Virus record (IMG/VR): IMGVR_UViG_3300027908_000001
Span: 87,167 to 151,166 of that record
Source of the DNA: a virus
Taxonomy: Duplodnaviria > Heunggongvirae > Uroviricota > Caudoviricetes
Strand: one strand, 5' to 3'
DNA: 64,000 bases
Part shown: piece by piece, positions 1-64,000 of the stretch
How positions within the stretch are numbered: the stretch's first letter is position 1
Layout of the letters: every line of letters begins with the position of its first letter
Notes under the pieces: model-generated
What the model was told of the DNA's origin: nothing
The model's input: the letters and a program-made list of their open reading frames with translations, nothing else
The model's database searches: none
Program-made: the position numbers and the translations under genes

Positions 1-299
1 AGCGCCGAAATGATGTAGTGACCGAACTCGAATGCCTCGATGTGTAATTCTCGAAGCGTAGCGGTTACGCCCTCTGCCCCGCCGCGCGTCTGCGTGAAGT
101 AGATAGTGATGTCGCGCACCCGTCTGGATTCGCGCGTGTCCCCGGTGAAAGGCCCCTGACCGCACGGACCTTTCTTCTCAGGCGTATCCCATTTCTCTTG
201 GATTGCGGCGATGGCCGCGACAATCTGCTCGCGCCTTGCCTCCAGTTTTCTGTAAAGAGCGATTCTCGCTGATTGCTGTTGGGCCTCTTGATAGTTCAT
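1..299 (-). CDS. hypothetical protein (partial, runs off window start)
   Basis: Read by hand: ATG at 299 overlapping the upstream TGA (TGATG); open frame MNYQEAQQQSARIALYRKLEARREQ... to the window edge. Confidence 0.7.
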   Translation of the reverse strand, partial: MNYQEAQQQSARIALYRKLEARREQIVAAIAAIQEKWDTPEKKGPCGQGPFTGDTRESRRVRDITIYFTQTRGGAEGVTATLRELHIEAFEFGHYIISA

Positions 300-640
300 C
301 AGTCCACCCGAATTTTTCTGCCATCCCGCGCAAGCGGTTCTGCGACCAGCCTCGGGCCTGCGCCATCTTGCGGAATTTCTTCGCACAACTCGTGCGTTCG
401 GTCGCCGCCACTGACAATGGGTGCTCCTGCTAAGCTATCGGCAATAATTTTACCGAATGACAAATTTTCCTGCACAATCCGAATCGCCTGTTCTTTGCTG
501 ATGCCGAAATATTTCAGCGCATTGGTCACACAGTCGTCATGGACAGGTTTGGGCGTGTTATCCCAATGAACATCTTGACCGCAGATTTCGCACTTCTGCC
601 ATGTCAGGCCAGCCTCCGAAGTTTGGACTTTCGTGGTCAC
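299..640 (-). CDS. hypothetical protein with CxxC...HxxC motif
   Basis: ATGA-coupled to 637..996; CEICG...HDDC. Confidence 0.6.
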   Translation of the reverse strand: MTTKVQTSEAGLTWQKCEICGQDVHWDNTPKPVHDDCVTNALKYFGISKEQAIRIVQENLSFGKIIADSLAGAPIVSGGDRTHELCEEIPQDGAGPRLVAEPLARDGRKIRVD

Positions 641-996
641 GCGTTATTGAAAATGTAGAGGAAGTTTTCCCGAGGGGCAAGCCGCTTGGCATTGGTCGGT
701 TCTTCCATGACAAGCCTGTAAACATCGCGACCGAGTCCGACGATGTGACAACACAAATCCCAAAAGCTATCATCACTCACGCCCCAATATTTCGCTAGTC
801 CTTCTGGCTGGGATTCGGCAAATTCATTCAAGTGCTCCTTCATTTCGGTGGCTCTTGCCTTGGCGAACTCTGCTATTTCCTGAATATGATGGTAGGTTAC
901 GCGCTCGTGTAGCTCCTTTCGCAAGCACGCGTAATCCGAATGGTCGCTATCCCAGCCGATGCGGCGAATCTCGCTCCATAGTTCTATATTAAGCAT
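637..996 (-). CDS. hypothetical protein (weak DUF4240-like motif)
   Basis: SDDSFWDLCCHIVGLGRDVYRLVMEEP recalls DUF4240; coupled to its neighbours. Confidence 0.55.
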   Translation of the reverse strand: MLNIELWSEIRRIGWDSDHSDYACLRKELHERVTYHHIQEIAEFAKARATEMKEHLNEFAESQPEGLAKYWGVSDDSFWDLCCHIVGLGRDVYRLVMEEPTNAKRLAPRENFLYIFNNA

Positions 997-1207
997 TTGT
1001 CGTCTCCTTTTTCTTCTGCTCTCTCTTAATCTTGTAGCATGTCAAATGCGTGTCGCAAACGCTGCAAAAAATGTTTGCCCACTCCGCACCGCCCAGCGCG
1101 ATAATCGCGCGCAATGTCTCTACCTCAAACTTGCACTGCTTGCAATACCGGCTTTCTCCGGTCAGCTTGACGACCACGCCGGATATCCGCCTTGGCCGGT
1201 CGCTCAT
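989..1207 (-). CDS. small zinc-finger protein
   Basis: CKQC...CSVC pairs. Confidence 0.6.
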   Translation of the reverse strand: MSDRPRRISGVVVKLTGESRYCKQCKFEVETLRAIIALGGAEWANIFCSVCDTHLTCYKIKREQKKKETTNA

Positions 1208-1443
1208 TGCCGAGCGAGCGAATCAAGGTAAAGCCGTCGCCCTTGTATGGCGTGAACCTTGAATCGACCGCCTTTGACACTCACTTCCTCCCCGACTGAA
1301 AACACCGGTCCTTGGTCGGCTCGGTTAGGAATGACGGCGTCTTTCATCTGTTGAATCGCATCGGCGCTCTTGGGCATTTCTGCGACCAACTTGGCAAAGT
1401 CTGGTGGCAACGCTCTTAGTTCTCCGGTTCTTAGGTCTTGCAT
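1204..1443 (-). CDS. hypothetical protein with KOW/SH3-like C-terminus
   Basis: FSVGEEVSVKGGRFKVHAIQGRRLYL; SD AAGGAG. Confidence 0.6.
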   Translation of the reverse strand: MQDLRTGELRALPPDFAKLVAEMPKSADAIQQMKDAVIPNRADQGPVFSVGEEVSVKGGRFKVHAIQGRRLYLDSLARQ

Positions 1444-1658
1444 TTTTCTCCTTGATTTTGTTGGTTCACTAAATCGCGCGTGTGGTCCGGTTTCTCCGCA
1501 GTCACGAATCCATCCGCTTCCATCTGTTCGATGATTCGGGTAGCTCGTATGAACCCAATCCTAAGTCGCCGCTGTAGGGCGCTCGGACTCACCCGACCTA
1601 TTTCTGTCAGCACAGCCTTGGCCGGTTCGTAATATTCTTGGATGTCGTCGTCCATCAT
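1431..1658 (-). CDS. stand-alone FtsK gamma (winged-helix) domain protein
   Basis: SPSALQRRLRIGFIRATRIIEQMEADGFV matches the FtsK gamma motif; start reassigned to the ATGA overlap at 1658. Confidence 0.85.
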   Translation of the reverse strand: MMDDDIQEYYEPAKAVLTEIGRVSPSALQRRLRIGFIRATRIIEQMEADGFVTAEKPDHTRDLVNQQNQGEKCKT

Positions 1659-1885
1659 TCCCATCCCGGCCACAGCGCCTGCCCCATTTTCAGGAACTGC
1701 CATGACAACCAACGGCGCGCGCGACGCGTGGAAACAATCATTATCTGACTGCCGACAATCCATACTAATGCCCACGGCTCTGTATCCGTCCATCCCTCAA
1801 TCACTAGGACCGCGATGCCGAAGATTAAATAGACCCATCCGAAATTCCATAAAAACACTTCTAGGTCATTCTTGAAAGAATTCAT
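1655..1885 (-). CDS. small membrane protein
   Basis: Two hydrophobic Trp-rich segments; coupled overlaps. Confidence 0.6.
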   Translation of the reverse strand: MNSFKNDLEVFLWNFGWVYLIFGIAVLVIEGWTDTEPWALVWIVGSQIMIVSTRRARRWLSWQFLKMGQALWPGWE

Positions 1886-2013
1886 GGCGTCTGACTCATG
1901 GCCTTCGGTATGCGCTGGATGTAACCAATCACCTTGATTGTGCCAATCATCGCGGCGAACCAGAGCAGGATGATGCCGGTGGAGATGAGCAGGGCCTTGA
2001 GGTTGGTGCTCAC
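1882..2013 (-). CDS. 43-aa single-TM protein
   Basis: Read by hand: GTG start with GTGA overlap, MSTNLKALLISTGIILLWFAAMIGTIKV..., stop overlaps the next ATG. Confidence 0.6.
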   Translation of the reverse strand: MSTNLKALLISTGIILLWFAAMIGTIKVIGYIQRIPKAMSQTP

Positions 2014-2279
2014 ACTTTTCTCTCCAGCAATGCCTTCGCTTCGGCCGCTATGATGATGTTCGCCGCCGTTCTCAGATACCTTGCCAATTCCTCGGCGCTT
2101 CGCCAGCGCTCAAGGTTTAATTCCATCAACCAATGGTCGCCGACCTCCGTGTTCTGACGCACCGTCACCGTGTTGTAGTTCTCCGCGTCGATGACGGCCA
2201 TAGAAACGCGTTCGCATTCAGTCAGGGGACGGACAAGCGGCTTCAAATCCACGGCTAAGGAATTAGTTTCCGTTTTCAT
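2010..2279 (-). CDS. hypothetical protein
   Basis: Fits the minus-strand tiling. Confidence 0.6.
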   Translation of the reverse strand: MKTETNSLAVDLKPLVRPLTECERVSMAVIDAENYNTVTVRQNTEVGDHWLMELNLERWRSAEELARYLRTAANIIIAAEAKALLERKV

Positions 2280-2685
2280 CTTCTGGTTTGGCAGTGTCAG
2301 CTATCTCGGTCGCGACCGCCTCCGCAGCCTTGGCCTCGAACTCCGCATCAAGCTTGGTGGCCAATCGCAGCAGTTCCAGACCGAGCTTGTAAAGTTTGTT
2401 GCCGTCCTCTTTCTTCTCCAACGGCTGCATGACCGTCAGCGCATAAGTCGTGGCCGCCAATCGGCATGCCTTGGCGTGTTGTGGGTCTTCCGCATTGAGT
2501 TTCAGGACGAAGTAGATTCCCTTCGGGTCCACCGGTTTGCCGTCGGCTTTGACCAGATGATACTTGACCTTTAATCCATCGCCCGCAATCTCGGGCGCTT
2601 GAACCGCCGCCATGAGTTGTTCGATGGCCTCTTTGTTGCCCGGTTTGGGCGTCGTTGTGTCCATGCCGCTCATGCTTTTCTCCAT
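2263..2685 (-). CDS. hypothetical phage protein
   Basis: IYFVLKLNAEDPQHAKACRLAATTYA resembles a common small phage family. Confidence 0.6.
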   Translation of the reverse strand: MEKSMSGMDTTTPKPGNKEAIEQLMAAVQAPEIAGDGLKVKYHLVKADGKPVDPKGIYFVLKLNAEDPQHAKACRLAATTYALTVMQPLEKKEDGNKLYKLGLELLRLATKLDAEFEAKAAEAVATEIADTAKPEDENGN

Positions 2686-2873
2686 TCCGTCATTCCAGTT
2701 CCAACGTATTCACAAAATTCATTCAGGTTCAGGTTCACGAAGGCGATGCAGACACCCAGCCACCATGCCCGACGAAACTTCTCGCCATTGATTGTACTGC
2801 GGAACACGCCGGGCTTCCACCATGGGCAGTCGATGCACCGGCCGAACTCGATAAACCACGTCCGGTCTTTCAT
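2670..2873 (-). CDS. hypothetical protein
   Basis: Start reassigned to the ATGA overlap at 2873 (MKDRTW). Confidence 0.5.
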   Translation of the reverse strand: MKDRTWFIEFGRCIDCPWWKPGVFRSTINGEKFRRAWWLGVCIAFVNLNLNEFCEYVGTGMTEWRKA

Positions 2874-3223
2874 GTCGGCACCATCGGTTGATAGCACATC
2901 GCATCTCTAACGTAGTTCGGCAATCGGTACAGATAAATTCCTTTGCAATACTGGCTGAGCTTTACCTGCGGATGGACCGGCAATGGCAACAACTCCGGGA
3001 ACTGCCGCTCAAGCTCGCGCATCAAGGGCGTGCCGATGGCCAAGAAATCTCCGGCATCCAAATCAAACCCGTACTGCTTGGCCAACGCCTGCCAGACGTT
3101 CTCGAATTTCGGCACCGTGGCAAGTGCGGCCTTGAATTCTTCCAGTGTGAAATCATCATGCGGCTCACCGGTCGTGCTATTGGAACCGTCGAGTATGTCG
3201 TTGATGGTTTCGGTAAGACTCAT
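2870..3223 (-). CDS. hypothetical protein
   Basis: ATGA-coupled tiling. Confidence 0.6.
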   Translation of the reverse strand: MSLTETINDILDGSNSTTGEPHDDFTLEEFKAALATVPKFENVWQALAKQYGFDLDAGDFLAIGTPLMRELERQFPELLPLPVHPQVKLSQYCKGIYLYRLPNYVRDAMCYQPMVPT

Positions 3224-3513
3224 AGACCAATCATTTTCAACTTGAAAGGGTTGAACGGTTCGGAGTTTTCCCCATGCGACGTATACCCGGCCGCCCGGGC
3301 CATGCAGGTCGCCAGCATGTGCAATATCAAGTCAATCTCCGTATCATCGACTACCCAAACATTGCTATCGAGATGGATTTCGATTTTACCATCCTTCTCT
3401 CCGGTCAGCTTAACCAGTTTAATGTATGGAACCTTGTAACCGCCGACGCTTGCGTAGCAGTATTCCGGTGCCGTGAACGGCCCGATGATTTCCGCATGTT
3501 TGAATTCAGTCAT
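3220..3513 (-). CDS. hypothetical protein
   Basis: SD GGAG; tiling. Confidence 0.6.
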   Translation of the reverse strand: MTEFKHAEIIGPFTAPEYCYASVGGYKVPYIKLVKLTGEKDGKIEIHLDSNVWVVDDTEIDLILHMLATCMARAAGYTSHGENSEPFNPFKLKMIGL

Positions 3514-3721
3514 ACTTCTCCACCTGCGGAACCCGCGCCGGATGTAACCGTTTGTACTTCGCGGCGTGCAAGAGCGCGGCGGCTCTCGACATCTTCTTTG
3601 CCTTGTCGCGATGCGCGGTCAGTGTCCAATTTTTGCTGCCTCCGCGTAGTTTCCTAAAAAAATAGTGGCCGCTCGCGAGGCGAACGATGTGAGTTTTTTC
3701 CGATGTAACTTTCTTGCTCAC
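3506..3721 (-). CDS. small basic hypothetical protein
   Basis: GTGA overlap start at 3721. Confidence 0.55.
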   Translation of the reverse strand: MSKKVTSEKTHIVRLASGHYFFRKLRGGSKNWTLTAHRDKAKKMSRAAALLHAAKYKRLHPARVPQVEKYD

Positions 3722-3870
3722 GCGCCCAGTACCCATTTCCAAATCTTACAGACGACCCACACCAGCCCAATCAAGTACATGGCAAATGTAAACACGTGAA
3801 GCAGCTTGTGGTAAGCGCTGCGTGCTTTGCCGTACTCGTGATGGATTCCGATGTCGCCGTGCTCATTCAT
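3718..3870 (-). CDS. small membrane protein
   Basis: ATGA overlap at 3870; C-terminal hydrophobic helix. Confidence 0.55.
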   Translation of the reverse strand: MNEHGDIGIHHEYGKARSAYHKLLHVFTFAMYLIGLVWVVCKIWKWVLGA

Positions 3871-4289
3871 TTCTTTACCGGCAATTCCGGCGCTTGAACA
3901 GGCAGCCACCAGCCGCGCCAAAGAGGGTCTTTAACATTGCGTGTTAGTTCATCATAACGAATGCAAACGAACAAATGCGTTTTTGAGCCCTTGTGACCAG
4001 AGCGCATGACATTCAAAAAGAATGGGGCGGAATCTTTATCGCCGTTCCACCACCAGTAATCGCCGGATTCAGTCGGCGGCTTCTGACTCCATTGCGGCTG
4101 CGACTTTAGGCCATGCCGGTCCACTGCCACAATATCGCAAGACAGCTTCTCATAGCTATCGACCAACCGGCGGAGCGCGTCGGTAACGCCCATGGAACCG
4201 AACATCAGGCGGGTCGAGGTAATCGGCCCGGTGAATATCTTCGATTCGAGCGCCAGCGCGCGCTGCTTGACTGTCTGTTTCTTTTTCAT
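3867..4289 (-). CDS. hypothetical phage protein
   Basis: WSQKPPTESGDYWWW motif, common in small phage proteins. Confidence 0.6.
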   Translation of the reverse strand: MKKKQTVKQRALALESKIFTGPITSTRLMFGSMGVTDALRRLVDSYEKLSCDIVAVDRHGLKSQPQWSQKPPTESGDYWWWNGDKDSAPFFLNVMRSGHKGSKTHLFVCIRYDELTRNVKDPLWRGWWLPVQAPELPVKK

Positions 4290-4687
4290 GGCTTGTTCGT
4301 ATCCACCTGTTCAATCCAATCGTTGGTCACCTTGAGCTTCCATGTCCGCACTGTCTTGGATAGCTCGCGCTCCGTTTTCCCGGTCCACTTCTGGCCTTCC
4401 CACTCGAACACAAGCAGCTTTTCCTCGATGATGACAGTAGTTTCGTTGCTCTGCGTCAGCGGGTGCGGCAATGGAGGAAACTGAACGTTTGGCAGCCGGT
4501 AAATCGCATCCGCGACGACCACTGTACCGCTATTGGCGACCGGCACCTGTGAGGCAGAATTATCGCATAGGACAACACCCCAAGGACTCTGCTGCGGTGC
4601 TGCAATCACTTCGTCCGTGGTTGCCACAGTCTGCGTGTGAACGTTCAGCACGATGCTGGCGAGGATGAGGATGTTCGATAGCGTCAC
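4286..4687 (-). CDS. hypothetical protein with N-terminal hydrophobic signal/anchor
   Basis: MTLSNILILASIVLNV; SD AAGGAG. Confidence 0.6.
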   Translation of the reverse strand: MTLSNILILASIVLNVHTQTVATTDEVIAAPQQSPWGVVLCDNSASQVPVANSGTVVVADAIYRLPNVQFPPLPHPLTQSNETTVIIEEKLLVFEWEGQKWTGKTERELSKTVRTWKLKVTNDWIEQVDTNKP

Positions 4688-4696
4688 GGTGTCTCC

Positions 4697-5791
4697 TTAA
4701 TTCAGTCGCATCGGCATTATCACATAAACGAACCTGCCTGCCGTCTTGATTACGCCGGGGCTCATTTCATCTACCAGTTCAAAAAACACTTCGTCATCAG
4801 TCAAGGCGTTGAGCGGCTCCAGCATGTAATGCGGGTTGAACGCGATGGAGACTTCTTTGCCCTTGAACTTAATCGGCAATTCTTCGCGCGCTTCGCCGAC
4901 CTCGGGCGTGGTGGAAGTGATGGCCAGCAGGTCTTTCCCGAAATGCAGCCGGACCGACATGGACTTGTCCGAGGCCAGCAATGAGGCCCGACGCAGGCCG
5001 CCGATGAACGCGTCCCGGTTCAAGGCCACGCGCTCCTTGCATTCAGCAGGCATGACCTGCTTGTAATTCGGAAACGTGCCTTCGATAATTTTCGTCTTGA
5101 ATTCCACGCCACCAGCCTCGAATGTCACAGCGTCCTTGTGGAATATGATGGTGGCGTAGCCGTCAGAGCCGACCAGCTTGCTCAATTGGTCAACTGCCTT
5201 CGATGGAATAATGACTTCCTGTTTCGCCCACTTGGCGGCTGGCACGGTATGCGGGAATAACGCGAGCCGCCGACCGTCTGTCGCGACGGCAGTGATTTCG
5301 TCTCCATCCAATTCCAGCAGTACGCCATTCAAGACGTAACGGGTTTCGTCGTGGCTAATGGCGTATTTGGTTTTCTTGAGGAGGTCGGCCAGCGCGTTCT
5401 GCGTAATCGTAACGCTCGCCAGCTTATCGGTCTTGAGCATCGACGGGAATTCCTCACCGGGTAAACCATACATCTTCACACTCGAACTGCCGCATGTAAT
5501 CGAGGCAACGTGCTTGGCCGTGATAGAAAAATTAACCTCGGGAGCCGTGGCGTTCTTGAGTACCGCAAACAGACGGCGCACCGGCAGTGTCGATGTGCCT
5601 TCCTCTTTTACATCGGCCTTGACTACCGTTCGGCAAAAGATGTCGAGGTCGGTACAGGTCAGTGTCAAGGAATCCTTGCCAGCGGCGATATGGACGTTGC
5701 CGAGCACCGGCAAACTGGTGCGGCTGGCGATGACGCCTTGGACTTGGCCGAGCGCTTCGAGGATGGCGGACTTTTCGATGGTGAACTTCAT
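4697..5791 (-). CDS. dnaN: DNA polymerase III beta sliding clamp
   Basis: LPVLGNV, CTDLD, DETRYVLNGV, VATDGRRL, IEGTFPNYKQV, AFNPHY, VIMPMR; start at MKFTIEK (ATGA overlap). Confidence 0.97.
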   Translation of the reverse strand: MKFTIEKSAILEALGQVQGVIASRTSLPVLGNVHIAAGKDSLTLTCTDLDIFCRTVVKADVKEEGTSTLPVRRLFAVLKNATAPEVNFSITAKHVASITCGSSSVKMYGLPGEEFPSMLKTDKLASVTITQNALADLLKKTKYAISHDETRYVLNGVLLELDGDEITAVATDGRRLALFPHTVPAAKWAKQEVIIPSKAVDQLSKLVGSDGYATIIFHKDAVTFEAGGVEFKTKIIEGTFPNYKQVMPAECKERVALNRDAFIGGLRRASLLASDKSMSVRLHFGKDLLAITSTTPEVGEAREELPIKFKGKEVSIAFNPHYMLEPLNALTDDEVFFELVDEMSPGVIKTAGRFVYVIMPMRLN

Positions 5792-6603
5792 AGGCCGAGT
5801 GCGTGCTCCTTCAATTTCGGAAACTGTTTCATGTCCCATGTTCGGTCTGGGATTCGACCCTGTTGGCCCGGTAGCGAAGCCGAGTCCTGCTTTACAAATA
5901 CAGGTACATTGTAAATACCGCATTGCGCCGCGGCCGATTCAATCGCCTTGACTCCGCAATCGCGCCGTTTCTTGCCTGACTCACCGCCAACTATAAGCCA
6001 ATGGAGTTGACCTTCGTACTTGCTAAGCTCCAGCCCTACATCTTCCAGTAAGGGTTCAAGACTCATCATCCTTATAGCCGCCGGTGTGCGCAGCAAGTGG
6101 AGCATGGCGGCATCATAAACCTTCTGCGTACCGGCGCTCGTACCCCAAACAATGTTCGGCACGTCAGCCATTGATGGATAGTGCATGCTTAGGTAATTCG
6201 CCATTCGCTCCTCGCGCTTGGTCAGGATTATGTAAATATGGCGAGGCGTGTTTAGCATCACTTCAATCATCTGCCGAATCTGGTCGGCTGCCACGAATTC
6301 ACCAAAGAAGTCGCTCATCGAATTGACAAACCAACAGGTCGGCGCGGTCGCGCGCTTTGGCAAATCCATATTGACCAATTCTATGCGTACCTCATTACGA
6401 TGCTTGATGGAAAAATCAAATCCCGTACCAAGTCGCTCGTTCATGTCCGAGGCATAACACATGGCGCATTCAGGTTTCCCGGCCACTTTCTCGCAATGCC
6501 ACCCGCGCTTCCCGGTTACCTTATGAAACGCGGCAATGGGATTCCATGTGGCCGGTTTGTAACCGGGCCATGAACACCAGCCGATTGTCGTATCCTTACC
6601 CAA
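5788..6603 (-). CDS. phage Gp37/Gp68 family (DUF5131) three-Cys-motif protein
   Basis: TTIGW...TWNPI, CEKV...CAMCYA, FVNSMSDFF, ILTKR, SLEPLL, WLIVGGESG, VPVFVKQ. Confidence 0.92.
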   Translation of the reverse strand: MGKDTTIGWCSWPGYKPATWNPIAAFHKVTGKRGWHCEKVAGKPECAMCYASDMNERLGTGFDFSIKHRNEVRIELVNMDLPKRATAPTCWFVNSMSDFFGEFVAADQIRQMIEVMLNTPRHIYIILTKREERMANYLSMHYPSMADVPNIVWGTSAGTQKVYDAAMLHLLRTPAAIRMMSLEPLLEDVGLELSKYEGQLHWLIVGGESGKKRRDCGVKAIESAAAQCGIYNVPVFVKQDSASLPGQQGRIPDRTWDMKQFPKLKEHALGL

Positions 6604-6605
6604 TT

Positions 6606-7148
6606 TTACCCCGGCGATTCGTCGTTGGCCGCAACAGCCTCAGATTCCACTACCGACCGCTCCATGTCCTCCAAGACATTGACGGAAGTCAGTGAGCCAC
6701 GCTCCCGAAGATAGGCCAAGCATTGTTCCACGACTTCGTTCACTGCCAGCGCCGTCGAGGTCGTCAAGGCTCGGTGGTCATCCGGATTGGAATCCGGTGC
6801 CGTCTCCGCCAGTGATGGCGATTTCAATTCCAGCAAGGCCGCAGTGTGACGCAGAACCTTCTTCGCCACGATGCTGGTTATCATCGCCCCGTCTTTGGCC
6901 CGGTACTTGATGTTCAGGCCACAGACTTCAAAACGCTCGCCATACGCATGTCCCATTTCGAGCAAATCCAACATCGGAATTTTCAACGACTTGAGCGCAT
7001 CCAGCAGAGCGATGTGTGGCGCTACTTCGCTGGTGAGTTTGTAGTCTAACCATTCGTCCGGGTCGCGCGTCGACGGTTTCTGGTAGGAAATGGAAATCTT
7101 GCCGTCTTCGAGTTTCAGCTTGGTAATCCGCGTCTGTCGTTCGCTCAT
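6606..7148 (-). CDS. hypothetical phage protein
   Basis: Long coupled ORF. Confidence 0.65.
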   Translation of the reverse strand: MSERQTRITKLKLEDGKISISYQKPSTRDPDEWLDYKLTSEVAPHIALLDALKSLKIPMLDLLEMGHAYGERFEVCGLNIKYRAKDGAMITSIVAKKVLRHTAALLELKSPSLAETAPDSNPDDHRALTTSTALAVNEVVEQCLAYLRERGSLTSVNVLEDMERSVVESEAVAANDESPG

Positions 7149-7471
7149 GTTGATTCTCCTGCTTCGATAATTATTGGGTCTGGAACTGGGCCGTACCGCC
7201 CGTGCAAAGCCACCAGTTCATCACGCATTTTTAGATTGACCATGACGAGTTCCACGATAGCTTTTTTTAAGGCCAGTTCGAGTGGATTGCATGCGCCAAA
7301 CCGATATTCCGACAACGCGACCGCCACCCGGGGGTCAATCTGCGCACACTTTTGAAAGTTCTCTTCGATATTTTTCTTGCGGCATTCAACGGGGTCAGTC
7401 TCCTTGCAATCATCCTCATGGTGAAGAAAACTGCCGCATTTGAAACAGGCCCGTTCGTTGTGGTCGCTCAT
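7145..7471 (-). CDS. CCHC zinc-knuckle protein
   Basis: CFKCGSFLHHEDDC is an exact CX2CX4HX4C. Confidence 0.7.
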   Translation of the reverse strand: MSDHNERACFKCGSFLHHEDDCKETDPVECRKKNIEENFQKCAQIDPRVAVALSEYRFGACNPLELALKKAIVELVMVNLKMRDELVALHGRYGPVPDPIIIEAGEST

Positions 7472-7491
7472 TCCATTCCTTGGTGAGGCTG

Positions 7492-7530
7492 TTTGTAGCG
7501 GATTACTTGTTTCGCGTCAACAACTATTTT
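7492..7530 (-). promoter_or_regulatory. sigma70-like promoter with degenerate operator
   Basis: AAAATAGTTG-TTGACG-N17-TACAAA; operator-like ACTTGT-T-TCGCGT at 7505-7517. Confidence 0.7.
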
Positions 7531-8099
7531 GCGCCGGTCATCATCGCATACCCCCGAATCCCTCGGAGCGGCGTGAAGCTCAGAATCGGACCGGGCGACT
7601 TGGCCGTGTGTGCGGCCTTCTGGACACACAACTCCGCCGCGTACTCCGTAACTTGTGGCGAATTGGGGCAACCTTTCCACTTGTCGTCCATCGGCATGCC
7701 TATCACCTGCCGCAACTGATTAGAGAGCCCCTGCGCTTTCTTGTTGGCCCCGCCGCCCGCCGTCACGAACAGCAGTGTGGGCTGCTTCACGACCATGGCC
7801 AGAGTCAGGAAGATTTCCCACGGTTCCCCGAACGTGTCGCAGTCCACCACGTTGTAACGCGTCATTGGATTCGCATACAACCATGCCGCCGTGACCTCAA
7901 TCGGCAGCGTGCCGGGCATCACAGGCTTCTTGTCTACGGGCACGTACTGCGATGTGCGATACTCGTCCTGCAGCGTCCGCCACAGATTTCCTTCCCCGGC
8001 TCCGATGTCTAAGATGTAGAGGTCGGTGTCGCGCATCCAGCGTTGCAGCGCCCATCGCCGGAGGTCCAACCGCAGACCGAACGTGGCGTCTTTGCTCAT
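7524..8099 (-). CDS. small class I SAM-dependent methyltransferase-like protein (TcmP-like)
   Basis: ILDIGAGEG (motif I) and VVDCDTFGEPW; lies near DUF5131. Confidence 0.65.
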   Translation of the reverse strand: MSKDATFGLRLDLRRWALQRWMRDTDLYILDIGAGEGNLWRTLQDEYRTSQYVPVDKKPVMPGTLPIEVTAAWLYANPMTRYNVVDCDTFGEPWEIFLTLAMVVKQPTLLFVTAGGGANKKAQGLSNQLRQVIGMPMDDKWKGCPNSPQVTEYAAELCVQKAAHTAKSPGPILSFTPLRGIRGYAMMTGAK

Positions 8100-8512
8100 A
8101 TTTGCCCTTCAAATTTCATTTGATTCTGCCAGCCGATTGATTGTTTAATTTCCTCCAAGCTCCTTCCGAAAACGGTCGCATTGAAACAAAGGCTTACCTT
8201 CAGACTGCTGGTGTCCTCATCGAAATATGAACGCACAAAAAACCTTCCGGCTTTGAATGGGATTTTCATTTTATCTTCAATGAGACTCTTAAAGACCAGC
8301 CAATCTTCGAGGTAGTCAGTCCTTCCGCCAACTCGAAGAGTGTAGTCTGTTGTGTATCTGCCCAAGAAAATGTGTGAATCGGTAATTTGCTTTCCTGTAA
8401 AAACGCTGTCGCAGAATGTCGTTCCGACTTCTAGGGCTACCAAATCACCGACCTTGAAATTTATCTCCCACGGGAATGCTGCGACAGGAGGAGTATCGGC
8501 GGTCGCACTCAT
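8096..8512 (-). CDS. hypothetical protein (AT-richer than its neighbours)
   Basis: ATGA-coupled on both sides. Confidence 0.6.
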   Translation of the reverse strand: MSATADTPPVAAFPWEINFKVGDLVALEVGTTFCDSVFTGKQITDSHIFLGRYTTDYTLRVGGRTDYLEDWLVFKSLIEDKMKIPFKAGRFFVRSYFDEDTSSLKVSLCFNATVFGRSLEEIKQSIGWQNQMKFEGQI

Positions 8513-8829
8513 GCCGCCTTCTCCACTACCGGCGTGAACGTCCCCGCGCCATCGCAGCGCAGTTGGTTGATTTTGTATGGCGCTTTCAGCCAGTAGAAGT
8601 TATCACAGCCGCGTGCTCCGCACTTCGCGCAACACCAACACGACGTGCAGCCACCCTTGGAGAACTCCTTATTGGCGCAGATGATTTTGAAAGCTTCCGG
8701 TTCGATGGTCGGTATTGTCCGATAATTCGCCGTCGGGTCGGCGGCGTCCGCCCAGAGTAATGGTATGCCTCCTTCATTGACGCTCAGGCATGGCCGCTCC
8801 GGAATCTCGGTATGCGTGACATCACTCAT
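8509..8829 (-). CDS. Cys-rich hypothetical protein
   Basis: CTSCWCCAKCGARGC; start at the ATGA overlap. Confidence 0.55.
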   Translation of the reverse strand: MSDVTHTEIPERPCLSVNEGGIPLLWADAADPTANYRTIPTIEPEAFKIICANKEFSKGGCTSCWCCAKCGARGCDNFYWLKAPYKINQLRCDGAGTFTPVVEKAA

Positions 8830-9023
8830 TGCTTGAACCACCACTTATCCGTAGCCCATAGCCAGAACTTGACCTCCCAGATAGAGGCCAATCCCGCTAA
8901 ATCCATATCCATCATTTGAAGCCTCTTGACGTGGTCATCAATGTTCAAATGAAAAATCCACATCATAATCTGAACGATGGTGAGCATAACGCAGACCTTG
9001 GTAATCTGGCGACCGGTCATCAC
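8826..9023 (-). CDS. small membrane protein
   Basis: Hydrophobic N-terminus; coupled. Confidence 0.5.
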   Translation of the reverse strand: MMTGRQITKVCVMLTIVQIMMWIFHLNIDDHVKRLQMMDMDLAGLASIWEVKFWLWATDKWWFKQ

Positions 9024-9640
9024 GCGTTCTCCACTCCCGCCTTGTTCACGACTACCAAGCTCATCGCCTCCAATGCCGCCACATGTTCCCGCGCCCGGCC
9101 GTACTCCGACATGGGAATAATCAGAAACAACTTAACGGTGTTGGCCGGTGTCTCGGCCTTTATTTCTTTCCGCTGCTTCTCGATGACCGACTTGTCCGCC
9201 TCGGCCGGTTCTCCATCACCGCCGACTTCTGGCACCGGCGCGTCCTTGAGCATGGCGTCTACGTCGGGCACTTCGGACTTGACCGCTTCTAGTCTGGCGA
9301 GGATTTCCACGTCATGCGTGAATGCCAGTTGTGGTAGATAATTGTGATTGCGCGTCTCATCTTTTGCCTCGGCGTCATCAAGGTCGGTGATAATGCAGGA
9401 TAATTCTGGAAGATTTATTTCCTCCATCCGCATTTTCCCGTCGATTACTTCAAACTTTCCCTTGTGCTCCGGGGCTGGGTGCGGACGGACGAGCAGTACA
9501 CTGGTGACGCCCACGTCCTCGGTTCGGTCGCGCAATTCCTGCCGTTCGGTTTCCGGGTGTTCCCATACATGGCCCGGATGTGCGATGAGCAGGTTTTTGG
9601 AAATCTTCTTGAAGCCTACGATGCGGTCACGGATGGGCAT
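9020..9640 (-). CDS. ParB/Srx N-terminal domain protein
   Basis: LLVRP...FEVIDGKMR...; directly follows the methyltransferase. Confidence 0.75.
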   Translation of the reverse strand: MPIRDRIVGFKKISKNLLIAHPGHVWEHPETERQELRDRTEDVGVTSVLLVRPHPAPEHKGKFEVIDGKMRMEEINLPELSCIITDLDDAEAKDETRNHNYLPQLAFTHDVEILARLEAVKSEVPDVDAMLKDAPVPEVGGDGEPAEADKSVIEKQRKEIKAETPANTVKLFLIIPMSEYGRAREHVAALEAMSLVVVNKAGVENA

Positions 9641-9643
9641 GTT

Positions 9644-11503
9644 TTACTCCACCTTTCCAGAGAACAAACTTAACTCCTCAATCTTCTTGGCCGGTGTCAC
9701 CCGCAGCGCGCGGTCCATCGCTTGGCCTTCAAGATACTCGCGTGAAATGTCGCAGCCGATTCCGTAGACACCAAGTTCCCTAGCGACTTTCAATGTCGTG
9801 CCTGAACCCACGAACGGGTCCAATACGATTCCGGCTACTGGTTCTTGTACCGGACAGTTACAAGTCTGGCGATAACCTTGTAGCCTTGTTTCACTTCGTT
9901 CGCCTTCCTGCACTCTGTCTCCACCATTTACGCCAGTTTTGCCTTTATCGAAAGCACTGTTGTGATGCGAGGCCACCGGCTGGCCGGTTCGCTCAATGAC
10001 CGGGGCATATCCTGCACCGCAAACCGGACAGCACTTCCTCGGTGTGGTGGCCCGAATCAAGCCTTCAATGAGTCCACTGGGAAATGCGGCATAATGGTTC
10101 CCGGTGTAGTTAGACGGCGCGGGTCTCAGGATTGTGTTGGGCGTCCGGTTGGATTCATCCAATTCCTCCAGAACCTCCGGGTGGGTATCCTGCAGCCAGT
10201 TCAAGAGACGAACGAGTTGTCCGCCCTCGGTAGGTTCGACGTACAATACGTTCCGCGGATTGCGCGTGGCGCTGCCGGTAAATATGCTTTGGTCGCTATG
10301 TTTCGTGTCGTTGTGTTTGTTTCCGCCGAACCGGTCGTTGCGCTTACGGATGCCGCTTCGTTCCGCCTCGGGCAGGCTCTTGTTTCCTTCCTGTACCCGG
10401 TCGTAGCGGCCTTCCCAATCCACGTCCACCGCAGGTTCTTTGGCCGCCTCACTGTCCGCGTAGTAATTCATGCCCTTTGTCAACATAAGAACGAACTCGT
10501 GGCTTCGAGTCATTCGCCAAGACCCGTTCCGCAAGATATATCCGCCGGTCGATTTGCATTTGTCGCAGCCCGGACAATCCCTGAACTTGGAAGCGCCGAT
10601 ACCTTCCTCAAAGTAAGCCTCTCGTTCCGCGCGAGATGAGACGCCCAATCCCTGTTTGCCGGTGTTCTCTTGGTGTGGATTATTGGCTCGCTTGGATTTC
10701 TCAATGGGAATGGTGTGCCGCTGCCAGCGTGGACCAGAAATCGATTCGGGCATACATGACCGCTTTCCCCAAATTGCGTCATTGCGAACAGTCCACCCGG
10801 CAGCCTGCGCGGCCAGCATCAACCGGTGCGGAACCCCGATAAGATTGCCCGGCGGTATCCCGGTCTTGCCAGCGAGTGGCGTCCAGCCTTCATCCTGTCC
10901 GAACACCGGCCGGTCGGCTTCCTTGGACAAAGTCGGAGCACTGCGTTCATGGTGCTCTTTGTGTTCGCCCCATGACCCCGAAAAACTGTCGCCCCAGTTG
11001 AGCCACGCCACCCCGTCATCACGGAGCACGCGTTTGATTTCTTGTAAAACCAATAGCAGATGCCAAATGAAATGTTCGACTACTTCTTCGCTTCCGAGTC
11101 CACATCTCAATGCTCCACACTTCCCGCACTGATAACCGCCCAACTTCTCGCGGTTCTTGTTGCCCTCATGCTGGACTTTACCGGGCTTAGTATCACTACC
11201 GCGATGGCCCGGCGGATGAAACTCTCGGCTAAAGTCGTGTTCGCAATTTTCTAACTCTTCCCAAGTCGTTGGACCGGGCACCACAATCGGAGATGTCGCG
11301 CCTGTCATCGGCAGGTACGAACCGCCAATCCAAACGAGGTCTTGCTCGCCGTGATATTTCCGGAGGCCGAAATAGGGTCCGGACGTTACAACCGCGTTCA
11401 CGCTCTTGTCCGCCAGCGGGATTTTATGCGCGCTGGCGCAGATGAGTGCGCCGGTGCTGGTACGAGCCACGACATCGGCATGTGGTAGAATCGGGTCAAT
11501 CAA
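9644..11503 (-). CDS. site-specific DNA methyltransferase, beta class (N4-C/N6-A), with large insertions
   Basis: VNAVVTSGPYFGLRKY, WLNWGDSF, IWGK, HYAAFP, VLDPFVGSGTT, IGCDIS. Confidence 0.9.
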   Translation of the reverse strand: MIDPILPHADVVARTSTGALICASAHKIPLADKSVNAVVTSGPYFGLRKYHGEQDLVWIGGSYLPMTGATSPIVVPGPTTWEELENCEHDFSREFHPPGHRGSDTKPGKVQHEGNKNREKLGGYQCGKCGALRCGLGSEEVVEHFIWHLLLVLQEIKRVLRDDGVAWLNWGDSFSGSWGEHKEHHERSAPTLSKEADRPVFGQDEGWTPLAGKTGIPPGNLIGVPHRLMLAAQAAGWTVRNDAIWGKRSCMPESISGPRWQRHTIPIEKSKRANNPHQENTGKQGLGVSSRAEREAYFEEGIGASKFRDCPGCDKCKSTGGYILRNGSWRMTRSHEFVLMLTKGMNYYADSEAAKEPAVDVDWEGRYDRVQEGNKSLPEAERSGIRKRNDRFGGNKHNDTKHSDQSIFTGSATRNPRNVLYVEPTEGGQLVRLLNWLQDTHPEVLEELDESNRTPNTILRPAPSNYTGNHYAAFPSGLIEGLIRATTPRKCCPVCGAGYAPVIERTGQPVASHHNSAFDKGKTGVNGGDRVQEGERSETRLQGYRQTCNCPVQEPVAGIVLDPFVGSGTTLKVARELGVYGIGCDISREYLEGQAMDRALRVTPAKKIEELSLFSGKVE

Positions 11504-11504
11504 C

Positions 11505-11720
11505 TCAGAACCCCTCGCAGGCGTCTTGATACAGCACTTCCCCGATAGCCTTTTTCAAGGCCGCCAATACTTCATTGCGGGATTCACCAAACAACCTGTT
11601 CTTCGTCGGTCCCCTATAATCGAGGCATAGATGGTATTCGCGCGTCAAGGCGTCCATGACGAACTCGAACGCCCGCTGCTTCTGGCCCTCGGTTATCGGC
11701 GCTGGTCCCATGCAGGGCAT
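11505..11720 (-). CDS. hypothetical protein
   Basis: TGATG overlap start at 11720. Confidence 0.5.
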   Translation of the reverse strand: MPCMGPAPITEGQKQRAFEFVMDALTREYHLCLDYRGPTKNRLFGESRNEVLAALKKAIGEVLYQDACEGF

Positions 11721-11959
11721 CAGCGCTTCTCCCCATGGAACTCGGAATCGGTCTGCCGCTTCTGCCACCACTCCAGCACATCGGCAATCCGCTTGTGCTG
11801 TTCGAGCGATTCCGTGAGCCGCGCTTCGCAGCGTTCGTTGGCCGCCCGCGCCGCCTTCACGTCTTTACGCTGGGCGCGCCACAGCACCAGCGCCGATAAA
11901 GTCATGCCAGCCACAAACGCGATGCCGCAGGCGAAGGATTTCAGGATTTCGATTATCAT
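11720..11959 (-). CDS. membrane-anchored coiled-coil protein
   Basis: N-terminal TM followed by heptad-like helix. Confidence 0.6.
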   Translation of the reverse strand: MIIEILKSFACGIAFVAGMTLSALVLWRAQRKDVKAARAANERCEARLTESLEQHKRIADVLEWWQKRQTDSEFHGEKR

Positions 11960-12138
11960 GTTTCCTCTTTTGGGTTGTAGGCGTCGAACAAATCCTCATC
12001 CCCTTGGAACTTGGCGACCAGCCGCATGTTCTCGTCGTCAAGGAGGTTACCGAGCGCCGTGGGGAATTGTTCGAGGACGCCGAGCAAACTCTTTATCAGC
12101 TTGTCCTTTTCGGCTTCCGTTATTTTTTCGAGGGCCAT
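11956..12138 (-). CDS. hypothetical protein
   Basis: Tiling after ssb. Confidence 0.55.
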   Translation of the reverse strand: MALEKITEAEKDKLIKSLLGVLEQFPTALGNLLDDENMRLVAKFQGDEDLFDAYNPKEET

Positions 12139-12140
12139 GG

Positions 12141-12575
12141 CTAGAAGGGGATATTGTCGTCTTCTGCCGACGCACCAGCCCCGACCTGCGCTGCTTCCTT
12201 CTCGGTCGGCGGGGAACTTTGTCGTTCATCGCGGTCGCCCCGGTCAGCCGAAGTCAGGAAATGCACTCGTTCGGCGGTTACCAGCATCTTGCTGCGCTTC
12301 TTGCCGGTCTCCTTGTCGTCCCACGATTGAACCGACAACCGGCCTTCGATAAACACGTTGCTGCCCTTGGCGAGATATTGCCCGCAGGTCTCAGCCGTTC
12401 GGCCCCATGCGGTGACGTTTACCCACGTCGTTTCTTCTTTCTTCTCGCCGGATTCGTCCGACCACTTCCGGTTCACAGCCACCGATAGCTCGGCGACGGC
12501 GGTGCCCTTGGGTGTGTACTTCAGTTCGACATCTCTGCCGAGGTGGCCTGCAATTTGTACCTTGTTGAAATCCAT
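12141..12575 (-). CDS. ssb: single-stranded DNA-binding protein
   Basis: MDFNKVQIAGHLGRDVELKYTPKG...IEGRL...DDNIPF; SD AAGGAG. Confidence 0.97.
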   Translation of the reverse strand: MDFNKVQIAGHLGRDVELKYTPKGTAVAELSVAVNRKWSDESGEKKEETTWVNVTAWGRTAETCGQYLAKGSNVFIEGRLSVQSWDDKETGKKRSKMLVTAERVHFLTSADRGDRDERQSSPPTEKEAAQVGAGASAEDDNIPF

Positions 12576-12621
12576 AACTCTCCTTGGTTGGTTTGGTTCA
12601 TAAACATTCTGGCGAAACTTG

Positions 12622-14010
12622 TCAAGACTCCGTCCGGGCGTATTGCGCTTCCACCGGTACATCGCCGTCATCGATTTTGGCTCGGTCTCTGAATCTTGTG
12701 AACTCGGGCAAGAACGTTAGGTCGATGTCGCCAGTAGGCCCATTACGCTGTTTCGCAATCGTCAGCACCGCTTGCCCCTTCAATTCTTCCCGCATGTTCT
12801 CTGCCGCGAACAATTCCGGGCGCACCAAGAATCCCACAACATCAGCGTCCTGTTCAATCGCTCCCGACTCGCGCAGCCAAGACAGCCGTGGCGTGAGGTC
12901 GGCACCCTCGGCTTGCCGGTTCAACTGACAGACCGCAATCACGGGTATCCCCAACTCTTTAGCCATGGCCTTGGTGCCCTGACTAACTTCGGCCACTTCT
13001 TCCTCGCGTTTTCCATTTCGCTTCGTTCCGTGCGCCAGTTGCATGTAATCGATGACCGCCAGCTTGATGTCGTACTTGCGTTTCATTCGGCGCGCCCGCG
13101 ACCGAATCTGCTGGATGGTCAATGCCGCCGTATCGTCGATATGGATATTGGTTTTTAATAATTTCTCGGATGATTGCAATAGTCTTTCAAAATCATCCGC
13201 CTTGCCGCGACCGGCTTGAATGACTCGGAGACTCACGTGCGCCGCACTCGTCACGGCCCGGTCCGACAATTCTTCCGCCGTCATTTCCAAACTGAACCAG
13301 CCGACACCGTTACCGGCAATCGCCGTGTTTTCGATGATGTTTGCTGACAGGGAGCTTTTGCCGTGGCCCGGTCTTCCAGCCAAAACAATCATCTGCCCCG
13401 GCCGCAACCCACCCAGTATCCGGTCGATGTCACTGAATCCTGTAGCCACACCCACGACCTGACCGGGATTCACGTGCCACTCGTCAATCCGCAGCATTGT
13501 GCCCTTGACCAGTTCCTGAATCGTGCGCGACCCCATCGAACTTGAGTGAACGCCGATGTCGAAAAAAACCTGCTGTACTTCCGCCAGCCATGTCTTGACA
13601 TCGTCCTGTTGCTCGAAACTCCGGCTAATCACGTCATGCGCCGCGCCGATTAACTGCCGGAGCGTATGCTTTTCCAGTACGGTGTCGATGTGGTAATCCA
13701 GCGTGGACGTAGTCACAACCGCCGCCACGAGGTCGAACAAGTACACTGGTCCGCCGATTTCTTCCAGCCTGCCTTTGTCCGACAACCACTGGCTCATTGT
13801 CGCCGAATCCACCGGCTGGTTGGCATCAGTCATCTCGCAGAATTCTTCAAATAAGACCTGATGTCCTGAGAAGTAAAAGTGGTCTTTCTCCAGCCGCGAC
13901 ATGGCTTCGCTGCCGCACTTGGCCGCGTCGAGCAACATGCAGCCGAGCACGTTCTTCTCGGCATCCAACGAGTTCGGGAGTACCCGGTCGAGCGTGAGCG
14001 GTTTAGCCAA
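12622..14010 (-). CDS. dnaB: replicative DNA helicase
   Basis: LAGRPGHGKS, FSLEM, VIDYMQL, QLNR, LRESGAIEQDAD, KQRNGPTG. Confidence 0.97.
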   Translation of the reverse strand: MAKPLTLDRVLPNSLDAEKNVLGCMLLDAAKCGSEAMSRLEKDHFYFSGHQVLFEEFCEMTDANQPVDSATMSQWLSDKGRLEEIGGPVYLFDLVAAVVTTSTLDYHIDTVLEKHTLRQLIGAAHDVISRSFEQQDDVKTWLAEVQQVFFDIGVHSSSMGSRTIQELVKGTMLRIDEWHVNPGQVVGVATGFSDIDRILGGLRPGQMIVLAGRPGHGKSSLSANIIENTAIAGNGVGWFSLEMTAEELSDRAVTSAAHVSLRVIQAGRGKADDFERLLQSSEKLLKTNIHIDDTAALTIQQIRSRARRMKRKYDIKLAVIDYMQLAHGTKRNGKREEEVAEVSQGTKAMAKELGIPVIAVCQLNRQAEGADLTPRLSWLRESGAIEQDADVVGFLVRPELFAAENMREELKGQAVLTIAKQRNGPTGDIDLTFLPEFTRFRDRAKIDDGDVPVEAQYARTES

Positions 14011-14764
14011 GTTGCGCTTTCCAATCCTGATTCAGCTTGCGTCCGCTACCGGCCAACGCCAGTCCAGTTTGGACATCATCCTCCCACCGTCGCTGATTCA
14101 GCCACGTTGCCGGGTATGGGATGTACTGGCCTCCATCCTTCAACCACTGGGGCGTCTTGCGCTGCGCGTCGATTGCCTTGAGAAGCTTTGGCAATACTTC
14201 CAGCGCCGCCGTGCCCTTCCCGCAGGCTTTATCGAACGCCTTCTCTGCCGCTCCCTTTCCGAGCCGCTTCGGATAAGCCCGCCAGAAATGCTCAAATGGC
14301 GATGGCGAAGACGAGGACTTAGGCGGAGACTCTGGAAGCTGCGCTCCGCAGCGGACGGCAGCGGAACTGTGCGAATCGCCGCCGTTTTGGGAAACGCGCA
14401 GGCTTTCGCAGTTTCCTCCGAACAGTATTTCCACCCCAAGTGATTCAGGGGAAGGATAATAGCTGTGTGAGGAACGAGCGCGTTCAGACCAGTTGGTTAG
14501 TTGTAGATAACGCTTCCCGCTGAACTGGTAGTATATCACCAACTGGGCGAGGGAGGTTTCTTCGCTCAACTTATCAATCGTCTCTACACGGATGTCTTCG
14601 CGCAATGGGAAGGCATGCGACCGTAGGAGGACCGGGTCGGCGTCGTAACGTCCATAGTCATCGACAAGGGTTAGCAGCCTCACATAAAAACTCTGGGCCT
14701 GCCAAGTGCATTTTTCCCACTTGCGGCTGGATGTGAGACCGGGTTTCAGAAATCGTTGCGGCAT
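14003..14764 (-). CDS. phage replication initiator / replisome organiser
   Basis: N-terminal LLTLVDDYGR wHTH-like region; C-terminal FEHFWRAYPKR...IPYPATWLNQRRWED; directly upstream of dnaB. Confidence 0.85.
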   Translation of the reverse strand: MPQRFLKPGLTSSRKWEKCTWQAQSFYVRLLTLVDDYGRYDADPVLLRSHAFPLREDIRVETIDKLSEETSLAQLVIYYQFSGKRYLQLTNWSERARSSHSYYPSPESLGVEILFGGNCESLRVSQNGGDSHSSAAVRCGAQLPESPPKSSSSPSPFEHFWRAYPKRLGKGAAEKAFDKACGKGTAALEVLPKLLKAIDAQRKTPQWLKDGGQYIPYPATWLNQRRWEDDVQTGLALAGSGRKLNQDWKAQLG

Positions 14765-15147
14765 TAGGCTTTTGCCTTGGCTATGCGAGGTCGGCTCATC
14801 GCAATTTTTTTCTTCCTTGGGCGATTAGGCACGTCGGCATGCCGAATATTGAACCTTGGTTTCAACCGACGAATAAGACGGTATTCGATTGAAAGCCAGT
14901 CGCCCAATTTCTTGGTGGGGAGGTATTTCACTTCGCACGATGTGAAATGTCCCCAAAGCGTAATAATCGCGTTTGAATATGTAGCGAATCGGATGTGCGT
15001 CCAAATTCTTCCAGATAGATTTTCAGTGGAACCGATGTATGAAAGAACTCCGTCCAGATAGAGAACATAAACGCCCGGTACCACAGGGAATTCAGGAAGG
15101 TTATGCAAATGAAGGTCTTGAAATGACCCTGATTTCCAACGGCTCAT
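14764..15147 (-). CDS. GIY-YIG nuclease family protein
   Basis: PGVYVLY...SYIGSTENLSGRIWTH...IEYRLIRRLKPRFN; SD GGGAGAG. Confidence 0.85.
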   Translation of the reverse strand: MSRWKSGSFQDLHLHNLPEFPVVPGVYVLYLDGVLSYIGSTENLSGRIWTHIRFATYSNAIITLWGHFTSCEVKYLPTKKLGDWLSIEYRLIRRLKPRFNIRHADVPNRPRKKKIAMSRPRIAKAKA

Positions 15148-15308
15148 TCTGCTCTCCCTATTATGAACCGTCGGAACCGACGACGACTTGGGCAAGCTGC
15201 TGAAGGCTTGGCAGTCGTTCCGACGAACAACCACTTGGCCGTCGCCGGTTCGGGCGAGTCATTTAGGCAAGATTTTGAAGATGAAGCTACCAGCATTCCC
15301 CACCGCAT
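15144..15308 (-). CDS. putative 54-aa leader ORF inside a structured region
   Basis: SD AAGGA, ATG at 15308, stop forms an ATGA overlap with the GIY-YIG start. Confidence 0.4.
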   Translation of the reverse strand: MRWGMLVASSSKSCLNDSPEPATAKWLFVGTTAKPSAACPSRRRFRRFIIGRAE

Positions 15309-15350
15309 TGCTTTCCTTGTTCGCCACGCACACTGCGCGGCGCGACTCCT

Positions 15351-15379
15351 TATTTACGGCCCCGCGCTGAATGAGTCAA
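15351..15379 (-). promoter_or_regulatory. sigma70-like promoter of the replication operon (no operator)
   Basis: TTGACT-N17-TAAATA. Confidence 0.7.
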
Positions 15380-15407
15380 CAGGAAAGTGAGGCGTCAGAC
15401 GATTTAT

Positions 15408-15650
15408 TTACAGCACTGCGATTTTTGCGCGCAATGCGTGCCGCAACTGATTCCGAACAGCGGGATTGGAGGCCGCGCTGATGGGCTCGTCCGGGCCAAT
15501 CAATTCCAGCATGAGCGCCTTCACGTCGGCAACGATTTGGTCGTCGGACAGGCGATTGTCCTGTAGCGGCGTGCCATCAGCCTCCTTCAAAGAGAAGTTC
15601 TCGCAGCCGTAGCAGTCGTGCTTGTCGATGATGTCGAGGAGCTTGCCCAT
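15408..15650 (-). CDS. hypothetical protein
   Basis: Follows the exonuclease gene. Confidence 0.55.
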   Translation of the reverse strand: MGKLLDIIDKHDCYGCENFSLKEADGTPLQDNRLSDDQIVADVKALMLELIGPDEPISAASNPAVRNQLRHALRAKIAVL

Positions 15651-15653
15651 GAA

Positions 15654-17000
15654 TCAGACGATTTTTATTTTCGGCTTGGCTGTCCGAGCGGCTTCACCAG
15701 CGTTTGCGGCTGCTTCGGCGGCACCGGCCTTTGGCTGTGGCGACGTGGCGACATCCAGCTTCTCACGCGGCTTGGCTGATTCCCCGAACAACGTGGTGAC
15801 GGCATCCTTGACATCGGACGCAGGAATAGCCCCGGATTGCGCTACGTTGCCCGCCGGACGGCCTTCCTGCACTTCCACGCTCCATGACCAGCCCGGCTCC
15901 TGATTCGTGTACTTGGCCTTGAGCTTCTTGAACGCCTCCAGTTCGTCCGGTGCCCATTCCGATTCATCGGCAAGCGAAGGTCGGCCTTTAGTCATTTTTC
16001 CGCTGATGACGTAGGAGGGCGCATCCCCAACCACAATGAGAGGAGTTTTCAGCGCGTTGAAGTGTTCCTTTAATTCTTCATGGACACGTTCATACTCCTT
16101 GGCGACAGGCTTGATTTCTTCATGGCGTGCGATGTTCGTGGCCAACTGCTGGTCATTGGCGAAGCGAACCCTCGATTTTGAAATCACGTCCGGAAGACAG
16201 ATGTGGTTGAAGTTGCACTTGCCGCAGATGTCCACGTCGTAGGGTATCCGCTCGGGCAATTTCCACTTGGATTCGTCGGTGATGCCATGGTTTTCTTCCA
16301 CGAACATATTCACCTTTTCCAGCGTGTCGAGGAACTCCTGCGTGGCCTGCAGGTCTTGCGGGATGACGATGAAGCGGAAATGGCCGAGGCAATCCGTTAC
16401 GACCAACACGCACTCTGTTTCTGCGTGGCCGTACATATATGCAAGGCATTGCCGGTAGTAACGAGACAGGAATGCGTCGTGCTTCAAATCATCCACGTTC
16501 TTGCAGTTATCATAGAACATAGGATGCATCGATTTTATTTCCAGCGGGACGCGCCGTGCAGTCCGCCGGTCATTCGGGTCGGTGTAGAATTCAATCTTCC
16601 CGTCAATCTTACCGCTAAGTTTGTAGTGGCGAATCATGTCCGGATGCAGGTATACCTGTTCTTCGACAATCCTGAAACCGAGTTGCTGTCCCAGTTTCTT
16701 CAGTTCGATAATCACCCACTCCTCTTGTCGGTCGCCTTCTTCAAACCGCGCAAGAAGGTGTGCATCAAATGGCTTTTTCTGGTCATACGCTACGAACTCA
16801 TACACGCCCTGCCGCGCGCAAACCGGAATGCTTGAAGCATAATTGTTAGCGCGTGGCGTAGGCTTATTGTTTTTTGAGAGAAGCCGCTCCTCGCGGGCTA
16901 GTTCAATCTGGTGGACAAGCTGCTGGATGGTGCGCGGTACCGGTTTGGCGGCGACCGCCGGAGCCTCGGACTCCAGTTTCAATTCGGTAGTCTCGCTCAC
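15654..17000 (-). CDS. Cas4/RecB-like PD-(D/E)XK exonuclease with predicted Fe-S cysteines
   Basis: SSIPVCARQ, GKIDG, LEIKS, QCLAYM, CGKCNFNHIC; GTGA overlap start at 17000. Confidence 0.85.
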   Translation of the reverse strand: MSETTELKLESEAPAVAAKPVPRTIQQLVHQIELAREERLLSKNNKPTPRANNYASSIPVCARQGVYEFVAYDQKKPFDAHLLARFEEGDRQEEWVIIELKKLGQQLGFRIVEEQVYLHPDMIRHYKLSGKIDGKIEFYTDPNDRRTARRVPLEIKSMHPMFYDNCKNVDDLKHDAFLSRYYRQCLAYMYGHAETECVLVVTDCLGHFRFIVIPQDLQATQEFLDTLEKVNMFVEENHGITDESKWKLPERIPYDVDICGKCNFNHICLPDVISKSRVRFANDQQLATNIARHEEIKPVAKEYERVHEELKEHFNALKTPLIVVGDAPSYVISGKMTKGRPSLADESEWAPDELEAFKKLKAKYTNQEPGWSWSVEVQEGRPAGNVAQSGAIPASDVKDAVTTLFGESAKPREKLDVATSPQPKAGAAEAAANAGEAARTAKPKIKIV

Positions 17001-17911
17001 TTGGCCGCGCCTTCCGCCGGTGCATCCTGACAACCGCGCGCCGCCCATGCGCAGGCCGCGTCGTAATCTTCCGGCTTCAACTTGGTGAAGTGCGGGTGTT
17101 TGTCGTCTCCGACGATGTACGGATACCGCTCGCTCATGCAGCGTTTCAACTCGGCCTCGGCCAGCCCGCCGTCTTTCGTGCCCATCATGAACAGGCGTTT
17201 GGCCTGCGGTTCGGATATAGTCGAGAACTTCTTGCCATCGCTGCCGGACGATTGACCGCCAGCGGGGCGACCGGCCTGACCCTTGCCGCCGAATTCCCAG
17301 CCGCGAACCACGCTCACGTCCAAACCGAGTCCTGCGGCGGCGGATTCCGAGATGGCGCGGAGCCCGAACAACTGGCGAACGCCTTCCTTCTGCGCCGACC
17401 GACGCGCGGCGATGCGAATGTTCGGCTCGCTCACGTCCTGCAATGGTTTCCACTGGTCGTTGGCGTATCCGAAAAACTTGTCGCGAGTAGATGCACGGCC
17501 CTCAACGCTGCGCGTAAGCCCTCCGATAACCGCGTCGCACCGATAGTACCAAGTATACCATTCCCCGTGCTCGTCGCTGCCCTTCTCCTTTTCAGAACTC
17601 CAGTTGAAGAAGTTTACGCCCAACGCGCTGGCGATACGCTCGGCACACGCCCCACTCATGGACAGCACGGCTTCGTTGCCCGGTCCCTTGAATCGCACCC
17701 AATCACCGGGGAGCGCGCGACCGAGAATAAATCGCCGAATCTTGTCCATCGCCTTGCCGAGTTCATCGACACGCGCCGCCAGCGCTATCGTGGCATCGAT
17801 TTGGTTGGCATCGATTTTGGTGGTAAGCGCTGCGGTGCCTGTATGGTCTGGCTCCGGCTCTGCTACTTCGATTTCATCGGTTCCAGTGTGTTCGGTAGGT
17901 TGTTGGCTCAT
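16997..17911 (-). CDS. putative single-strand annealing protein (Rad52/Sak-like recombinase)
   Basis: GACAERIASALGV, SVEGRASTRD, NIRIAARRSAQKEGVRQLFGL; coupled to the exonuclease. Confidence 0.6.
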   Translation of the reverse strand: MSQQPTEHTGTDEIEVAEPEPDHTGTAALTTKIDANQIDATIALAARVDELGKAMDKIRRFILGRALPGDWVRFKGPGNEAVLSMSGACAERIASALGVNFFNWSSEKEKGSDEHGEWYTWYYRCDAVIGGLTRSVEGRASTRDKFFGYANDQWKPLQDVSEPNIRIAARRSAQKEGVRQLFGLRAISESAAAGLGLDVSVVRGWEFGGKGQAGRPAGGQSSGSDGKKFSTISEPQAKRLFMMGTKDGGLAEAELKRCMSERYPYIVGDDKHPHFTKLKPEDYDAACAWAARGCQDAPAEGAAK

Positions 17912-17924
17912 GATGGCGTTCTCT

Positions 17925-26654: not shown

Positions 26655-26684
26655 TGTGTAGCGCGAACCGAGCAGGTTTGTCAA
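26655..26684 (-). promoter_or_regulatory. possible promoter with degenerate operator
   Basis: TTGACA-N18-TACACA; GCGCGA-A-CCGAGC at 26661-26673. Confidence 0.5.
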
Positions 26685-27049
26685 CAGGAAACTTTGCGAC
26701 GATGAACTTTTTTCTTCTGCGCGGCGACCATTTCATCAAATGAGTCAAACACTGGGGCCTTCATGTTCAGCTTCCTCCGGTCATAAAGACTCAACCTCTC
26801 GCATATCCGCATCATCTGAGATGGGAGTTCCAATCGTTCTAGCAATATGAGCGCCCCTGCACAGTGCTGGGTGTGCGCGGTCTCCTGCGGTGCGCCATCT
26901 TCGCCATCATAAGCCATGGTCTTGTGGCAGGGGAACTCCGAGCGGACGAGCGATTGCTGAATCTCACGGACGCGTTCGGGTCGAAGATAGGATTGAATAT
27001 CCGAACGGAATGGGCAGTTATCGCACGGGGATGTCAGGCCGTATTCCAT
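26681..27049 (-). CDS. conserved Cys/His phage protein
   Basis: CDNCPFR...FPCHKT...QHCAGA. Confidence 0.7.
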   Translation of the reverse strand: MEYGLTSPCDNCPFRSDIQSYLRPERVREIQQSLVRSEFPCHKTMAYDGEDGAPQETAHTQHCAGALILLERLELPSQMMRICERLSLYDRRKLNMKAPVFDSFDEMVAAQKKKVHRRKVSC

Positions 27050-27052
27050 GCA

Positions 27053-27775
27053 TCACGCAGGCAACAACCGCGCCACGTTCTTGACGAGCAACTCGCGCTT
27101 CTGCTCATCGCCTAGTAACGCATCGAGATTGTTCTTGAGCAGTTCCACCCGCCGGGCGATATCGTTGAGCGCCGCCCAGAGTTCTTCGGTATAGGCGATG
27201 TAGTGGGTCTTGACACCAAAGTTGCTGTGGTCGGTCGATTCCTCCAGACAGGGAATCGAGAAAGGCGTCTTGCCGTGCCAATAGAATTTACGGGAATTCA
27301 ATCGACGTAGAAGCGGCTTGTCACCACGGCCGCTATCGCGCTTGAAATCGTAATGGTCGCTGCCCGCAAAATCCTCGGAATACCATGTGGTGCATTCCAA
27401 CCATTCACCATCCGGTTTCTTAGCCATCCAAGACCGGTCGCAATCCATTCTCAATTCGGCTTTGGTAGTCTCGCTGCGGGCATCATCTTCAAGCGCGCCA
27501 TCATCCTTGCGCTGACCGCCCGGATATGGCTGGCCAAAGTAATCCGAGTTGCCGCTAACTCTCAAGGTGATAACCGGAATCCAGTCCAGCTTGACGCCTT
27601 CCTCGGAAGCCTTGAGAAGCTTCTTGCGGAGATTCTCCAAAGAGACATCCGTGAACCGGGCACCGTTGTACTCGGCAAAGAACTCGCCCGACAGATGCAG
27701 GCGAATCTCGGCGCTCACACTGGTGTACTTAGGATGCGACCAGACTTCAATCTTGCGGCCATTTCCTCGTGCCAT
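27053..27775 (-). CDS. hypothetical protein
   Basis: 240-aa ORF in the tiling. Confidence 0.65.
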   Translation of the reverse strand: MARGNGRKIEVWSHPKYTSVSAEIRLHLSGEFFAEYNGARFTDVSLENLRKKLLKASEEGVKLDWIPVITLRVSGNSDYFGQPYPGGQRKDDGALEDDARSETTKAELRMDCDRSWMAKKPDGEWLECTTWYSEDFAGSDHYDFKRDSGRGDKPLLRRLNSRKFYWHGKTPFSIPCLEESTDHSNFGVKTHYIAYTEELWAALNDIARRVELLKNNLDALLGDEQKRELLVKNVARLLPA

Positions 27776-28453
27776 TTAGTTTGCCTCGACTTTCTGGATG
27801 CGTTTTTGAATTCGGCGGTTGCTCGCCTGCTGCTTCTTGAGTTTGGTCGTATAGAATTTTACCTTGCGAGCGAACACCTTCTCTCGCTCCAAGCCGATAT
27901 GCAGCTTGTGCTCGGGGCTGTTCAGGAGCGCGGCGCGTTCGGCGGCGGAATTTCTTTTGGCCGATTCCCGCACGGCTTCCTTGTGCCGGATGGCGTCGAG
28001 TTCGGCATCGAACTCGGCGCGATGTTTGCGCAGGTAATCGACGGCATCTTCCCATGCCAGTTCACAGCGGAATTCAAACTCCCGCGGCTTGCCTCCACCA
28101 TCGGCGTGACGATGTAAGAATTCATGCGCGGCCAATCCCGTAAGGCATTCCGCCCAATCGTTGACAGTCAACAATGGAAAATCTTCATTGTTGGCATATC
28201 GCGCATAGCGATGCGTGTTGGGAAATCGCGACGGGCTTCCGATTCGTAAAAGCACCCTGCGAAAACTCGCTCTGCCGGAAAACGTCCATTTCGCATTCTG
28301 AACCTTTACGACAAATGCCGATTCCACTCCGGATGTCAACCGGCCCGGCACATCGCAGACGCTGCGCAGCGCCCAGCGTAAGCATAGTTCGACCGCTTCA
28401 TCGCTGTACTGGCTGGTGTTCCGTATCTGGAGCTTGGGGAGTTTTGTTTTCAT
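27776..28453 (-). CDS. HExxH zinc-metallopeptidase-like protein with C-terminal coiled coil
   Basis: LAAHEFLH followed by a downstream E. Confidence 0.6.
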   Translation of the reverse strand: MKTKLPKLQIRNTSQYSDEAVELCLRWALRSVCDVPGRLTSGVESAFVVKVQNAKWTFSGRASFRRVLLRIGSPSRFPNTHRYARYANNEDFPLLTVNDWAECLTGLAAHEFLHRHADGGGKPREFEFRCELAWEDAVDYLRKHRAEFDAELDAIRHKEAVRESAKRNSAAERAALLNSPEHKLHIGLEREKVFARKVKFYTTKLKKQQASNRRIQKRIQKVEAN

Positions 28454-28457
28454 GGTG

Positions 28458-28664
28458 TCAGCTAAATCCGAGAGCCCGACTCAGGTTCCCGAACTCCTTT
28501 TGGATGGACAACGTCAGCGCCTTTCGTTCGGACTGCTTCTCCTTGAATTTGGCATATTCCGCCGGGTGCTTCTGCCGATAGTGCTCACAGAATTCCGAGA
28601 GCACTTGATTGTCATGCAAGTTGAACGTGTCAGAGCAATGCAGGCAGTGATAATCTCTACGCAT
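28458..28664 (-). CDS. small C2H2-like zinc-finger protein
   Basis: CLHC...HYRQKH. Confidence 0.55.
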   Translation of the reverse strand: MRRDYHCLHCSDTFNLHDNQVLSEFCEHYRQKHPAEYAKFKEKQSERKALTLSIQKEFGNLSRALGFS

Positions 28665-29055
28665 TGGCCACCTCGGTTCCGCTGGCCGGTTCCAGTTCGA
28701 GCATCTTCAGCGGCTTGCGGTTGACGTAATCCTGTCCCCACTGATGATAGATGCAGACCATTTGTTTCTGTCCATCAGCCTTGGCTCCTTCGACCGTCGC
28801 GATGAACCGACATGGCTTTCCGTCCTTAGCGGTGCAAGAGCATGGGCGCTCGACCTTGACGCGCGCGGCGTATTGTTTCCCGGCATCGGTCAAGTGAAAG
28901 TCTATGCGTCGATGTCCATCAATCCACTCAATCTTCTCGGACATCAGCCCCTGTCGGACGTGCATCCGATTGTGCGAGGCGACCGCGAGCCCGGCATTGC
29001 TAAGCTGATGCCCGCACAGCCAGCAGGTTCCGGTATTATAAGTTCTTCGGCTCAT
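28657..29055 (-). CDS. zinc-finger hypothetical protein
   Basis: CWLC...HNRMH; start reassigned to MSRRTY at 29055. Confidence 0.6.
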   Translation of the reverse strand: MSRRTYNTGTCWLCGHQLSNAGLAVASHNRMHVRQGLMSEKIEWIDGHRRIDFHLTDAGKQYAARVKVERPCSCTAKDGKPCRFIATVEGAKADGQKQMVCIYHQWGQDYVNRKPLKMLELEPASGTEVANA

Positions 29056-29056
29056 G

Positions 29057-29197
29057 TTATTTTTGCTCCAAGATGGCCGATACGATTCGAGCTTGGGTCG
29101 CGCAGGGATGCACGCTAATCCTGTTGCGAATACAAATCTCGCAGAGGACTTCATACGGCAGCGCCAAGAGCGCATCGCGAATTTGCGTCAGATTCAT
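29057..29197 (-). CDS. 46-aa hypothetical protein
   Basis: Read by hand: MNLTQIRDALLALPYEVLCEICIRN...; preceded by an SAS and a promoter. Confidence 0.65.
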   Translation of the reverse strand: MNLTQIRDALLALPYEVLCEICIRNRISVHPCATQARIVSAILEQK

Positions 29198-29202
29198 TTT
29201 TG

Positions 29203-29213
29203 TCCTATCGGTT
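29203..29213 (-). repeat. start-associated sequence AACCGATAGGA
   Basis: 5 nt upstream of the ATG at 29197. Confidence 0.75.
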
Positions 29214-29230
29214 AAGGTTGTTGTTTCCAT

Positions 29231-29878
29231 CTACACAGGAGTATCGCACAATACTCGATTCGAGTCAACACCTATTTTCATAGCCTCACACCGCTCATCC
29301 CATAAGGCTTGCAGGCCAGACTCCCAATTCACGATGCCCTGATGTTGCCGGTATTCCGTCCAGAGCGGACCGAACACCTGACCGGCCTCGAACCCGTAAA
29401 ACTGCTCGCTGGCAGGCGTCGGCACGCGAATCCGAAAGGGTTCCACCGATTCATCCTCCACCACCCTGCCCATTTTGCTGTCGTACCGCCGGTACTTTTT
29501 CAAGCGCAACTCCAACTGGTTCTTGGTGCCGGGATGATAAATCCAGCCCATCCGAAATCCCCGGAGCCAGTTCAAATCCTTGATTTTCAGTTCCAGCAGG
29601 ATATCGTAGTCAAGCGTAGGCTGGATGTCACCACGTCGATGCGGCATGCCCTCGTGGATAAGCGTCCCGCAGACCGCCGCCCCCAAGGGTTCGAGTTGTC
29701 CGTCGTAACTCCCGTACCGCCAGAATTTCCAGTCCTCGTCCCGTCGGACTTCCCGGCCGATGCCGTAATCCGGTTTGTAGCCGCCCACGATGACGTGGCC
29801 TTCCGCTTCGACCCGCAGGCAGGCTTCCAACAGCCGACCGATGGCGTCAGGGTACAGTTGTTGGAGCGTGAGGTTCAT
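29231..29878 (-). CDS. hypothetical protein
   Basis: Start reassigned to MNLTLQQ at 29878; 3' end overlaps the promoter. Confidence 0.6.
   Translation of the reverse strand: MNLTLQQLYPDAIGRLLEACLRVEAEGHVIVGGYKPDYGIGREVRRDEDWKFWRYGSYDGQLEPLGAAVCGTLIHEGMPHRRGDIQPTLDYDILLELKIKDLNWLRGFRMGWIYHPGTKNQLELRLKKYRRYDSKMGRVVEDESVEPFRIRVPTPASEQFYGFEAGQVFGPLWTEYRQHQGIVNWESGLQALWDERCEAMKIGVDSNRVLCDTPV
29240..29278 (-). promoter_or_regulatory. sigma70 promoter with perfect palindromic operator
   Basis: AAAATAGGTG-TTGACT-N17-GATACT; ACTCGA-T-TCGAGT at 29253-29265. Confidence 0.85.
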
Positions 29879-30200
29879 TGGATTCGGCTTTCGGTGGTAG
29901 AACCAAATATGGCGCGAACACGTCATGCACAAATTCCAGCAGTTCATTGGCTGTGCCAAGTTCGCGTAATTGCAGCTTGAGTTTTTCATCCGCATACCGC
30001 GCGTTCGTCTCTGCAGCGGAAGTACGTGGGCACAAGCCGATGTCCTCTTCTTCAAGGCGCTTGGCTGTGGCGACATCAGCCTTGCAGCGGGCATCATGCC
30101 CCACGGCTTCGCCGTAGTTGTAGGCGGTCTGCTGGTAATGGCGCGTGGCGAGCGTCAGGAGCAGGCGAGTGAGATAGATTTGGCGTTCGTTGGTCATCAT
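29847..30200 (-). CDS. coiled-coil hypothetical protein
   Basis: ATGA-coupled. Confidence 0.55.
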   Translation of the reverse strand: MMTNERQIYLTRLLLTLATRHYQQTAYNYGEAVGHDARCKADVATAKRLEEEDIGLCPRTSAAETNARYADEKLKLQLRELGTANELLEFVHDVFAPYLVLPPKAESNEPHAPTTVP

Positions 30201-30445
30201 CCTCTCCCGTGCATAATCGTTTTGGTATCGCTCGTAATCGCGCCGAGTCGTTTCAGTTCATCCACAATCGATTGCTCTGTTTCGCCATAAGTGATGACGA
30301 TTTGGAGGCCCGGTGGAACCACTGTCCCATGGGTAAGCTCGCTGATGCTCATGGGCTTACCCGCCACGAACCGCTTGACGTTCTCGGCGGTCAGGCCGAG
30401 TAGTAGAAGCGTCTTGCCGTTATCTTGGTTCTTGGCGATGAACAT
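30197..30445 (-). CDS. hypothetical protein
   Basis: Coupled tiling. Confidence 0.6.
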   Translation of the reverse strand: MFIAKNQDNGKTLLLLGLTAENVKRFVAGKPMSISELTHGTVVPPGLQIVITYGETEQSIVDELKRLGAITSDTKTIMHGRG

Positions 30446-30675
30446 TATAGCGGCTCCTGTAAATGAACGACCACGCTAGGGCGAGTGTCGTGCTCAATAT
30501 CATCATAGAACCAGTCCGCTGCCCCTACGAAGCCCTTGATGACTTCGCCGGTGGCATTTGTCACCTTAACGAACTGACCATCGCGCGGCACCACTGCCGG
30601 AGCGTCCTTGAACTTCACGAATTTTTCCTCCCGGCCATTGACCATGTACACGATGGATTTCAATGTGCCAATCAT
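30445..30675 (-). CDS. hypothetical protein
   Basis: Coupled tiling. Confidence 0.6.
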   Translation of the reverse strand: MIGTLKSIVYMVNGREEKFVKFKDAPAVVPRDGQFVKVTNATGEVIKGFVGAADWFYDDIEHDTRPSVVVHLQEPL

Positions 30676-30944
30676 ACGTCCGCCTTTCCCGCCATGTGCA
30701 TTAAGTGTTCACGCCGGTTATACTCAATCATGGTCGAATCGAATACCACCGCCCATTTCTTAATCTGTTCATAGTCCGGCAAGCTGCCGTCGTCGTTACG
30801 GATGTCCAGATAAACGTAGGCCAGTCCTGATACGAACCGGTCACGTACATCCTTGGCCTTGGCCCAGAAATCCAACCGGCCGAACTGCTCGCGCAACCGG
30901 TGGACTTCTTCAAGGAAATACTTCTCGGTGTAGCCGTCGCTCAT
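30672..30944 (-). CDS. hypothetical protein
   Basis: Coupled tiling. Confidence 0.6.
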   Translation of the reverse strand: MSDGYTEKYFLEEVHRLREQFGRLDFWAKAKDVRDRFVSGLAYVYLDIRNDDGSLPDYEQIKKWAVVFDSTMIEYNRREHLMHMAGKADV

Positions 30945-31462
30945 GCCTTCACCACTTTCTGCGTCAGCGGATTTTTATACCCCGGCGCATTGACCACCAG
31001 CCCGCAGAGCAGCTTGATGTACTTGCGGAGGTTCTCGATGCAATTCGGCGCTTGCATAATCTTGTCGAACGTCACGTCCGGGAAATATTCCACCGCGCTG
31101 TCAATGAGCAACCGTTCGGCTGCACGCTGCAATTCCTCAGCCACGCAGGCCGGGCAATGGCCATCCGGCAGCTTGTACCCCATCTCGTTGATGCGGTGTT
31201 GACGTTCAGCGTAGTGGAACACTACATCTGCGCTGTCGAGGTCGGCCAGAAACATGTCCTTGCCATTGGTGATGCGCTCGACCGGTCGGCCATGCTTGCC
31301 AGCCGAGTAAATCGGAAACTTCTGCAAGAGTTCCGTGTCGAGCTTGTCCATCCGTTCGCGTTCGCACAATGCGTAAGCCTTGGCCATCAGCACGGCGTTG
31401 ACCGCGCTGACCAGTTCGCGGCTGGCGGCCTTGGCGTTCTCGATGGTGAGTCCCTTACTCAT
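30941..31462 (-). CDS. hypothetical phage protein
   Basis: SD GGAGG; HCPACVAE motif. Confidence 0.65.
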   Translation of the reverse strand: MSKGLTIENAKAASRELVSAVNAVLMAKAYALCERERMDKLDTELLQKFPIYSAGKHGRPVERITNGKDMFLADLDSADVVFHYAERQHRINEMGYKLPDGHCPACVAEELQRAAERLLIDSAVEYFPDVTFDKIMQAPNCIENLRKYIKLLCGLVVNAPGYKNPLTQKVVKA

Positions 31463-31641
31463 TTGACACCTCCCATGTTCTCGCGGATGACGGCCTCAAG
31501 TTCTTCACGATTGACAAACGGCAGGTAGGGTTTGGGAAACTCTCCCACCGACTTCTGGTCGCTCAGGCGAATCACCTGTATGGTGCTTGGGAACTCCAAG
31601 AGCCCGAATCCTTCCGGCGCGCAGGGATGTTGCACGGTCAT
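31459..31641 (-). CDS. hypothetical protein
   Basis: ATGA overlap start MTVQHP. Confidence 0.5.
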   Translation of the reverse strand: MTVQHPCAPEGFGLLEFPSTIQVIRLSDQKSVGEFPKPYLPFVNREELEAVIRENMGGVK

Positions 31642-32027
31642 GACGCACCGCCTTTCTCCCAGCCGATGGTGATAGCCACGCAACCCGGACCGGCATCGGC
31701 CTTGGTGACTTGAAGTTTCGGACGGCGCACGGCGCGGTATCCGCCCCAGTGCCACTCATTGATGGTGTCCAGCGTCCCGAACGCATGCCCGCGGTGAATC
31801 ACCCCATAAGCCTTGATAGCGAATATCTCGCCTGTGGCGTTCACGACCATGTACTTGCCCGAGTCGCCTACGTCTACGCGGGTGTATTTGTTGCCGTCGT
31901 GACTGTGGACCTGATAGCTCGGAATCTGACCGGCATAACCGGACGCGGTCATGTAGGCGTCGTGGTCACGCTGAATCAAGGCGACGAGCGCCGCGACCTT
32001 GTCTTTGAATTCTTGGGGAGTTGTCAT
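31638..32027 (-). CDS. hypothetical phage protein
   Basis: GNKYTRV...TGEIFAIKAY; preceded by an SAS. Confidence 0.7.
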   Translation of the reverse strand: MTTPQEFKDKVAALVALIQRDHDAYMTASGYAGQIPSYQVHSHDGNKYTRVDVGDSGKYMVVNATGEIFAIKAYGVIHRGHAFGTLDTINEWHWGGYRAVRRPKLQVTKADAGPGCVAITIGWEKGGAS

Positions 32028-32037
32028 TGTGTTTTGT

Positions 32038-32048
32038 TCCTGTCGGTT
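32038..32048 (-). repeat. start-associated sequence AACCGACAGGA
   Basis: 10 nt upstream of the ATG at 32027. Confidence 0.75.
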
Positions 32049-32059
32049 GATGAGTTTGT

Positions 32060-32311
32060 TTAGTGCGTTGCTGCGAATCTACGTGCCTCATTAACACAGT
32101 TCGCCAGATTGTCCCGTCGATTGCCCTCCGCATGTCTCCAGTGGAGCGGCTTGCTGCGAGGAAGTCTCACGCCAGCGCCGCGAATGAATTCGCCTTTGAA
32201 GGCAACACGGTAATGGTCGGCATCGCATTCAAACTCAAAACCCGCCGTCTTGAGTTTTTCCAGCGCTCGCCGATTCTCCTGATGCTGGCTATCTGATATG
32301 TTGTAGCTCAT
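32060..32311 (-). CDS. hypothetical protein
   Basis: Preceded by an SAS. Confidence 0.7.
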   Translation of the reverse strand: MSYNISDSQHQENRRALEKLKTAGFEFECDADHYRVAFKGEFIRGAGVRLPRSKPLHWRHAEGNRRDNLANCVNEARRFAATH

Positions 32312-32318
32312 TTCTCGC

Positions 32319-32329
32319 TCCTATCGGTT
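32319..32329 (-). repeat. start-associated sequence AACCGATAGGA
   Basis: 7 nt upstream of the ATG at 32311. Confidence 0.75.
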
Positions 32330-32335
32330 GATGGT

Positions 32336-32605
32336 TTAGTTTCCGTTGCGCCAGTGAGCGCCCGTGCTGGCCGTCCGGCGGAGTTCGACTGCGAACGATT
32401 CAATTGCTTCCAAGACCTCCCTGATTTGTGCGTGAACCGTGCCGAACCCGGTCATGGCGGCGTAATCGGTCAGTAGCGGGCGCGCCTTGTCGAGGATGAC
32501 GACCGCCTCACCCAAGGCGGCAGTATGGCTCTGGCCCAAGTCCCATTTGCCGGAATACGGCTTCACCTCTACCGAAGCATCCCTGAGTGGCGTTTGAGTT
32601 TTCAT
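32336..32605 (-). CDS. hypothetical protein
   Basis: Preceded by an SAS and an operator promoter. Confidence 0.7.
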   Translation of the reverse strand: MKTQTPLRDASVEVKPYSGKWDLGQSHTAALGEAVVILDKARPLLTDYAAMTGFGTVHAQIREVLEAIESFAVELRRTASTGAHWRNGN

Positions 32606-32611
32606 TCTATT

Positions 32612-32622
32612 TCCTATCGGTT
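32612..32622 (-). repeat. start-associated sequence AACCGATAGGA
   Basis: 6 nt upstream of the ATG at 32605. Confidence 0.75.
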
Positions 32623-32648
32623 AATCGTTGATTTCCTACTACACCCAC

Positions 32649-32677
32649 AGCCTAGCGCACTACTCGAATCGCGTCAA
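32649..32677 (-). promoter_or_regulatory. sigma70 promoter with palindromic operator
   Basis: TTGACG-N17-TAGGCT; ACTCGA-A-TCGCGT at 32662-32674. Confidence 0.8.
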
Positions 32678-32696
32678 CAACTTTCTGCGATTATTT

Positions 32697-32936
32697 TTAG
32701 CGCAGGCAACAGCGCTTGGACTTGAGCAGACTTCCGCACGGGCACAGGTCATTACGCCCGACATCCTTGCAGACCTCCAAGAACGAGCGGTCAAGGAAGT
32801 CCCACCCGCGCCGCACCTGCCCCTTGAGCATCCACGCGACATCTTCCGCGCCGCCGTTCACCCACCACACCAGCAGGTCGGCAAGCTCGGGGTCGGTGGT
32901 CTCTAACGGGATTGGACTATCGAGCGCGTCATCCAT
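32697..32936 (-). CDS. SEC-C motif protein
   Basis: VGRNDLCPCGSLLKSKRCC. Confidence 0.85.
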   Translation of the reverse strand: MDDALDSPIPLETTDPELADLLVWWVNGGAEDVAWMLKGQVRRGWDFLDRSFLEVCKDVGRNDLCPCGSLLKSKRCCLR

Positions 32937-32943
32937 GAGATGG

Positions 32944-32973
32944 ATAGTACGCGATTCGAGCGGCTACGGTCAA
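32944..32973 (-). promoter_or_regulatory. promoter with operator, leaderless geometry
   Basis: TTGACC-N18-TACTAT, 7 nt before the ATG at 32936; ACGCGA-T-TCGAGC at 32949-32961. Confidence 0.65.
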
Positions 32974-33212
32974 GCAGATTTACGGCGGGCGGGACGCTTC
33001 TTGGCGGACAACAGCGGAACGACGATATAGCACAGCGCTTCGTGGTCGGCCATGCCGGTGGATTGATACTTTTTGACGCCTTCGCCGGGATTCTCGGACA
33101 CCAAATATGTCGGCAATTCCCGGTCCAACACAAACCCTTGGCCGTTCTCATCTGTGCCCACAAGAATCTTGCGGGAACAGCGCGGGCAAACCGTTTGTTT
33201 GGTCAGGGACAT
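32970..33212 (-). CDS. zinc-ribbon hypothetical protein
   Basis: CPRC...HEALC. Confidence 0.55.
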   Translation of the reverse strand: MSLTKQTVCPRCSRKILVGTDENGQGFVLDRELPTYLVSENPGEGVKKYQSTGMADHEALCYIVVPLLSAKKRPARRKSA

Positions 33213-33697
33213 GCGGGCTCCGTGGCTTTCATGCTCGACTCGACGGCCAAGGAGGTGATGTAGTCGGTGAGGTCTTTCTTGACGCCCAGCAGGAACATCT
33301 CTGTGACGGGCTGAATCCGGTTGGACATTGCTTCCAATTCATCGAGGTTGATGTCGGTATGCGGCCACCACTTTCGCACCCACTCCATGAACTCATTCGG
33401 GTTGGCATGAAAATACATGTGCGTGTCGGGCAAAAGACTTACCCCGTTGTGGACGGACCAACGCGTGGCGTGGCGCGAGCGAGTGAATATATGCGCTGCG
33501 TCCAGTTTCAAATCGAACGCACCGGATTCCCGGCACCGGTTCTTGTCACGCAGATGGATGGCAGCCTTCCAAAGCTGGTCGCACTCCGATTCCAGCTTGG
33601 CGATTGAGCCCTTCGAGCGATGGCGGAGTTTGCCACTCCTTTTGAGCGACCCAGTTCGCTTGAGTGGACCGCCGCGTTTCAATTCTGTCCGCTTCAT
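33203..33697 (-). CDS. NinG/Rap-like HNH nuclease (Zn cysteines partly lost)
   Basis: CDQLWKAAIHLRDKNRC...DAAHIFTRSRHATRWSVHN...HMYFHANPNEF. Confidence 0.7.
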   Translation of the reverse strand: MKRTELKRGGPLKRTGSLKRSGKLRHRSKGSIAKLESECDQLWKAAIHLRDKNRCRESGAFDLKLDAAHIFTRSRHATRWSVHNGVSLLPDTHMYFHANPNEFMEWVRKWWPHTDINLDELEAMSNRIQPVTEMFLLGVKKDLTDYITSLAVESSMKATEPACP

Positions 33698-33948
33698 CAG
33701 ATATTCGACGCTCCTTCCAGCCGCTTACGTTCTGCTATCAGATTGTTGACCCACTCACGGAACTGTTCATCGCTCATCCGCATTAAGCCCATGGCCATGA
33801 CCTTGCCGATAATCACATCCTTGTCCACCCAGCAGTTCTCGTACATGATGCCGACCACGGCCAGTACCGCCTGTTTCTCGCGCGGCATCTTCCAGAAGTC
33901 GGCAACCTCGTCACCCTGAGCCCGACGGGATTTGTACTCGTCGCCCAT
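33697..33948 (-). CDS. hypothetical protein
   Basis: Coupled tiling. Confidence 0.55.
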   Translation of the reverse strand: MGDEYKSRRAQGDEVADFWKMPREKQAVLAVVGIMYENCWVDKDVIIGKVMAMGLMRMSDEQFREWVNNLIAERKRLEGASNI

Positions 33949-33956
33949 GCCGCCTT

Positions 33957-34256
33957 CTACAATATCAGGTGCGCCCGCATCACTTCTTGGAACTGCTCCG
34001 GCAAGTCAGCCTCGGACCCAGTGAAGACATCGCGCACTTTTCCATCGAATGTGGCAAGCGCAAACGTCGGCTGGTCCACTCCTACATCCGGTACATTCTT
34101 GAGCTTGGCCATCGCCCGGCACCATTTCGAGCCCTTGAGGTGACCGGCCTGCCAGATGACGCGGTGATGGTCGAACGCAAAAATCCAAGCGCCCGCGGCC
34201 ATGCTCCCGTCTGGTGTGTCGCCGGGTACGGTGAACACTGGCTGAATTGGAATCAT
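33957..34256 (-). CDS. hypothetical protein
   Basis: SD AAGGAG. Confidence 0.6.
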   Translation of the reverse strand: MIPIQPVFTVPGDTPDGSMAAGAWIFAFDHHRVIWQAGHLKGSKWCRAMAKLKNVPDVGVDQPTFALATFDGKVRDVFTGSEADLPEQFQEVMRAHLIL

Positions 34257-34268
34257 AAATCAATCTCC

Positions 34269-35114
34269 TTATGGTTTCGCCAGCGCCGGGTTCGGCGTGA
34301 CCAATCGCAGCGACGTGAGGTCGCTCGAACGATTTGGGTCCAAGATGTCCGACAGCGGCACGTAGAAGGAGCCTTTGTCGCCCCACGAAGTTCCCCAGCT
34401 ATTTTCCACGATACCCCACCAAGGAATCGACTTCGCCCACTCTGGCAGCGCCAGCGCCGCGCCTTGGCTGTGTACCTTTTTCAGGTCGTTGGTGTATCCG
34501 TTCAGATACACTTCGTGTCCTCCGACAATGGATTCATCTGTGCCGGGAATGGGAACAATGCCGGTATCAGCCACGGTTTGCGACTCAAAACTCTCACCCA
34601 CGGAAAATCCGTAGGCAATTCCGAGCCCTTGCTGCAAGCAGTAGAACACCTTGCCCGCTCGCTGTTCCATGCCCCAATACTGAAGCAGGCGGTGCTTGGC
34701 TGCGTCATCCCACGCAGACTGCGGAGGGCTGAGCGTGAACTTCGTGATGTCGTATGGCCAGAGTTCCTCTGTGCAAACACCATTGTGTTGCAGCGCATGT
34801 ACGCCGTCAATGCTCATTGCTCCGGCGTCGGAATCAATTGTGCCCTCGCGCATGCGCTCACAAAGATATAGCATCAATCGAGATGGCGTGAACATTGGAG
34901 CACCGGCCTTCAGGAGCGCATACATCAAGGCGCGCGCGAGCGCATTAGCCGTACAGGAACCGAGTTGACCTTGGTCAAAAATAGGCACCGCAGCATTGTT
35001 GCGATTATCCACCACTGGGATGGTTGCAGAATCGGCGTCATTGGTTTCCGTGAATTGCGGCTTGTGCGGCAGACTCGGCCTCCAGCCATATCGCGCTATT
35101 TTTCTGGGTGTCAT
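34269..35114 (-). CDS. papain-like cysteine protease (C1A)
   Basis: DQGQLGSCTANA (Cys), GGHEV (His), VENSWGTSWGDKG (Asn). Confidence 0.93.
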   Translation of the reverse strand: MTPRKIARYGWRPSLPHKPQFTETNDADSATIPVVDNRNNAAVPIFDQGQLGSCTANALARALMYALLKAGAPMFTPSRLMLYLCERMREGTIDSDAGAMSIDGVHALQHNGVCTEELWPYDITKFTLSPPQSAWDDAAKHRLLQYWGMEQRAGKVFYCLQQGLGIAYGFSVGESFESQTVADTGIVPIPGTDESIVGGHEVYLNGYTNDLKKVHSQGAALALPEWAKSIPWWGIVENSWGTSWGDKGSFYVPLSDILDPNRSSDLTSLRLVTPNPALAKP

Positions 35115-36514
35115 ATCGTCATTCCTCTCGTTGGTTTAATTTCTGGAACATCCTTGGTCACGTTCTCGTTAGGAAATTCTGCATCGGGCACCGGTACATC
35201 GAGGAACTTGCATAGGTCGTTCCAACGATATTCAATGTCCTCGTCGGTGTTTACCACCAGCAAATCGTCAGGCCGGTCCTTGAAGTAATCCAGCACCTCG
35301 GCATTGTGTCGGCGATAACGCTCAAGGAATGTGAGCGCGTCAAAGTCGCGACGGCCGTAAATGATTCTGTGAATCTGGTGCGTAAACGGGTCCGAGTTCC
35401 ATGCCGACTTAAACGGGTTGGTCGGCGCGCTCCAATGCCGCTGTACGCTGCGGAGCCAATCGACTTCGTTGCGGACCGTCAGGATGAACTTCGAGCCCGG
35501 ATAGGCGATGTTCAGTTCGCGGAACAGCACCGGGATAGGCAGGTCGCACAGTGCATAAAACTTTTCCAGTGTCGGCGATTTGCCGCGTTCGGTCATCTCC
35601 CTCCAGATGGCCTTGGCCCAGTGCGCCGTTTCCCAGTGACCGCTGGAGAATCCCAAGAGCTTGAATGCTTCGTGAAGAGAAGTCGTGGCGGTCTTGTGCA
35701 TGCCGATGCCAAAGATGCGCGTGGGCACCGGCTTGAGCGAGGTGGACTCGGGAGAGAAATTCTTCCACACTGTGCCGCACCCGATACGGCCCTGATTGAC
35801 CACGGTCGCGTTCGGGTCCAGCCCGAACACTTCCTCGTAAGATACCAGCGCGGCATGCTTGTACTCGCGGAACCGCATCTTATCGTTGTGCATGACGGCG
35901 CGCAGATAGGAAGCGGGAATCTTGCGGCCGTCGACGCCCATGCGGCGTAACCGGGCGTTGAAATCCTTGTCGTCCGGTGAATGAGTTTCGTACTTCTCGT
36001 CGTACCCACCGGACTTAAGGAACGTATCCGCCGACACCACAATGCGTCCGCTGATGCCGCGCGGCAAACGGCCTTCGCCGTCCTTAATCATCTCGGCCCA
36101 GAGAAAGATTTCCTCCTTCGCCTGCATGAACTGTTCGGCGATGTAACGCGCGAACCCCGGTCCGGTAAAGTTGTCCGCATCGAGGTTCACGAGGATGTCC
36201 GCGCCTTCAAGGATGCCGCAACGATGAGCCATGTTCTTGGCGTGCGCCATGCGAAACGGACCGGGCTCGCGGTACTGGTAGAACGCGACCCTGCCTTCCG
36301 CCGATTCTTGAAAGAAATTTTCCTTCATGAATTCGGCAAGGTTGTCTGGAGAATTGTAATCCAGCACGACGAACACCGCGTTTGGATAATCGGCGTTATC
36401 GGCCAGATTCTTGGGCAGCGTAAGCTGGAGATGCGGAGTCCTCCCCTTGACGGTGGTGCAGAAAGCTATCCTCGGCACCTTGGAGCCAAGGGAGGTGAAC
36501 GGAACGGATGACAT
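35111..36514 (-). CDS. GT-A glycosyltransferase fused to a C-terminal sulfotransferase
   Basis: IAFCTT...VNLDADNF...GYDEKY...DDKDF; then IFGIGMHKTATTSL (5'-PSB loop) and KFILTVRN...WLRS (3'-PB). Confidence 0.88.
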   Translation of the reverse strand: MSSVPFTSLGSKVPRIAFCTTVKGRTPHLQLTLPKNLADNADYPNAVFVVLDYNSPDNLAEFMKENFFQESAEGRVAFYQYREPGPFRMAHAKNMAHRCGILEGADILVNLDADNFTGPGFARYIAEQFMQAKEEIFLWAEMIKDGEGRLPRGISGRIVVSADTFLKSGGYDEKYETHSPDDKDFNARLRRMGVDGRKIPASYLRAVMHNDKMRFREYKHAALVSYEEVFGLDPNATVVNQGRIGCGTVWKNFSPESTSLKPVPTRIFGIGMHKTATTSLHEAFKLLGFSSGHWETAHWAKAIWREMTERGKSPTLEKFYALCDLPIPVLFRELNIAYPGSKFILTVRNEVDWLRSVQRHWSAPTNPFKSAWNSDPFTHQIHRIIYGRRDFDALTFLERYRRHNAEVLDYFKDRPDDLLVVNTDEDIEYRWNDLCKFLDVPVPDAEFPNENVTKDVPEIKPTRGMTI

Positions 36515-36523
36515 GCCGCGCCC

Positions 36524-36552
36524 GCTATACGCCCTGCGAGCGCGAGAATCAA
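36524..36552 (-). promoter_or_regulatory. promoter sharing a 17-nt motif with 47215-47231
   Basis: TTGATT-N17-TATAGC; GCTCGCAGGGCGTATAG. Confidence 0.55.
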
Positions 36553-36968
36553 GCGGGAGTTGTGAGGCGGTAGGCGACCAGTATGAGGATGTAGAAGTGC
36601 GCCAGTTGGTCTAGGCCAATTACTAGCCAGCACTGGCGCGTATTGAAGTCGCCCGTAGACGGAAAATAACGGGCGATTGCGCCCTTGATGATGTCGATGG
36701 CCCAGTGGGTCAGCAGGATGAAAAGGCTGGCTTCAAATTGCAATAGGAATAAGTTCAATGCCCGGTCATTATCCGGAGGAACGATGAGCGGCCAGCATAT
36801 ACCCAATGTCATCAGACTACAAAATCCATGTATGGCGGCATGGGCGAAAATCGGGTGAATCGGCCAACCATTTTTCTTGGCGTCAATCATCCACGGCGTC
36901 AATAACGGCGTGAAGTCGCAGGCAATATGAACGGCGGCCAGAACCGCGAGGATGCCCCACCACGTCAT
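36549..36968 (-). CDS. DUF3307-family membrane protein
   Basis: AVHIACDF...AHAAIH...THWAIDIIK...GLDQLAH. Confidence 0.8.
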   Translation of the reverse strand: MTWWGILAVLAAVHIACDFTPLLTPWMIDAKKNGWPIHPIFAHAAIHGFCSLMTLGICWPLIVPPDNDRALNLFLLQFEASLFILLTHWAIDIIKGAIARYFPSTGDFNTRQCWLVIGLDQLAHFYILILVAYRLTTPA

Positions 36969-36970
36969 CG

Positions 36971-37288
36971 CTAGTGCGCCCCGTTCCCGTTGAGTTGCTT
37001 CGCGTAATGCTGCCGTAACGCCTGCGCCATCTCGACCGCACCCCAACACGCCGCGGCCTTCGGCAGGTTTCCGCTGTTCTTCGAGCGCCAACTGGTCCAT
37101 ACCCTAACCGAGAAGGTCGGCAAATCGAATTGCTGGCGTATTGGCAAATCGTTGATGGCCTTGGCGAACAGACGGTCGCTTAACCCGAGCCGCTTCTGGA
37201 TGCTCACGAGTTCGTTGACGAGAACCTCTGCCCGGCGTTGGTTGGCCCGCACGACGGACGGCGGCTGCTGATGATTGACTGTACTCAT
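36971..37288 (-). CDS. XRE/Cro-like helix-turn-helix regulator
   Basis: LVSIQKRLGLSDRLFAKAI...FSVRVWTSWRS; start at 37288, 7 nt after its own -10. Confidence 0.55.
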   Translation of the reverse strand: MSTVNHQQPPSVVRANQRRAEVLVNELVSIQKRLGLSDRLFAKAINDLPIRQQFDLPTFSVRVWTSWRSKNSGNLPKAAACWGAVEMAQALRQHYAKQLNGNGAH

Positions 37289-37295
37289 GCCAATC

Positions 37296-37324
37296 AGCCT
37301 AACGCGAATCGCGGTATCTGTCAA
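37296..37324 (-). promoter_or_regulatory. sigma70 promoter with operator, leaderless geometry
   Basis: TTGACA-N17-TAGGCT; ACGCGA-A-TCGCGG at 37302-37314. Confidence 0.8.
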
Positions 37325-37327
37325 GTT

Positions 37328-37699
37328 CTATTTGGCGGGCGGGACCGGCAGGGGTTTGAGTGTCACCGCCCAAGGGCCTTGAATCACGTCACCGGTCAGC
37401 GGTACCGGCATCTCGGTCACGATGCTGGCGGCATCGCCTGTGGCGAATTTCCGATAAACCACCGAGGTACCCAGCGGGGATAGACGAGTGGATGTTTGAC
37501 TGACCATGTTCGGAACGCCATTACTGAGCGGCACGGTCGTGTATTCGTGGCGGACAAGCCCCAGTCGGAAACTGTAGTTCTGATAGCCGATGTCCAGCCC
37601 GACAACTGTTGCCACATCGTTGACAATGGTCTTGTTGTTCACCGCGCAGCCCGAGAGGAGTAGGGCGGCGGAAACCGCTAAGGCGCTGATAATTCTCAT
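37328..37699 (-). CDS. lipoprotein
   Basis: MRIISALAVSAALLLSGC lipobox. Confidence 0.75.
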   Translation of the reverse strand: MRIISALAVSAALLLSGCAVNNKTIVNDVATVVGLDIGYQNYSFRLGLVRHEYTTVPLSNGVPNMVSQTSTRLSPLGTSVVYRKFATGDAASIVTEMPVPLTGDVIQGPWAVTLKPLPVPPAK

Positions 37700-40005
37700 G
37701 GCTTCACCCATAGACCGTTTTGCATCTGTTGCAGGTACACTTTCTCCAGCAATACATCCGTGAGTCCGGACCGCCGGGCCATGGGATTCCGGTCGCTATA
37801 CTCCGCCCGGGCTTGCGCGTACATTTGCCGGGTGAACGCGGCGGACGGACTGCCAGAATCTGAGAAGCGCGTGTTGCCGTTGTTCCAGTTCCAGTTGTGG
37901 GTTTGAATGACGGCGTCACTCGTGGAGTTCAACACAGGCCAGTTGTTGCCCGGCGATAGGAACGTGCAGCAACCGTCAACCAGCATGGAGCCGGAGGTAG
38001 ACCCGCCCACCCTGTACCAGTCGATGATGTAATTAGCCAGTCCCAATAAGAACGCGCCATTGAAGTTGACCACCGAAAACGCGTTCGATGTGGCCCGTGA
38101 AAAATTTGCGCCGGACGCGCCAATGTTCTCATGAAGTACGGACGCCAGATATGTCACGGTGCCGTTGCCGGACAACTGGAGAATCCGGTTGCCCGTGGTG
38201 TTCCCCGCTTCGTTGTAGATGGCCTCGCCGTAAAACTGGCCGCCATTCGTACACATCAAGCTCAGGACATTCACGCCGTTGTCCGTGTCAATCATCCGCA
38301 CCTTGCCATGGCCTTCCAGCAATACGTTGACGCCAGTGGTGTCATAGATAAGATTGCCAGCCACATCCACGGTCGTATTTGGGCATTCTCCCAAACGAAT
38401 ATTGGAAGCAGTGGACAAATTGATGTAGTTGTCTTGCACGTAAACCCGAGCGGCGGACGCGCCCACCCCCGTTACTGCTATCATGGCCCCGGCGGAATTA
38501 CCTCCCGCAAGTTGAACCTGAGAGAAGGTCACATGCGACGGGGCCGGGCAGGAGAACATCGTTCCCCCTGAAGAACCGTTCCAAGAAAACTTGGACATGA
38601 AACCGTCACCGACAATCCGCACATCCAAATTCGCTGGCATGCTTATGGTGGAACCAATGTTCCATTGGCCGCCGCTCGATGACCACGGGATATGCACAAT
38701 TGCACCATTCGCGGCGCTATTGATTGTGGATTGTAAAGACTGCGCGTTCAAATTGGAAACCGGCATGTCCAGCACAGTGCGATTGAGATTGGTGGCCTCG
38801 GGCGGAATCGCCGGTGAAGCGAACACTAAAGAACTGCGCGCGACCACGTAGTTGTCCACCAAATTTGTTTTCAAGCCGCTTCCCGCCGAAATCCAGCCGG
38901 TCGTGCAATTCGTGTTGCCGATGGCGGTCAGGTCAATCTGAAGCGAGTTGCCCGCGATTACAGAAGCGCCACTTGCGCACGCAATGATATTATCGAGCAT
39001 TACCAATGGACCCGGTTGTCCCATGACGACCGGCGTTTTAGCGTCAATGATGGTATTGCCCTTAATCAAGGTCGGCGTAATGTTCGCCCCTTGATTGGCC
39101 GTCTGGTAGAAAGTACCCGCACGCACGCTGATGTTGCTCACCAGTGACACGTAGGAGGCGGCAGGTGACATATAGAAGTCCGTCTGGTCGTCCACCAGTA
39201 CGCTGTGATATAAATGAGCGTTACCCGTTTGAACGTACACGCCCGTCTGGCAATTGGTAAAAAGACAGTCGCGCAACCACGCATCCAGCGCGTTGTAGTT
39301 CCAAGTCTGCAAGCCAACGCTCAATCCTATGAACTGGCAACGAGTAAACCCTTCATTGGAAAATCCTGCGCCATAGAAGCCGCCGTCGACCCCGTGCCCG
39401 CCGGACGCTCCGTTTTTAAAGACCAAATCCTCAAACGTGTTCGCGTTGTCGAAGTAGGTATAGCCGCTGTTTTCACTGCAACTCAATAATGTTTTTGACT
39501 TACCGTTACCGTCCAGCGTTAGTCGGGCCAGCACAATCTGTTGGACTGAATCCAAGTGCAGAACCGTCGAACCATCGGAATAAGCTGTACCGGTAGCACC
39601 ATCGTACTTGAGCGTCGTATCGCTGGAACTATGGCCTAATATCTCAACCATCTGCCGATTATGCAGGTAGAGTTTGGCGGTAACGCGGTAGGTGCCGGGC
39701 GGGAAGTACAATACCGGTGAAGCCGAGCCTAGCCCCACGCTGGCGAGCGCCTTGTTAATGGCCGCCGTATCATCCGTCACTCCGTCCCCAACGGCCCCAT
39801 AGGTCGTTTTTACGTTCGACCAGCTATTGAATGGACCGTACCATTCATTGAATGCCGTATTCATCGGTGGTGTCGGAGGCGCGGGCGCGGCCAGCGTTGT
39901 GACACCTGTCATATTTGATGGCGGCGACGTAACCGCCTGCGCCTTGTAACCCGAGAGCGCTAGGAGTGTAGAAAGCGCCAATATCCAAAAACGAGATTTC
40001 ATCAT
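37696..40005 (-). CDS. secreted right-handed beta-helix glycosidase/lyase-like protein (Pectate_lyase_3 / GH55-like)
   Basis: Signal peptide ...YKAQA; NVKTTYGAVGDGVTDDTAAINKAL, LYFPPGTY; second beta-helix module. Confidence 0.85.
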   Translation of the reverse strand: MMKSRFWILALSTLLALSGYKAQAVTSPPSNMTGVTTLAAPAPPTPPMNTAFNEWYGPFNSWSNVKTTYGAVGDGVTDDTAAINKALASVGLGSASPVLYFPPGTYRVTAKLYLHNRQMVEILGHSSSDTTLKYDGATGTAYSDGSTVLHLDSVQQIVLARLTLDGNGKSKTLLSCSENSGYTYFDNANTFEDLVFKNGASGGHGVDGGFYGAGFSNEGFTRCQFIGLSVGLQTWNYNALDAWLRDCLFTNCQTGVYVQTGNAHLYHSVLVDDQTDFYMSPAASYVSLVSNISVRAGTFYQTANQGANITPTLIKGNTIIDAKTPVVMGQPGPLVMLDNIIACASGASVIAGNSLQIDLTAIGNTNCTTGWISAGSGLKTNLVDNYVVARSSLVFASPAIPPEATNLNRTVLDMPVSNLNAQSLQSTINSAANGAIVHIPWSSSGGQWNIGSTISMPANLDVRIVGDGFMSKFSWNGSSGGTMFSCPAPSHVTFSQVQLAGGNSAGAMIAVTGVGASAARVYVQDNYINLSTASNIRLGECPNTTVDVAGNLIYDTTGVNVLLEGHGKVRMIDTDNGVNVLSLMCTNGGQFYGEAIYNEAGNTTGNRILQLSGNGTVTYLASVLHENIGASGANFSRATSNAFSVVNFNGAFLLGLANYIIDWYRVGGSTSGSMLVDGCCTFLSPGNNWPVLNSTSDAVIQTHNWNWNNGNTRFSDSGSPSAAFTRQMYAQARAEYSDRNPMARRSGLTDVLLEKVYLQQMQNGLWVKP

Positions 40006-41033
40006 TGTGTCAATCCTATGGTGTTGACCGCAGCATAATTGGTCTGTGACGTGAATGTCACCTGAATTACACCGTTAGAGGGTACTACCACCGAATAATC
40101 AAGCTCGATACCCTTCAGCGGCCCTCCTGCGCGCAGCACAAGGTCAATCCCGCTATCAACGGTGACTCCATTAACGGCGATACTGAAAACCCGTTGGCCT
40201 TTGATTGTCCAGTAAATCTCCGCTGCAATCACGCGGAGCGTGAGCGTTGAGCCGGGCGGCAAATTCGTGAATGTGTACCCGGCAGGGCCGGTATTAAATA
40301 CCCGCTGCGTCTGCCAGACACCGGTTGGCGGCGGGTTGGTCATGAGCGAGGTGTTCACCACCACCGCTGTACCGGCGGAATTGGCAGTCTCCTTGTCCGC
40401 ATTGCCTCCGTTGAAGTCCATGTCGGCTACGTAAGGCGCGAAGCTGACCGCGCTGCCGGAGGCGATGAAGATGTTTGTGAACAGTATCGGCGGCGAGTTG
40501 GAGGTAGCCGCAGGCGTCCATGAAAAAGGCGTCTGCGCGTCGGAGAAATAACTATAGGCCGTGCTCGCTTGAACCGTGCTATCTGTAAATATCGTATTGG
40601 GATATAGCGCAAACGCAATCGGAAGGCCGGGCCATTTGTCCTGTCGATAGAGTTCGGCGAAGGCGTAGTTGGTGCTGGCCCATGTAAATCCGAGGACGAC
40701 GTTCGGTGAAGTCACGCTTATCGCTGTAAGATTTATCGGACCGGGCGGGCACCCGTTCGAGGAACATTGCGGACAAACATTGGTCGGCGGGCACGTCGGG
40801 CAAGTAGGACAGGTCGGGCAGTTTGCTGATGGTACATCCACCACGATGGATGCCATGCCGGTTACCGAGGCTCCCGGCCAAGGAACACCAAGCAAGGTGA
40901 ACGGTTGAGCCGTATAGACCACTGGCACTGAATAAGAAGCATTGCTGGTAATCGTCAGTGATTGAGGTGTCTGCGCCAGACCGGAGTGAACCACCAGTAG
41001 TAGCGCACCGATTAGAAGCCAAATATTTTTCAT
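40002..41033 (-). CDS. secreted malectin-domain protein
   Basis: Signal peptide MKNIWLLIGALLLVVHSGLAQ; CPTCP linker; AEIYW...GQRVFSIAVNG...IDL malectin motif. Confidence 0.8.
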   Translation of the reverse strand: MKNIWLLIGALLLVVHSGLAQTPQSLTITSNASYSVPVVYTAQPFTLLGVPWPGASVTGMASIVVDVPSANCPTCPTCPTCPPTNVCPQCSSNGCPPGPINLTAISVTSPNVVLGFTWASTNYAFAELYRQDKWPGLPIAFALYPNTIFTDSTVQASTAYSYFSDAQTPFSWTPAATSNSPPILFTNIFIASGSAVSFAPYVADMDFNGGNADKETANSAGTAVVVNTSLMTNPPPTGVWQTQRVFNTGPAGYTFTNLPPGSTLTLRVIAAEIYWTIKGQRVFSIAVNGVTVDSGIDLVLRAGGPLKGIELDYSVVVPSNGVIQVTFTSQTNYAAVNTIGLTQ

Positions 41034-41047
41034 GATAGAATTCTCCT

Positions 41048-41434
41048 TCATTGCGAAATCCCTTCTTCCGCGGCAACCGTGACGTTGCCGGTGCTCCAGA
41101 AATAGACCTCATTGCAATCCGTGCCGTACCACACGCCATTGGCTATGGTCGGAGGTTGAATGGCATATTTCGCGCCTTTGATGAGCAGTTCGCCATTACT
41201 CGTGGTTGACGAGATTCGCGAGACCCAGCCATCGCTCGGCCCGTTGTTTACAATGAACCCGGTCAACCGCAGCATCCCGCACCGATTGCTCATGACCAAC
41301 GTGCTGCTATTGGATGAAACGAGGGTGCTGTACTGCGCGTGCGGTTCGATGGTGCTTTCGCCGCGCCCGAATGCAATGAGCGCGAAGCCAGTGGCGGCCA
41401 GCGCTATGGTTAAGATGATTCCATATTTTTTCAT
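41048..41434 (-). CDS. secreted/anchored beta-rich protein
   Basis: MKKYGIILTIALAATGFALIAFG; SD AGGAG. Confidence 0.7.
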   Translation of the reverse strand: MKKYGIILTIALAATGFALIAFGRGESTIEPHAQYSTLVSSNSSTLVMSNRCGMLRLTGFIVNNGPSDGWVSRISSTTSNGELLIKGAKYAIQPPTIANGVWYGTDCNEVYFWSTGNVTVAAEEGISQ

Positions 41435-41451
41435 GTGTGATTCTCTCCTGT

Positions 41452-42438
41452 TTACCGCGACCGATTGAGGGCGTTGATTGTTGCAAAAAGCGCGAGGCCG
41501 TTCGGCGCGAATTGGTCGTTTACCCAGTCCCAGTAGGTCATAGGTCCGGGAGCCATGATGCCGACCGGCGCGAGACCCCAAACGCCGTTTTTCTGCGCGA
41601 CAACGACAAAGGCGATGGCGTTACTGACCGAGCCGATACCAACCTCGTTAATCATCATCGGCTTGTTGCCTGCAAACTTCTTCATGCCCTGACAATCGGT
41701 GGCCAGCGTCCGTAATCCTGCTGCCGTGGTATCAAACGGCGACATGAACATGGGATTCATTCGGTAATCGTGCCAAGTGATGGCGTCAAGCGCCTTGAAA
41801 CCACCGGCCTGTTGAAAGGCAGCGTTCCACGCCGCATCCTCCGCGCTGGTGTTGGACGGACCGGCAATCAGGATATTCGGCTGAACGCCGCGCGCGGCCA
41901 CACGGCTGGCGATTATCAGCTTGGCCGAGAACTGCGCGTTCTGCGTGGCGTTGGTACAGGATGGAATCCAGTTGCACCCACCATCCGGCTCATTGACAGG
42001 CTCTACCCACCTGAATACACCGGGATACCGAGCCAGTATTGCCTTGATAAAGTTCGTCTCGCCACCGATGAAGGCCGCTTGCGAGTTGGTGTAGGACTCA
42101 GGCGCTTGCAACGGCGCAACGCAGATGCAGAGCATGTTGGCTGGCTGCACTGGCTGCGGATTCGGGAAGTTGATACTGGCCCAGTTGGACACCGTGCAAG
42201 CCCACATCTGTTTATCCAGAGCGCGGAAATCATACATGCCGCGATTCGTTTCGATGCTGGCCCAACAGACCTGCAACCGCCACCATGTTGGATTGACAGC
42301 ATTCGGTCCGAACAGCCGATGAAATTCCGACGAGTCTGTGCCGGTAGGCGCTTCGCAGCCGGGCGCAACGGTCTGCGCTATACAAAATGAAGCCAGCAAT
42401 GTTCCAACCAGACAAAATATGGTTAGCAGTTTTTTCAT
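41452..42438 (-). CDS. secreted clan GH-A glycoside hydrolase (GH39/GH5-like)
   Basis: Signal peptide; WASIETNRGMYDF, VNEP (acid/base), DAITWHDY, MINEVG (nucleophile). Confidence 0.85.
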   Translation of the reverse strand: MKKLLTIFCLVGTLLASFCIAQTVAPGCEAPTGTDSSEFHRLFGPNAVNPTWWRLQVCWASIETNRGMYDFRALDKQMWACTVSNWASINFPNPQPVQPANMLCICVAPLQAPESYTNSQAAFIGGETNFIKAILARYPGVFRWVEPVNEPDGGCNWIPSCTNATQNAQFSAKLIIASRVAARGVQPNILIAGPSNTSAEDAAWNAAFQQAGGFKALDAITWHDYRMNPMFMSPFDTTAAGLRTLATDCQGMKKFAGNKPMMINEVGIGSVSNAIAFVVVAQKNGVWGLAPVGIMAPGPMTYWDWVNDQFAPNGLALFATINALNRSR

Positions 42439-45400
42439 TGAGCAAAGTAGTCCATCGCGAACCAAGTGTCGTTGGTTATAAGCGTGTATTGGGAATCACC
42501 TCCACTCGCTAAATGGTATGTTCCAGAAGTATCAAGTAGTATGCCCAACTCGGACACGGTGTTAGCGGGCAGGTAAAACACTTTTGGCGGAGGCGATATG
42601 ATGCCAATCGCTGTTCCATTGGCAAGGATGGCGTTACCTCCTAGACCAATCCAGCTAGTGCCGTTATTTGTGGAGAAGGCTAAAAATCCGTTCAGGTTCT
42701 GGCCACAGCAATTGGAAACGCAGGCACTGCCGGTGACTGAGTACGCCCCGCTGACCAGATTCGTAATCTTTCCCGCTACAATATCGGGCTTGAAGTAAAC
42801 GGTGCTTGAATTGGTGTCCACAAGATTGTAGGTAATAACGTTTGGCGGGCTGTAAGCAGTCAGCGTGCCGCTGTTCGCATTACGAGAGATGCTGATTCGT
42901 TGCGGCGGGTGCAGCATCGAAGTCTGGAGCGTCGATATCGTCCCGACAAGGTTCCCAAGGGAGTTTGTGTAGCCGTCGTAAAGAACATTTACGGAAGTGG
43001 CGACGAGTGTCCCGGTTGGATTTTGGGTGTAGTCCCCCCCCTGAACGGTGATGTTGGTGCTTCCTTCGATGTCCAATCCAATGGCGCAATTGACTGCGCT
43101 ATTGGCACCAAATACTACGTTGGTACTGTAATTACCGTGTATTAAGAATCCTCCTGAACCTGAATTGGTGCAATTACGCGCTGAATTCCCAAGCACAGAT
43201 AGACCAACCGAACACACTTGTGAATGCGTGTAATTCAAGTAGAGTCCGTACACAAACCCGTCAAAAGTGTTGCCTTCAATCACTCCACCGACCGTGCGGC
43301 CTTCGTCGTCAAGGCCACCATCGAGCCCAAGTCCGGGAGGTGTCTTTTTTGAAAACTCGCAGTTGGCCACGATGAAACCTTTAAGGGGCAGCCCGACTGG
43401 ACTTCCCGTAGGGTCGCCGCCCAGAATTGTCAGGTGCGCCTCATGGGAGGCATTCGTGCGTGTTGTGTTGTGGAATTTATCATTGATAAAAACCCAATCG
43501 CCAATGTATTCGTTGGTCACGTTTGCCAGAGAGAATCCAAGCGGACCAACATCGAATATGTTATCATCGAATGTTGTGCCCGTCACCCACTCGTGATTGA
43601 GCGAGTAATCGTTTCCGTAGTATAAATACAACTCTATGCCATATCCGAAAACGTTGGAAATAACACAATCCTTTACGTTGACGTAAGGCTCGACAACCAG
43701 AATCGCAGCTTGGTTATTTCCCCCCACATAACCGCCAGCTTTTACATTGCCCATGCCTAGTATTTTCACCTTCTCAAAGGTAAGGCCACTGCCGGTGTAG
43801 TGTGTGTCGGTGCATGAGTTTCCATAATCCAAATCGGCCCATTCTGCGCCGCCGGACATGGCCTGAATCGTCGTGTCATGAATACGGTTGTTGCCGATGG
43901 GGCCATCCAACACGAAGGCGTATTGGTTCAACGTGGCATCATTGGTTTCTTGGCCGGTTCCGGTGATGACGCCCCCACCAAAATCCAAGTTGCCGCTGGC
44001 CCAAAAGATGCAAGGAGGGTTAATTTCAAATCCGGTGTTCACCTGACCTGCCAGATTGGTTTGCGGCGCTTGCAAGTAAGCCCCGTTCTCAAAAACCCAA
44101 CGAACGCCGTTGGAGCACGCCCGGATGTCGTCAATGACGGAGTTACATCCGGTATTGGTTGCCGACCGCAAGGAATAGTAACCGTTCGGGAAGTAGGCCA
44201 CGGAGAGCAGGTTGGATTTGGACGCGTTGGCGATGTCTATGGTCATCGCTCGCAACGCCACCGCCGCATCGGGATTCGTCGTTCCATCCGCGCCGTAATC
44301 GCGAATATTGAATACTTTGTACGCATTCGTATTCAGGGCGTAGAGCGAACCGGGTAAACCATTCAAGCTTCCAGCGTTGGCCGCGAAGTTGGCTGTGCCC
44401 ACCGACATTCCGCCGTATGTCGCTGCCGCTCCAGAGCCATTGAGTGAGCCAGCGGTGGTAGCGAATGTCGCTGTAGTAGCATTGCCAACCGTCATATTCG
44501 GGTTCGTGGAGTTCGTCGTCGCAAGGTTGTTCGTTGGTGCGAAATTTCCCGTAGCGGTCGCGTTTACAAGAACCACGTTGGTCAGCCCGGCACCGGCCAC
44601 CACCTGCGATGCAATATTCGCCTGACCGGGCTGCAGAGCAGAGTTCCAAGTATTAGACGATGAATTGACTGCGATTATGATTGGTTGAACCTGTGCCAAT
44701 GGAACCGGAGAATTTGTCGCAACAGCAATCGGCACATTACTTTGAATTAAATTCTGCCAATCCCAATCCGCAATAAGCGGAAGTGTTTCCGTAATCCACA
44801 TTGTATTATTGTTGGCATTATACTCGATGCCAAACGCCGGATTCCCATTGGCCTTTAGGAACGACAACGAACCAAAATTGCCTATCGCGATATTTGTGGT
44901 TCCTAGAATTGAAGTGAAAGAGCCATTGTTGGCATTAATTGTTCCGGTAGAAGTTACGTTATTGGAAAATATCACCGCAGAAGATTGTCCATTGCTTAAT
45001 ACTTGGTTGGCAGCGTTGTTGCTCGCAATAATGCCGTTTACATCGTTCGTTAAAAATGGATATGGTAACGCCGCATTGGCCGTGCTCTGAGCGGTTGCGG
45101 TAGCCGTCGCCAGCGTATTACTAGTGCTGGTTAATTGTGTTTGGTCTGGGAGTCCGTTTGTGACGGCCATCGCTCCAATTCTCAAAGACGCATTTGTCCC
45201 ATTGAGCCAAGAAATCACATCCGCGTGAATGGCATTATTTGTCGCATTCAGTGCAGCAATTATCAATGCGTTGGTGGCATTTATCCACCCGCCGATATCC
45301 GAGCGAATGCTTGTATTGGTCAGATTCAGCCAGCTTTGCACGTCGCTACGGATGGAAGCATTGGTGCCATTGAGTGCAGCGATGGCCGAGGCAAACACGG

Positions 45401-45968
45401 CATTACCCTCGTTGGCGACCGCGGCAGTATCAGGCAGCCCGTTCGTGACAGTTTTCGTGACGAACCCTTGACCGTTGACATAGGTCGCGTCCGGCAGTCC
45501 GTTCGTGACAGCTTGAGGGCCGATTCGGAGAAGATTGTTCGTTCCATTTAATTGTCCGCCGAGCACTATCACCACGGCGTTGCTGGCGTTCAGAATGCCG
45601 GTGGCCATATCGGCGCGGATGGCGTTGTTTGTGCCGTTCAGCGCCGTAAAGTCCGGCAAACCATTGGTGAGCGAACCAGAAGCGCCGGTCGAGGTCGCTT
45701 GATACACGCCCGGTGCGACCTGAAACCACGTGACGGTATCCGAATTCGACAAGGACATGAACTTGATGTAAGCGCTGATATGGCCGCCGCCCGCGTTCGT
45801 AACAGTGAGTCCGGAAACGCCATTCGTGTCCAGTATCAGGTCGGACACGTAATACGTGTTCGTACCCTTAATGACCGTGATGAAATACGGCGTGATGGCG
45901 GCGCGCGATATGCCCGCTAAGGCCAAGAACAGTAAGGCGATGGAGAAAAAGAGTCGGCGCATGAGCAT
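42435..45968 (-). CDS. large signal-peptide-bearing tailspike-like beta-helix protein with repeat stalk
   Basis: MLMRRLFFSIALLFLALAGISRA; TNGLPD/LNxTN repeats; VFNIRDYGADG...AYFPNGYY beta-helix; C1q-like beta C-terminus. Confidence 0.8.
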   Translation of the reverse strand: MLMRRLFFSIALLFLALAGISRAAITPYFITVIKGTNTYYVSDLILDTNGVSGLTVTNAGGGHISAYIKFMSLSNSDTVTWFQVAPGVYQATSTGASGSLTNGLPDFTALNGTNNAIRADMATGILNASNAVVIVLGGQLNGTNNLLRIGPQAVTNGLPDATYVNGQGFVTKTVTNGLPDTAAVANEGNAVFASAIAALNGTNASIRSDVQSWLNLTNTSIRSDIGGWINATNALIIAALNATNNAIHADVISWLNGTNASLRIGAMAVTNGLPDQTQLTSTSNTLATATATAQSTANAALPYPFLTNDVNGIIASNNAANQVLSNGQSSAVIFSNNVTSTGTINANNGSFTSILGTTNIAIGNFGSLSFLKANGNPAFGIEYNANNNTMWITETLPLIADWDWQNLIQSNVPIAVATNSPVPLAQVQPIIIAVNSSSNTWNSALQPGQANIASQVVAGAGLTNVVLVNATATGNFAPTNNLATTNSTNPNMTVGNATTATFATTAGSLNGSGAAATYGGMSVGTANFAANAGSLNGLPGSLYALNTNAYKVFNIRDYGADGTTNPDAAVALRAMTIDIANASKSNLLSVAYFPNGYYSLRSATNTGCNSVIDDIRACSNGVRWVFENGAYLQAPQTNLAGQVNTGFEINPPCIFWASGNLDFGGGVITGTGQETNDATLNQYAFVLDGPIGNNRIHDTTIQAMSGGAEWADLDYGNSCTDTHYTGSGLTFEKVKILGMGNVKAGGYVGGNNQAAILVVEPYVNVKDCVISNVFGYGIELYLYYGNDYSLNHEWVTGTTFDDNIFDVGPLGFSLANVTNEYIGDWVFINDKFHNTTRTNASHEAHLTILGGDPTGSPVGLPLKGFIVANCEFSKKTPPGLGLDGGLDDEGRTVGGVIEGNTFDGFVYGLYLNYTHSQVCSVGLSVLGNSARNCTNSGSGGFLIHGNYSTNVVFGANSAVNCAIGLDIEGSTNITVQGGDYTQNPTGTLVATSVNVLYDGYTNSLGNLVGTISTLQTSMLHPPQRISISRNANSGTLTAYSPPNVITYNLVDTNSSTVYFKPDIVAGKITNLVSGAYSVTGSACVSNCCGQNLNGFLAFSTNNGTSWIGLGGNAILANGTAIGIISPPPKVFYLPANTVSELGILLDTSGTYHLASGGDSQYTLITNDTWFAMDYFAQ
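45144..45668 (-). repeat. intragenic peptide repeats (4x TNGLPD, about 6x LNxTNxxIRxD-like)
   Basis: Read directly in the translation. Confidence 0.8.
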
Positions 45969-45975
45969 GATGTCT

Positions 45976-45999
45976 CTATACTTCGCCGAAAGGGGTCAA
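45976..45999 (-). promoter_or_regulatory. putative late promoter motif
   Basis: TTGACCCCTTTCGGCGAAGTATAG, 7 nt before the ATG at 45968. Confidence 0.65.
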
Positions 46000-46011
46000 C
46001 GCGGGCATGAA

Positions 46012-47202
46012 TCAGGTGTGACTCTCTTGGGTGCCAACCTCAATCGTGGCAGGTTTTGGAGGCTCGACCGGCTTGGGCGGTGGCGAAGGTCTACCATCAT
46101 TGGCCGGGTCGAACTTCTCGCCGGGCTGAAATTCATAGAACGGCGCGAGCCGGTAGCGCACGTGGCCAACACATTCTCCCTCGGTTTCATGATAGGGCTC
46201 GACTACGATGTACTTGTTCGGCATATTGCGGTCGCGACAGACGTGACTGGATAACGCGTGCGGAATCACAACCGACCGCAACCCCTTCTGATGCCACCGC
46301 CGGTAATTTATATAGATGTCTTCCGTACCCCAACTGTCAGGATTACCGGAGCCGTACCCGCTCCAATCACAGAGCGCCAGTGCAGTGCGATTCATCATGG
46401 TGCAGCCAAATCCAGTCCAGTCCGTCGGCATCATCGCACCGAGCCCAATGGCCGGATAAGCATGGTCGTACCAGCCCCTCCTCTTCCATCGGCCCTTGCT
46501 ATTCAACTCGAAAACATCACCCTTTGGGGGTGCAGCTTCGATGAGCTTGTTAATTTCCTGCACCCGCTTCCATTTCTCATCGAGTTCTTTCCGTAACGCA
46601 TCGGTGATATCTTTCGGCTCCCGTTTCAACCTGCCGAATTCCATCAATGCCTTTTTCTCTTCCAGAAGTTTCGGGTCTACCTCCTTTTCGTCCTCGGAAT
46701 AATTCGGCAGAATCGGATTTTGCGGCGTGCCGCGACCGCCGAGTAGTCCGCCGATTCCTTGCGATGGATACGGTGACATGGCCACGGAATAGTAGCCATT
46801 ATCGAAATTCAAAGCATCGAGACAGCAACGGATGGAGTTGATGGCCGGGAGCACGTCCGAGTCGAGCGAGAAACAATAGTCCACGTCCAGTTCCCGCGCT
46901 TTGGCGCACATGGCAGACCGGCCGGTTGCGATGGTCAATTGCGCATGGCCTTTATAGTTTTTGCCAGAGCCGTAGATGCCGTCTAGGACGAGCAAATGCG
47001 TAGTGAACCCCGGCAGCAATCTGCGGTATTGGGCCGCCGTCTCTTTCAATCGAGCGCACTTATCTCCAGCCAGAATGATGTGGTGGGTTTGCATGTCGCC
47101 CGAGATTCCCGCATACTTGAGTGCCGATTGCACGCGGTTGGCCTGAGAAAAAAGAGCGTAAGTATAGGTATCGGTGGCGAAAATCGTGATGGCAAACTTC
47201 AT
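46012..47202 (-). CDS. GT-A fold glycosyltransferase-like protein
   Basis: YCFSLDSDVLP (DxD), TGFGCTMM, GTEDIY, LSSHV. Confidence 0.8.
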   Translation of the reverse strand: MKFAITIFATDTYTYALFSQANRVQSALKYAGISGDMQTHHIILAGDKCARLKETAAQYRRLLPGFTTHLLVLDGIYGSGKNYKGHAQLTIATGRSAMCAKARELDVDYCFSLDSDVLPAINSIRCCLDALNFDNGYYSVAMSPYPSQGIGGLLGGRGTPQNPILPNYSEDEKEVDPKLLEEKKALMEFGRLKREPKDITDALRKELDEKWKRVQEINKLIEAAPPKGDVFELNSKGRWKRRGWYDHAYPAIGLGAMMPTDWTGFGCTMMNRTALALCDWSGYGSGNPDSWGTEDIYINYRRWHQKGLRSVVIPHALSSHVCRDRNMPNKYIVVEPYHETEGECVGHVRYRLAPFYEFQPGEKFDPANDGRPSPPPKPVEPPKPATIEVGTQESHT

Positions 47203-47213
47203 GAAGCGCCATC

Positions 47214-47231
47214 ACTATACGCCCCGTGAGC
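47214..47231 (-). promoter_or_regulatory. motif shared with 36525-36541
   Basis: GCTCACGGGGCGTATAGT, 11 nt before the ATG; no good -35. Confidence 0.4.
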
Positions 47232-47251
47232 CCCGGAAAGTAGCGCCAGTT

Positions 47252-47950
47252 TTATGCGCCCCACGCCGGGGCCACCGGATTCTCCAGTTCAAAATACCCA
47301 TACCTCCGCGCAGCCTGTTCCGCCTCATCCTTGAGAGCGCCCTTGGGGATATCTGACCAGCGAATGAATTCGGCTCGCTCCCGGTGATGGACTTCCGTGC
47401 CAACCTTAAGCATGGCCTCCCGGCACTGCTCCTCGGTGCGTTCAATCCCCAATGACCAGCGCAACATTTCAACAACTTCAATCGGTCGGATATGACGCAC
47501 CCGCCAAAGTGCATACTGAGACTTCGGCGTCTTTTCAATCATCTGGTTCCAGTACAGCCAAAACGCCAACGAACGTTCGAGGGATGTGTGGAGTTCAAGG
47601 CTCTCGGGACAATGCAGCTTGATGAACAGGCCCACCTTCATGGTTTTTTCAAAAATCTTGCCCATGAAATTACGCCCCATGAGGGAGCGCACAAAAACCA
47701 GCGGATGACGCACCTGATGAAGGACGGATATGTTGGCTGGCATCGTGCCAACGAATGGGGCGGCAAACCATGAGGATTCCGCGCGACAATACGGCGGCAA
47801 TTTCTGCCAGATTGCCACAGCTTCCCTGCCGCCTTGATTGAATATGCCTTCATGACTACAGCGGATGTCAATCGCTTTCAACAATTCAGACATGAACGTG
47901 GTCCCGCTACTCATGCAGCCGGTAATCAGCAACCGCTTTTCGTTGGCCAT
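47252..47950 (-). CDS. sulfotransferase family protein
   Basis: LLITGCMSSGTTFM (5'-PSB-like), HQVRHPL...S (3'-PB). Confidence 0.75.
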   Translation of the reverse strand: MANEKRLLITGCMSSGTTFMSELLKAIDIRCSHEGIFNQGGREAVAIWQKLPPYCRAESSWFAAPFVGTMPANISVLHQVRHPLVFVRSLMGRNFMGKIFEKTMKVGLFIKLHCPESLELHTSLERSLAFWLYWNQMIEKTPKSQYALWRVRHIRPIEVVEMLRWSLGIERTEEQCREAMLKVGTEVHHRERAEFIRWSDIPKGALKDEAEQAARRYGYFELENPVAPAWGA

Positions 47951-47961
47951 AGAACTTCCCT

Positions 47962-50900
47962 TTAGGTGATTGGATTTATGAATTCTGGTTGTTCGTCGTC
48001 CGGGTCATCGTTCCATACGCGCGCCGTGGTGCTGAGTTGGCCATTGTCTCCGTTCGGATACCGGACGTTGTTGTAGAACACGCTGGCGGGATTGAATATG
48101 GTCCGCGCCGTACCGTCCGCGCTGTCCCCCGGCGAGGATGTGGCTGTGCCTGTGCCGCCGGTATCGTTCACCGTCACGAAACCGCGATGACCTGCGCCTA
48201 TCTGCATGGTGCGACCGTTGCCGATAATGGTCGTAAGCGGCGCGACAGTCCATTCGTAGGTCTTATCGGCATATAATCCGCCCGTGCCGGTCGTATTGCC
48301 CGGCGTGACCATGACCGTGTCATCGGTCATGACGGTTTGCGGCCAGCCCATTTGCCATGGAGGATTTGTCGATAACCCGGCATCATCGAACCAGTCGAAA
48401 AGAGTGTTATCGGCATCCTCATGCAAGAACGTCCAGTAACTGCCCGCGCCGGTAACGGACTGCAGGTCGCTCAGGTAGATGCTGCCATGATAATTCGCTA
48501 CCGCAGAAAGCACCGAACCAGTGCCGACATAGATGGCGATTTGCGCCGAGGTGTCCGTAATATTGAAAAGGAAAGCCGTGGTACCGTCCGCGGTATAACT
48601 CCCATTTACCGTGATGGTGACAACCGACGAAGTTGTCAGGGTCGGGTTGACCAATACCTCCAAGTCCGTGGTCGTCGCGCTGAGAAGGGTGAACGGCAGC
48701 CAGAAACCGCCGGGCGCTTCCAACATCCAGAGCATACGCGGCGCATCCATCTGCGAAGAAAAGTCCACCAGATTGATGGTATCGAACGTACCGGTTTCCC
48801 ATGTACCGGTTCCTGTGTCATCCGATGCTCCCTCGTTCAGGTTCCAGCTTGTGGTGACGCCGTTGCCGCCGAACCAGCTATATTGGGGCTGGTCGGTATT
48901 AAAGCTGGCTACTATGCCAAAGTTGCAGGCGGTGCTGGTGGTGGTTCCAGCCGAATTTGTGCTCCAGCATAACACGCTGGTCTCATAGGCAATGCTTATC
49001 CAGCCGAACCGTCGCGTATCGGAACTGGTCACAAGCGGCCGGTAACCTCGCCCTGCTAGACTGACGCAAAGGAAATCCTCGCCGCCGAACGCCCGCTGCC
49101 AATTCAGCGCATCGGGCGCACCGGACTGCTGGCTGTCCAGAAAAGTGCCCAATGCATACGAGTAATAATTCCAGTATGTATTGGTCACTCCGTTTTGCGC
49201 CCCGAATGTAGATGTTGTCCAGCCCTCCGTAGCGTCGCCCGTGGTAGCTTGCACGCTCGTATTCGTGAAACTGGCCCCTTGCTGGCCCGCCGCAAGAGCA
49301 TACATGGTGAGCACGGTCATTGTAATAGGCTGGGGAATCCGTGCCGTAATCGTCAAAGCTGTCGGCTGTAATTCCAGCGGGCTGCCATCATAATCGGAAG
49401 TCATGACGGTGCCAGCGCTATTTTCATAGGTGACTGACGCACCGCGAACCACTGGATAAATCCAGCCGGTGGTAATCACACCGGGTACTCCGTCGATGAC
49501 CCCTACGGTGACAGTCGATGTGCTGGTCATATTATTCCACCACGTGAATGTGGGAGATGTCGTTGCGGTGGTAATTTCTGTTACAGTCCCAACCAGAGTG
49601 GTAGCAGTTGTATGCGTGAGTTGGTCGGATATATTGGTGTGGGTGAACGCATAAAACGGCGGCCCATTGAATGAGGTCACGTAAGACGACATGCCCGAGG
49701 AGCTATCGCCGGTGGCCAGCCAGTTGTCTTGCGGCACGCACATCAGCGTGGTCCAAATTTGCGAATTACCTGCCGACCGAGTATTCGTGGAGAAAGTGGT
49801 TGAAGCGCCCGGCGCGGATTGAAACGTGTCCGTCCAGCTTACGGTCTGTGTCGTAGTGGCCGACCAGCCGCTCCCTGTAGCAGAAGTCCAAGGTTGGGTG
49901 AATACGTGTGTCTGTCCGGCTGACAGACTCAAACTGCCGTCAAGGTCGAACCCGCTCTGGTCGATTCTCGTGGTGGACGCAGTCATGGTCTGCGTAATAT
50001 CTCCGGTCTTGCCGAACGGCACCGCATACTCGGGCGAAGCCGACCACGACAAACCGCACTCGAACGGAATCAGGCGCGAGCCCGGCAGCATGTTGGCCAC
50101 AGTATCGCCGCCTTCCATGACCCACACGATGGTTGTCAGATAGGGCGGCACGGCGTCAGGGAACACGTCGAAGTTGGAAACAATCTTGCGACTATACGTG
50201 CCCGTGCCGGTGTGCGTGATGGCGGTAGAAGTGTAGGTTCGGTTTGTTGTTGCCGCGTCACCTCCGCCAGTGGTAGTCGGCACCATCTCCGTGGCGGTTA
50301 CCGCAGTCGTGGTATACGCAGCATAAGTCAACGTGACATTCGGCGCGATACCGATGCTGGACGTGTCAAAATCAAAATTACTCAAAGGAATGAAAGTGGT
50401 GCCACCCATCACCGACGACCATGTGGTGGTTTCGTCATTGATGGCCCATAACAACGCTTGGCGTGTACTGCTGGATGTGGTTCCCGGCGTGTCATTGGTA
50501 AAAGCACCGCCGCCCGAAGCAACTGTCTCTCCATCTGAGCCAAAAAAAGTAATTCCTACTTCATCATAAGCCATTTCAATATGCGTCCACGATATTACCA
50601 CCTGACCATTGGTAATCGTGACCGTGCTACCGCCAGAAACCGCTGTCGTCGTGAATGCGCGAGTGCCAACCTCGCTGACTTCTTGAAATCCATTGCCTAG
50701 GATTTGCGTTCGATTGCTTGAGCCAGTGCCAGTGCCTTCTCCCTCATTTGAGTAATTATTGAATGCGCCGCTTTCGGCTACGCTAAGGCCGCCTACGAAG
50801 GTAAGCCCAGTGGCATTCTTAGAGAAGAAAAATCCATCAGTAGAAGTGGTTCCCGATACGCCGGATTGGCCGACACCATCATTATTGGTATACGATACAA

Positions 50901-51000
50901 CGGTCACACCGCCGGATGTGGATGTTTGGCCGGTAGAGTTCCACCGCTCCAGTTCATCATACGGCCAGATGGCCGGGCCGTGATAGGTGTAGCCGACCAT
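47962..51000 (-). CDS. Thr/Ser/Gly-rich ~1010-aa tail-region protein
   Basis: Start reassigned to MVGYTY at 51000, after the upstream TAA; runs of Thr, very few Lys. Confidence 0.8.
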   Translation of the reverse strand: MVGYTYHGPAIWPYDELERWNSTGQTSTSGGVTVVSYTNNDGVGQSGVSGTTSTDGFFFSKNATGLTFVGGLSVAESGAFNNYSNEGEGTGTGSSNRTQILGNGFQEVSEVGTRAFTTTAVSGGSTVTITNGQVVISWTHIEMAYDEVGITFFGSDGETVASGGGAFTNDTPGTTSSSTRQALLWAINDETTTWSSVMGGTTFIPLSNFDFDTSSIGIAPNVTLTYAAYTTTAVTATEMVPTTTGGGDAATTNRTYTSTAITHTGTGTYSRKIVSNFDVFPDAVPPYLTTIVWVMEGGDTVANMLPGSRLIPFECGLSWSASPEYAVPFGKTGDITQTMTASTTRIDQSGFDLDGSLSLSAGQTHVFTQPWTSATGSGWSATTTQTVSWTDTFQSAPGASTTFSTNTRSAGNSQIWTTLMCVPQDNWLATGDSSSGMSSYVTSFNGPPFYAFTHTNISDQLTHTTATTLVGTVTEITTATTSPTFTWWNNMTSTSTVTVGVIDGVPGVITTGWIYPVVRGASVTYENSAGTVMTSDYDGSPLELQPTALTITARIPQPITMTVLTMYALAAGQQGASFTNTSVQATTGDATEGWTTSTFGAQNGVTNTYWNYYSYALGTFLDSQQSGAPDALNWQRAFGGEDFLCVSLAGRGYRPLVTSSDTRRFGWISIAYETSVLCWSTNSAGTTTSTACNFGIVASFNTDQPQYSWFGGNGVTTSWNLNEGASDDTGTGTWETGTFDTINLVDFSSQMDAPRMLWMLEAPGGFWLPFTLLSATTTDLEVLVNPTLTTSSVVTITVNGSYTADGTTAFLFNITDTSAQIAIYVGTGSVLSAVANYHGSIYLSDLQSVTGAGSYWTFLHEDADNTLFDWFDDAGLSTNPPWQMGWPQTVMTDDTVMVTPGNTTGTGGLYADKTYEWTVAPLTTIIGNGRTMQIGAGHRGFVTVNDTGGTGTATSSPGDSADGTARTIFNPASVFYNNVRYPNGDNGQLSTTARVWNDDPDDEQPEFINPIT

Positions 51001-51001
51001 G

Positions 51002-51655
51002 TTAGTTGTAGCCTTTGACGACCCAGTTCCACACGCGAAGGTACGCCTCGCCTCCGGCAGCAACACTACTTGCCGGTGTCAAAAGAACCTGCCGAGGCTG
51101 ACAGGTGAACGGACCGTAATCAATCTGGTTAATCACGCGCGACCCGGCTGAGCCGCCGGTGATGTAGCCGAGCAGAATCGTAAACGCCGTCGGCGCGGCT
51201 CCTACTGCCGAACCAATGAGCGGCGCGGTTGGGAGCGAAGATGCCGCCGTCCAGCTAACGCCATTCACGCTAATACCATCCGCCGATGTCACGCTCAGGT
51301 ACACGTAACTCAGCGAGCCGCTCAATGTCACCCCCGCTCCGATGACCGTGCTCGGGTCCGGTGTCATCTGATTGACCACACCGGGAGTAATGTGACACGT
51401 ATCGGTGCCGCCGGAGGTAGAGATGCTGATAAGGAACTGCTGTGGGTCAACCGGTTCGTTTATCGTGGTGCTGGACGACCCTGATGACGCTGCGCCCGGA
51501 TTGACGGCGAACGTGGTGCCGTTTGACGACATGAGAATCCGCATGCCCTTGCCGGGTTGTGGAGTGATGGCACGCAACCACGCCTCGACGGCGTTAAACC
51601 ACTGGTGTGGTATCCTCGCCATACCCGGATAGATTCTTGGAAGTCGGAAGGCCAT
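51002..51655 (-). CDS. tail-associated protein
   Basis: Position after the tape measure; beta-rich. Confidence 0.65.
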   Translation of the reverse strand: MAFRLPRIYPGMARIPHQWFNAVEAWLRAITPQPGKGMRILMSSNGTTFAVNPGAASSGSSSTTINEPVDPQQFLISISTSGGTDTCHITPGVVNQMTPDPSTVIGAGVTLSGSLSYVYLSVTSADGISVNGVSWTAASSLPTAPLIGSAVGAAPTAFTILLGYITGGSAGSRVINQIDYGPFTCQPRQVLLTPASSVAAGGEAYLRVWNWVVKGYN

Positions 51656-51672
51656 AAAAATCTACATAACTA

Positions 51673-52410
51673 TCACGAATACAAATCTTTATCGATGAAG
51701 TCGTAGCCCGCGAATTCCCTATCGCGAGTCCAGTATGGAAACTCCGAGTGCGCCCGGTCGGCTGTGAGAATCCACTGATAACCAACAGGACATCCGAAGA
51801 ATGGTGCCACGATGCTATAGGTGCCCAAAGCCGCGCCGACCGTCAACATCGTGTAACCAATTTCGTGGATTCGCGCTATCGGCGTGTAAACCGTGTAGGA
51901 ATCTTCTCCGTTCAAATATTTCAACGCATAGTCTTGCGCATTGGTACCGAGCGTAATAGTCCCGAGTGTGCCGCCATCGAACTGAAACGCCCGCTGCAGT
52001 GCCGCATTGGGTTCAGCCTGCCACTTCTGGATGTTCAACTGGTCCGTGCTGGTTAATGCCCGTGCGCCGCCGGTCAAATACCGAGGATGCGACAAAAGCG
52101 GCTTCTGCAACGGCGTCCAGTCCACTTCAAACGTCGCCAGCGCATTCCGGTTTTCCGCCTCGACAATCAACCGACACGCGCCGCCTTTGGCCAATGGTTC
52201 CAGTTTACACGACATCACCAGATACGCGCCGCCACTGATGCCAACGCCGATGTTCGCCCCAATCGCCGGTAGCGCCGCCTGCGCCGCCGCATAGGTCGGG
52301 TACTCGGTGACCTTGGTAATCTTGTCCATCTGGTAGGACCGCTCCAGCCGGTTGTTCTCAGGCTGGATGACCGGACTACTAAAACTGACCAGTGTTGGAT
52401 GTGCGGACAT
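51673..52410 (-). CDS. distal-tail/baseplate-hub-region protein
   Basis: First gene after the tape measure; QKPLLSHPRY. Confidence 0.6.
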   Translation of the reverse strand: MSAHPTLVSFSSPVIQPENNRLERSYQMDKITKVTEYPTYAAAQAALPAIGANIGVGISGGAYLVMSCKLEPLAKGGACRLIVEAENRNALATFEVDWTPLQKPLLSHPRYLTGGARALTSTDQLNIQKWQAEPNAALQRAFQFDGGTLGTITLGTNAQDYALKYLNGEDSYTVYTPIARIHEIGYTMLTVGAALGTYSIVAPFFGCPVGYQWILTADRAHSEFPYWTRDREFAGYDFIDKDLYS

Positions 52411-52419
52411 GATATTCCC

Positions 52420-55400
52420 TTAGCTAACGACTCCTCCGTTTTCGCTGCGGCCATCCGGCTTCTTCGGCGTGACGTGCTCGGCTATCTTGGCCGTGTTGGC
52501 CGCAGTGGCCCGGGCATAGCGGACCGATTCCGGGTCCTGCCGTACCGGGCCAATGGCCGCGCGTGCCATCATTTCTGGCTGGCTGTTCAATCCCATTGTG
52601 CCAAGGCTGTCATGGGCGACGGCTGGCAATCCGCCGTTGAGCATCATCATGCCCATGTTCGGCACGCCGCGGACACCGGCAAATAAACCTTTCGACCGGT
52701 CGGAATCCGTCAGCCGTTCCAGCTTGGTTTGCTGGTTCTTGAGCGCTTCCTCGTTCCGCAGCATGCTGGAGGCCATGGCTTCCGGGTCGAACCCGTTTTC
52801 CTTGGTGAACCCTTCCGCAGCCAGTTCCTTGACCTTCTCACGGAGCTTGATTTGGCGTTCAAGCTGGTTGGCTTCCTGATAATTACCGGCCACTTTCAGG
52901 GACGTGACGCGGGCTTCGTCGAGCGTCTTTTGGCGGTCGGGCGCTTTCTCGTTGAACAAGTGCGCCTGCGCCTCGGCCAGAGCATCGGCATTGGCTTTGG
53001 CGTCTTGGTCAGCGTCATCCTTGTATTTGCCGCTCTCGATAATGAGTTTTTTGTATTCCTTGGTGAGGTCAACGAGGCGTTGCTGGTTCTCCAGTTCGGC
53101 TGCACCGGCAAAATTGCCTTGCGCCTTGAGTTGCAGAATCTCGTTTTCAATCTGCATTTTCTCCAGCGCCAATTTCTTCTCGTATTCCGCCGCGGCCTCG
53201 TCGTCGGCGCGCTGGGAAAAACCAACTTGGTCTGGAGTGGCATTGCCGTACATGCGCGCGTATTGCGCCGGATTTTCCCGTTGAAGCTTCGCGGCCTTCT
53301 CGGTCAGTTCTGCCAATTTTTCCGCTCGGTCAATTTCGGCTACAGCGCCGGTGTTTCCAGCGGCTTGTGCATGCAGCTTGGCCACGTCAGATTGATGCTT
53401 TACGACTTCGGCAGCTAGGTCGGCCTGTTCCTGTTGCGCTTTCAACATCTTATCGGCATCGGTCAGGATTTCCTTGGACAAGTCCTCATACATCTTGGCG
53501 AGCATGAGTTCCTTGCCCCATGCCGTAGTCGTCTCACCTTTCCATTCTGCGATAGACTTCTCTGCGCCAACCGACTTAGCAATCTCTGCGGCATTAGCCT
53601 TGTGCGCCTCGGCTTCATCCATCAGTTCTCCTGCTCGTTCGCGAGTAGGGGAAATGCCGGAAACTTCGCTTTGACCTGATAGGCGGTTGAACTGCTCAAC
53701 GACTTCTCTGGCGTGGTCATCGATGGCGCTGATTTTTGCCGTGGCGTCCGTGGCGACATCGATTTGGAGTTCATACCGTCTGGCGGTCAATTTACTCAAC
53801 TCGGTGGCCACCTGATGCAGGTGCTGCTCAGTCTGAACCCAGTGCTCTGGTTTGAGCATTTCCGGTATGGATTGTGCATCGCCGGTCATCATCTTGTTGA
53901 TGGCCATGATGTCGGCCGGTCCGCCGCCTCCGGGTAGCCCGGCATCCGGTATGCCTTGCAGGTGTTTCAGACGCTTCCGCGCGTCATCCAGCATTCCCGG
54001 CCCGCTCTTAATGGATTCCGCTGCGCTGTTCGCGGATTGATAGTTGTCATTGGCTTCCGCCGCCGCCTTGACAGCAGCGCGATAACGCATGGAGGATGTT
54101 CCGCCGGTGCTCAATCGGGCAGCCTCGACTTCCGCATCCGCCGCATTTTTCTTATCGAGGAACGGCTGCGCCTTCTTCACTGCATCGTTGTAATCTTCTT
54201 GAAGCTCGTCCACCACTTGTTGCTGTTGTTTTACATCCGCCTCTTTTTCCGACTTGGTGGTTGGTTCGGTCTGGTCGCGATGGCGCTTCCGGGCTTCATC
54301 CTCCAAATGGGAGAGCTTATCGAACTCCGCTTCCAGCGCTTGCAGTTCGGCAATCTTCTGCATGATGATGTTGGTCGCCAATACCCCAATGAACGTGCCA
54401 ATACTGGCCGCCGCCGCCAGACCGGCAATGCTCGTAGCTTGGAAGTCTCCGACCAGCGCCTTCATGGCTGAGCCAAAACTGTCCACCTTACCGGCGTTAA
54501 GAGCCGTAAAGAAGGATTCCGGCACCATCTTGCCTGCGGTCAATCCGGCGATGGCCGTCTGGCGCTGCAATGGAGTCAGACCGGCGATTCCGCCAGCGCC
54601 ACGCGCTGCCGCGTTCTTGGCTTGGGCCGCCGTATTCTCATTCAATGCCTGTGTCTCGGTCTTGATGCCAATGGCGGACTTGGTAAAAGCGACGATTTTG
54701 GCCGCCAGATTCTCCAGTATCTTGACCGCCATCATCGCGGAGTACGCAACCCCCATGGCAATGATGGCTTTAGTGCCGATACCGATAGCGTTGGCCATGT
54801 ACCCGAAGAACCCGACGATTCTTCCGATAACGGTCACGCCTTCGCCGATGTAGGTGATGAGGAGATTCAAGCCATCACCAATCACCTCGAATTTCTTGGC
54901 GACTTCCGCGCCATCCATGTCCTTGAACCGGGTCAGCAACATGTTCAAGGTAGGCCCCACCCGTTCGGCAATGACCGATGCAAACTCCGTGAACCGCAAC
55001 TGCAATGCCTTCATGCCCGTCTCGATGGACTCGAACATTTTCGCGTTGCGTTCCATCAACTGCGCGTACAGCGACATTGGCGCTTTCAGCTTGGCAACGA
55101 AATCCTCATCCTTCAACCCCGACAGTAATTGCGGCCCAGACCGACCGAACAAACTGCGCATCACATCCGTCTGTTGGCTCTGGTCCTTGAGTCGCTTGAG
55201 CCCTTCCGCGATGGCCGCCAACTGCATTCGTGCCGGTAGTTTCCGCAACTCATCCGCCCGCAGTCCCAATTGCTGAAACGCGCCCGCCGCGCCGCGCGTG
55301 TGCATGGCCACCGCATCCATGCCGCCACCGGCATCCGCCACCATCGATTGTCCGAGTCCGTGGGCTCCGCCAGATACCTGCGCGATGCTGCGCTGGAGCA

Positions 55401-55752
55401 TGAACAGGTACATGCGGAGGGATTCAGCAGAGATACCAACTGACTGCAACGCGCGCTGCATGGTCACCAAATCGCCCACCGACTGGCCGGTGGCCCGCGA
55501 AAGATTCAGGAGTTGCGCGCCCTTGGAGAAACTCTCGGTCATATACCGCATGGCGCTGCCCACGGAAGTCAGCCCAATCTGCATGCCGACCAGCGAAGAC
55601 GCCATGGTCACGATTTTTCCACGGAAACCTTCCAGTGATTGATTGACTTGGGAAGTTCTGTCGCCGATGGATTGGAGGGCGCGTTCCAGACCACTGAACG
55701 CGACGATAGCGCCGGTGTTATCGACTTTTATCTGAAAATTTAGCGGTTCCAT
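52420..55752 (-). CDS. tail tape measure protein
   Basis: 1110 aa, Ala-rich helical; LSRATGQSVGDLVTMQRA, LFGRSG; follows the chaperone pair. Confidence 0.92.
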   Translation of the reverse strand: MEPLNFQIKVDNTGAIVAFSGLERALQSIGDRTSQVNQSLEGFRGKIVTMASSLVGMQIGLTSVGSAMRYMTESFSKGAQLLNLSRATGQSVGDLVTMQRALQSVGISAESLRMYLFMLQRSIAQVSGGAHGLGQSMVADAGGGMDAVAMHTRGAAGAFQQLGLRADELRKLPARMQLAAIAEGLKRLKDQSQQTDVMRSLFGRSGPQLLSGLKDEDFVAKLKAPMSLYAQLMERNAKMFESIETGMKALQLRFTEFASVIAERVGPTLNMLLTRFKDMDGAEVAKKFEVIGDGLNLLITYIGEGVTVIGRIVGFFGYMANAIGIGTKAIIAMGVAYSAMMAVKILENLAAKIVAFTKSAIGIKTETQALNENTAAQAKNAAARGAGGIAGLTPLQRQTAIAGLTAGKMVPESFFTALNAGKVDSFGSAMKALVGDFQATSIAGLAAAASIGTFIGVLATNIIMQKIAELQALEAEFDKLSHLEDEARKRHRDQTEPTTKSEKEADVKQQQQVVDELQEDYNDAVKKAQPFLDKKNAADAEVEAARLSTGGTSSMRYRAAVKAAAEANDNYQSANSAAESIKSGPGMLDDARKRLKHLQGIPDAGLPGGGGPADIMAINKMMTGDAQSIPEMLKPEHWVQTEQHLHQVATELSKLTARRYELQIDVATDATAKISAIDDHAREVVEQFNRLSGQSEVSGISPTRERAGELMDEAEAHKANAAEIAKSVGAEKSIAEWKGETTTAWGKELMLAKMYEDLSKEILTDADKMLKAQQEQADLAAEVVKHQSDVAKLHAQAAGNTGAVAEIDRAEKLAELTEKAAKLQRENPAQYARMYGNATPDQVGFSQRADDEAAAEYEKKLALEKMQIENEILQLKAQGNFAGAAELENQQRLVDLTKEYKKLIIESGKYKDDADQDAKANADALAEAQAHLFNEKAPDRQKTLDEARVTSLKVAGNYQEANQLERQIKLREKVKELAAEGFTKENGFDPEAMASSMLRNEEALKNQQTKLERLTDSDRSKGLFAGVRGVPNMGMMMLNGGLPAVAHDSLGTMGLNSQPEMMARAAIGPVRQDPESVRYARATAANTAKIAEHVTPKKPDGRSENGGVVS

Positions 55753-55768
55753 TGGGGCGGCGTTCTTC

Positions 55769-55792
55769 CTACCATTCGCCGAAAAGGGTCAC
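55769..55792 (-). promoter_or_regulatory. putative late promoter motif
   Basis: GTGACCCTTTTCGGCGAATGGTAG, 16 nt before the TMP ATG. Confidence 0.65.
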
Positions 55793-55821
55793 AGCCAGCG
55801 CGATAGAAATCGCGGTTTTTA

Positions 55822-56079
55822 TTAGTCAGGACGCCAGTGGTGCTTGAGGTCTTTTACATCCTCAATCACGAAGTCGAGGTCATCCTTTTCTTCGTAGCTC
55901 GGGTCGGCAAAGATTGCGCCATTCGCGACTTCGTTCTCGACCCACAACAGGAAAAGTTGGGAGAGCGGCACCTTGTGGAGCGCGTAATCGACCGTCCACG
56001 ACTTGAGCGACGTGATGCGCCCGACCAAACTGCAGGCCCAGCCTATGCCGGAAGAGGGCCGGGCCTCGATGCCAAAGGG
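55822..56079 (-). CDS. tail assembly chaperone, -1 frameshift extension (GT-like)
   Basis: Open -1 frame from the slip site: PFGIEARP...WTVDYALHKVPLSQLF; no start of its own. Confidence 0.7.
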   Translation of the reverse strand, partial: PFGIEARPSSGIGWACSLVGRITSLKSWTVDYALHKVPLSQLFLLWVENEVANGAIFADPSYEEKDDLDFVIEDVKDLKHHWRPD

Positions 56080-56465
56080 CTTAGCTGGTCCCCCGATTCC
56101 GGCATCTTGGTCTTGGCTGCGGTAGCGAACGCGGCTTGGATATGGGCGAGCAATTTGTCGCCGAGCGTGTTTAGGTCGGTCAACTGAATCTTGTTGCAGA
56201 GCCCGAACACGGCCGCATCGAAAGTTTCTGGCCCTTGCGCCCAGAACGCCAGACAATCGGACAGAGGCGTGGTGAGAACGTACACGGCACGGAACATATC
56301 CATGCTCGTGACTTCCTTCTTGCCGCCCTTGAGCAGTGGCGAGCCAATCTTGTCGAGGAACAGGTAAACGCCGAGCGTGAGCGGTTCGAGCTTCAGGTCG
56401 CCGATAACGAGATGCGTCGCCAAAAGGCTGTCGGTGACCACTGTCGGAGTGGAGGTTTCTGCCAT
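56043..56465 (-). CDS. tail assembly chaperone (G-like)
   Basis: Between tail tube and tape measure. Confidence 0.75.
   Translation of the reverse strand: MAETSTPTVVTDSLLATHLVIGDLKLEPLTLGVYLFLDKIGSPLLKGGKKEVTSMDMFRAVYVLTTPLSDCLAFWAQGPETFDAAVFGLCNKIQLTDLNTLGDKLLAHIQAAFATAAKTKMPESGDQLSPLASRPGPLPA
56073..56079 (-). other. -1 programmed frameshift slippery heptamer C CCT TTG
   Basis: X XXY YYZ geometry in the zero frame (AGC CCT TTG). Confidence 0.65.
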
Positions 56466-56488
56466 AAGATGTTACCGCGATTCAGGGA

Positions 56489-56824
56489 TTACTGAGGCAA
56501 CGCCGCGCCACGGACCCGCAACTTTTTGATTCCCTTTTGCTCCCACGCCTGCTCGACGGACTCGATGTAAACGGACTGGCCGCCCACGGTCATGTTGTCG
56601 CCGACGTTCGGTACGTTCGTGGTGTTTTCCACGAGGATTTCGTAAGATGCCTCGGCGTAGTTCGGCACATAGATGGTGCCGACCGGCACACCGTTGTCGT
56701 CCAGAACCGGAATCCGTTCCGCGTTGGTCGTGAGGGTGGCGGACGTGCAAAGGCCGACGACGTTGGTCATGCTCGTGCCCCATGTGACGTTTACGCCGCG
56801 TGCCTGCCTTGAGATATTTGCCAT
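56489..56824 (-). CDS. putative minimal tail tube protein
   Basis: 111 aa, beta-strand pattern, SD AAGGAG, synteny. Confidence 0.6.
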   Translation of the reverse strand: MANISRQARGVNVTWGTSMTNVVGLCTSATLTTNAERIPVLDDNGVPVGTIYVPNYAEASYEILVENTTNVPNVGDNMTVGGQSVYIESVEQAWEQKGIKKLRVRGAALPQ

Positions 56825-56859
56825 GTTGGTGTCCGCTCCTTAAAGTGTGTGCTTGTGCT

Positions 56860-56883
56860 CTACCATTCGCCGAGAAGGGTCAA
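56860..56883 (-). promoter_or_regulatory. putative late promoter motif
   Basis: TTGACCCTTCTCGGCGAATGGTAG upstream of the tail tube gene. Confidence 0.65.
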
Positions 56884-57731
56884 CGCGCTCGCGACAACCG
56901 GTTGACCGGTTCGGCCCGTGGCGTGATGAGTTTCAGGCGTTTCCCGAAATCGCCTTCAAACGTGTAGGTACCGGCATGGGCCAGCCTGCAATGGGCCGAC
57001 GCACGAATCTTGCCGCCCATGGCTATCCATCGCTGGCAAAAAAGAAAGTCTTCCGACAGGTACCGGTCGTTCACTATCCCGTAATCGAACAGGGCCGGTA
57101 TCCGTCGTTTCGGGCCGTCCGCGAAATCGTCGGTGTACGACAGTTTCTTGTAATGCTTCACCATGGCCTCTATCGCCGCGCGCTGGATGAGTAAGAACCC
57201 GGTGCCGACATAAGCCACTTCGATGCAGTCCCGGACCATCTTGCCTTCCCGGTTCGGGAGTGCGTTGACGACGTAGGAGAGCGCTGACTCGGCGGTGGTC
57301 TCTGCCGTGCCGTCGCCATTCGAGGTTCGTGCGTGGGTGAACGCCGCCTGCCACCGGAGTTGTTTCTTCGGATACACGCCGCCGACAATCGGGAAGTTGG
57401 CCAGTATCATCTGGACAAGGGCTGCCGGGTCAAAGGTGATGTCGGAGTCCAGAAATAGAAGGTGCGTACACTTGGATTCGAGGAAGTCGGCCACAAGCCT
57501 ATTGCGGGCGCGGGCGACCATCTCGCCATCGAGCATCCGTAACGCTTGCTGGACGCCCAGTCCTCTCAATATATGAGTGAGCTTGAACAGGGAGAGCATG
57601 CAGCCGGAATGGACTGAGCCTTGGTAGGTCGGCACGCCGATGAACAGGTTTACGTCCCGCAGTTCGGCATCGGTCAGGGGAGATTTGGGTTCGGAAATGG
57701 CGGTATTGCGATGGTTTGGCTTGGTACGCAT
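56880..57731 (-). CDS. GT-A fold glycosyltransferase-like protein
   Basis: FIGVPTY, ARARNRLV, HLLFLDSDI, VGTGFLLI, YLSEDFLFC, LAHAG. Confidence 0.88.
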   Translation of the reverse strand: MRTKPNHRNTAISEPKSPLTDAELRDVNLFIGVPTYQGSVHSGCMLSLFKLTHILRGLGVQQALRMLDGEMVARARNRLVADFLESKCTHLLFLDSDITFDPAALVQMILANFPIVGGVYPKKQLRWQAAFTHARTSNGDGTAETTAESALSYVVNALPNREGKMVRDCIEVAYVGTGFLLIQRAAIEAMVKHYKKLSYTDDFADGPKRRIPALFDYGIVNDRYLSEDFLFCQRWIAMGGKIRASAHCRLAHAGTYTFEGDFGKRLKLITPRAEPVNRLSRAR

Positions 57732-57737
57732 GGGTTT

Positions 57738-57761
57738 CCGTAATTCGCCAAAAGGGGTCAC
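57738..57761 (-). promoter_or_regulatory. putative late promoter motif
   Basis: GTGACCCCTTTTGGCGAATTACGG, 6 nt before the ATG at 57731. Confidence 0.6.
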
Positions 57762-57783
57762 GACGCTTCCCAAAAAGAATCGC

Positions 57784-57822
57784 AAAATAGGTGTTGACTC
57801 GAATCGAGTACGGTGCTAGGTT
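57784..57822 (+). promoter_or_regulatory. sigma70 promoter with perfect palindromic operator
   Basis: AAAATAGGTG-TTGACT-N17-TAGGTT; ACTCGA-A-TCGAGT at 57797-57809; 8 nt to the ATG at 57831. Confidence 0.85.
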
Positions 57823-57830
57823 GGTGGCAG

Positions 57831-58184
57831 ATGAACGAGAAACCATTAACCGATAGCGCGGCGACCTACCACATCGAAGGCGTGCTGGGAGTCACGAAGT
57901 CGTCGCTCAAGCGCAGTATCTGGAAACAGGCGGAAGGCGCAGAGAACGCGGTGAAGGCCATCGCCATCCTTGATTCTCGACGCGGCTCGTTTTTCACGCT
58001 GGATGAATTGAACACACTCTGCGATTGGCTCATTTGGAATGATGCCGCTGCCGATGGTGTGGAAGGTGAAACAACCGGCCTGACAGAGTATCGCAATGCG
58101 CGGTGCCGGAAGCGGTACGACCGCGCGGTCGCCAAGCTGATTGAACTCCGTAACCGAAACACTCAACCGACAGGAACGACATGA
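57831..58184 (+). CDS. hypothetical protein (island gene 1)
   Basis: ATG just after the promoter; ATGA-coupled to the next gene. Confidence 0.7.
   Translation: MNEKPLTDSAATYHIEGVLGVTKSSLKRSIWKQAEGAENAVKAIAILDSRRGSFFTLDELNTLCDWLIWNDAAADGVEGETTGLTEYRNARCRKRYDRAVAKLIELRNRNTQPTGTT
58165..58175 (+). repeat. start-associated sequence AACCGACAGGA
   Basis: 5 nt upstream of the ATG at 58181. Confidence 0.75.
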
Positions 58185-58480
58185 AAGACAAGGTCATCAA
58201 ATATTCCAAGAAGGCCAAGTGCCCGAAACGGAACTGCGGCGGGATGCTGGCCTACAGCGGCACCTACAAGCGCAAGCTGCCGATTGGGTTCGGGTTCGCC
58301 CCCGGTCAGACGGATTTTCAAATCGACTTGATTGCCGAGCGTGGCTATGTTGGCGAATGTATGGACTGCGGGCAAAAGGTATTGGCATGGAAATGGCGAA
58401 GGCATGAGACGAATAAACCAGTCAACATCAATCGGAAACTGAAGGCGGCGCGAAGAGGCAGCCAGATGGTCACAGCATGA
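58181..58480 (+). CDS. zinc-ribbon protein (island gene 2)
   Basis: CPKRNCGG...CMDCG. Confidence 0.75.
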   Translation: MKDKVIKYSKKAKCPKRNCGGMLAYSGTYKRKLPIGFGFAPGQTDFQIDLIAERGYVGECMDCGQKVLAWKWRRHETNKPVNINRKLKAARRGSQMVTA

Positions 58481-58716
58481 AACCACTCCCATTACCGCCC
58501 AAGCCAGTCATGCTAGTTCCAACGCAGGGATGCTATCAGGAGCCCATCATCGGGAAGCTTGTCGGCGAATCTCCAACCATGTGGCACGTCATCATGGTCG
58601 GCGAAGGCCAGTACGTGCGGCGCTACTACAAGTCCACGATGATGGCCGTCAAACCGTGGGACCGGAATTTTCCGAACCGCAAGCTGGTGATTCCCGAAAT
58701 GGCGCTGCCGAAATGA
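58477..58716 (+). CDS. hypothetical protein (island gene 3)
   Basis: ATGA overlaps on both sides. Confidence 0.7.
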   Translation: MKPLPLPPKPVMLVPTQGCYQEPIIGKLVGESPTMWHVIMVGEGQYVRRYYKSTMMAVKPWDRNFPNRKLVIPEMALPK

Positions 58717-58883
58717 AGCCCGACATTTTGCAGGAGCGGGAGAAGGTCTTGGAATTCTTGAAGGTTAGCGGTCTTGGGGACAATAGCATCTATCGGAATG
58801 CAATCATTCTGCTATTGGCGGAATTGGCGCGCTTGGATGCGCTCGAAACGGGCCTCCCTACGCCGTCACATCAAAGAAAATGA
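58713..58883 (+). CDS. 56-aa hypothetical protein (island gene 4)
   Basis: ATGA overlap start MKPDIL. Confidence 0.6.
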   Translation: MKPDILQEREKVLEFLKVSGLGDNSIYRNAIILLLAELARLDALETGLPTPSHQRK

Positions 58884-59604
58884 TTTCGCTTCCCTGAAAT
58901 CCACCGGCCACGTTGTACGCCGCCACGCGGTAACTCTGGCCGACTGTCACTGTCAGCGGACCGCCGTACAACGTCCCGCCCAATCCGGCCGCCGGGTAGT
59001 CCGTGTCCTGCAACGAATAATAGATGCTCGCTGCCGGGTCGGCGCAGGTCAGCGTCAAAGTCGTCCCGCTAATCTCGGCGACGGGTGTTGGTACTCGGCT
59101 GGCGTTGGCGTCCGGTAACTGATAGACGGCATGAAACTCGCAATCGTAGGTCAGCCGCGGCTCGAAGTCCAGCGATGGCGTCAAGGCGTTCGGCGATGCC
59201 CGGAACCTATCCAGTGACCGCCCGAACTTGAACAGGTGCAGCAGATTCAGGACATTGAGCGCCACTTCCTCGGAAGTCTTTTGTGTGCCCGTAGCGCCCA
59301 TATTGATGAGAGGATATTCTTGAATCCGAACGCAGTAGCTTATCAAGAAGAACGGTCCGGGGACTTTCTCGTATTCTTCCACGCACGAGGCGGTCGGCAT
59401 GAGGACTTGCACGGCCAGCCCGGTCTGGTTCTGCTTGAAAGAAGTGCCCATGATGGCCGCCGTAACGGCAGCATCGATAGTCCGGCTGCGGACTACGAAC
59501 ACGGGTATGTTGGAGAAATAGGATTCCGAAAGCAGTTTGTTACCGATGTCGTTCTGGAGCAACACCAGTTCCGAGGCGATATTGTTCAGTGGGAAAAAAC
59601 TCAT
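58858..59604 (-). CDS. tail terminator-like protein with C-terminal chitobiase/Fn3-like domain
   Basis: Synteny; PTPV...LTLTCADPAASIYYS...GTLYGGPLTV. Confidence 0.65.
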   Translation of the reverse strand: MSFFPLNNIASELVLLQNDIGNKLLSESYFSNIPVFVVRSRTIDAAVTAAIMGTSFKQNQTGLAVQVLMPTASCVEEYEKVPGPFFLISYCVRIQEYPLINMGATGTQKTSEEVALNVLNLLHLFKFGRSLDRFRASPNALTPSLDFEPRLTYDCEFHAVYQLPDANASRVPTPVAEISGTTLTLTCADPAASIYYSLQDTDYPAAGLGGTLYGGPLTVTVGQSYRVAAYNVAGGFQGSEIIFFDVTA

Positions 59605-60140
59605 CGTTCACCTCGAAAAGTTTTGTTGACGACCGCGGCGAACCCGCGTTTGTAGTCGGGGATTCGTTCGATGAGGCCGTGGGTGACGGGGCCGCGCGCT
59701 GGCATGTGCATGTGCCGCATGAACCCGTGGACGAACGCTACGCCGGTTGCTTTGAGCTTCTTGCCTTTCATCACATCCCGCGAATGCTGGTGCCGGGTGA
59801 AACTCGGCACGCTCTCCACGCCGTCGAACCCGAATTCGTGGATATTGGCGTACCTCACGTTGTTGGTGATGGCCGCCGTAATTCCGGTGCCCGAGCGGTA
59901 TGCCGGTATCACTCCCTGTAGCAATCCGCGCCGCAACGTGCCGGTCTGGACCCTGAGCCCGGCCATGCCCGGATGTGATTTCTTGGGGAAACTAAGCCGG
60001 GTGCGGGCAACGTAATTGGCCGTGAGCCGGTTCTGCTTGTTCATCTCCACGGCGAGCCCTTCCAACAAACTGTCCGGGAACTGACGGAACCGGGCTAGTA
60101 CCTTGCTGGCGTTGGAATTGATTTTGACTGGGATTTGCAT
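59601..60140 (-). CDS. virion morphogenesis / tail completion protein
   Basis: LRVQTGTLRRG...NNVRYANIHEFG. Confidence 0.85.
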   Translation of the reverse strand: MQIPVKINSNASKVLARFRQFPDSLLEGLAVEMNKQNRLTANYVARTRLSFPKKSHPGMAGLRVQTGTLRRGLLQGVIPAYRSGTGITAAITNNVRYANIHEFGFDGVESVPSFTRHQHSRDVMKGKKLKATGVAFVHGFMRHMHMPARGPVTHGLIERIPDYKRGFAAVVNKTFRGER

Positions 60141-60141
60141 G

Positions 60142-61170
60142 TTACCGCAGCCCGATAGGAGCCGTGTACGCCGTCAGTACCTGCGCCACGGTTGGCAGCA
60201 GTTTAACGCCAGCCAGCGACTTGCGTGTGTCGTGTGCCGTGTCACCTGCCGGGCTCCACGTGATGCCCAAGTTATCGCGATTCACCCAAAGATGTTGGCA
60301 TTGGAGGAACCACGCTTCTTGCAGGTCGTCGGTGAGAATGTTCGCGGGCGTGACGCCATCGAACTGCATCGGGACCGTGCCGGTGCCGTTATCGGTCGGG
60401 TCGTACCAGTATCCGCCGTCCACTGTCGCGCGGTACAACCCGGCTTGGTCGTGACGGAACACGTCGACAGCAGGCCACATGTCCTTGATGCGAAGTATCC
60501 CCTCGAAGTTGTCCAGCAGACATACGGCCAGCCCGGCGCTGATGTCTATCCAGCCGTCTGCGGTGTTGTACATCACTTCCAGCTTACTGATTTGCTCTAT
60601 CGGGATATGCTGGAACACCAGATTGCGATGGGTAACCCCGAACGTTTCACGTGCGCCAGTCTCGCGCTTCAGGATGCGGCCGGTGGCGTTGTTGAAACTC
60701 TTGGCGACGCCGCGCCCGATAATCTTGATTTGTTCGTCCCACGTGGTCTGTGCGACAATTGAGGAGTTGATGAGGAACCGCTTGAGTTGACCGAGCGTAC
60801 CCAATCCGCAATCGGTCGTGTCCACGCCCGCGGTGACCGGGCCGGGGTCGAGCGATACCCATACATCCAAGTCCGCCGCGTCCGCGTCCGTCGCTGTGCT
60901 GATGATGACATCGACCTGCGCGCCAGCCGGTACAATCAGACCAGACCCGTTATCGGCATACCGCAACCCGGCCGGTAGAACGTACTGCAATGCCTGCGGA
61001 GTGGTATTCAGTCGAATCTGAACGCCAACAGGATTGGCTGCCGGGTTCTGCCCTTTCGTGGACAGTTCGACTTGGGTCACGGTCCGCTGGTACGGTGCCG
61101 ATTGGATGCTGGACACCCGGCCTACCGACAGGAATCCACTAAAGTTGAATAGTATTCGTTCGGTCGCCAT
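60142..61170 (-). CDS. head-tail connector (gp6-like) with extra N-terminal beta domain
   Basis: LGTLGQLKRFL...FNNATGRIL...LQEAWFLQ...QVLTAY; directly after the capsid gene. Confidence 0.75.
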   Translation of the reverse strand: MATERILFNFSGFLSVGRVSSIQSAPYQRTVTQVELSTKGQNPAANPVGVQIRLNTTPQALQYVLPAGLRYADNGSGLIVPAGAQVDVIISTATDADAADLDVWVSLDPGPVTAGVDTTDCGLGTLGQLKRFLINSSIVAQTTWDEQIKIIGRGVAKSFNNATGRILKRETGARETFGVTHRNLVFQHIPIEQISKLEVMYNTADGWIDISAGLAVCLLDNFEGILRIKDMWPAVDVFRHDQAGLYRATVDGGYWYDPTDNGTGTVPMQFDGVTPANILTDDLQEAWFLQCQHLWVNRDNLGITWSPAGDTAHDTRKSLAGVKLLPTVAQVLTAYTAPIGLR

Positions 61171-61186
61171 GATGTCCTAAAACCGC

Positions 61187-61224
61187 AACGGGCCGAACTC
61201 CCATCGCAAGAAGTTCGGCCCGTT
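61187..61224 (-). terminator. 13-bp stem-loop after the major capsid gene
   Basis: AACGGGCCGAACT / AGTTCGGCCCGTT; short U-tract on the minus strand. Confidence 0.6.
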
Positions 61225-61255
61225 CCCCACCACAACTACTTTCCAGATGGCCTGA

Positions 61256-62251
61256 TTAGCTACCGCCAACCGTCCACTGGATGTTCACAACCTTCGCGAT
61301 GGCGTTGACTTCCTCGACCGCCACGTCAACGGACGCGTGGAAGAAGATTTCAAGCGAATCGCGGTGCTTGTTGAACTCGTCGAGGATACGAATCTCGTCC
61401 TCAACGGCCCAAATCAGGTTCTTCGGGTGAGCGAAGAAGATGACACCCTCGTTCTGGTTCGTGCCGAGGTTGTTCGGCATGGAGTCCACGCCGATAACCG
61501 GTACGCCGTAAGCCTTGAGGCTGCCGTCTTCCGTCTGCCACACGTCACCACCGACCGTGCCGCGCTGCGACAGCGCGTAGCGGTAGGCCATTTCCAGACC
61601 GTGCGAAACATAGAAGCGAAACTCGCTGATGTTCCGACGGAACCGGGCTTGCACGCTGTTGATGGCCATGACGAACGCGTTCGTGGTGAACGGCGTGTGG
61701 CCCCAGTCGACAATGTTGGCGGCCGGTACGTTCGCGAGGAACCCGTTCCGCATGTTGTACAGCGGGTCGGCGGAACCGACCAAGCCGTTGACACCGAAGT
61801 CTTCGAGGTCGAACGCCGCGCGCTCGGCCATGATTTCGACGAGGGTATCGGCGAACCCTTCCTTCTCGATGTTCCGTTGCAGGGTTTCCCACGAGATGGA
61901 ACTCGTGCCGTCCATCTTCTGCGTCTGCAGCTTGATGGACTGGAGCGTTGGCTTGGACTCCAGCGCTAGATACGCCGCTGCCGACGTATAGAGACGGGTG
62001 TCATCTTCCACGCCCGGACGCAGGAACCGGCTGGTCATACCAGTACGGTCGAGCAGCTTCTGGCCGCGGCTGACAATCTCGACGCGGGCCTCGCGCAAAA
62101 TTGCCTGTGACACCTGCGTGATGCGCAGGAATTGTTCGAGTTGTTCCGGCTGCAGTACGCCACCACCGACCCCGTTGGTCGTGGTGATGTCGGCTACCGC
62201 TACCGCCGCCTTTATCAGCAACTCATCATTTGTGTATGCTTGCTTGCCCAT
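61256..62251 (-). CDS. major capsid protein (HK97 fold, XkdG-like)
   Basis: GGVLQPEQLEQF, ISWETLQRNIE, AYGVPVIGV, FFAHPKNL; SD AAGGAG. Confidence 0.93.
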   Translation of the reverse strand: MGKQAYTNDELLIKAAVAVADITTTNGVGGGVLQPEQLEQFLRITQVSQAILREARVEIVSRGQKLLDRTGMTSRFLRPGVEDDTRLYTSAAAYLALESKPTLQSIKLQTQKMDGTSSISWETLQRNIEKEGFADTLVEIMAERAAFDLEDFGVNGLVGSADPLYNMRNGFLANVPAANIVDWGHTPFTTNAFVMAINSVQARFRRNISEFRFYVSHGLEMAYRYALSQRGTVGGDVWQTEDGSLKAYGVPVIGVDSMPNNLGTNQNEGVIFFAHPKNLIWAVEDEIRILDEFNKHRDSLEIFFHASVDVAVEEVNAIAKVVNIQWTVGGS

Positions 62252-62277
62252 ATGGGTATCTCCTTGTGCTGAGTTAC

Positions 62278-63609
62278 TCAGCGGTTACGTTGCGCCATTG
62301 CAATCGTTGAAATGGCTCCCCCGAAAACATTCTTCCGCACCGTCTCGGCGCGCGCGCTCTTGTCGTCCAACTGCCCGGCTTGCTGACTGCGGGCCTTCAC
62401 TACCGGCTCCGTCTGGGCCTTGGCGACCTCGTCGGTCTTGGCCACAGTCGCGCCTTCGCGAATCATCTTGGCCATCGCCTTCTCCAGATTCTCGACACGC
62501 GCCTTCTCCACCCCGGCATCCGCCAGCGCCTTTTCCAGCGTGCCGACTTGCGTCTTGAGCGTGGCCAGTTCAGCCTGTAGCGCATCATCCTTGGCCGCTT
62601 CGCCATCGTTGGTCTTGATGGCACCGATACCGGAATCATTGGCCTTGCGTTCCTTGTCGATGGCGTTGGCCGTGGCCGTTACCGCCGCTTCCTTGGAAGC
62701 ATCGATGGCCTTCTCGCCGGGCCGCGACGTGTCAATCTTGGTGATTTGCGCCGCCGAACTGGTCGACTTGCCCGCCGCTTCCACCGTGCCGCCATTGGAT
62801 TCGTCGGTGTGGTCGCACGCGTCCTGCGTTTCCTTGACCGCCGCGAGTTCTTCCTTCTTGCGGGCTGCTTCACCCGGTCGGCTCGTATCAAACTTCGTGA
62901 GCCGGTCCAGAGACGCCTTCACGTCAAGAAACGACTTCTTGAGTTCTTCCGCGTCAGCCTTGCTCATATGACTGAAATCCACGCCACCGGACTGCGAATC
63001 GTCCTTCGGCTTCATCTGCTGCGTCGGCTGGCGGGACTCAACCGCGCCTTCGACATGGGACCCGACGTTCTTCGCGTCCGCTACGCGCTCGCCGAGGTCG
63101 GGCAGTGTCACCGCGTTGTCGGCATCGCCGCCGTCGCTGTCCTTGAGCTTGCCGTCCGTCGGAGCCGCATCGCCCACGCGCTCACCCCGGGAATCCTTGA
63201 CGCCTTCCAGCGCCTTGGCCACGATGGCCTTGTATAGCTCCGGGTTGGCCTTCTCGATGTCGGCTGCTGTCGCCTTTGAAATGTCCATGTCGTTCACGCT
63301 CTCCGTTGTTGCAGTTTTCTCGACAGCCGCTTCGGGCTTCTTGCCAAATGCCTTCGCTATCATTCCGGTAATTCCGCTCACGAGGTCCTCCGCAATCTTT
63401 GTGATAGTTTGTGCATCGACACTTTGTTCGTCACTATTCGCGCCAGAGGGTAAACGCGTTTGCGAAGATTCCGCGTCGACCTCGGCATCGGCGTCCTTGG
63501 ATTTCATTAAAACGTGGGTGGCCTCGGGCACGGCAGGTGACTTGCAGAGACCAACCCGCGTGATTCGCACATCACTCAATTCGTTGTAACCGGCTTGTGT
63601 TTTATCCAT
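62278..63609 (-). CDS. capsid scaffolding protein carrying an XkdF-type protease segment at its N-terminus
   Basis: NELSDVRITRVGLCKSPAVPEA...KS, then acidic Ala-rich coiled coil; SD GAGGAG. Confidence 0.75.
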   Translation of the reverse strand: MDKTQAGYNELSDVRITRVGLCKSPAVPEATHVLMKSKDADAEVDAESSQTRLPSGANSDEQSVDAQTITKIAEDLVSGITGMIAKAFGKKPEAAVEKTATTESVNDMDISKATAADIEKANPELYKAIVAKALEGVKDSRGERVGDAAPTDGKLKDSDGGDADNAVTLPDLGERVADAKNVGSHVEGAVESRQPTQQMKPKDDSQSGGVDFSHMSKADAEELKKSFLDVKASLDRLTKFDTSRPGEAARKKEELAAVKETQDACDHTDESNGGTVEAAGKSTSSAAQITKIDTSRPGEKAIDASKEAAVTATANAIDKERKANDSGIGAIKTNDGEAAKDDALQAELATLKTQVGTLEKALADAGVEKARVENLEKAMAKMIREGATVAKTDEVAKAQTEPVVKARSQQAGQLDDKSARAETVRKNVFGGAISTIAMAQRNR

Positions 63610-63612
63610 AAA

Positions 63613-64000
63613 TTAGTTCTCCTCGGTCGGCTCGATGCGTTTTCTAATTCCGCGGCCGTAAATTGAAAAACCGGTTTTCAAACCCTTCTTGATTTTGTCC
63701 CAGTAGGTTGGCGTCCACACGACACCCAGCATGCCGGTTCCCTTCGGAAGGAGGCGTGCTTCTCCGGATTTAACTATCGCTTTTTGAAGTTCCGAAATCT
63801 TCTGGATACGTTCCTGATTCTCGGCGGAGTAAGTATCCGTTTTGGCAAAAAGGGTGTCGGCAGGTAGGCAATACTTCTCGACCGTATCTCCCATCTTGAG
63901 GTTCTTAACTAGGCTGTGTTCATCATCGAGCAAGCCGTCGGAAAGCTTCATCCCCCAGAGCGCTTTCTCGATTTCGTCGGCGGAAATTTTATCGAGTTGA
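63613..64000 (-). CDS. XkdF-like prohead serine protease (partial, begins beyond the window)
   Basis: ISADEIEKAL..., WDKIKKGLKTGFSIYG. Confidence 0.85.
   Translation of the reverse strand, partial: QLDKISADEIEKALWGMKLSDGLLDDEHSLVKNLKMGDTVEKYCLPADTLFAKTDTYSAENQERIQKISELQKAIVKSGEARLLPKGTGMLGVVWTPTYWDKIKKGLKTGFSIYGRGIRKRIEPTEEN

What the first reader, a model, noticed from the sequence alone, without database searches (positions are those of the whole stretch)
35111..57731. Three glycosyltransferases and two sulfotransferase domains within the virion module: candidate sulfated-glycan virion coat
Seen: GT-A genes at 56880 (directly before the tail tube), 46012 and 35111, and sulfotransferase domains at 47252 and fused at 35111. 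The 47252 + 46012 pair directly follows the Thr-rich 1000-aa tail protein. All lack signal peptides, so they act in the cytoplasm where virions assemble. Established: some mycobacteriophages glycosylate capsid and tail-tube proteins with their own GTs, and sulfotransferases use host PAPS. Inference: this phage may build and sulfate O-glycans on its particle, which I do not recall being described. Modification of host surface glycans is the main alternative.
Basis: partly seen in the sequence, partly recalled or inferred. Interest (0 to 1): 0.85.

Follow-up and report, generated by a model that had tools for sequence, protein, structure and literature searches.

The report
Phage tail-protein glycosylation module with sulfotransferases
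An uncultured 197-kb soil phage, probably of Planctomycetota or Verrucomicrobiota, has a sugar-adding enzyme of an undescribed family (plus a sulfotransferase-like gene) directly after a very threonine/serine-rich tail protein, a pairing that recurs in dozens of other phages, so it probably sugar-coats that tail protein, while sulfation remains unproven.

Summary
All five enzyme domains are real, and all four proteins are soluble with no signal peptide. They do not look like one pathway.

**Main result.** The glycosyltransferase at 46012-47202 belongs to a conserved, unannotated, virus-borne GT-A family.
- In 43 of 46 other loci, the gene just upstream is that locus's most Thr/Ser-rich large protein.
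- That upstream gene often overlaps the GT start by 4 nt and follows the tape-measure gene and two small tail genes, as in this window.
- These Thr/Ser-rich proteins are mostly unrelated in sequence.
- All nine hits in bacterial genome bins are Planctomycetota or Verrucomicrobiota.

This supports glycosylation of a tail-tip protein.

**Sulfation is weaker.**
- The sulfotransferase at 47252-47950 has the right fold but lacks the family's near-invariant arginine in the PAPS-binding loop.
- Its family sits beside the pair only here and in two near-identical contigs; elsewhere it sits in glycan gene clusters.

**The other two enzymes.**
- The GT-sulfotransferase fusion at 35111 is a highly conserved phage gene found in varied contexts, and here it lies outside the tail operon.
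- Homologues of the GT at 56880 in T4-like phages lie among replication genes.

**Seen before in this scan.** The fusion, mucin-like fibre plus GT pairs (with other GT families), and a 20-kb glycan island in this same genome have all been noted earlier.

The parts
57744..57760 (-). Copy of the cis element TGACCC-N5-GGCGAA, 13 nt upstream of the GT start at 57731
   Evidence: 4 exact minus-strand copies in the window against 0.5 matches expected; 10 exact copies in the genome, all on the coding strand.
56880..57731 (-). Probable GT-A glycosyltransferase (P0004, 283 aa from Met19; the ORF is open from 57785). The acceptor is unknown.
   Evidence: phrog_1574 E=4.6e-34; Anp1 23.2 bits, below the cut-off. 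DxD motif (LDSDI) invariant in alignment A4. STIV A197 is the top PDB profile hit, E=0.08. Homologues in T4-like phages lie in replication modules.
56489..56824 (-). 111-aa protein in the canonical tail-tube position, preceded by a motif copy at 56866-56882. Its identity is unverified.
   Evidence: No PHROG, Pfam or PDB match. The assignment rests on position only, directly upstream of the chaperone gene.
56043..56465 (-). Putative tail assembly chaperone. The overlapping frame 55822-56256 is a possible frameshift extension.
   Evidence: BLAST homologues lie just upstream of the tape-measure-like genes in L041, L044, L050, L054 and L055.
52420..55752 (-). Putative tape measure protein (1110 aa), with a motif copy at 55775-55791. 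It is the first gene of the unit that runs to the GT at 46012.
   Evidence: BLAST homology to the long genes at the same position in L054/L055/L041/L044/L050 and in L073. The gene at that position in L047, a locus tied to the window through its 262-aa homologue of 51673-52410, hits tape-measure PHROGs. There is no motif copy between 55775 and 45998.
51673..52410 (-). 245-aa tail protein, first gene after the tape measure
   Evidence: Homologues at the same position in L047, L049, L045, L017 and L051, E down to 4e-15.
51002..51655 (-). 217-aa tail protein, second gene after the tape measure
   Evidence: Homologues lie directly upstream of the Thr/Ser-rich gene in L008, L009, L019 and L052.
47962..51000 (-). 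Thr/Ser-rich tail-tip or fibre protein (1012 aa from the ATG at 51000; the ORF is open from 51066). It is the proposed glycosylation substrate.
   Evidence: Thr 17.8%, Ser 9.8%, Lys 0.4-0.5% by start codon. No signal peptide. It is the only ORF of at least 300 aa in the genome with Thr+Ser of 25% or more. Compositional counterparts occupy the same position in 43 of 46 loci.
47252..47950 (-). Sulfotransferase-fold protein (P0002) with a degenerate 5'-phosphosulfate loop
   Evidence: AF2 pLDDT 92.4; the top 50 PDB hits are all sulfotransferases. Ser14 replaces the family's Arg, while H33, E34, H78, R81, P83 and S89 are kept. A 53%-identical paralogue at genome position 50391-51083 keeps the Arg.
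46012..47202 (-). GT-A glycosyltransferase of an undescribed viral family (P0001). It is the proposed tail-protein O-glycosyltransferase.
   Evidence: 81 homologues at 37-51% identity (most 40-48%), none with a Pfam domain. D116 is invariant and D114 nearly invariant. AF2 pLDDT 92.9; Foldseek matches GT-A enzymes, 1e-8 to 1e-5.
37328..45968 (-). Block of genes, five of them for proteins with Sec or lipoprotein signal peptides: a 1177-aa protein, a 337-aa protein, a malectin-domain protein, a pectate-lyase-like protein and a lipoprotein. Probably exported rather than virion parts. Preceded by a motif copy at 45982-45998.
   Evidence: N-terminal hydrophobic peaks of 1.7-2.7 and the sequences themselves. 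Pect-lyase_RHGA_epim E=7.5e-20; Malectin E=1.9e-6.
35111..36514 (-). GT-A / Sulfotransfer_4 fusion enzyme (P0003)
   Evidence: Pfam. 1561 homologues, the best 120 at 55-66% identity. Invariant residues in alignment A2 include D112, D114, T275, T277, S279, R348 and S356; K274 is nearly invariant. Its stop overlaps the start of the papain-like peptidase gene 34269-35114 by 4 nt.

Best explanation
**Setting.** The window holds the late (virion) region of a complete 197-kb phage whose host is probably a member of the PVC bacteria (Planctomycetota/Verrucomicrobiota).

**Core module.** The tail operon runs: tape measure, 245-aa protein, 217-aa protein, 1012-aa Thr/Ser-rich tail-tip or fibre protein, sulfotransferase-like protein, GT-A glycosyltransferase.
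- The glycosyltransferase at 46012 belongs to an undescribed, metal-dependent (DxD) GT-A family.
- It most likely works in the cytoplasm late in infection. It would transfer sugar from a nucleotide sugar onto Ser/Thr of the protein encoded just upstream, before or during tail assembly, so the tail tip carries O-glycans.

**Sulfation.** The sulfotransferase-fold protein between the two genes arose as a paralogue of a sulfotransferase in this phage's head-region glycan island.
- It may add sulfate from host PAPS to those sugars.
- It has lost the conserved arginine of the PAPS loop, so it may be weak or inactive.

**Other enzymes.** The GT-sulfotransferase fusion at 35111 and the GT at 56880 are separate enzymes with unknown acceptors. 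They are not shown to act on the virion.

**Shown:** the folds, the motifs, the synteny and the co-occurrence statistics.
**Inferred:** the acceptor, the sugar and any sulfation.
For: **Genome and operon**
- The record is a complete genome with direct terminal repeats.
- There is no copy of the shared cis element between the tape-measure gene and the GT. Intergenic gaps are 9, 17, about 1, 11 and 49 nt.

**Enzyme identity**
- P0001 is a confident GT-A model. Its nearest solved folds include protein-modifying GT-As: ColGalT1, LH3, POMGnT1 and ppGalNAc-T2.
- The DxD motif and three His residues are invariant across 48 family members.
- P0002 has a sulfotransferase fold.

**Co-occurrence of the GT with Thr/Ser-rich tail proteins**
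- In 43 of 46 loci the upstream neighbour is the most Thr+Ser-rich large ORF of the locus.
- Thr+Ser is at least 27% in 38 of 46 upstream neighbours, against 6 of 296 other ORFs (Fisher p=4e-36) and 0 of 177 ORFs in control viral loci.
- 24 of 29 GT clusters at 70% identity show the pairing.
- The partner proteins fall into at least 26 BLAST-unlinked groups, while the GTs stay 36-48% identical.
- 21 of 46 loci have a 4-nt overlap between the two genes.
- The same tail-gene order is seen elsewhere, with homologues of the 245-aa and 217-aa proteins and a tape-measure PHROG hit.
- Nucleotide-sugar genes follow the GT in L009-L013 and L016.

**Sulfotransferase context**
- An intact member of the ST family follows the same pair in L054/L055.
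- Members of the family sit beside GT2, GT-D-like, DXD-GT and UDP-glucose dehydrogenase genes in 3 of 5 sampled loci.

**Localisation and host**
- The enzymes and the Thr/Ser-rich protein lack signal peptides.
- All 9 hits in bacterial genome bins are Planctomycetota or Verrucomicrobiota, two of them on contigs of 0.28 and 1.19 Mb.
Against: - No biochemical data exist for any member of the family, and no cultured phage carries the GT or the ST.
- Conserved adjacency could partly reflect shared descent of one phage lineage. Loci are not independent: there are only 8 GT clusters at 50% identity.
- The Thr/Ser-rich protein looks folded (11% aromatic residues, no repeats). Its composition may simply be that of a beta-rich fibre.
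- P0002 lacks the near-invariant Arg of the PAPS loop.
- The P0002 family is not near Thr/Ser-rich proteins in 0 of 43 other viral loci.
- The genome encodes no APS kinase.
- The fusion and P0004 show no conserved link to structural genes.
Confidence: 0.5

Rival explanations
1. First reader's full model. All three GTs and both sulfotransferase domains cooperate to build one sulfated O-glycan coat on capsid, tail tube and tail-tip proteins.
For: - All five domains are real, soluble and on the late strand.
- P0004 and the tail operon each sit behind a copy of the same cis element.
- The genome also has a glycan island with an ST paralogue and a GT2 near head genes (earlier finding e1-1857332).
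Against: - The three GT families and the fusion do not co-occur in the 50 P0001-family loci or the 43 ST-family loci. The sole A4-profile hit (L088) is a single ORF that also holds the ST match.
- The fusion lies beyond the exported-protein block and occurs in unrelated contexts elsewhere.
- P0004 homologues sit in replication modules.
- The capsid candidate and the 111-aa protein have no Ser/Thr-rich tails.
- The tail-module ST has a degenerate PAPS loop.
Confidence: 0.1
2. The enzymes modify host molecules rather than the virion. Candidate targets are envelope or lipid-linked glycans, EPS or small molecules, for example to block superinfection or to remodel the surface before release.
For: - The neighbouring block encodes exported carbohydrate-active proteins: pectate-lyase-like, malectin and a weak GH-like hit.
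- Sulfotransfer_4 relatives with solved structures act on small molecules: SmSULT, Cpz8 and SgdX2.
- The fusion is 55-66% identical across very different phages, which suits a conserved, non-virion target.
- P0004 relatives are early or middle genes in T4-like phages.
Against: - For the 46012 GT, the tight and often overlapping linkage to Thr/Ser-rich tail proteins argues for a protein target.
- Pfam searches of the ORFs examined in 34-64 kb of the window found no flippase, polyprenyl-phosphate GT or Gtr-type membrane partner.
Confidence: 0.25
3. The 47252 protein is not a glycan sulfotransferase here. Either it is a pseudoenzyme that has become an accessory or substrate-binding subunit, or it sulfates the protein directly on Tyr, Ser or Thr.
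For: - It has lost the Arg present in 118 of 131 family members, while its paralogue keeps it.
- Tyrosylprotein sulfotransferases are among its structural matches.
- The Thr-rich protein has 3.4% Tyr.
Against: - The other conserved residues (H33, E34, H78, R81, P83, S89) are all kept, which suggests continuing selection for PAPS binding and catalysis.
- Members of the family usually sit among glycan genes.
Confidence: 0.15

Closest known systems
Mycobacteriophage virion glycosylation (Che8, Corndog, Myrna; Freeman et al. 2023, Cell Host Microbe, known here only as summarised in PMC12619734)
   Same: Phage-encoded soluble glycosyltransferases are encoded beside structural genes and are thought to glycosylate the phage's own virion proteins in the cytoplasm.
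   Different: - In those phages the glycans sit on the C-termini of capsid and tail-tube subunits. Here the likely target is a whole Thr/Ser-rich tail-tip protein.
- P0001 and P0002 have no detectable homologue in 50,697 phage records.
- The hosts are probably PVC bacteria, not Actinobacteria.
- No sulfotransferase is mentioned in the summary of that system read here.
Bacterial autotransporter heptosyltransferases with their adhesins (Aah/AIDA-I, TibC/TibA); comparison from my own knowledge
   Same: A dedicated cytoplasmic glycosyltransferase gene lies next to the gene for a large, folded, Ser/Thr-rich beta-structured adhesin, which it modifies at many Ser/Thr sites before export or assembly.
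   Different: The enzyme fold and family differ: P0001 is GT-A with a DxD motif. The substrate is a phage tail protein, and no homology was detected.
Mucin-type O-glycosylation by polypeptide GalNAc-transferases (GT27), and collagen ColGalT1 (GT25)
   Same: These are GT-A, DxD, metal-dependent enzymes that glycosylate proteins directly, and they are among the nearest solved folds to P0001.
   Different: - Sequence identity is only 10-14% and TM-score about 0.4.
- P0001 has a roughly 60-residue helical insertion and no lectin domain.
- The substrate has no PTS repeats.
Phage GT-A/Sulfotransfer_4 fusion family
   Same: P0003 is a typical member: 55-66% identical to the best 120 of 1561 homologues, with all invariant residues of alignment A2 present.
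   Different: Nothing sets this copy apart except its position, after an exported-protein block and overlapping a papain-like peptidase gene by 4 nt. The target of the family is still unknown.

Membership tests
GT-A fold glycosyltransferases (P0001, 46012-47202) | Rossmann-like GT-A fold | tested here: met
   AF2 pLDDT 92.9. 339 PDB matches at E<=1e-3, and the listed top hits are GT-A enzymes.
GT-A fold glycosyltransferases (P0001, 46012-47202) | DxD metal/nucleotide-sugar motif | tested here: met
   SLDSDVLP: D116 is invariant and D114 at least 90% conserved in 48 sequences.
Any curated GT family (Pfam GT2, Anp1, GT25 and others) for P0001 | Sequence match over the family threshold | tested here: not met
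   No Pfam or PHROG hit at E<=0.01, and none of 81 homologues has a precomputed Pfam domain. I treat it as an undescribed GT-A family.
PAPS-dependent sulfotransferases (P0002, 47252-47950) | Sulfotransferase fold | tested here: met
   AF2 pLDDT 92.4; the top 50 PDB matches are all sulfotransferases. A family member in L054 passes the Pfam Sulfotransfer_3 and Sulfotransfer_1 cut-offs.
PAPS-dependent sulfotransferases (P0002, 47252-47950) | 5'-phosphosulfate-binding loop with a basic residue | tested here: not met
   The family consensus is TGCGRSGT with Arg in 118 of 131 sequences. P0002 reads TGCMSSGT (Ser14). The paralogue P0005 and the L054 member keep the Arg.
PAPS-dependent sulfotransferases (P0002, 47252-47950) | 3'-phosphate-binding motif (R...S) and conserved His/Glu | tested here: met
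   R81, P83, S89, H33, E34 and H78 are all retained. Their catalytic roles are inferred from the family, not tested.
Sulfotransfer_4 (PF17784), C-terminal half of P0003 | Pfam match over the gathering score, with intact PAPS motifs | tested here: met
   118.3 bits against a 22.8 cut-off. KTATTS and R348...S356 are invariant or nearly invariant in alignment A2.
GT-A (Glyco_tranf_2_2 / Glyco_transf_7C-like), N-terminal half of P0003 | Family match plus DxD motif | tested here: inconclusive
   This copy scores 24.2 bits, below the 27.3 cut-off. Many homologues at about 60% identity carry PF10111 and/or PF02709, and the DAD motif (D112, D114) is invariant.
GT-A (Anp1/GT2-like), P0004 | Family match plus DxD motif | tested here: inconclusive
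   Anp1 scores 23.2 bits, below the 28.8 cut-off. phrog_1574 (function unknown) E=4.6e-34 and phrog_34859 'glycosyltransferase' E=5.6e-4. The DxD motif is invariant in A4, and STIV A197 is the top PDB profile hit at E=0.08. It was not folded.
Mycobacteriophage-type virion glycosylation system | Homology of the GTs to those of Che8, Corndog or Myrna | tested here: not met
   tblastn of P0001 and P0002 against 50,697 phage records found no match. P0003 matched one unannotated faecal phage contig only.
Mycobacteriophage-type virion glycosylation system | Glycans on virion proteins | not testable with these tools
   This needs virions or recombinant proteins and mass spectrometry.
Mucin-like (PTS) domain, for the 47962-51000 protein | Long Pro/Thr/Ser runs or tandem repeats with predicted disorder | tested here: not met
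   No tandem repeats. The longest Ser/Thr run is 6 residues. Trp+Tyr+Phe make up 11% and are spread evenly.

The most novel reading that the evidence does not exclude
Phages of Planctomycetota and Verrucomicrobiota use an undescribed GT-A family to O-glycosylate their tail-tip protein. In this phage, and in the L054/L055 lineage, those glycans are further sulfated. The tail tip would then display a sulfated glycan resembling the sulfated polysaccharides that such hosts are known to bind and degrade, so adsorption would work by glycan mimicry. This would be the first sulfated virion glycan in a phage.
Probability: 0.12. Interest if true: 0.85.

Novelty: new variant of a known kind. Interest (0 to 1): 0.6.

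Why it matters
- Virion glycosylation by phage enzymes is experimentally known only from mycobacteriophages.
- A second, unrelated enzyme family that is tightly wired to Thr/Ser-rich tail-tip proteins in uncultured PVC phages would show that tail glycosylation is widespread. It would also give a defined two-gene pair (substrate plus enzyme) that can be tested by simple co-expression.
- If the neighbouring sulfotransferase is active, this would be the first case of a sulfated phage particle, with consequences for adsorption, host range and particle stability.
- No paper in the library searched uses the terms phage-encoded, viral or virus-encoded sulfotransferase.

Tried and rejected
- **Single-protein scans of viral contigs.** P0002, P0003, P0004 and the capsid-like protein gave no relatives or only one. 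Alignments were needed.
- **A3 alignment.** It was too diverse to scan with, so a closer subset, A5, was used.
- **hhalign of the P0001 family against P0004 and the P0003 N-terminus.** This gave only negligible matches, with probability below 2%. The three GT-A domains are not close paralogues.
- **phmmer of the window's Thr-rich protein against its 46 positional counterparts.** No homology was found.
- **PHROG and Pfam searches of tail proteins, here and in relatives.** Almost nothing was found. The tail-tube identity of 56489-56824 stays unverified, and PDB sequence searches of it and of 58858-59604 found nothing.
- **Promoter and terminator scans around both enzyme loci.** Counts were at or below shuffle expectation.
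- **Complex prediction of P0001 with P0002.** It gave no verdict (score 0.00), which is no evidence either way.
- **APS kinase and PAPS reductase.** Neither is found in the genome, so any sulfation depends on host PAPS.
- **Freeman et al. 2023.** The paper could not be read. It is cited only through PMC12619734.

Full report
**Setting.** The window is positions 87167-151166 of a 197,395-bp IMG/VR virus record with direct terminal repeats, rated complete. Between 34 and 64 kb the long, consistent ORFs lie on the minus strand. Few structural proteins match known families. The matches are:
- 61256-62251 is phrog_1623, a virion structural protein (E=3e-69).
- 37696-40005 has a pectate-lyase-like tailspike domain.
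- 40002-41051 has a malectin domain.

No DNA similarity to any of 50,697 phage records was found.

**The five claimed domains.**

P0003 (35111-36514):
- It has a solid Sulfotransfer_4 domain (E=5.6e-34) and a sub-threshold GT-A hit.
- It belongs to a very large family: 1561 hits, the best 120 at 55-66% identity over about 94% of its length. Many of these carry PF10111 and/or PF02709.
- DAD and R348...S356 are invariant and K274 of KTATTS is nearly invariant in alignment A2.

P0001 (46012-47202):
- It has no Pfam or PHROG hit.
- It has 81 homologues at 37-51% identity (most 40-48%), all unannotated.
- Its AF2 model (pLDDT 92.9) matches GT-A enzymes: ColGalT1 at 1e-8, then LH3, GnT-I, Mnn9, POMGnT1, ppGalNAc-T2, Mimivirus R699 and STIV A197.
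- The DxD motif SLDSDVLP is conserved.

P0002 (47252-47950):
- It has no Pfam hit.
- Its AF2 model (pLDDT 92.4) matches only PAPS sulfotransferases in its top 50 PDB hits. The Atlas agrees.
- An exhaustive search found 1535 family representatives.

P0004 (56880-57731):
- It is a probable GT-A on weak but concordant evidence.

None of the four proteins has a signal peptide or a hydrophobic segment.

**A caveat on the stand-alone sulfotransferase.**
- In an alignment of 131 family members the 5'-phosphosulfate loop reads TGCGRSGT, with Arg in 118 sequences. P0002 reads TGCMSSGT.
- H33, E34, H78, R81, P83 and S89 are all kept.
- Its closest relative anywhere is a 53%-identical paralogue in the same genome (50391-51083), and that copy keeps the Arg.
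- So the tail-module copy is a diverged duplicate that may be weak or inactive.
- The genome has no APS kinase or PAPS reductase.

**Main result: a conserved pairing of GT and Thr/Ser-rich tail protein.**

I scanned viral contigs with the P0001 family alignment and obtained 51 loci. Three more came from contig look-ups.

- In 43 of 46 loci where both genes could be called, the gene just upstream of the GT is the most Thr+Ser-rich ORF of at least 300 aa in that locus.
- Thr+Ser reaches 27% or more in 38 of 46 upstream neighbours.
- The comparison figures are 6 of 296 other ORFs in the same loci (Fisher p=4e-36) and 0 of 177 ORFs in 43 control viral loci.
- The pairing holds in 24 of 29 GT clusters at 70% identity.
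- The upstream proteins are 385-929 aa, with Thr 10-25%, Ser 10-19% and Lys 0-6% (3% or less in all but one locus). They fall into at least 26 groups with no BLAST link to each other. None is detectably homologous to the window's protein. The GTs, by contrast, stay 36-48% identical.
- In 21 of 46 loci the stop of the upstream gene overlaps the GT start by 4 nt.
- The wider order is also conserved: long tape-measure-like gene, about 250-aa protein, about 200-aa protein, Thr/Ser-rich protein, GT.
  - The window's 245-aa and 217-aa proteins have homologues at the same positions.
  - The first gene of L047 hits tape-measure PHROGs.
- Downstream genes vary. In L009-L013 and L016 they are nucleotide-sugar enzymes: cytidylyltransferase, SDR reductase, and epimerase/dehydratase.

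In the window, the 1012-aa protein at 47962-51000 has Thr 17.8%, Ser 9.8% and Lys about 0.4%. It is the only ORF of at least 300 aa in the genome with Thr+Ser of 25% or more.

It is not a disordered mucin:
- It has no tandem repeats.
- Ser/Thr runs are at most 6 residues.
- Aromatic residues make up 11% and are spread throughout.

A folded, beta-rich adhesin-like protein that is glycosylated at many surface Ser/Thr residues is the better picture. This is functionally like the AIDA-I/Aah and TibA/TibC pairs; that comparison comes from my own knowledge.

**Host.** All nine P0001-family hits in one-genome-per-species bacterial bins are Planctomycetota or Verrucomicrobiota. They include contigs of 1.19 Mb and 279 kb, which suggests prophages. 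The same synteny is seen in L066, L070 and L071. No cultured phage has the gene.

**Is sulfation part of the module?**
- A profile of the P0002 family found a member directly after the Thr/Ser-rich/GT pair only in L054 and L055, which are near-duplicates. That member passes the Pfam sulfotransferase cut-offs and keeps the Arg.
- In 43 other viral loci holding the ST family, none has a Thr/Ser-rich large ORF within four genes, and none has the P0001 GT.
- In 3 of 5 sampled loci the neighbours of the ST are GT2, a GT2-methyltransferase, a DXD-type GT, GT-D-like and UDP-glucose dehydrogenase genes.
- So the family looks like a glycan sulfotransferase of phage glycan clusters. It has been recruited next to the tail pair at least twice, but rarely.

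**The other two enzymes.**
- The fusion family occurs on phage-like contigs in varied places: among small ORFs of a 250-kb contig, near a T4 gp13-like gene, and between terminase and portal.
- In the window the fusion lies after five genes for proteins with Sec or lipoprotein signal peptides, an HTH gene and a DUF3307 membrane-protein gene. It overlaps a papain-like peptidase gene by 4 nt.
- P0004 homologues in Caulobacter phage Cr30 and Stenotrophomonas phage DLP6 lie between the peptide deformylase and sliding clamp genes, in the replication module.
- Neither family occurs in the 50 P0001 loci.
- The three GT-A domains are not close paralogues.
- P0004 does sit 13 nt behind a copy of TGACCC-N5-GGCGAA. 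This element also precedes the 111-aa gene, the tape-measure gene and the first exported-protein gene. It occurs 10 times in the genome, always on the coding strand.

**Verdict.**
- The part of the interpretation best supported is a dedicated glycosyltransferase for a Thr/Ser-rich tail-tip protein. That is a new enzyme family for a known kind of process.
- A single five-domain pathway making a sulfated coat is not supported.
- Sulfation of the tail glycan is possible but weakened by the degenerate PAPS loop.

**Relation to earlier findings of this scan.** The scan has already reported:
- the GT-ST fusion in other genomes;
- mucin-like fibre plus GT pairs with other GT families;
- a 20-kb glycan island in this same genome.

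New in this follow-up are the P0001 family, its statistics, its PVC host signal and the ST insertion.

Noticed in passing
window 37328-45968 (minus strand): Five consecutive late-strand genes encode proteins with classic Sec signal peptides (1177 aa, 337 aa, 349-aa malectin, 769-aa pectate-lyase-like) or a lipoprotein signal (127 aa). They occupy the place where tail fibres are expected. Most large proteins downstream of the GT in related loci lack such signals; the exception is a 1247-aa Laminin_G_3 protein in L008.
   Followed up: partly
window 45982-45998, 55775-55791, 56866-56882, 57744-57760; genome-wide 10 copies: The exact motif TGACCC-N5-GGCGAA occurs 10 times in the 197-kb genome, always on the coding (minus) strand. 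In the window's four copies it lies 13-41 nt upstream of start codons of structural or late genes. It is probably a late promoter or regulatory element.
   Followed up: partly
genome G000:C1:50391-51083 (outside the window): A paralogue (53% identity) of the tail-module sulfotransferase lies in the head-region glycan island and keeps the conserved Arg that the window copy has lost. A GT2 gene lies at 46556-47071.
   Followed up: partly
window 34269-35114 (minus strand): A papain-family (Peptidase_C1, E=9e-10) protein without a signal peptide. Its start overlaps the stop of the GT-sulfotransferase fusion by 4 nt.
   Followed up: no
window 55822-56465 (minus strand): Two overlapping frames (56043-56465 and 55822-56256) lie just upstream of the tape-measure gene and look like a tail-chaperone pair linked by a programmed frameshift.
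   Followed up: no
window 57813-58883 (plus strand): Among the ORFs judged real in this region, only a small set lie on the plus strand. They sit between the 248-aa protein (which has an Ig-like C-terminus) and the GT at 56880.
   Followed up: no
L048 and L058 (viral contigs): Two loci carry a P0001-family GT whose upstream neighbour is a Lys-rich protein of about 285 aa rather than a Thr/Ser-rich protein. They are exceptions that could reveal a different acceptor.
   Followed up: no
L009-L013, L016 (viral and metagenome contigs): Nucleotide-sugar genes directly follow the P0001-family GT: a cytidylyltransferase-like gene plus an RmlD-like reductase, or an epimerase/dehydratase. This hints at an unusual activated sugar as the donor in those phages.
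   Followed up: partly
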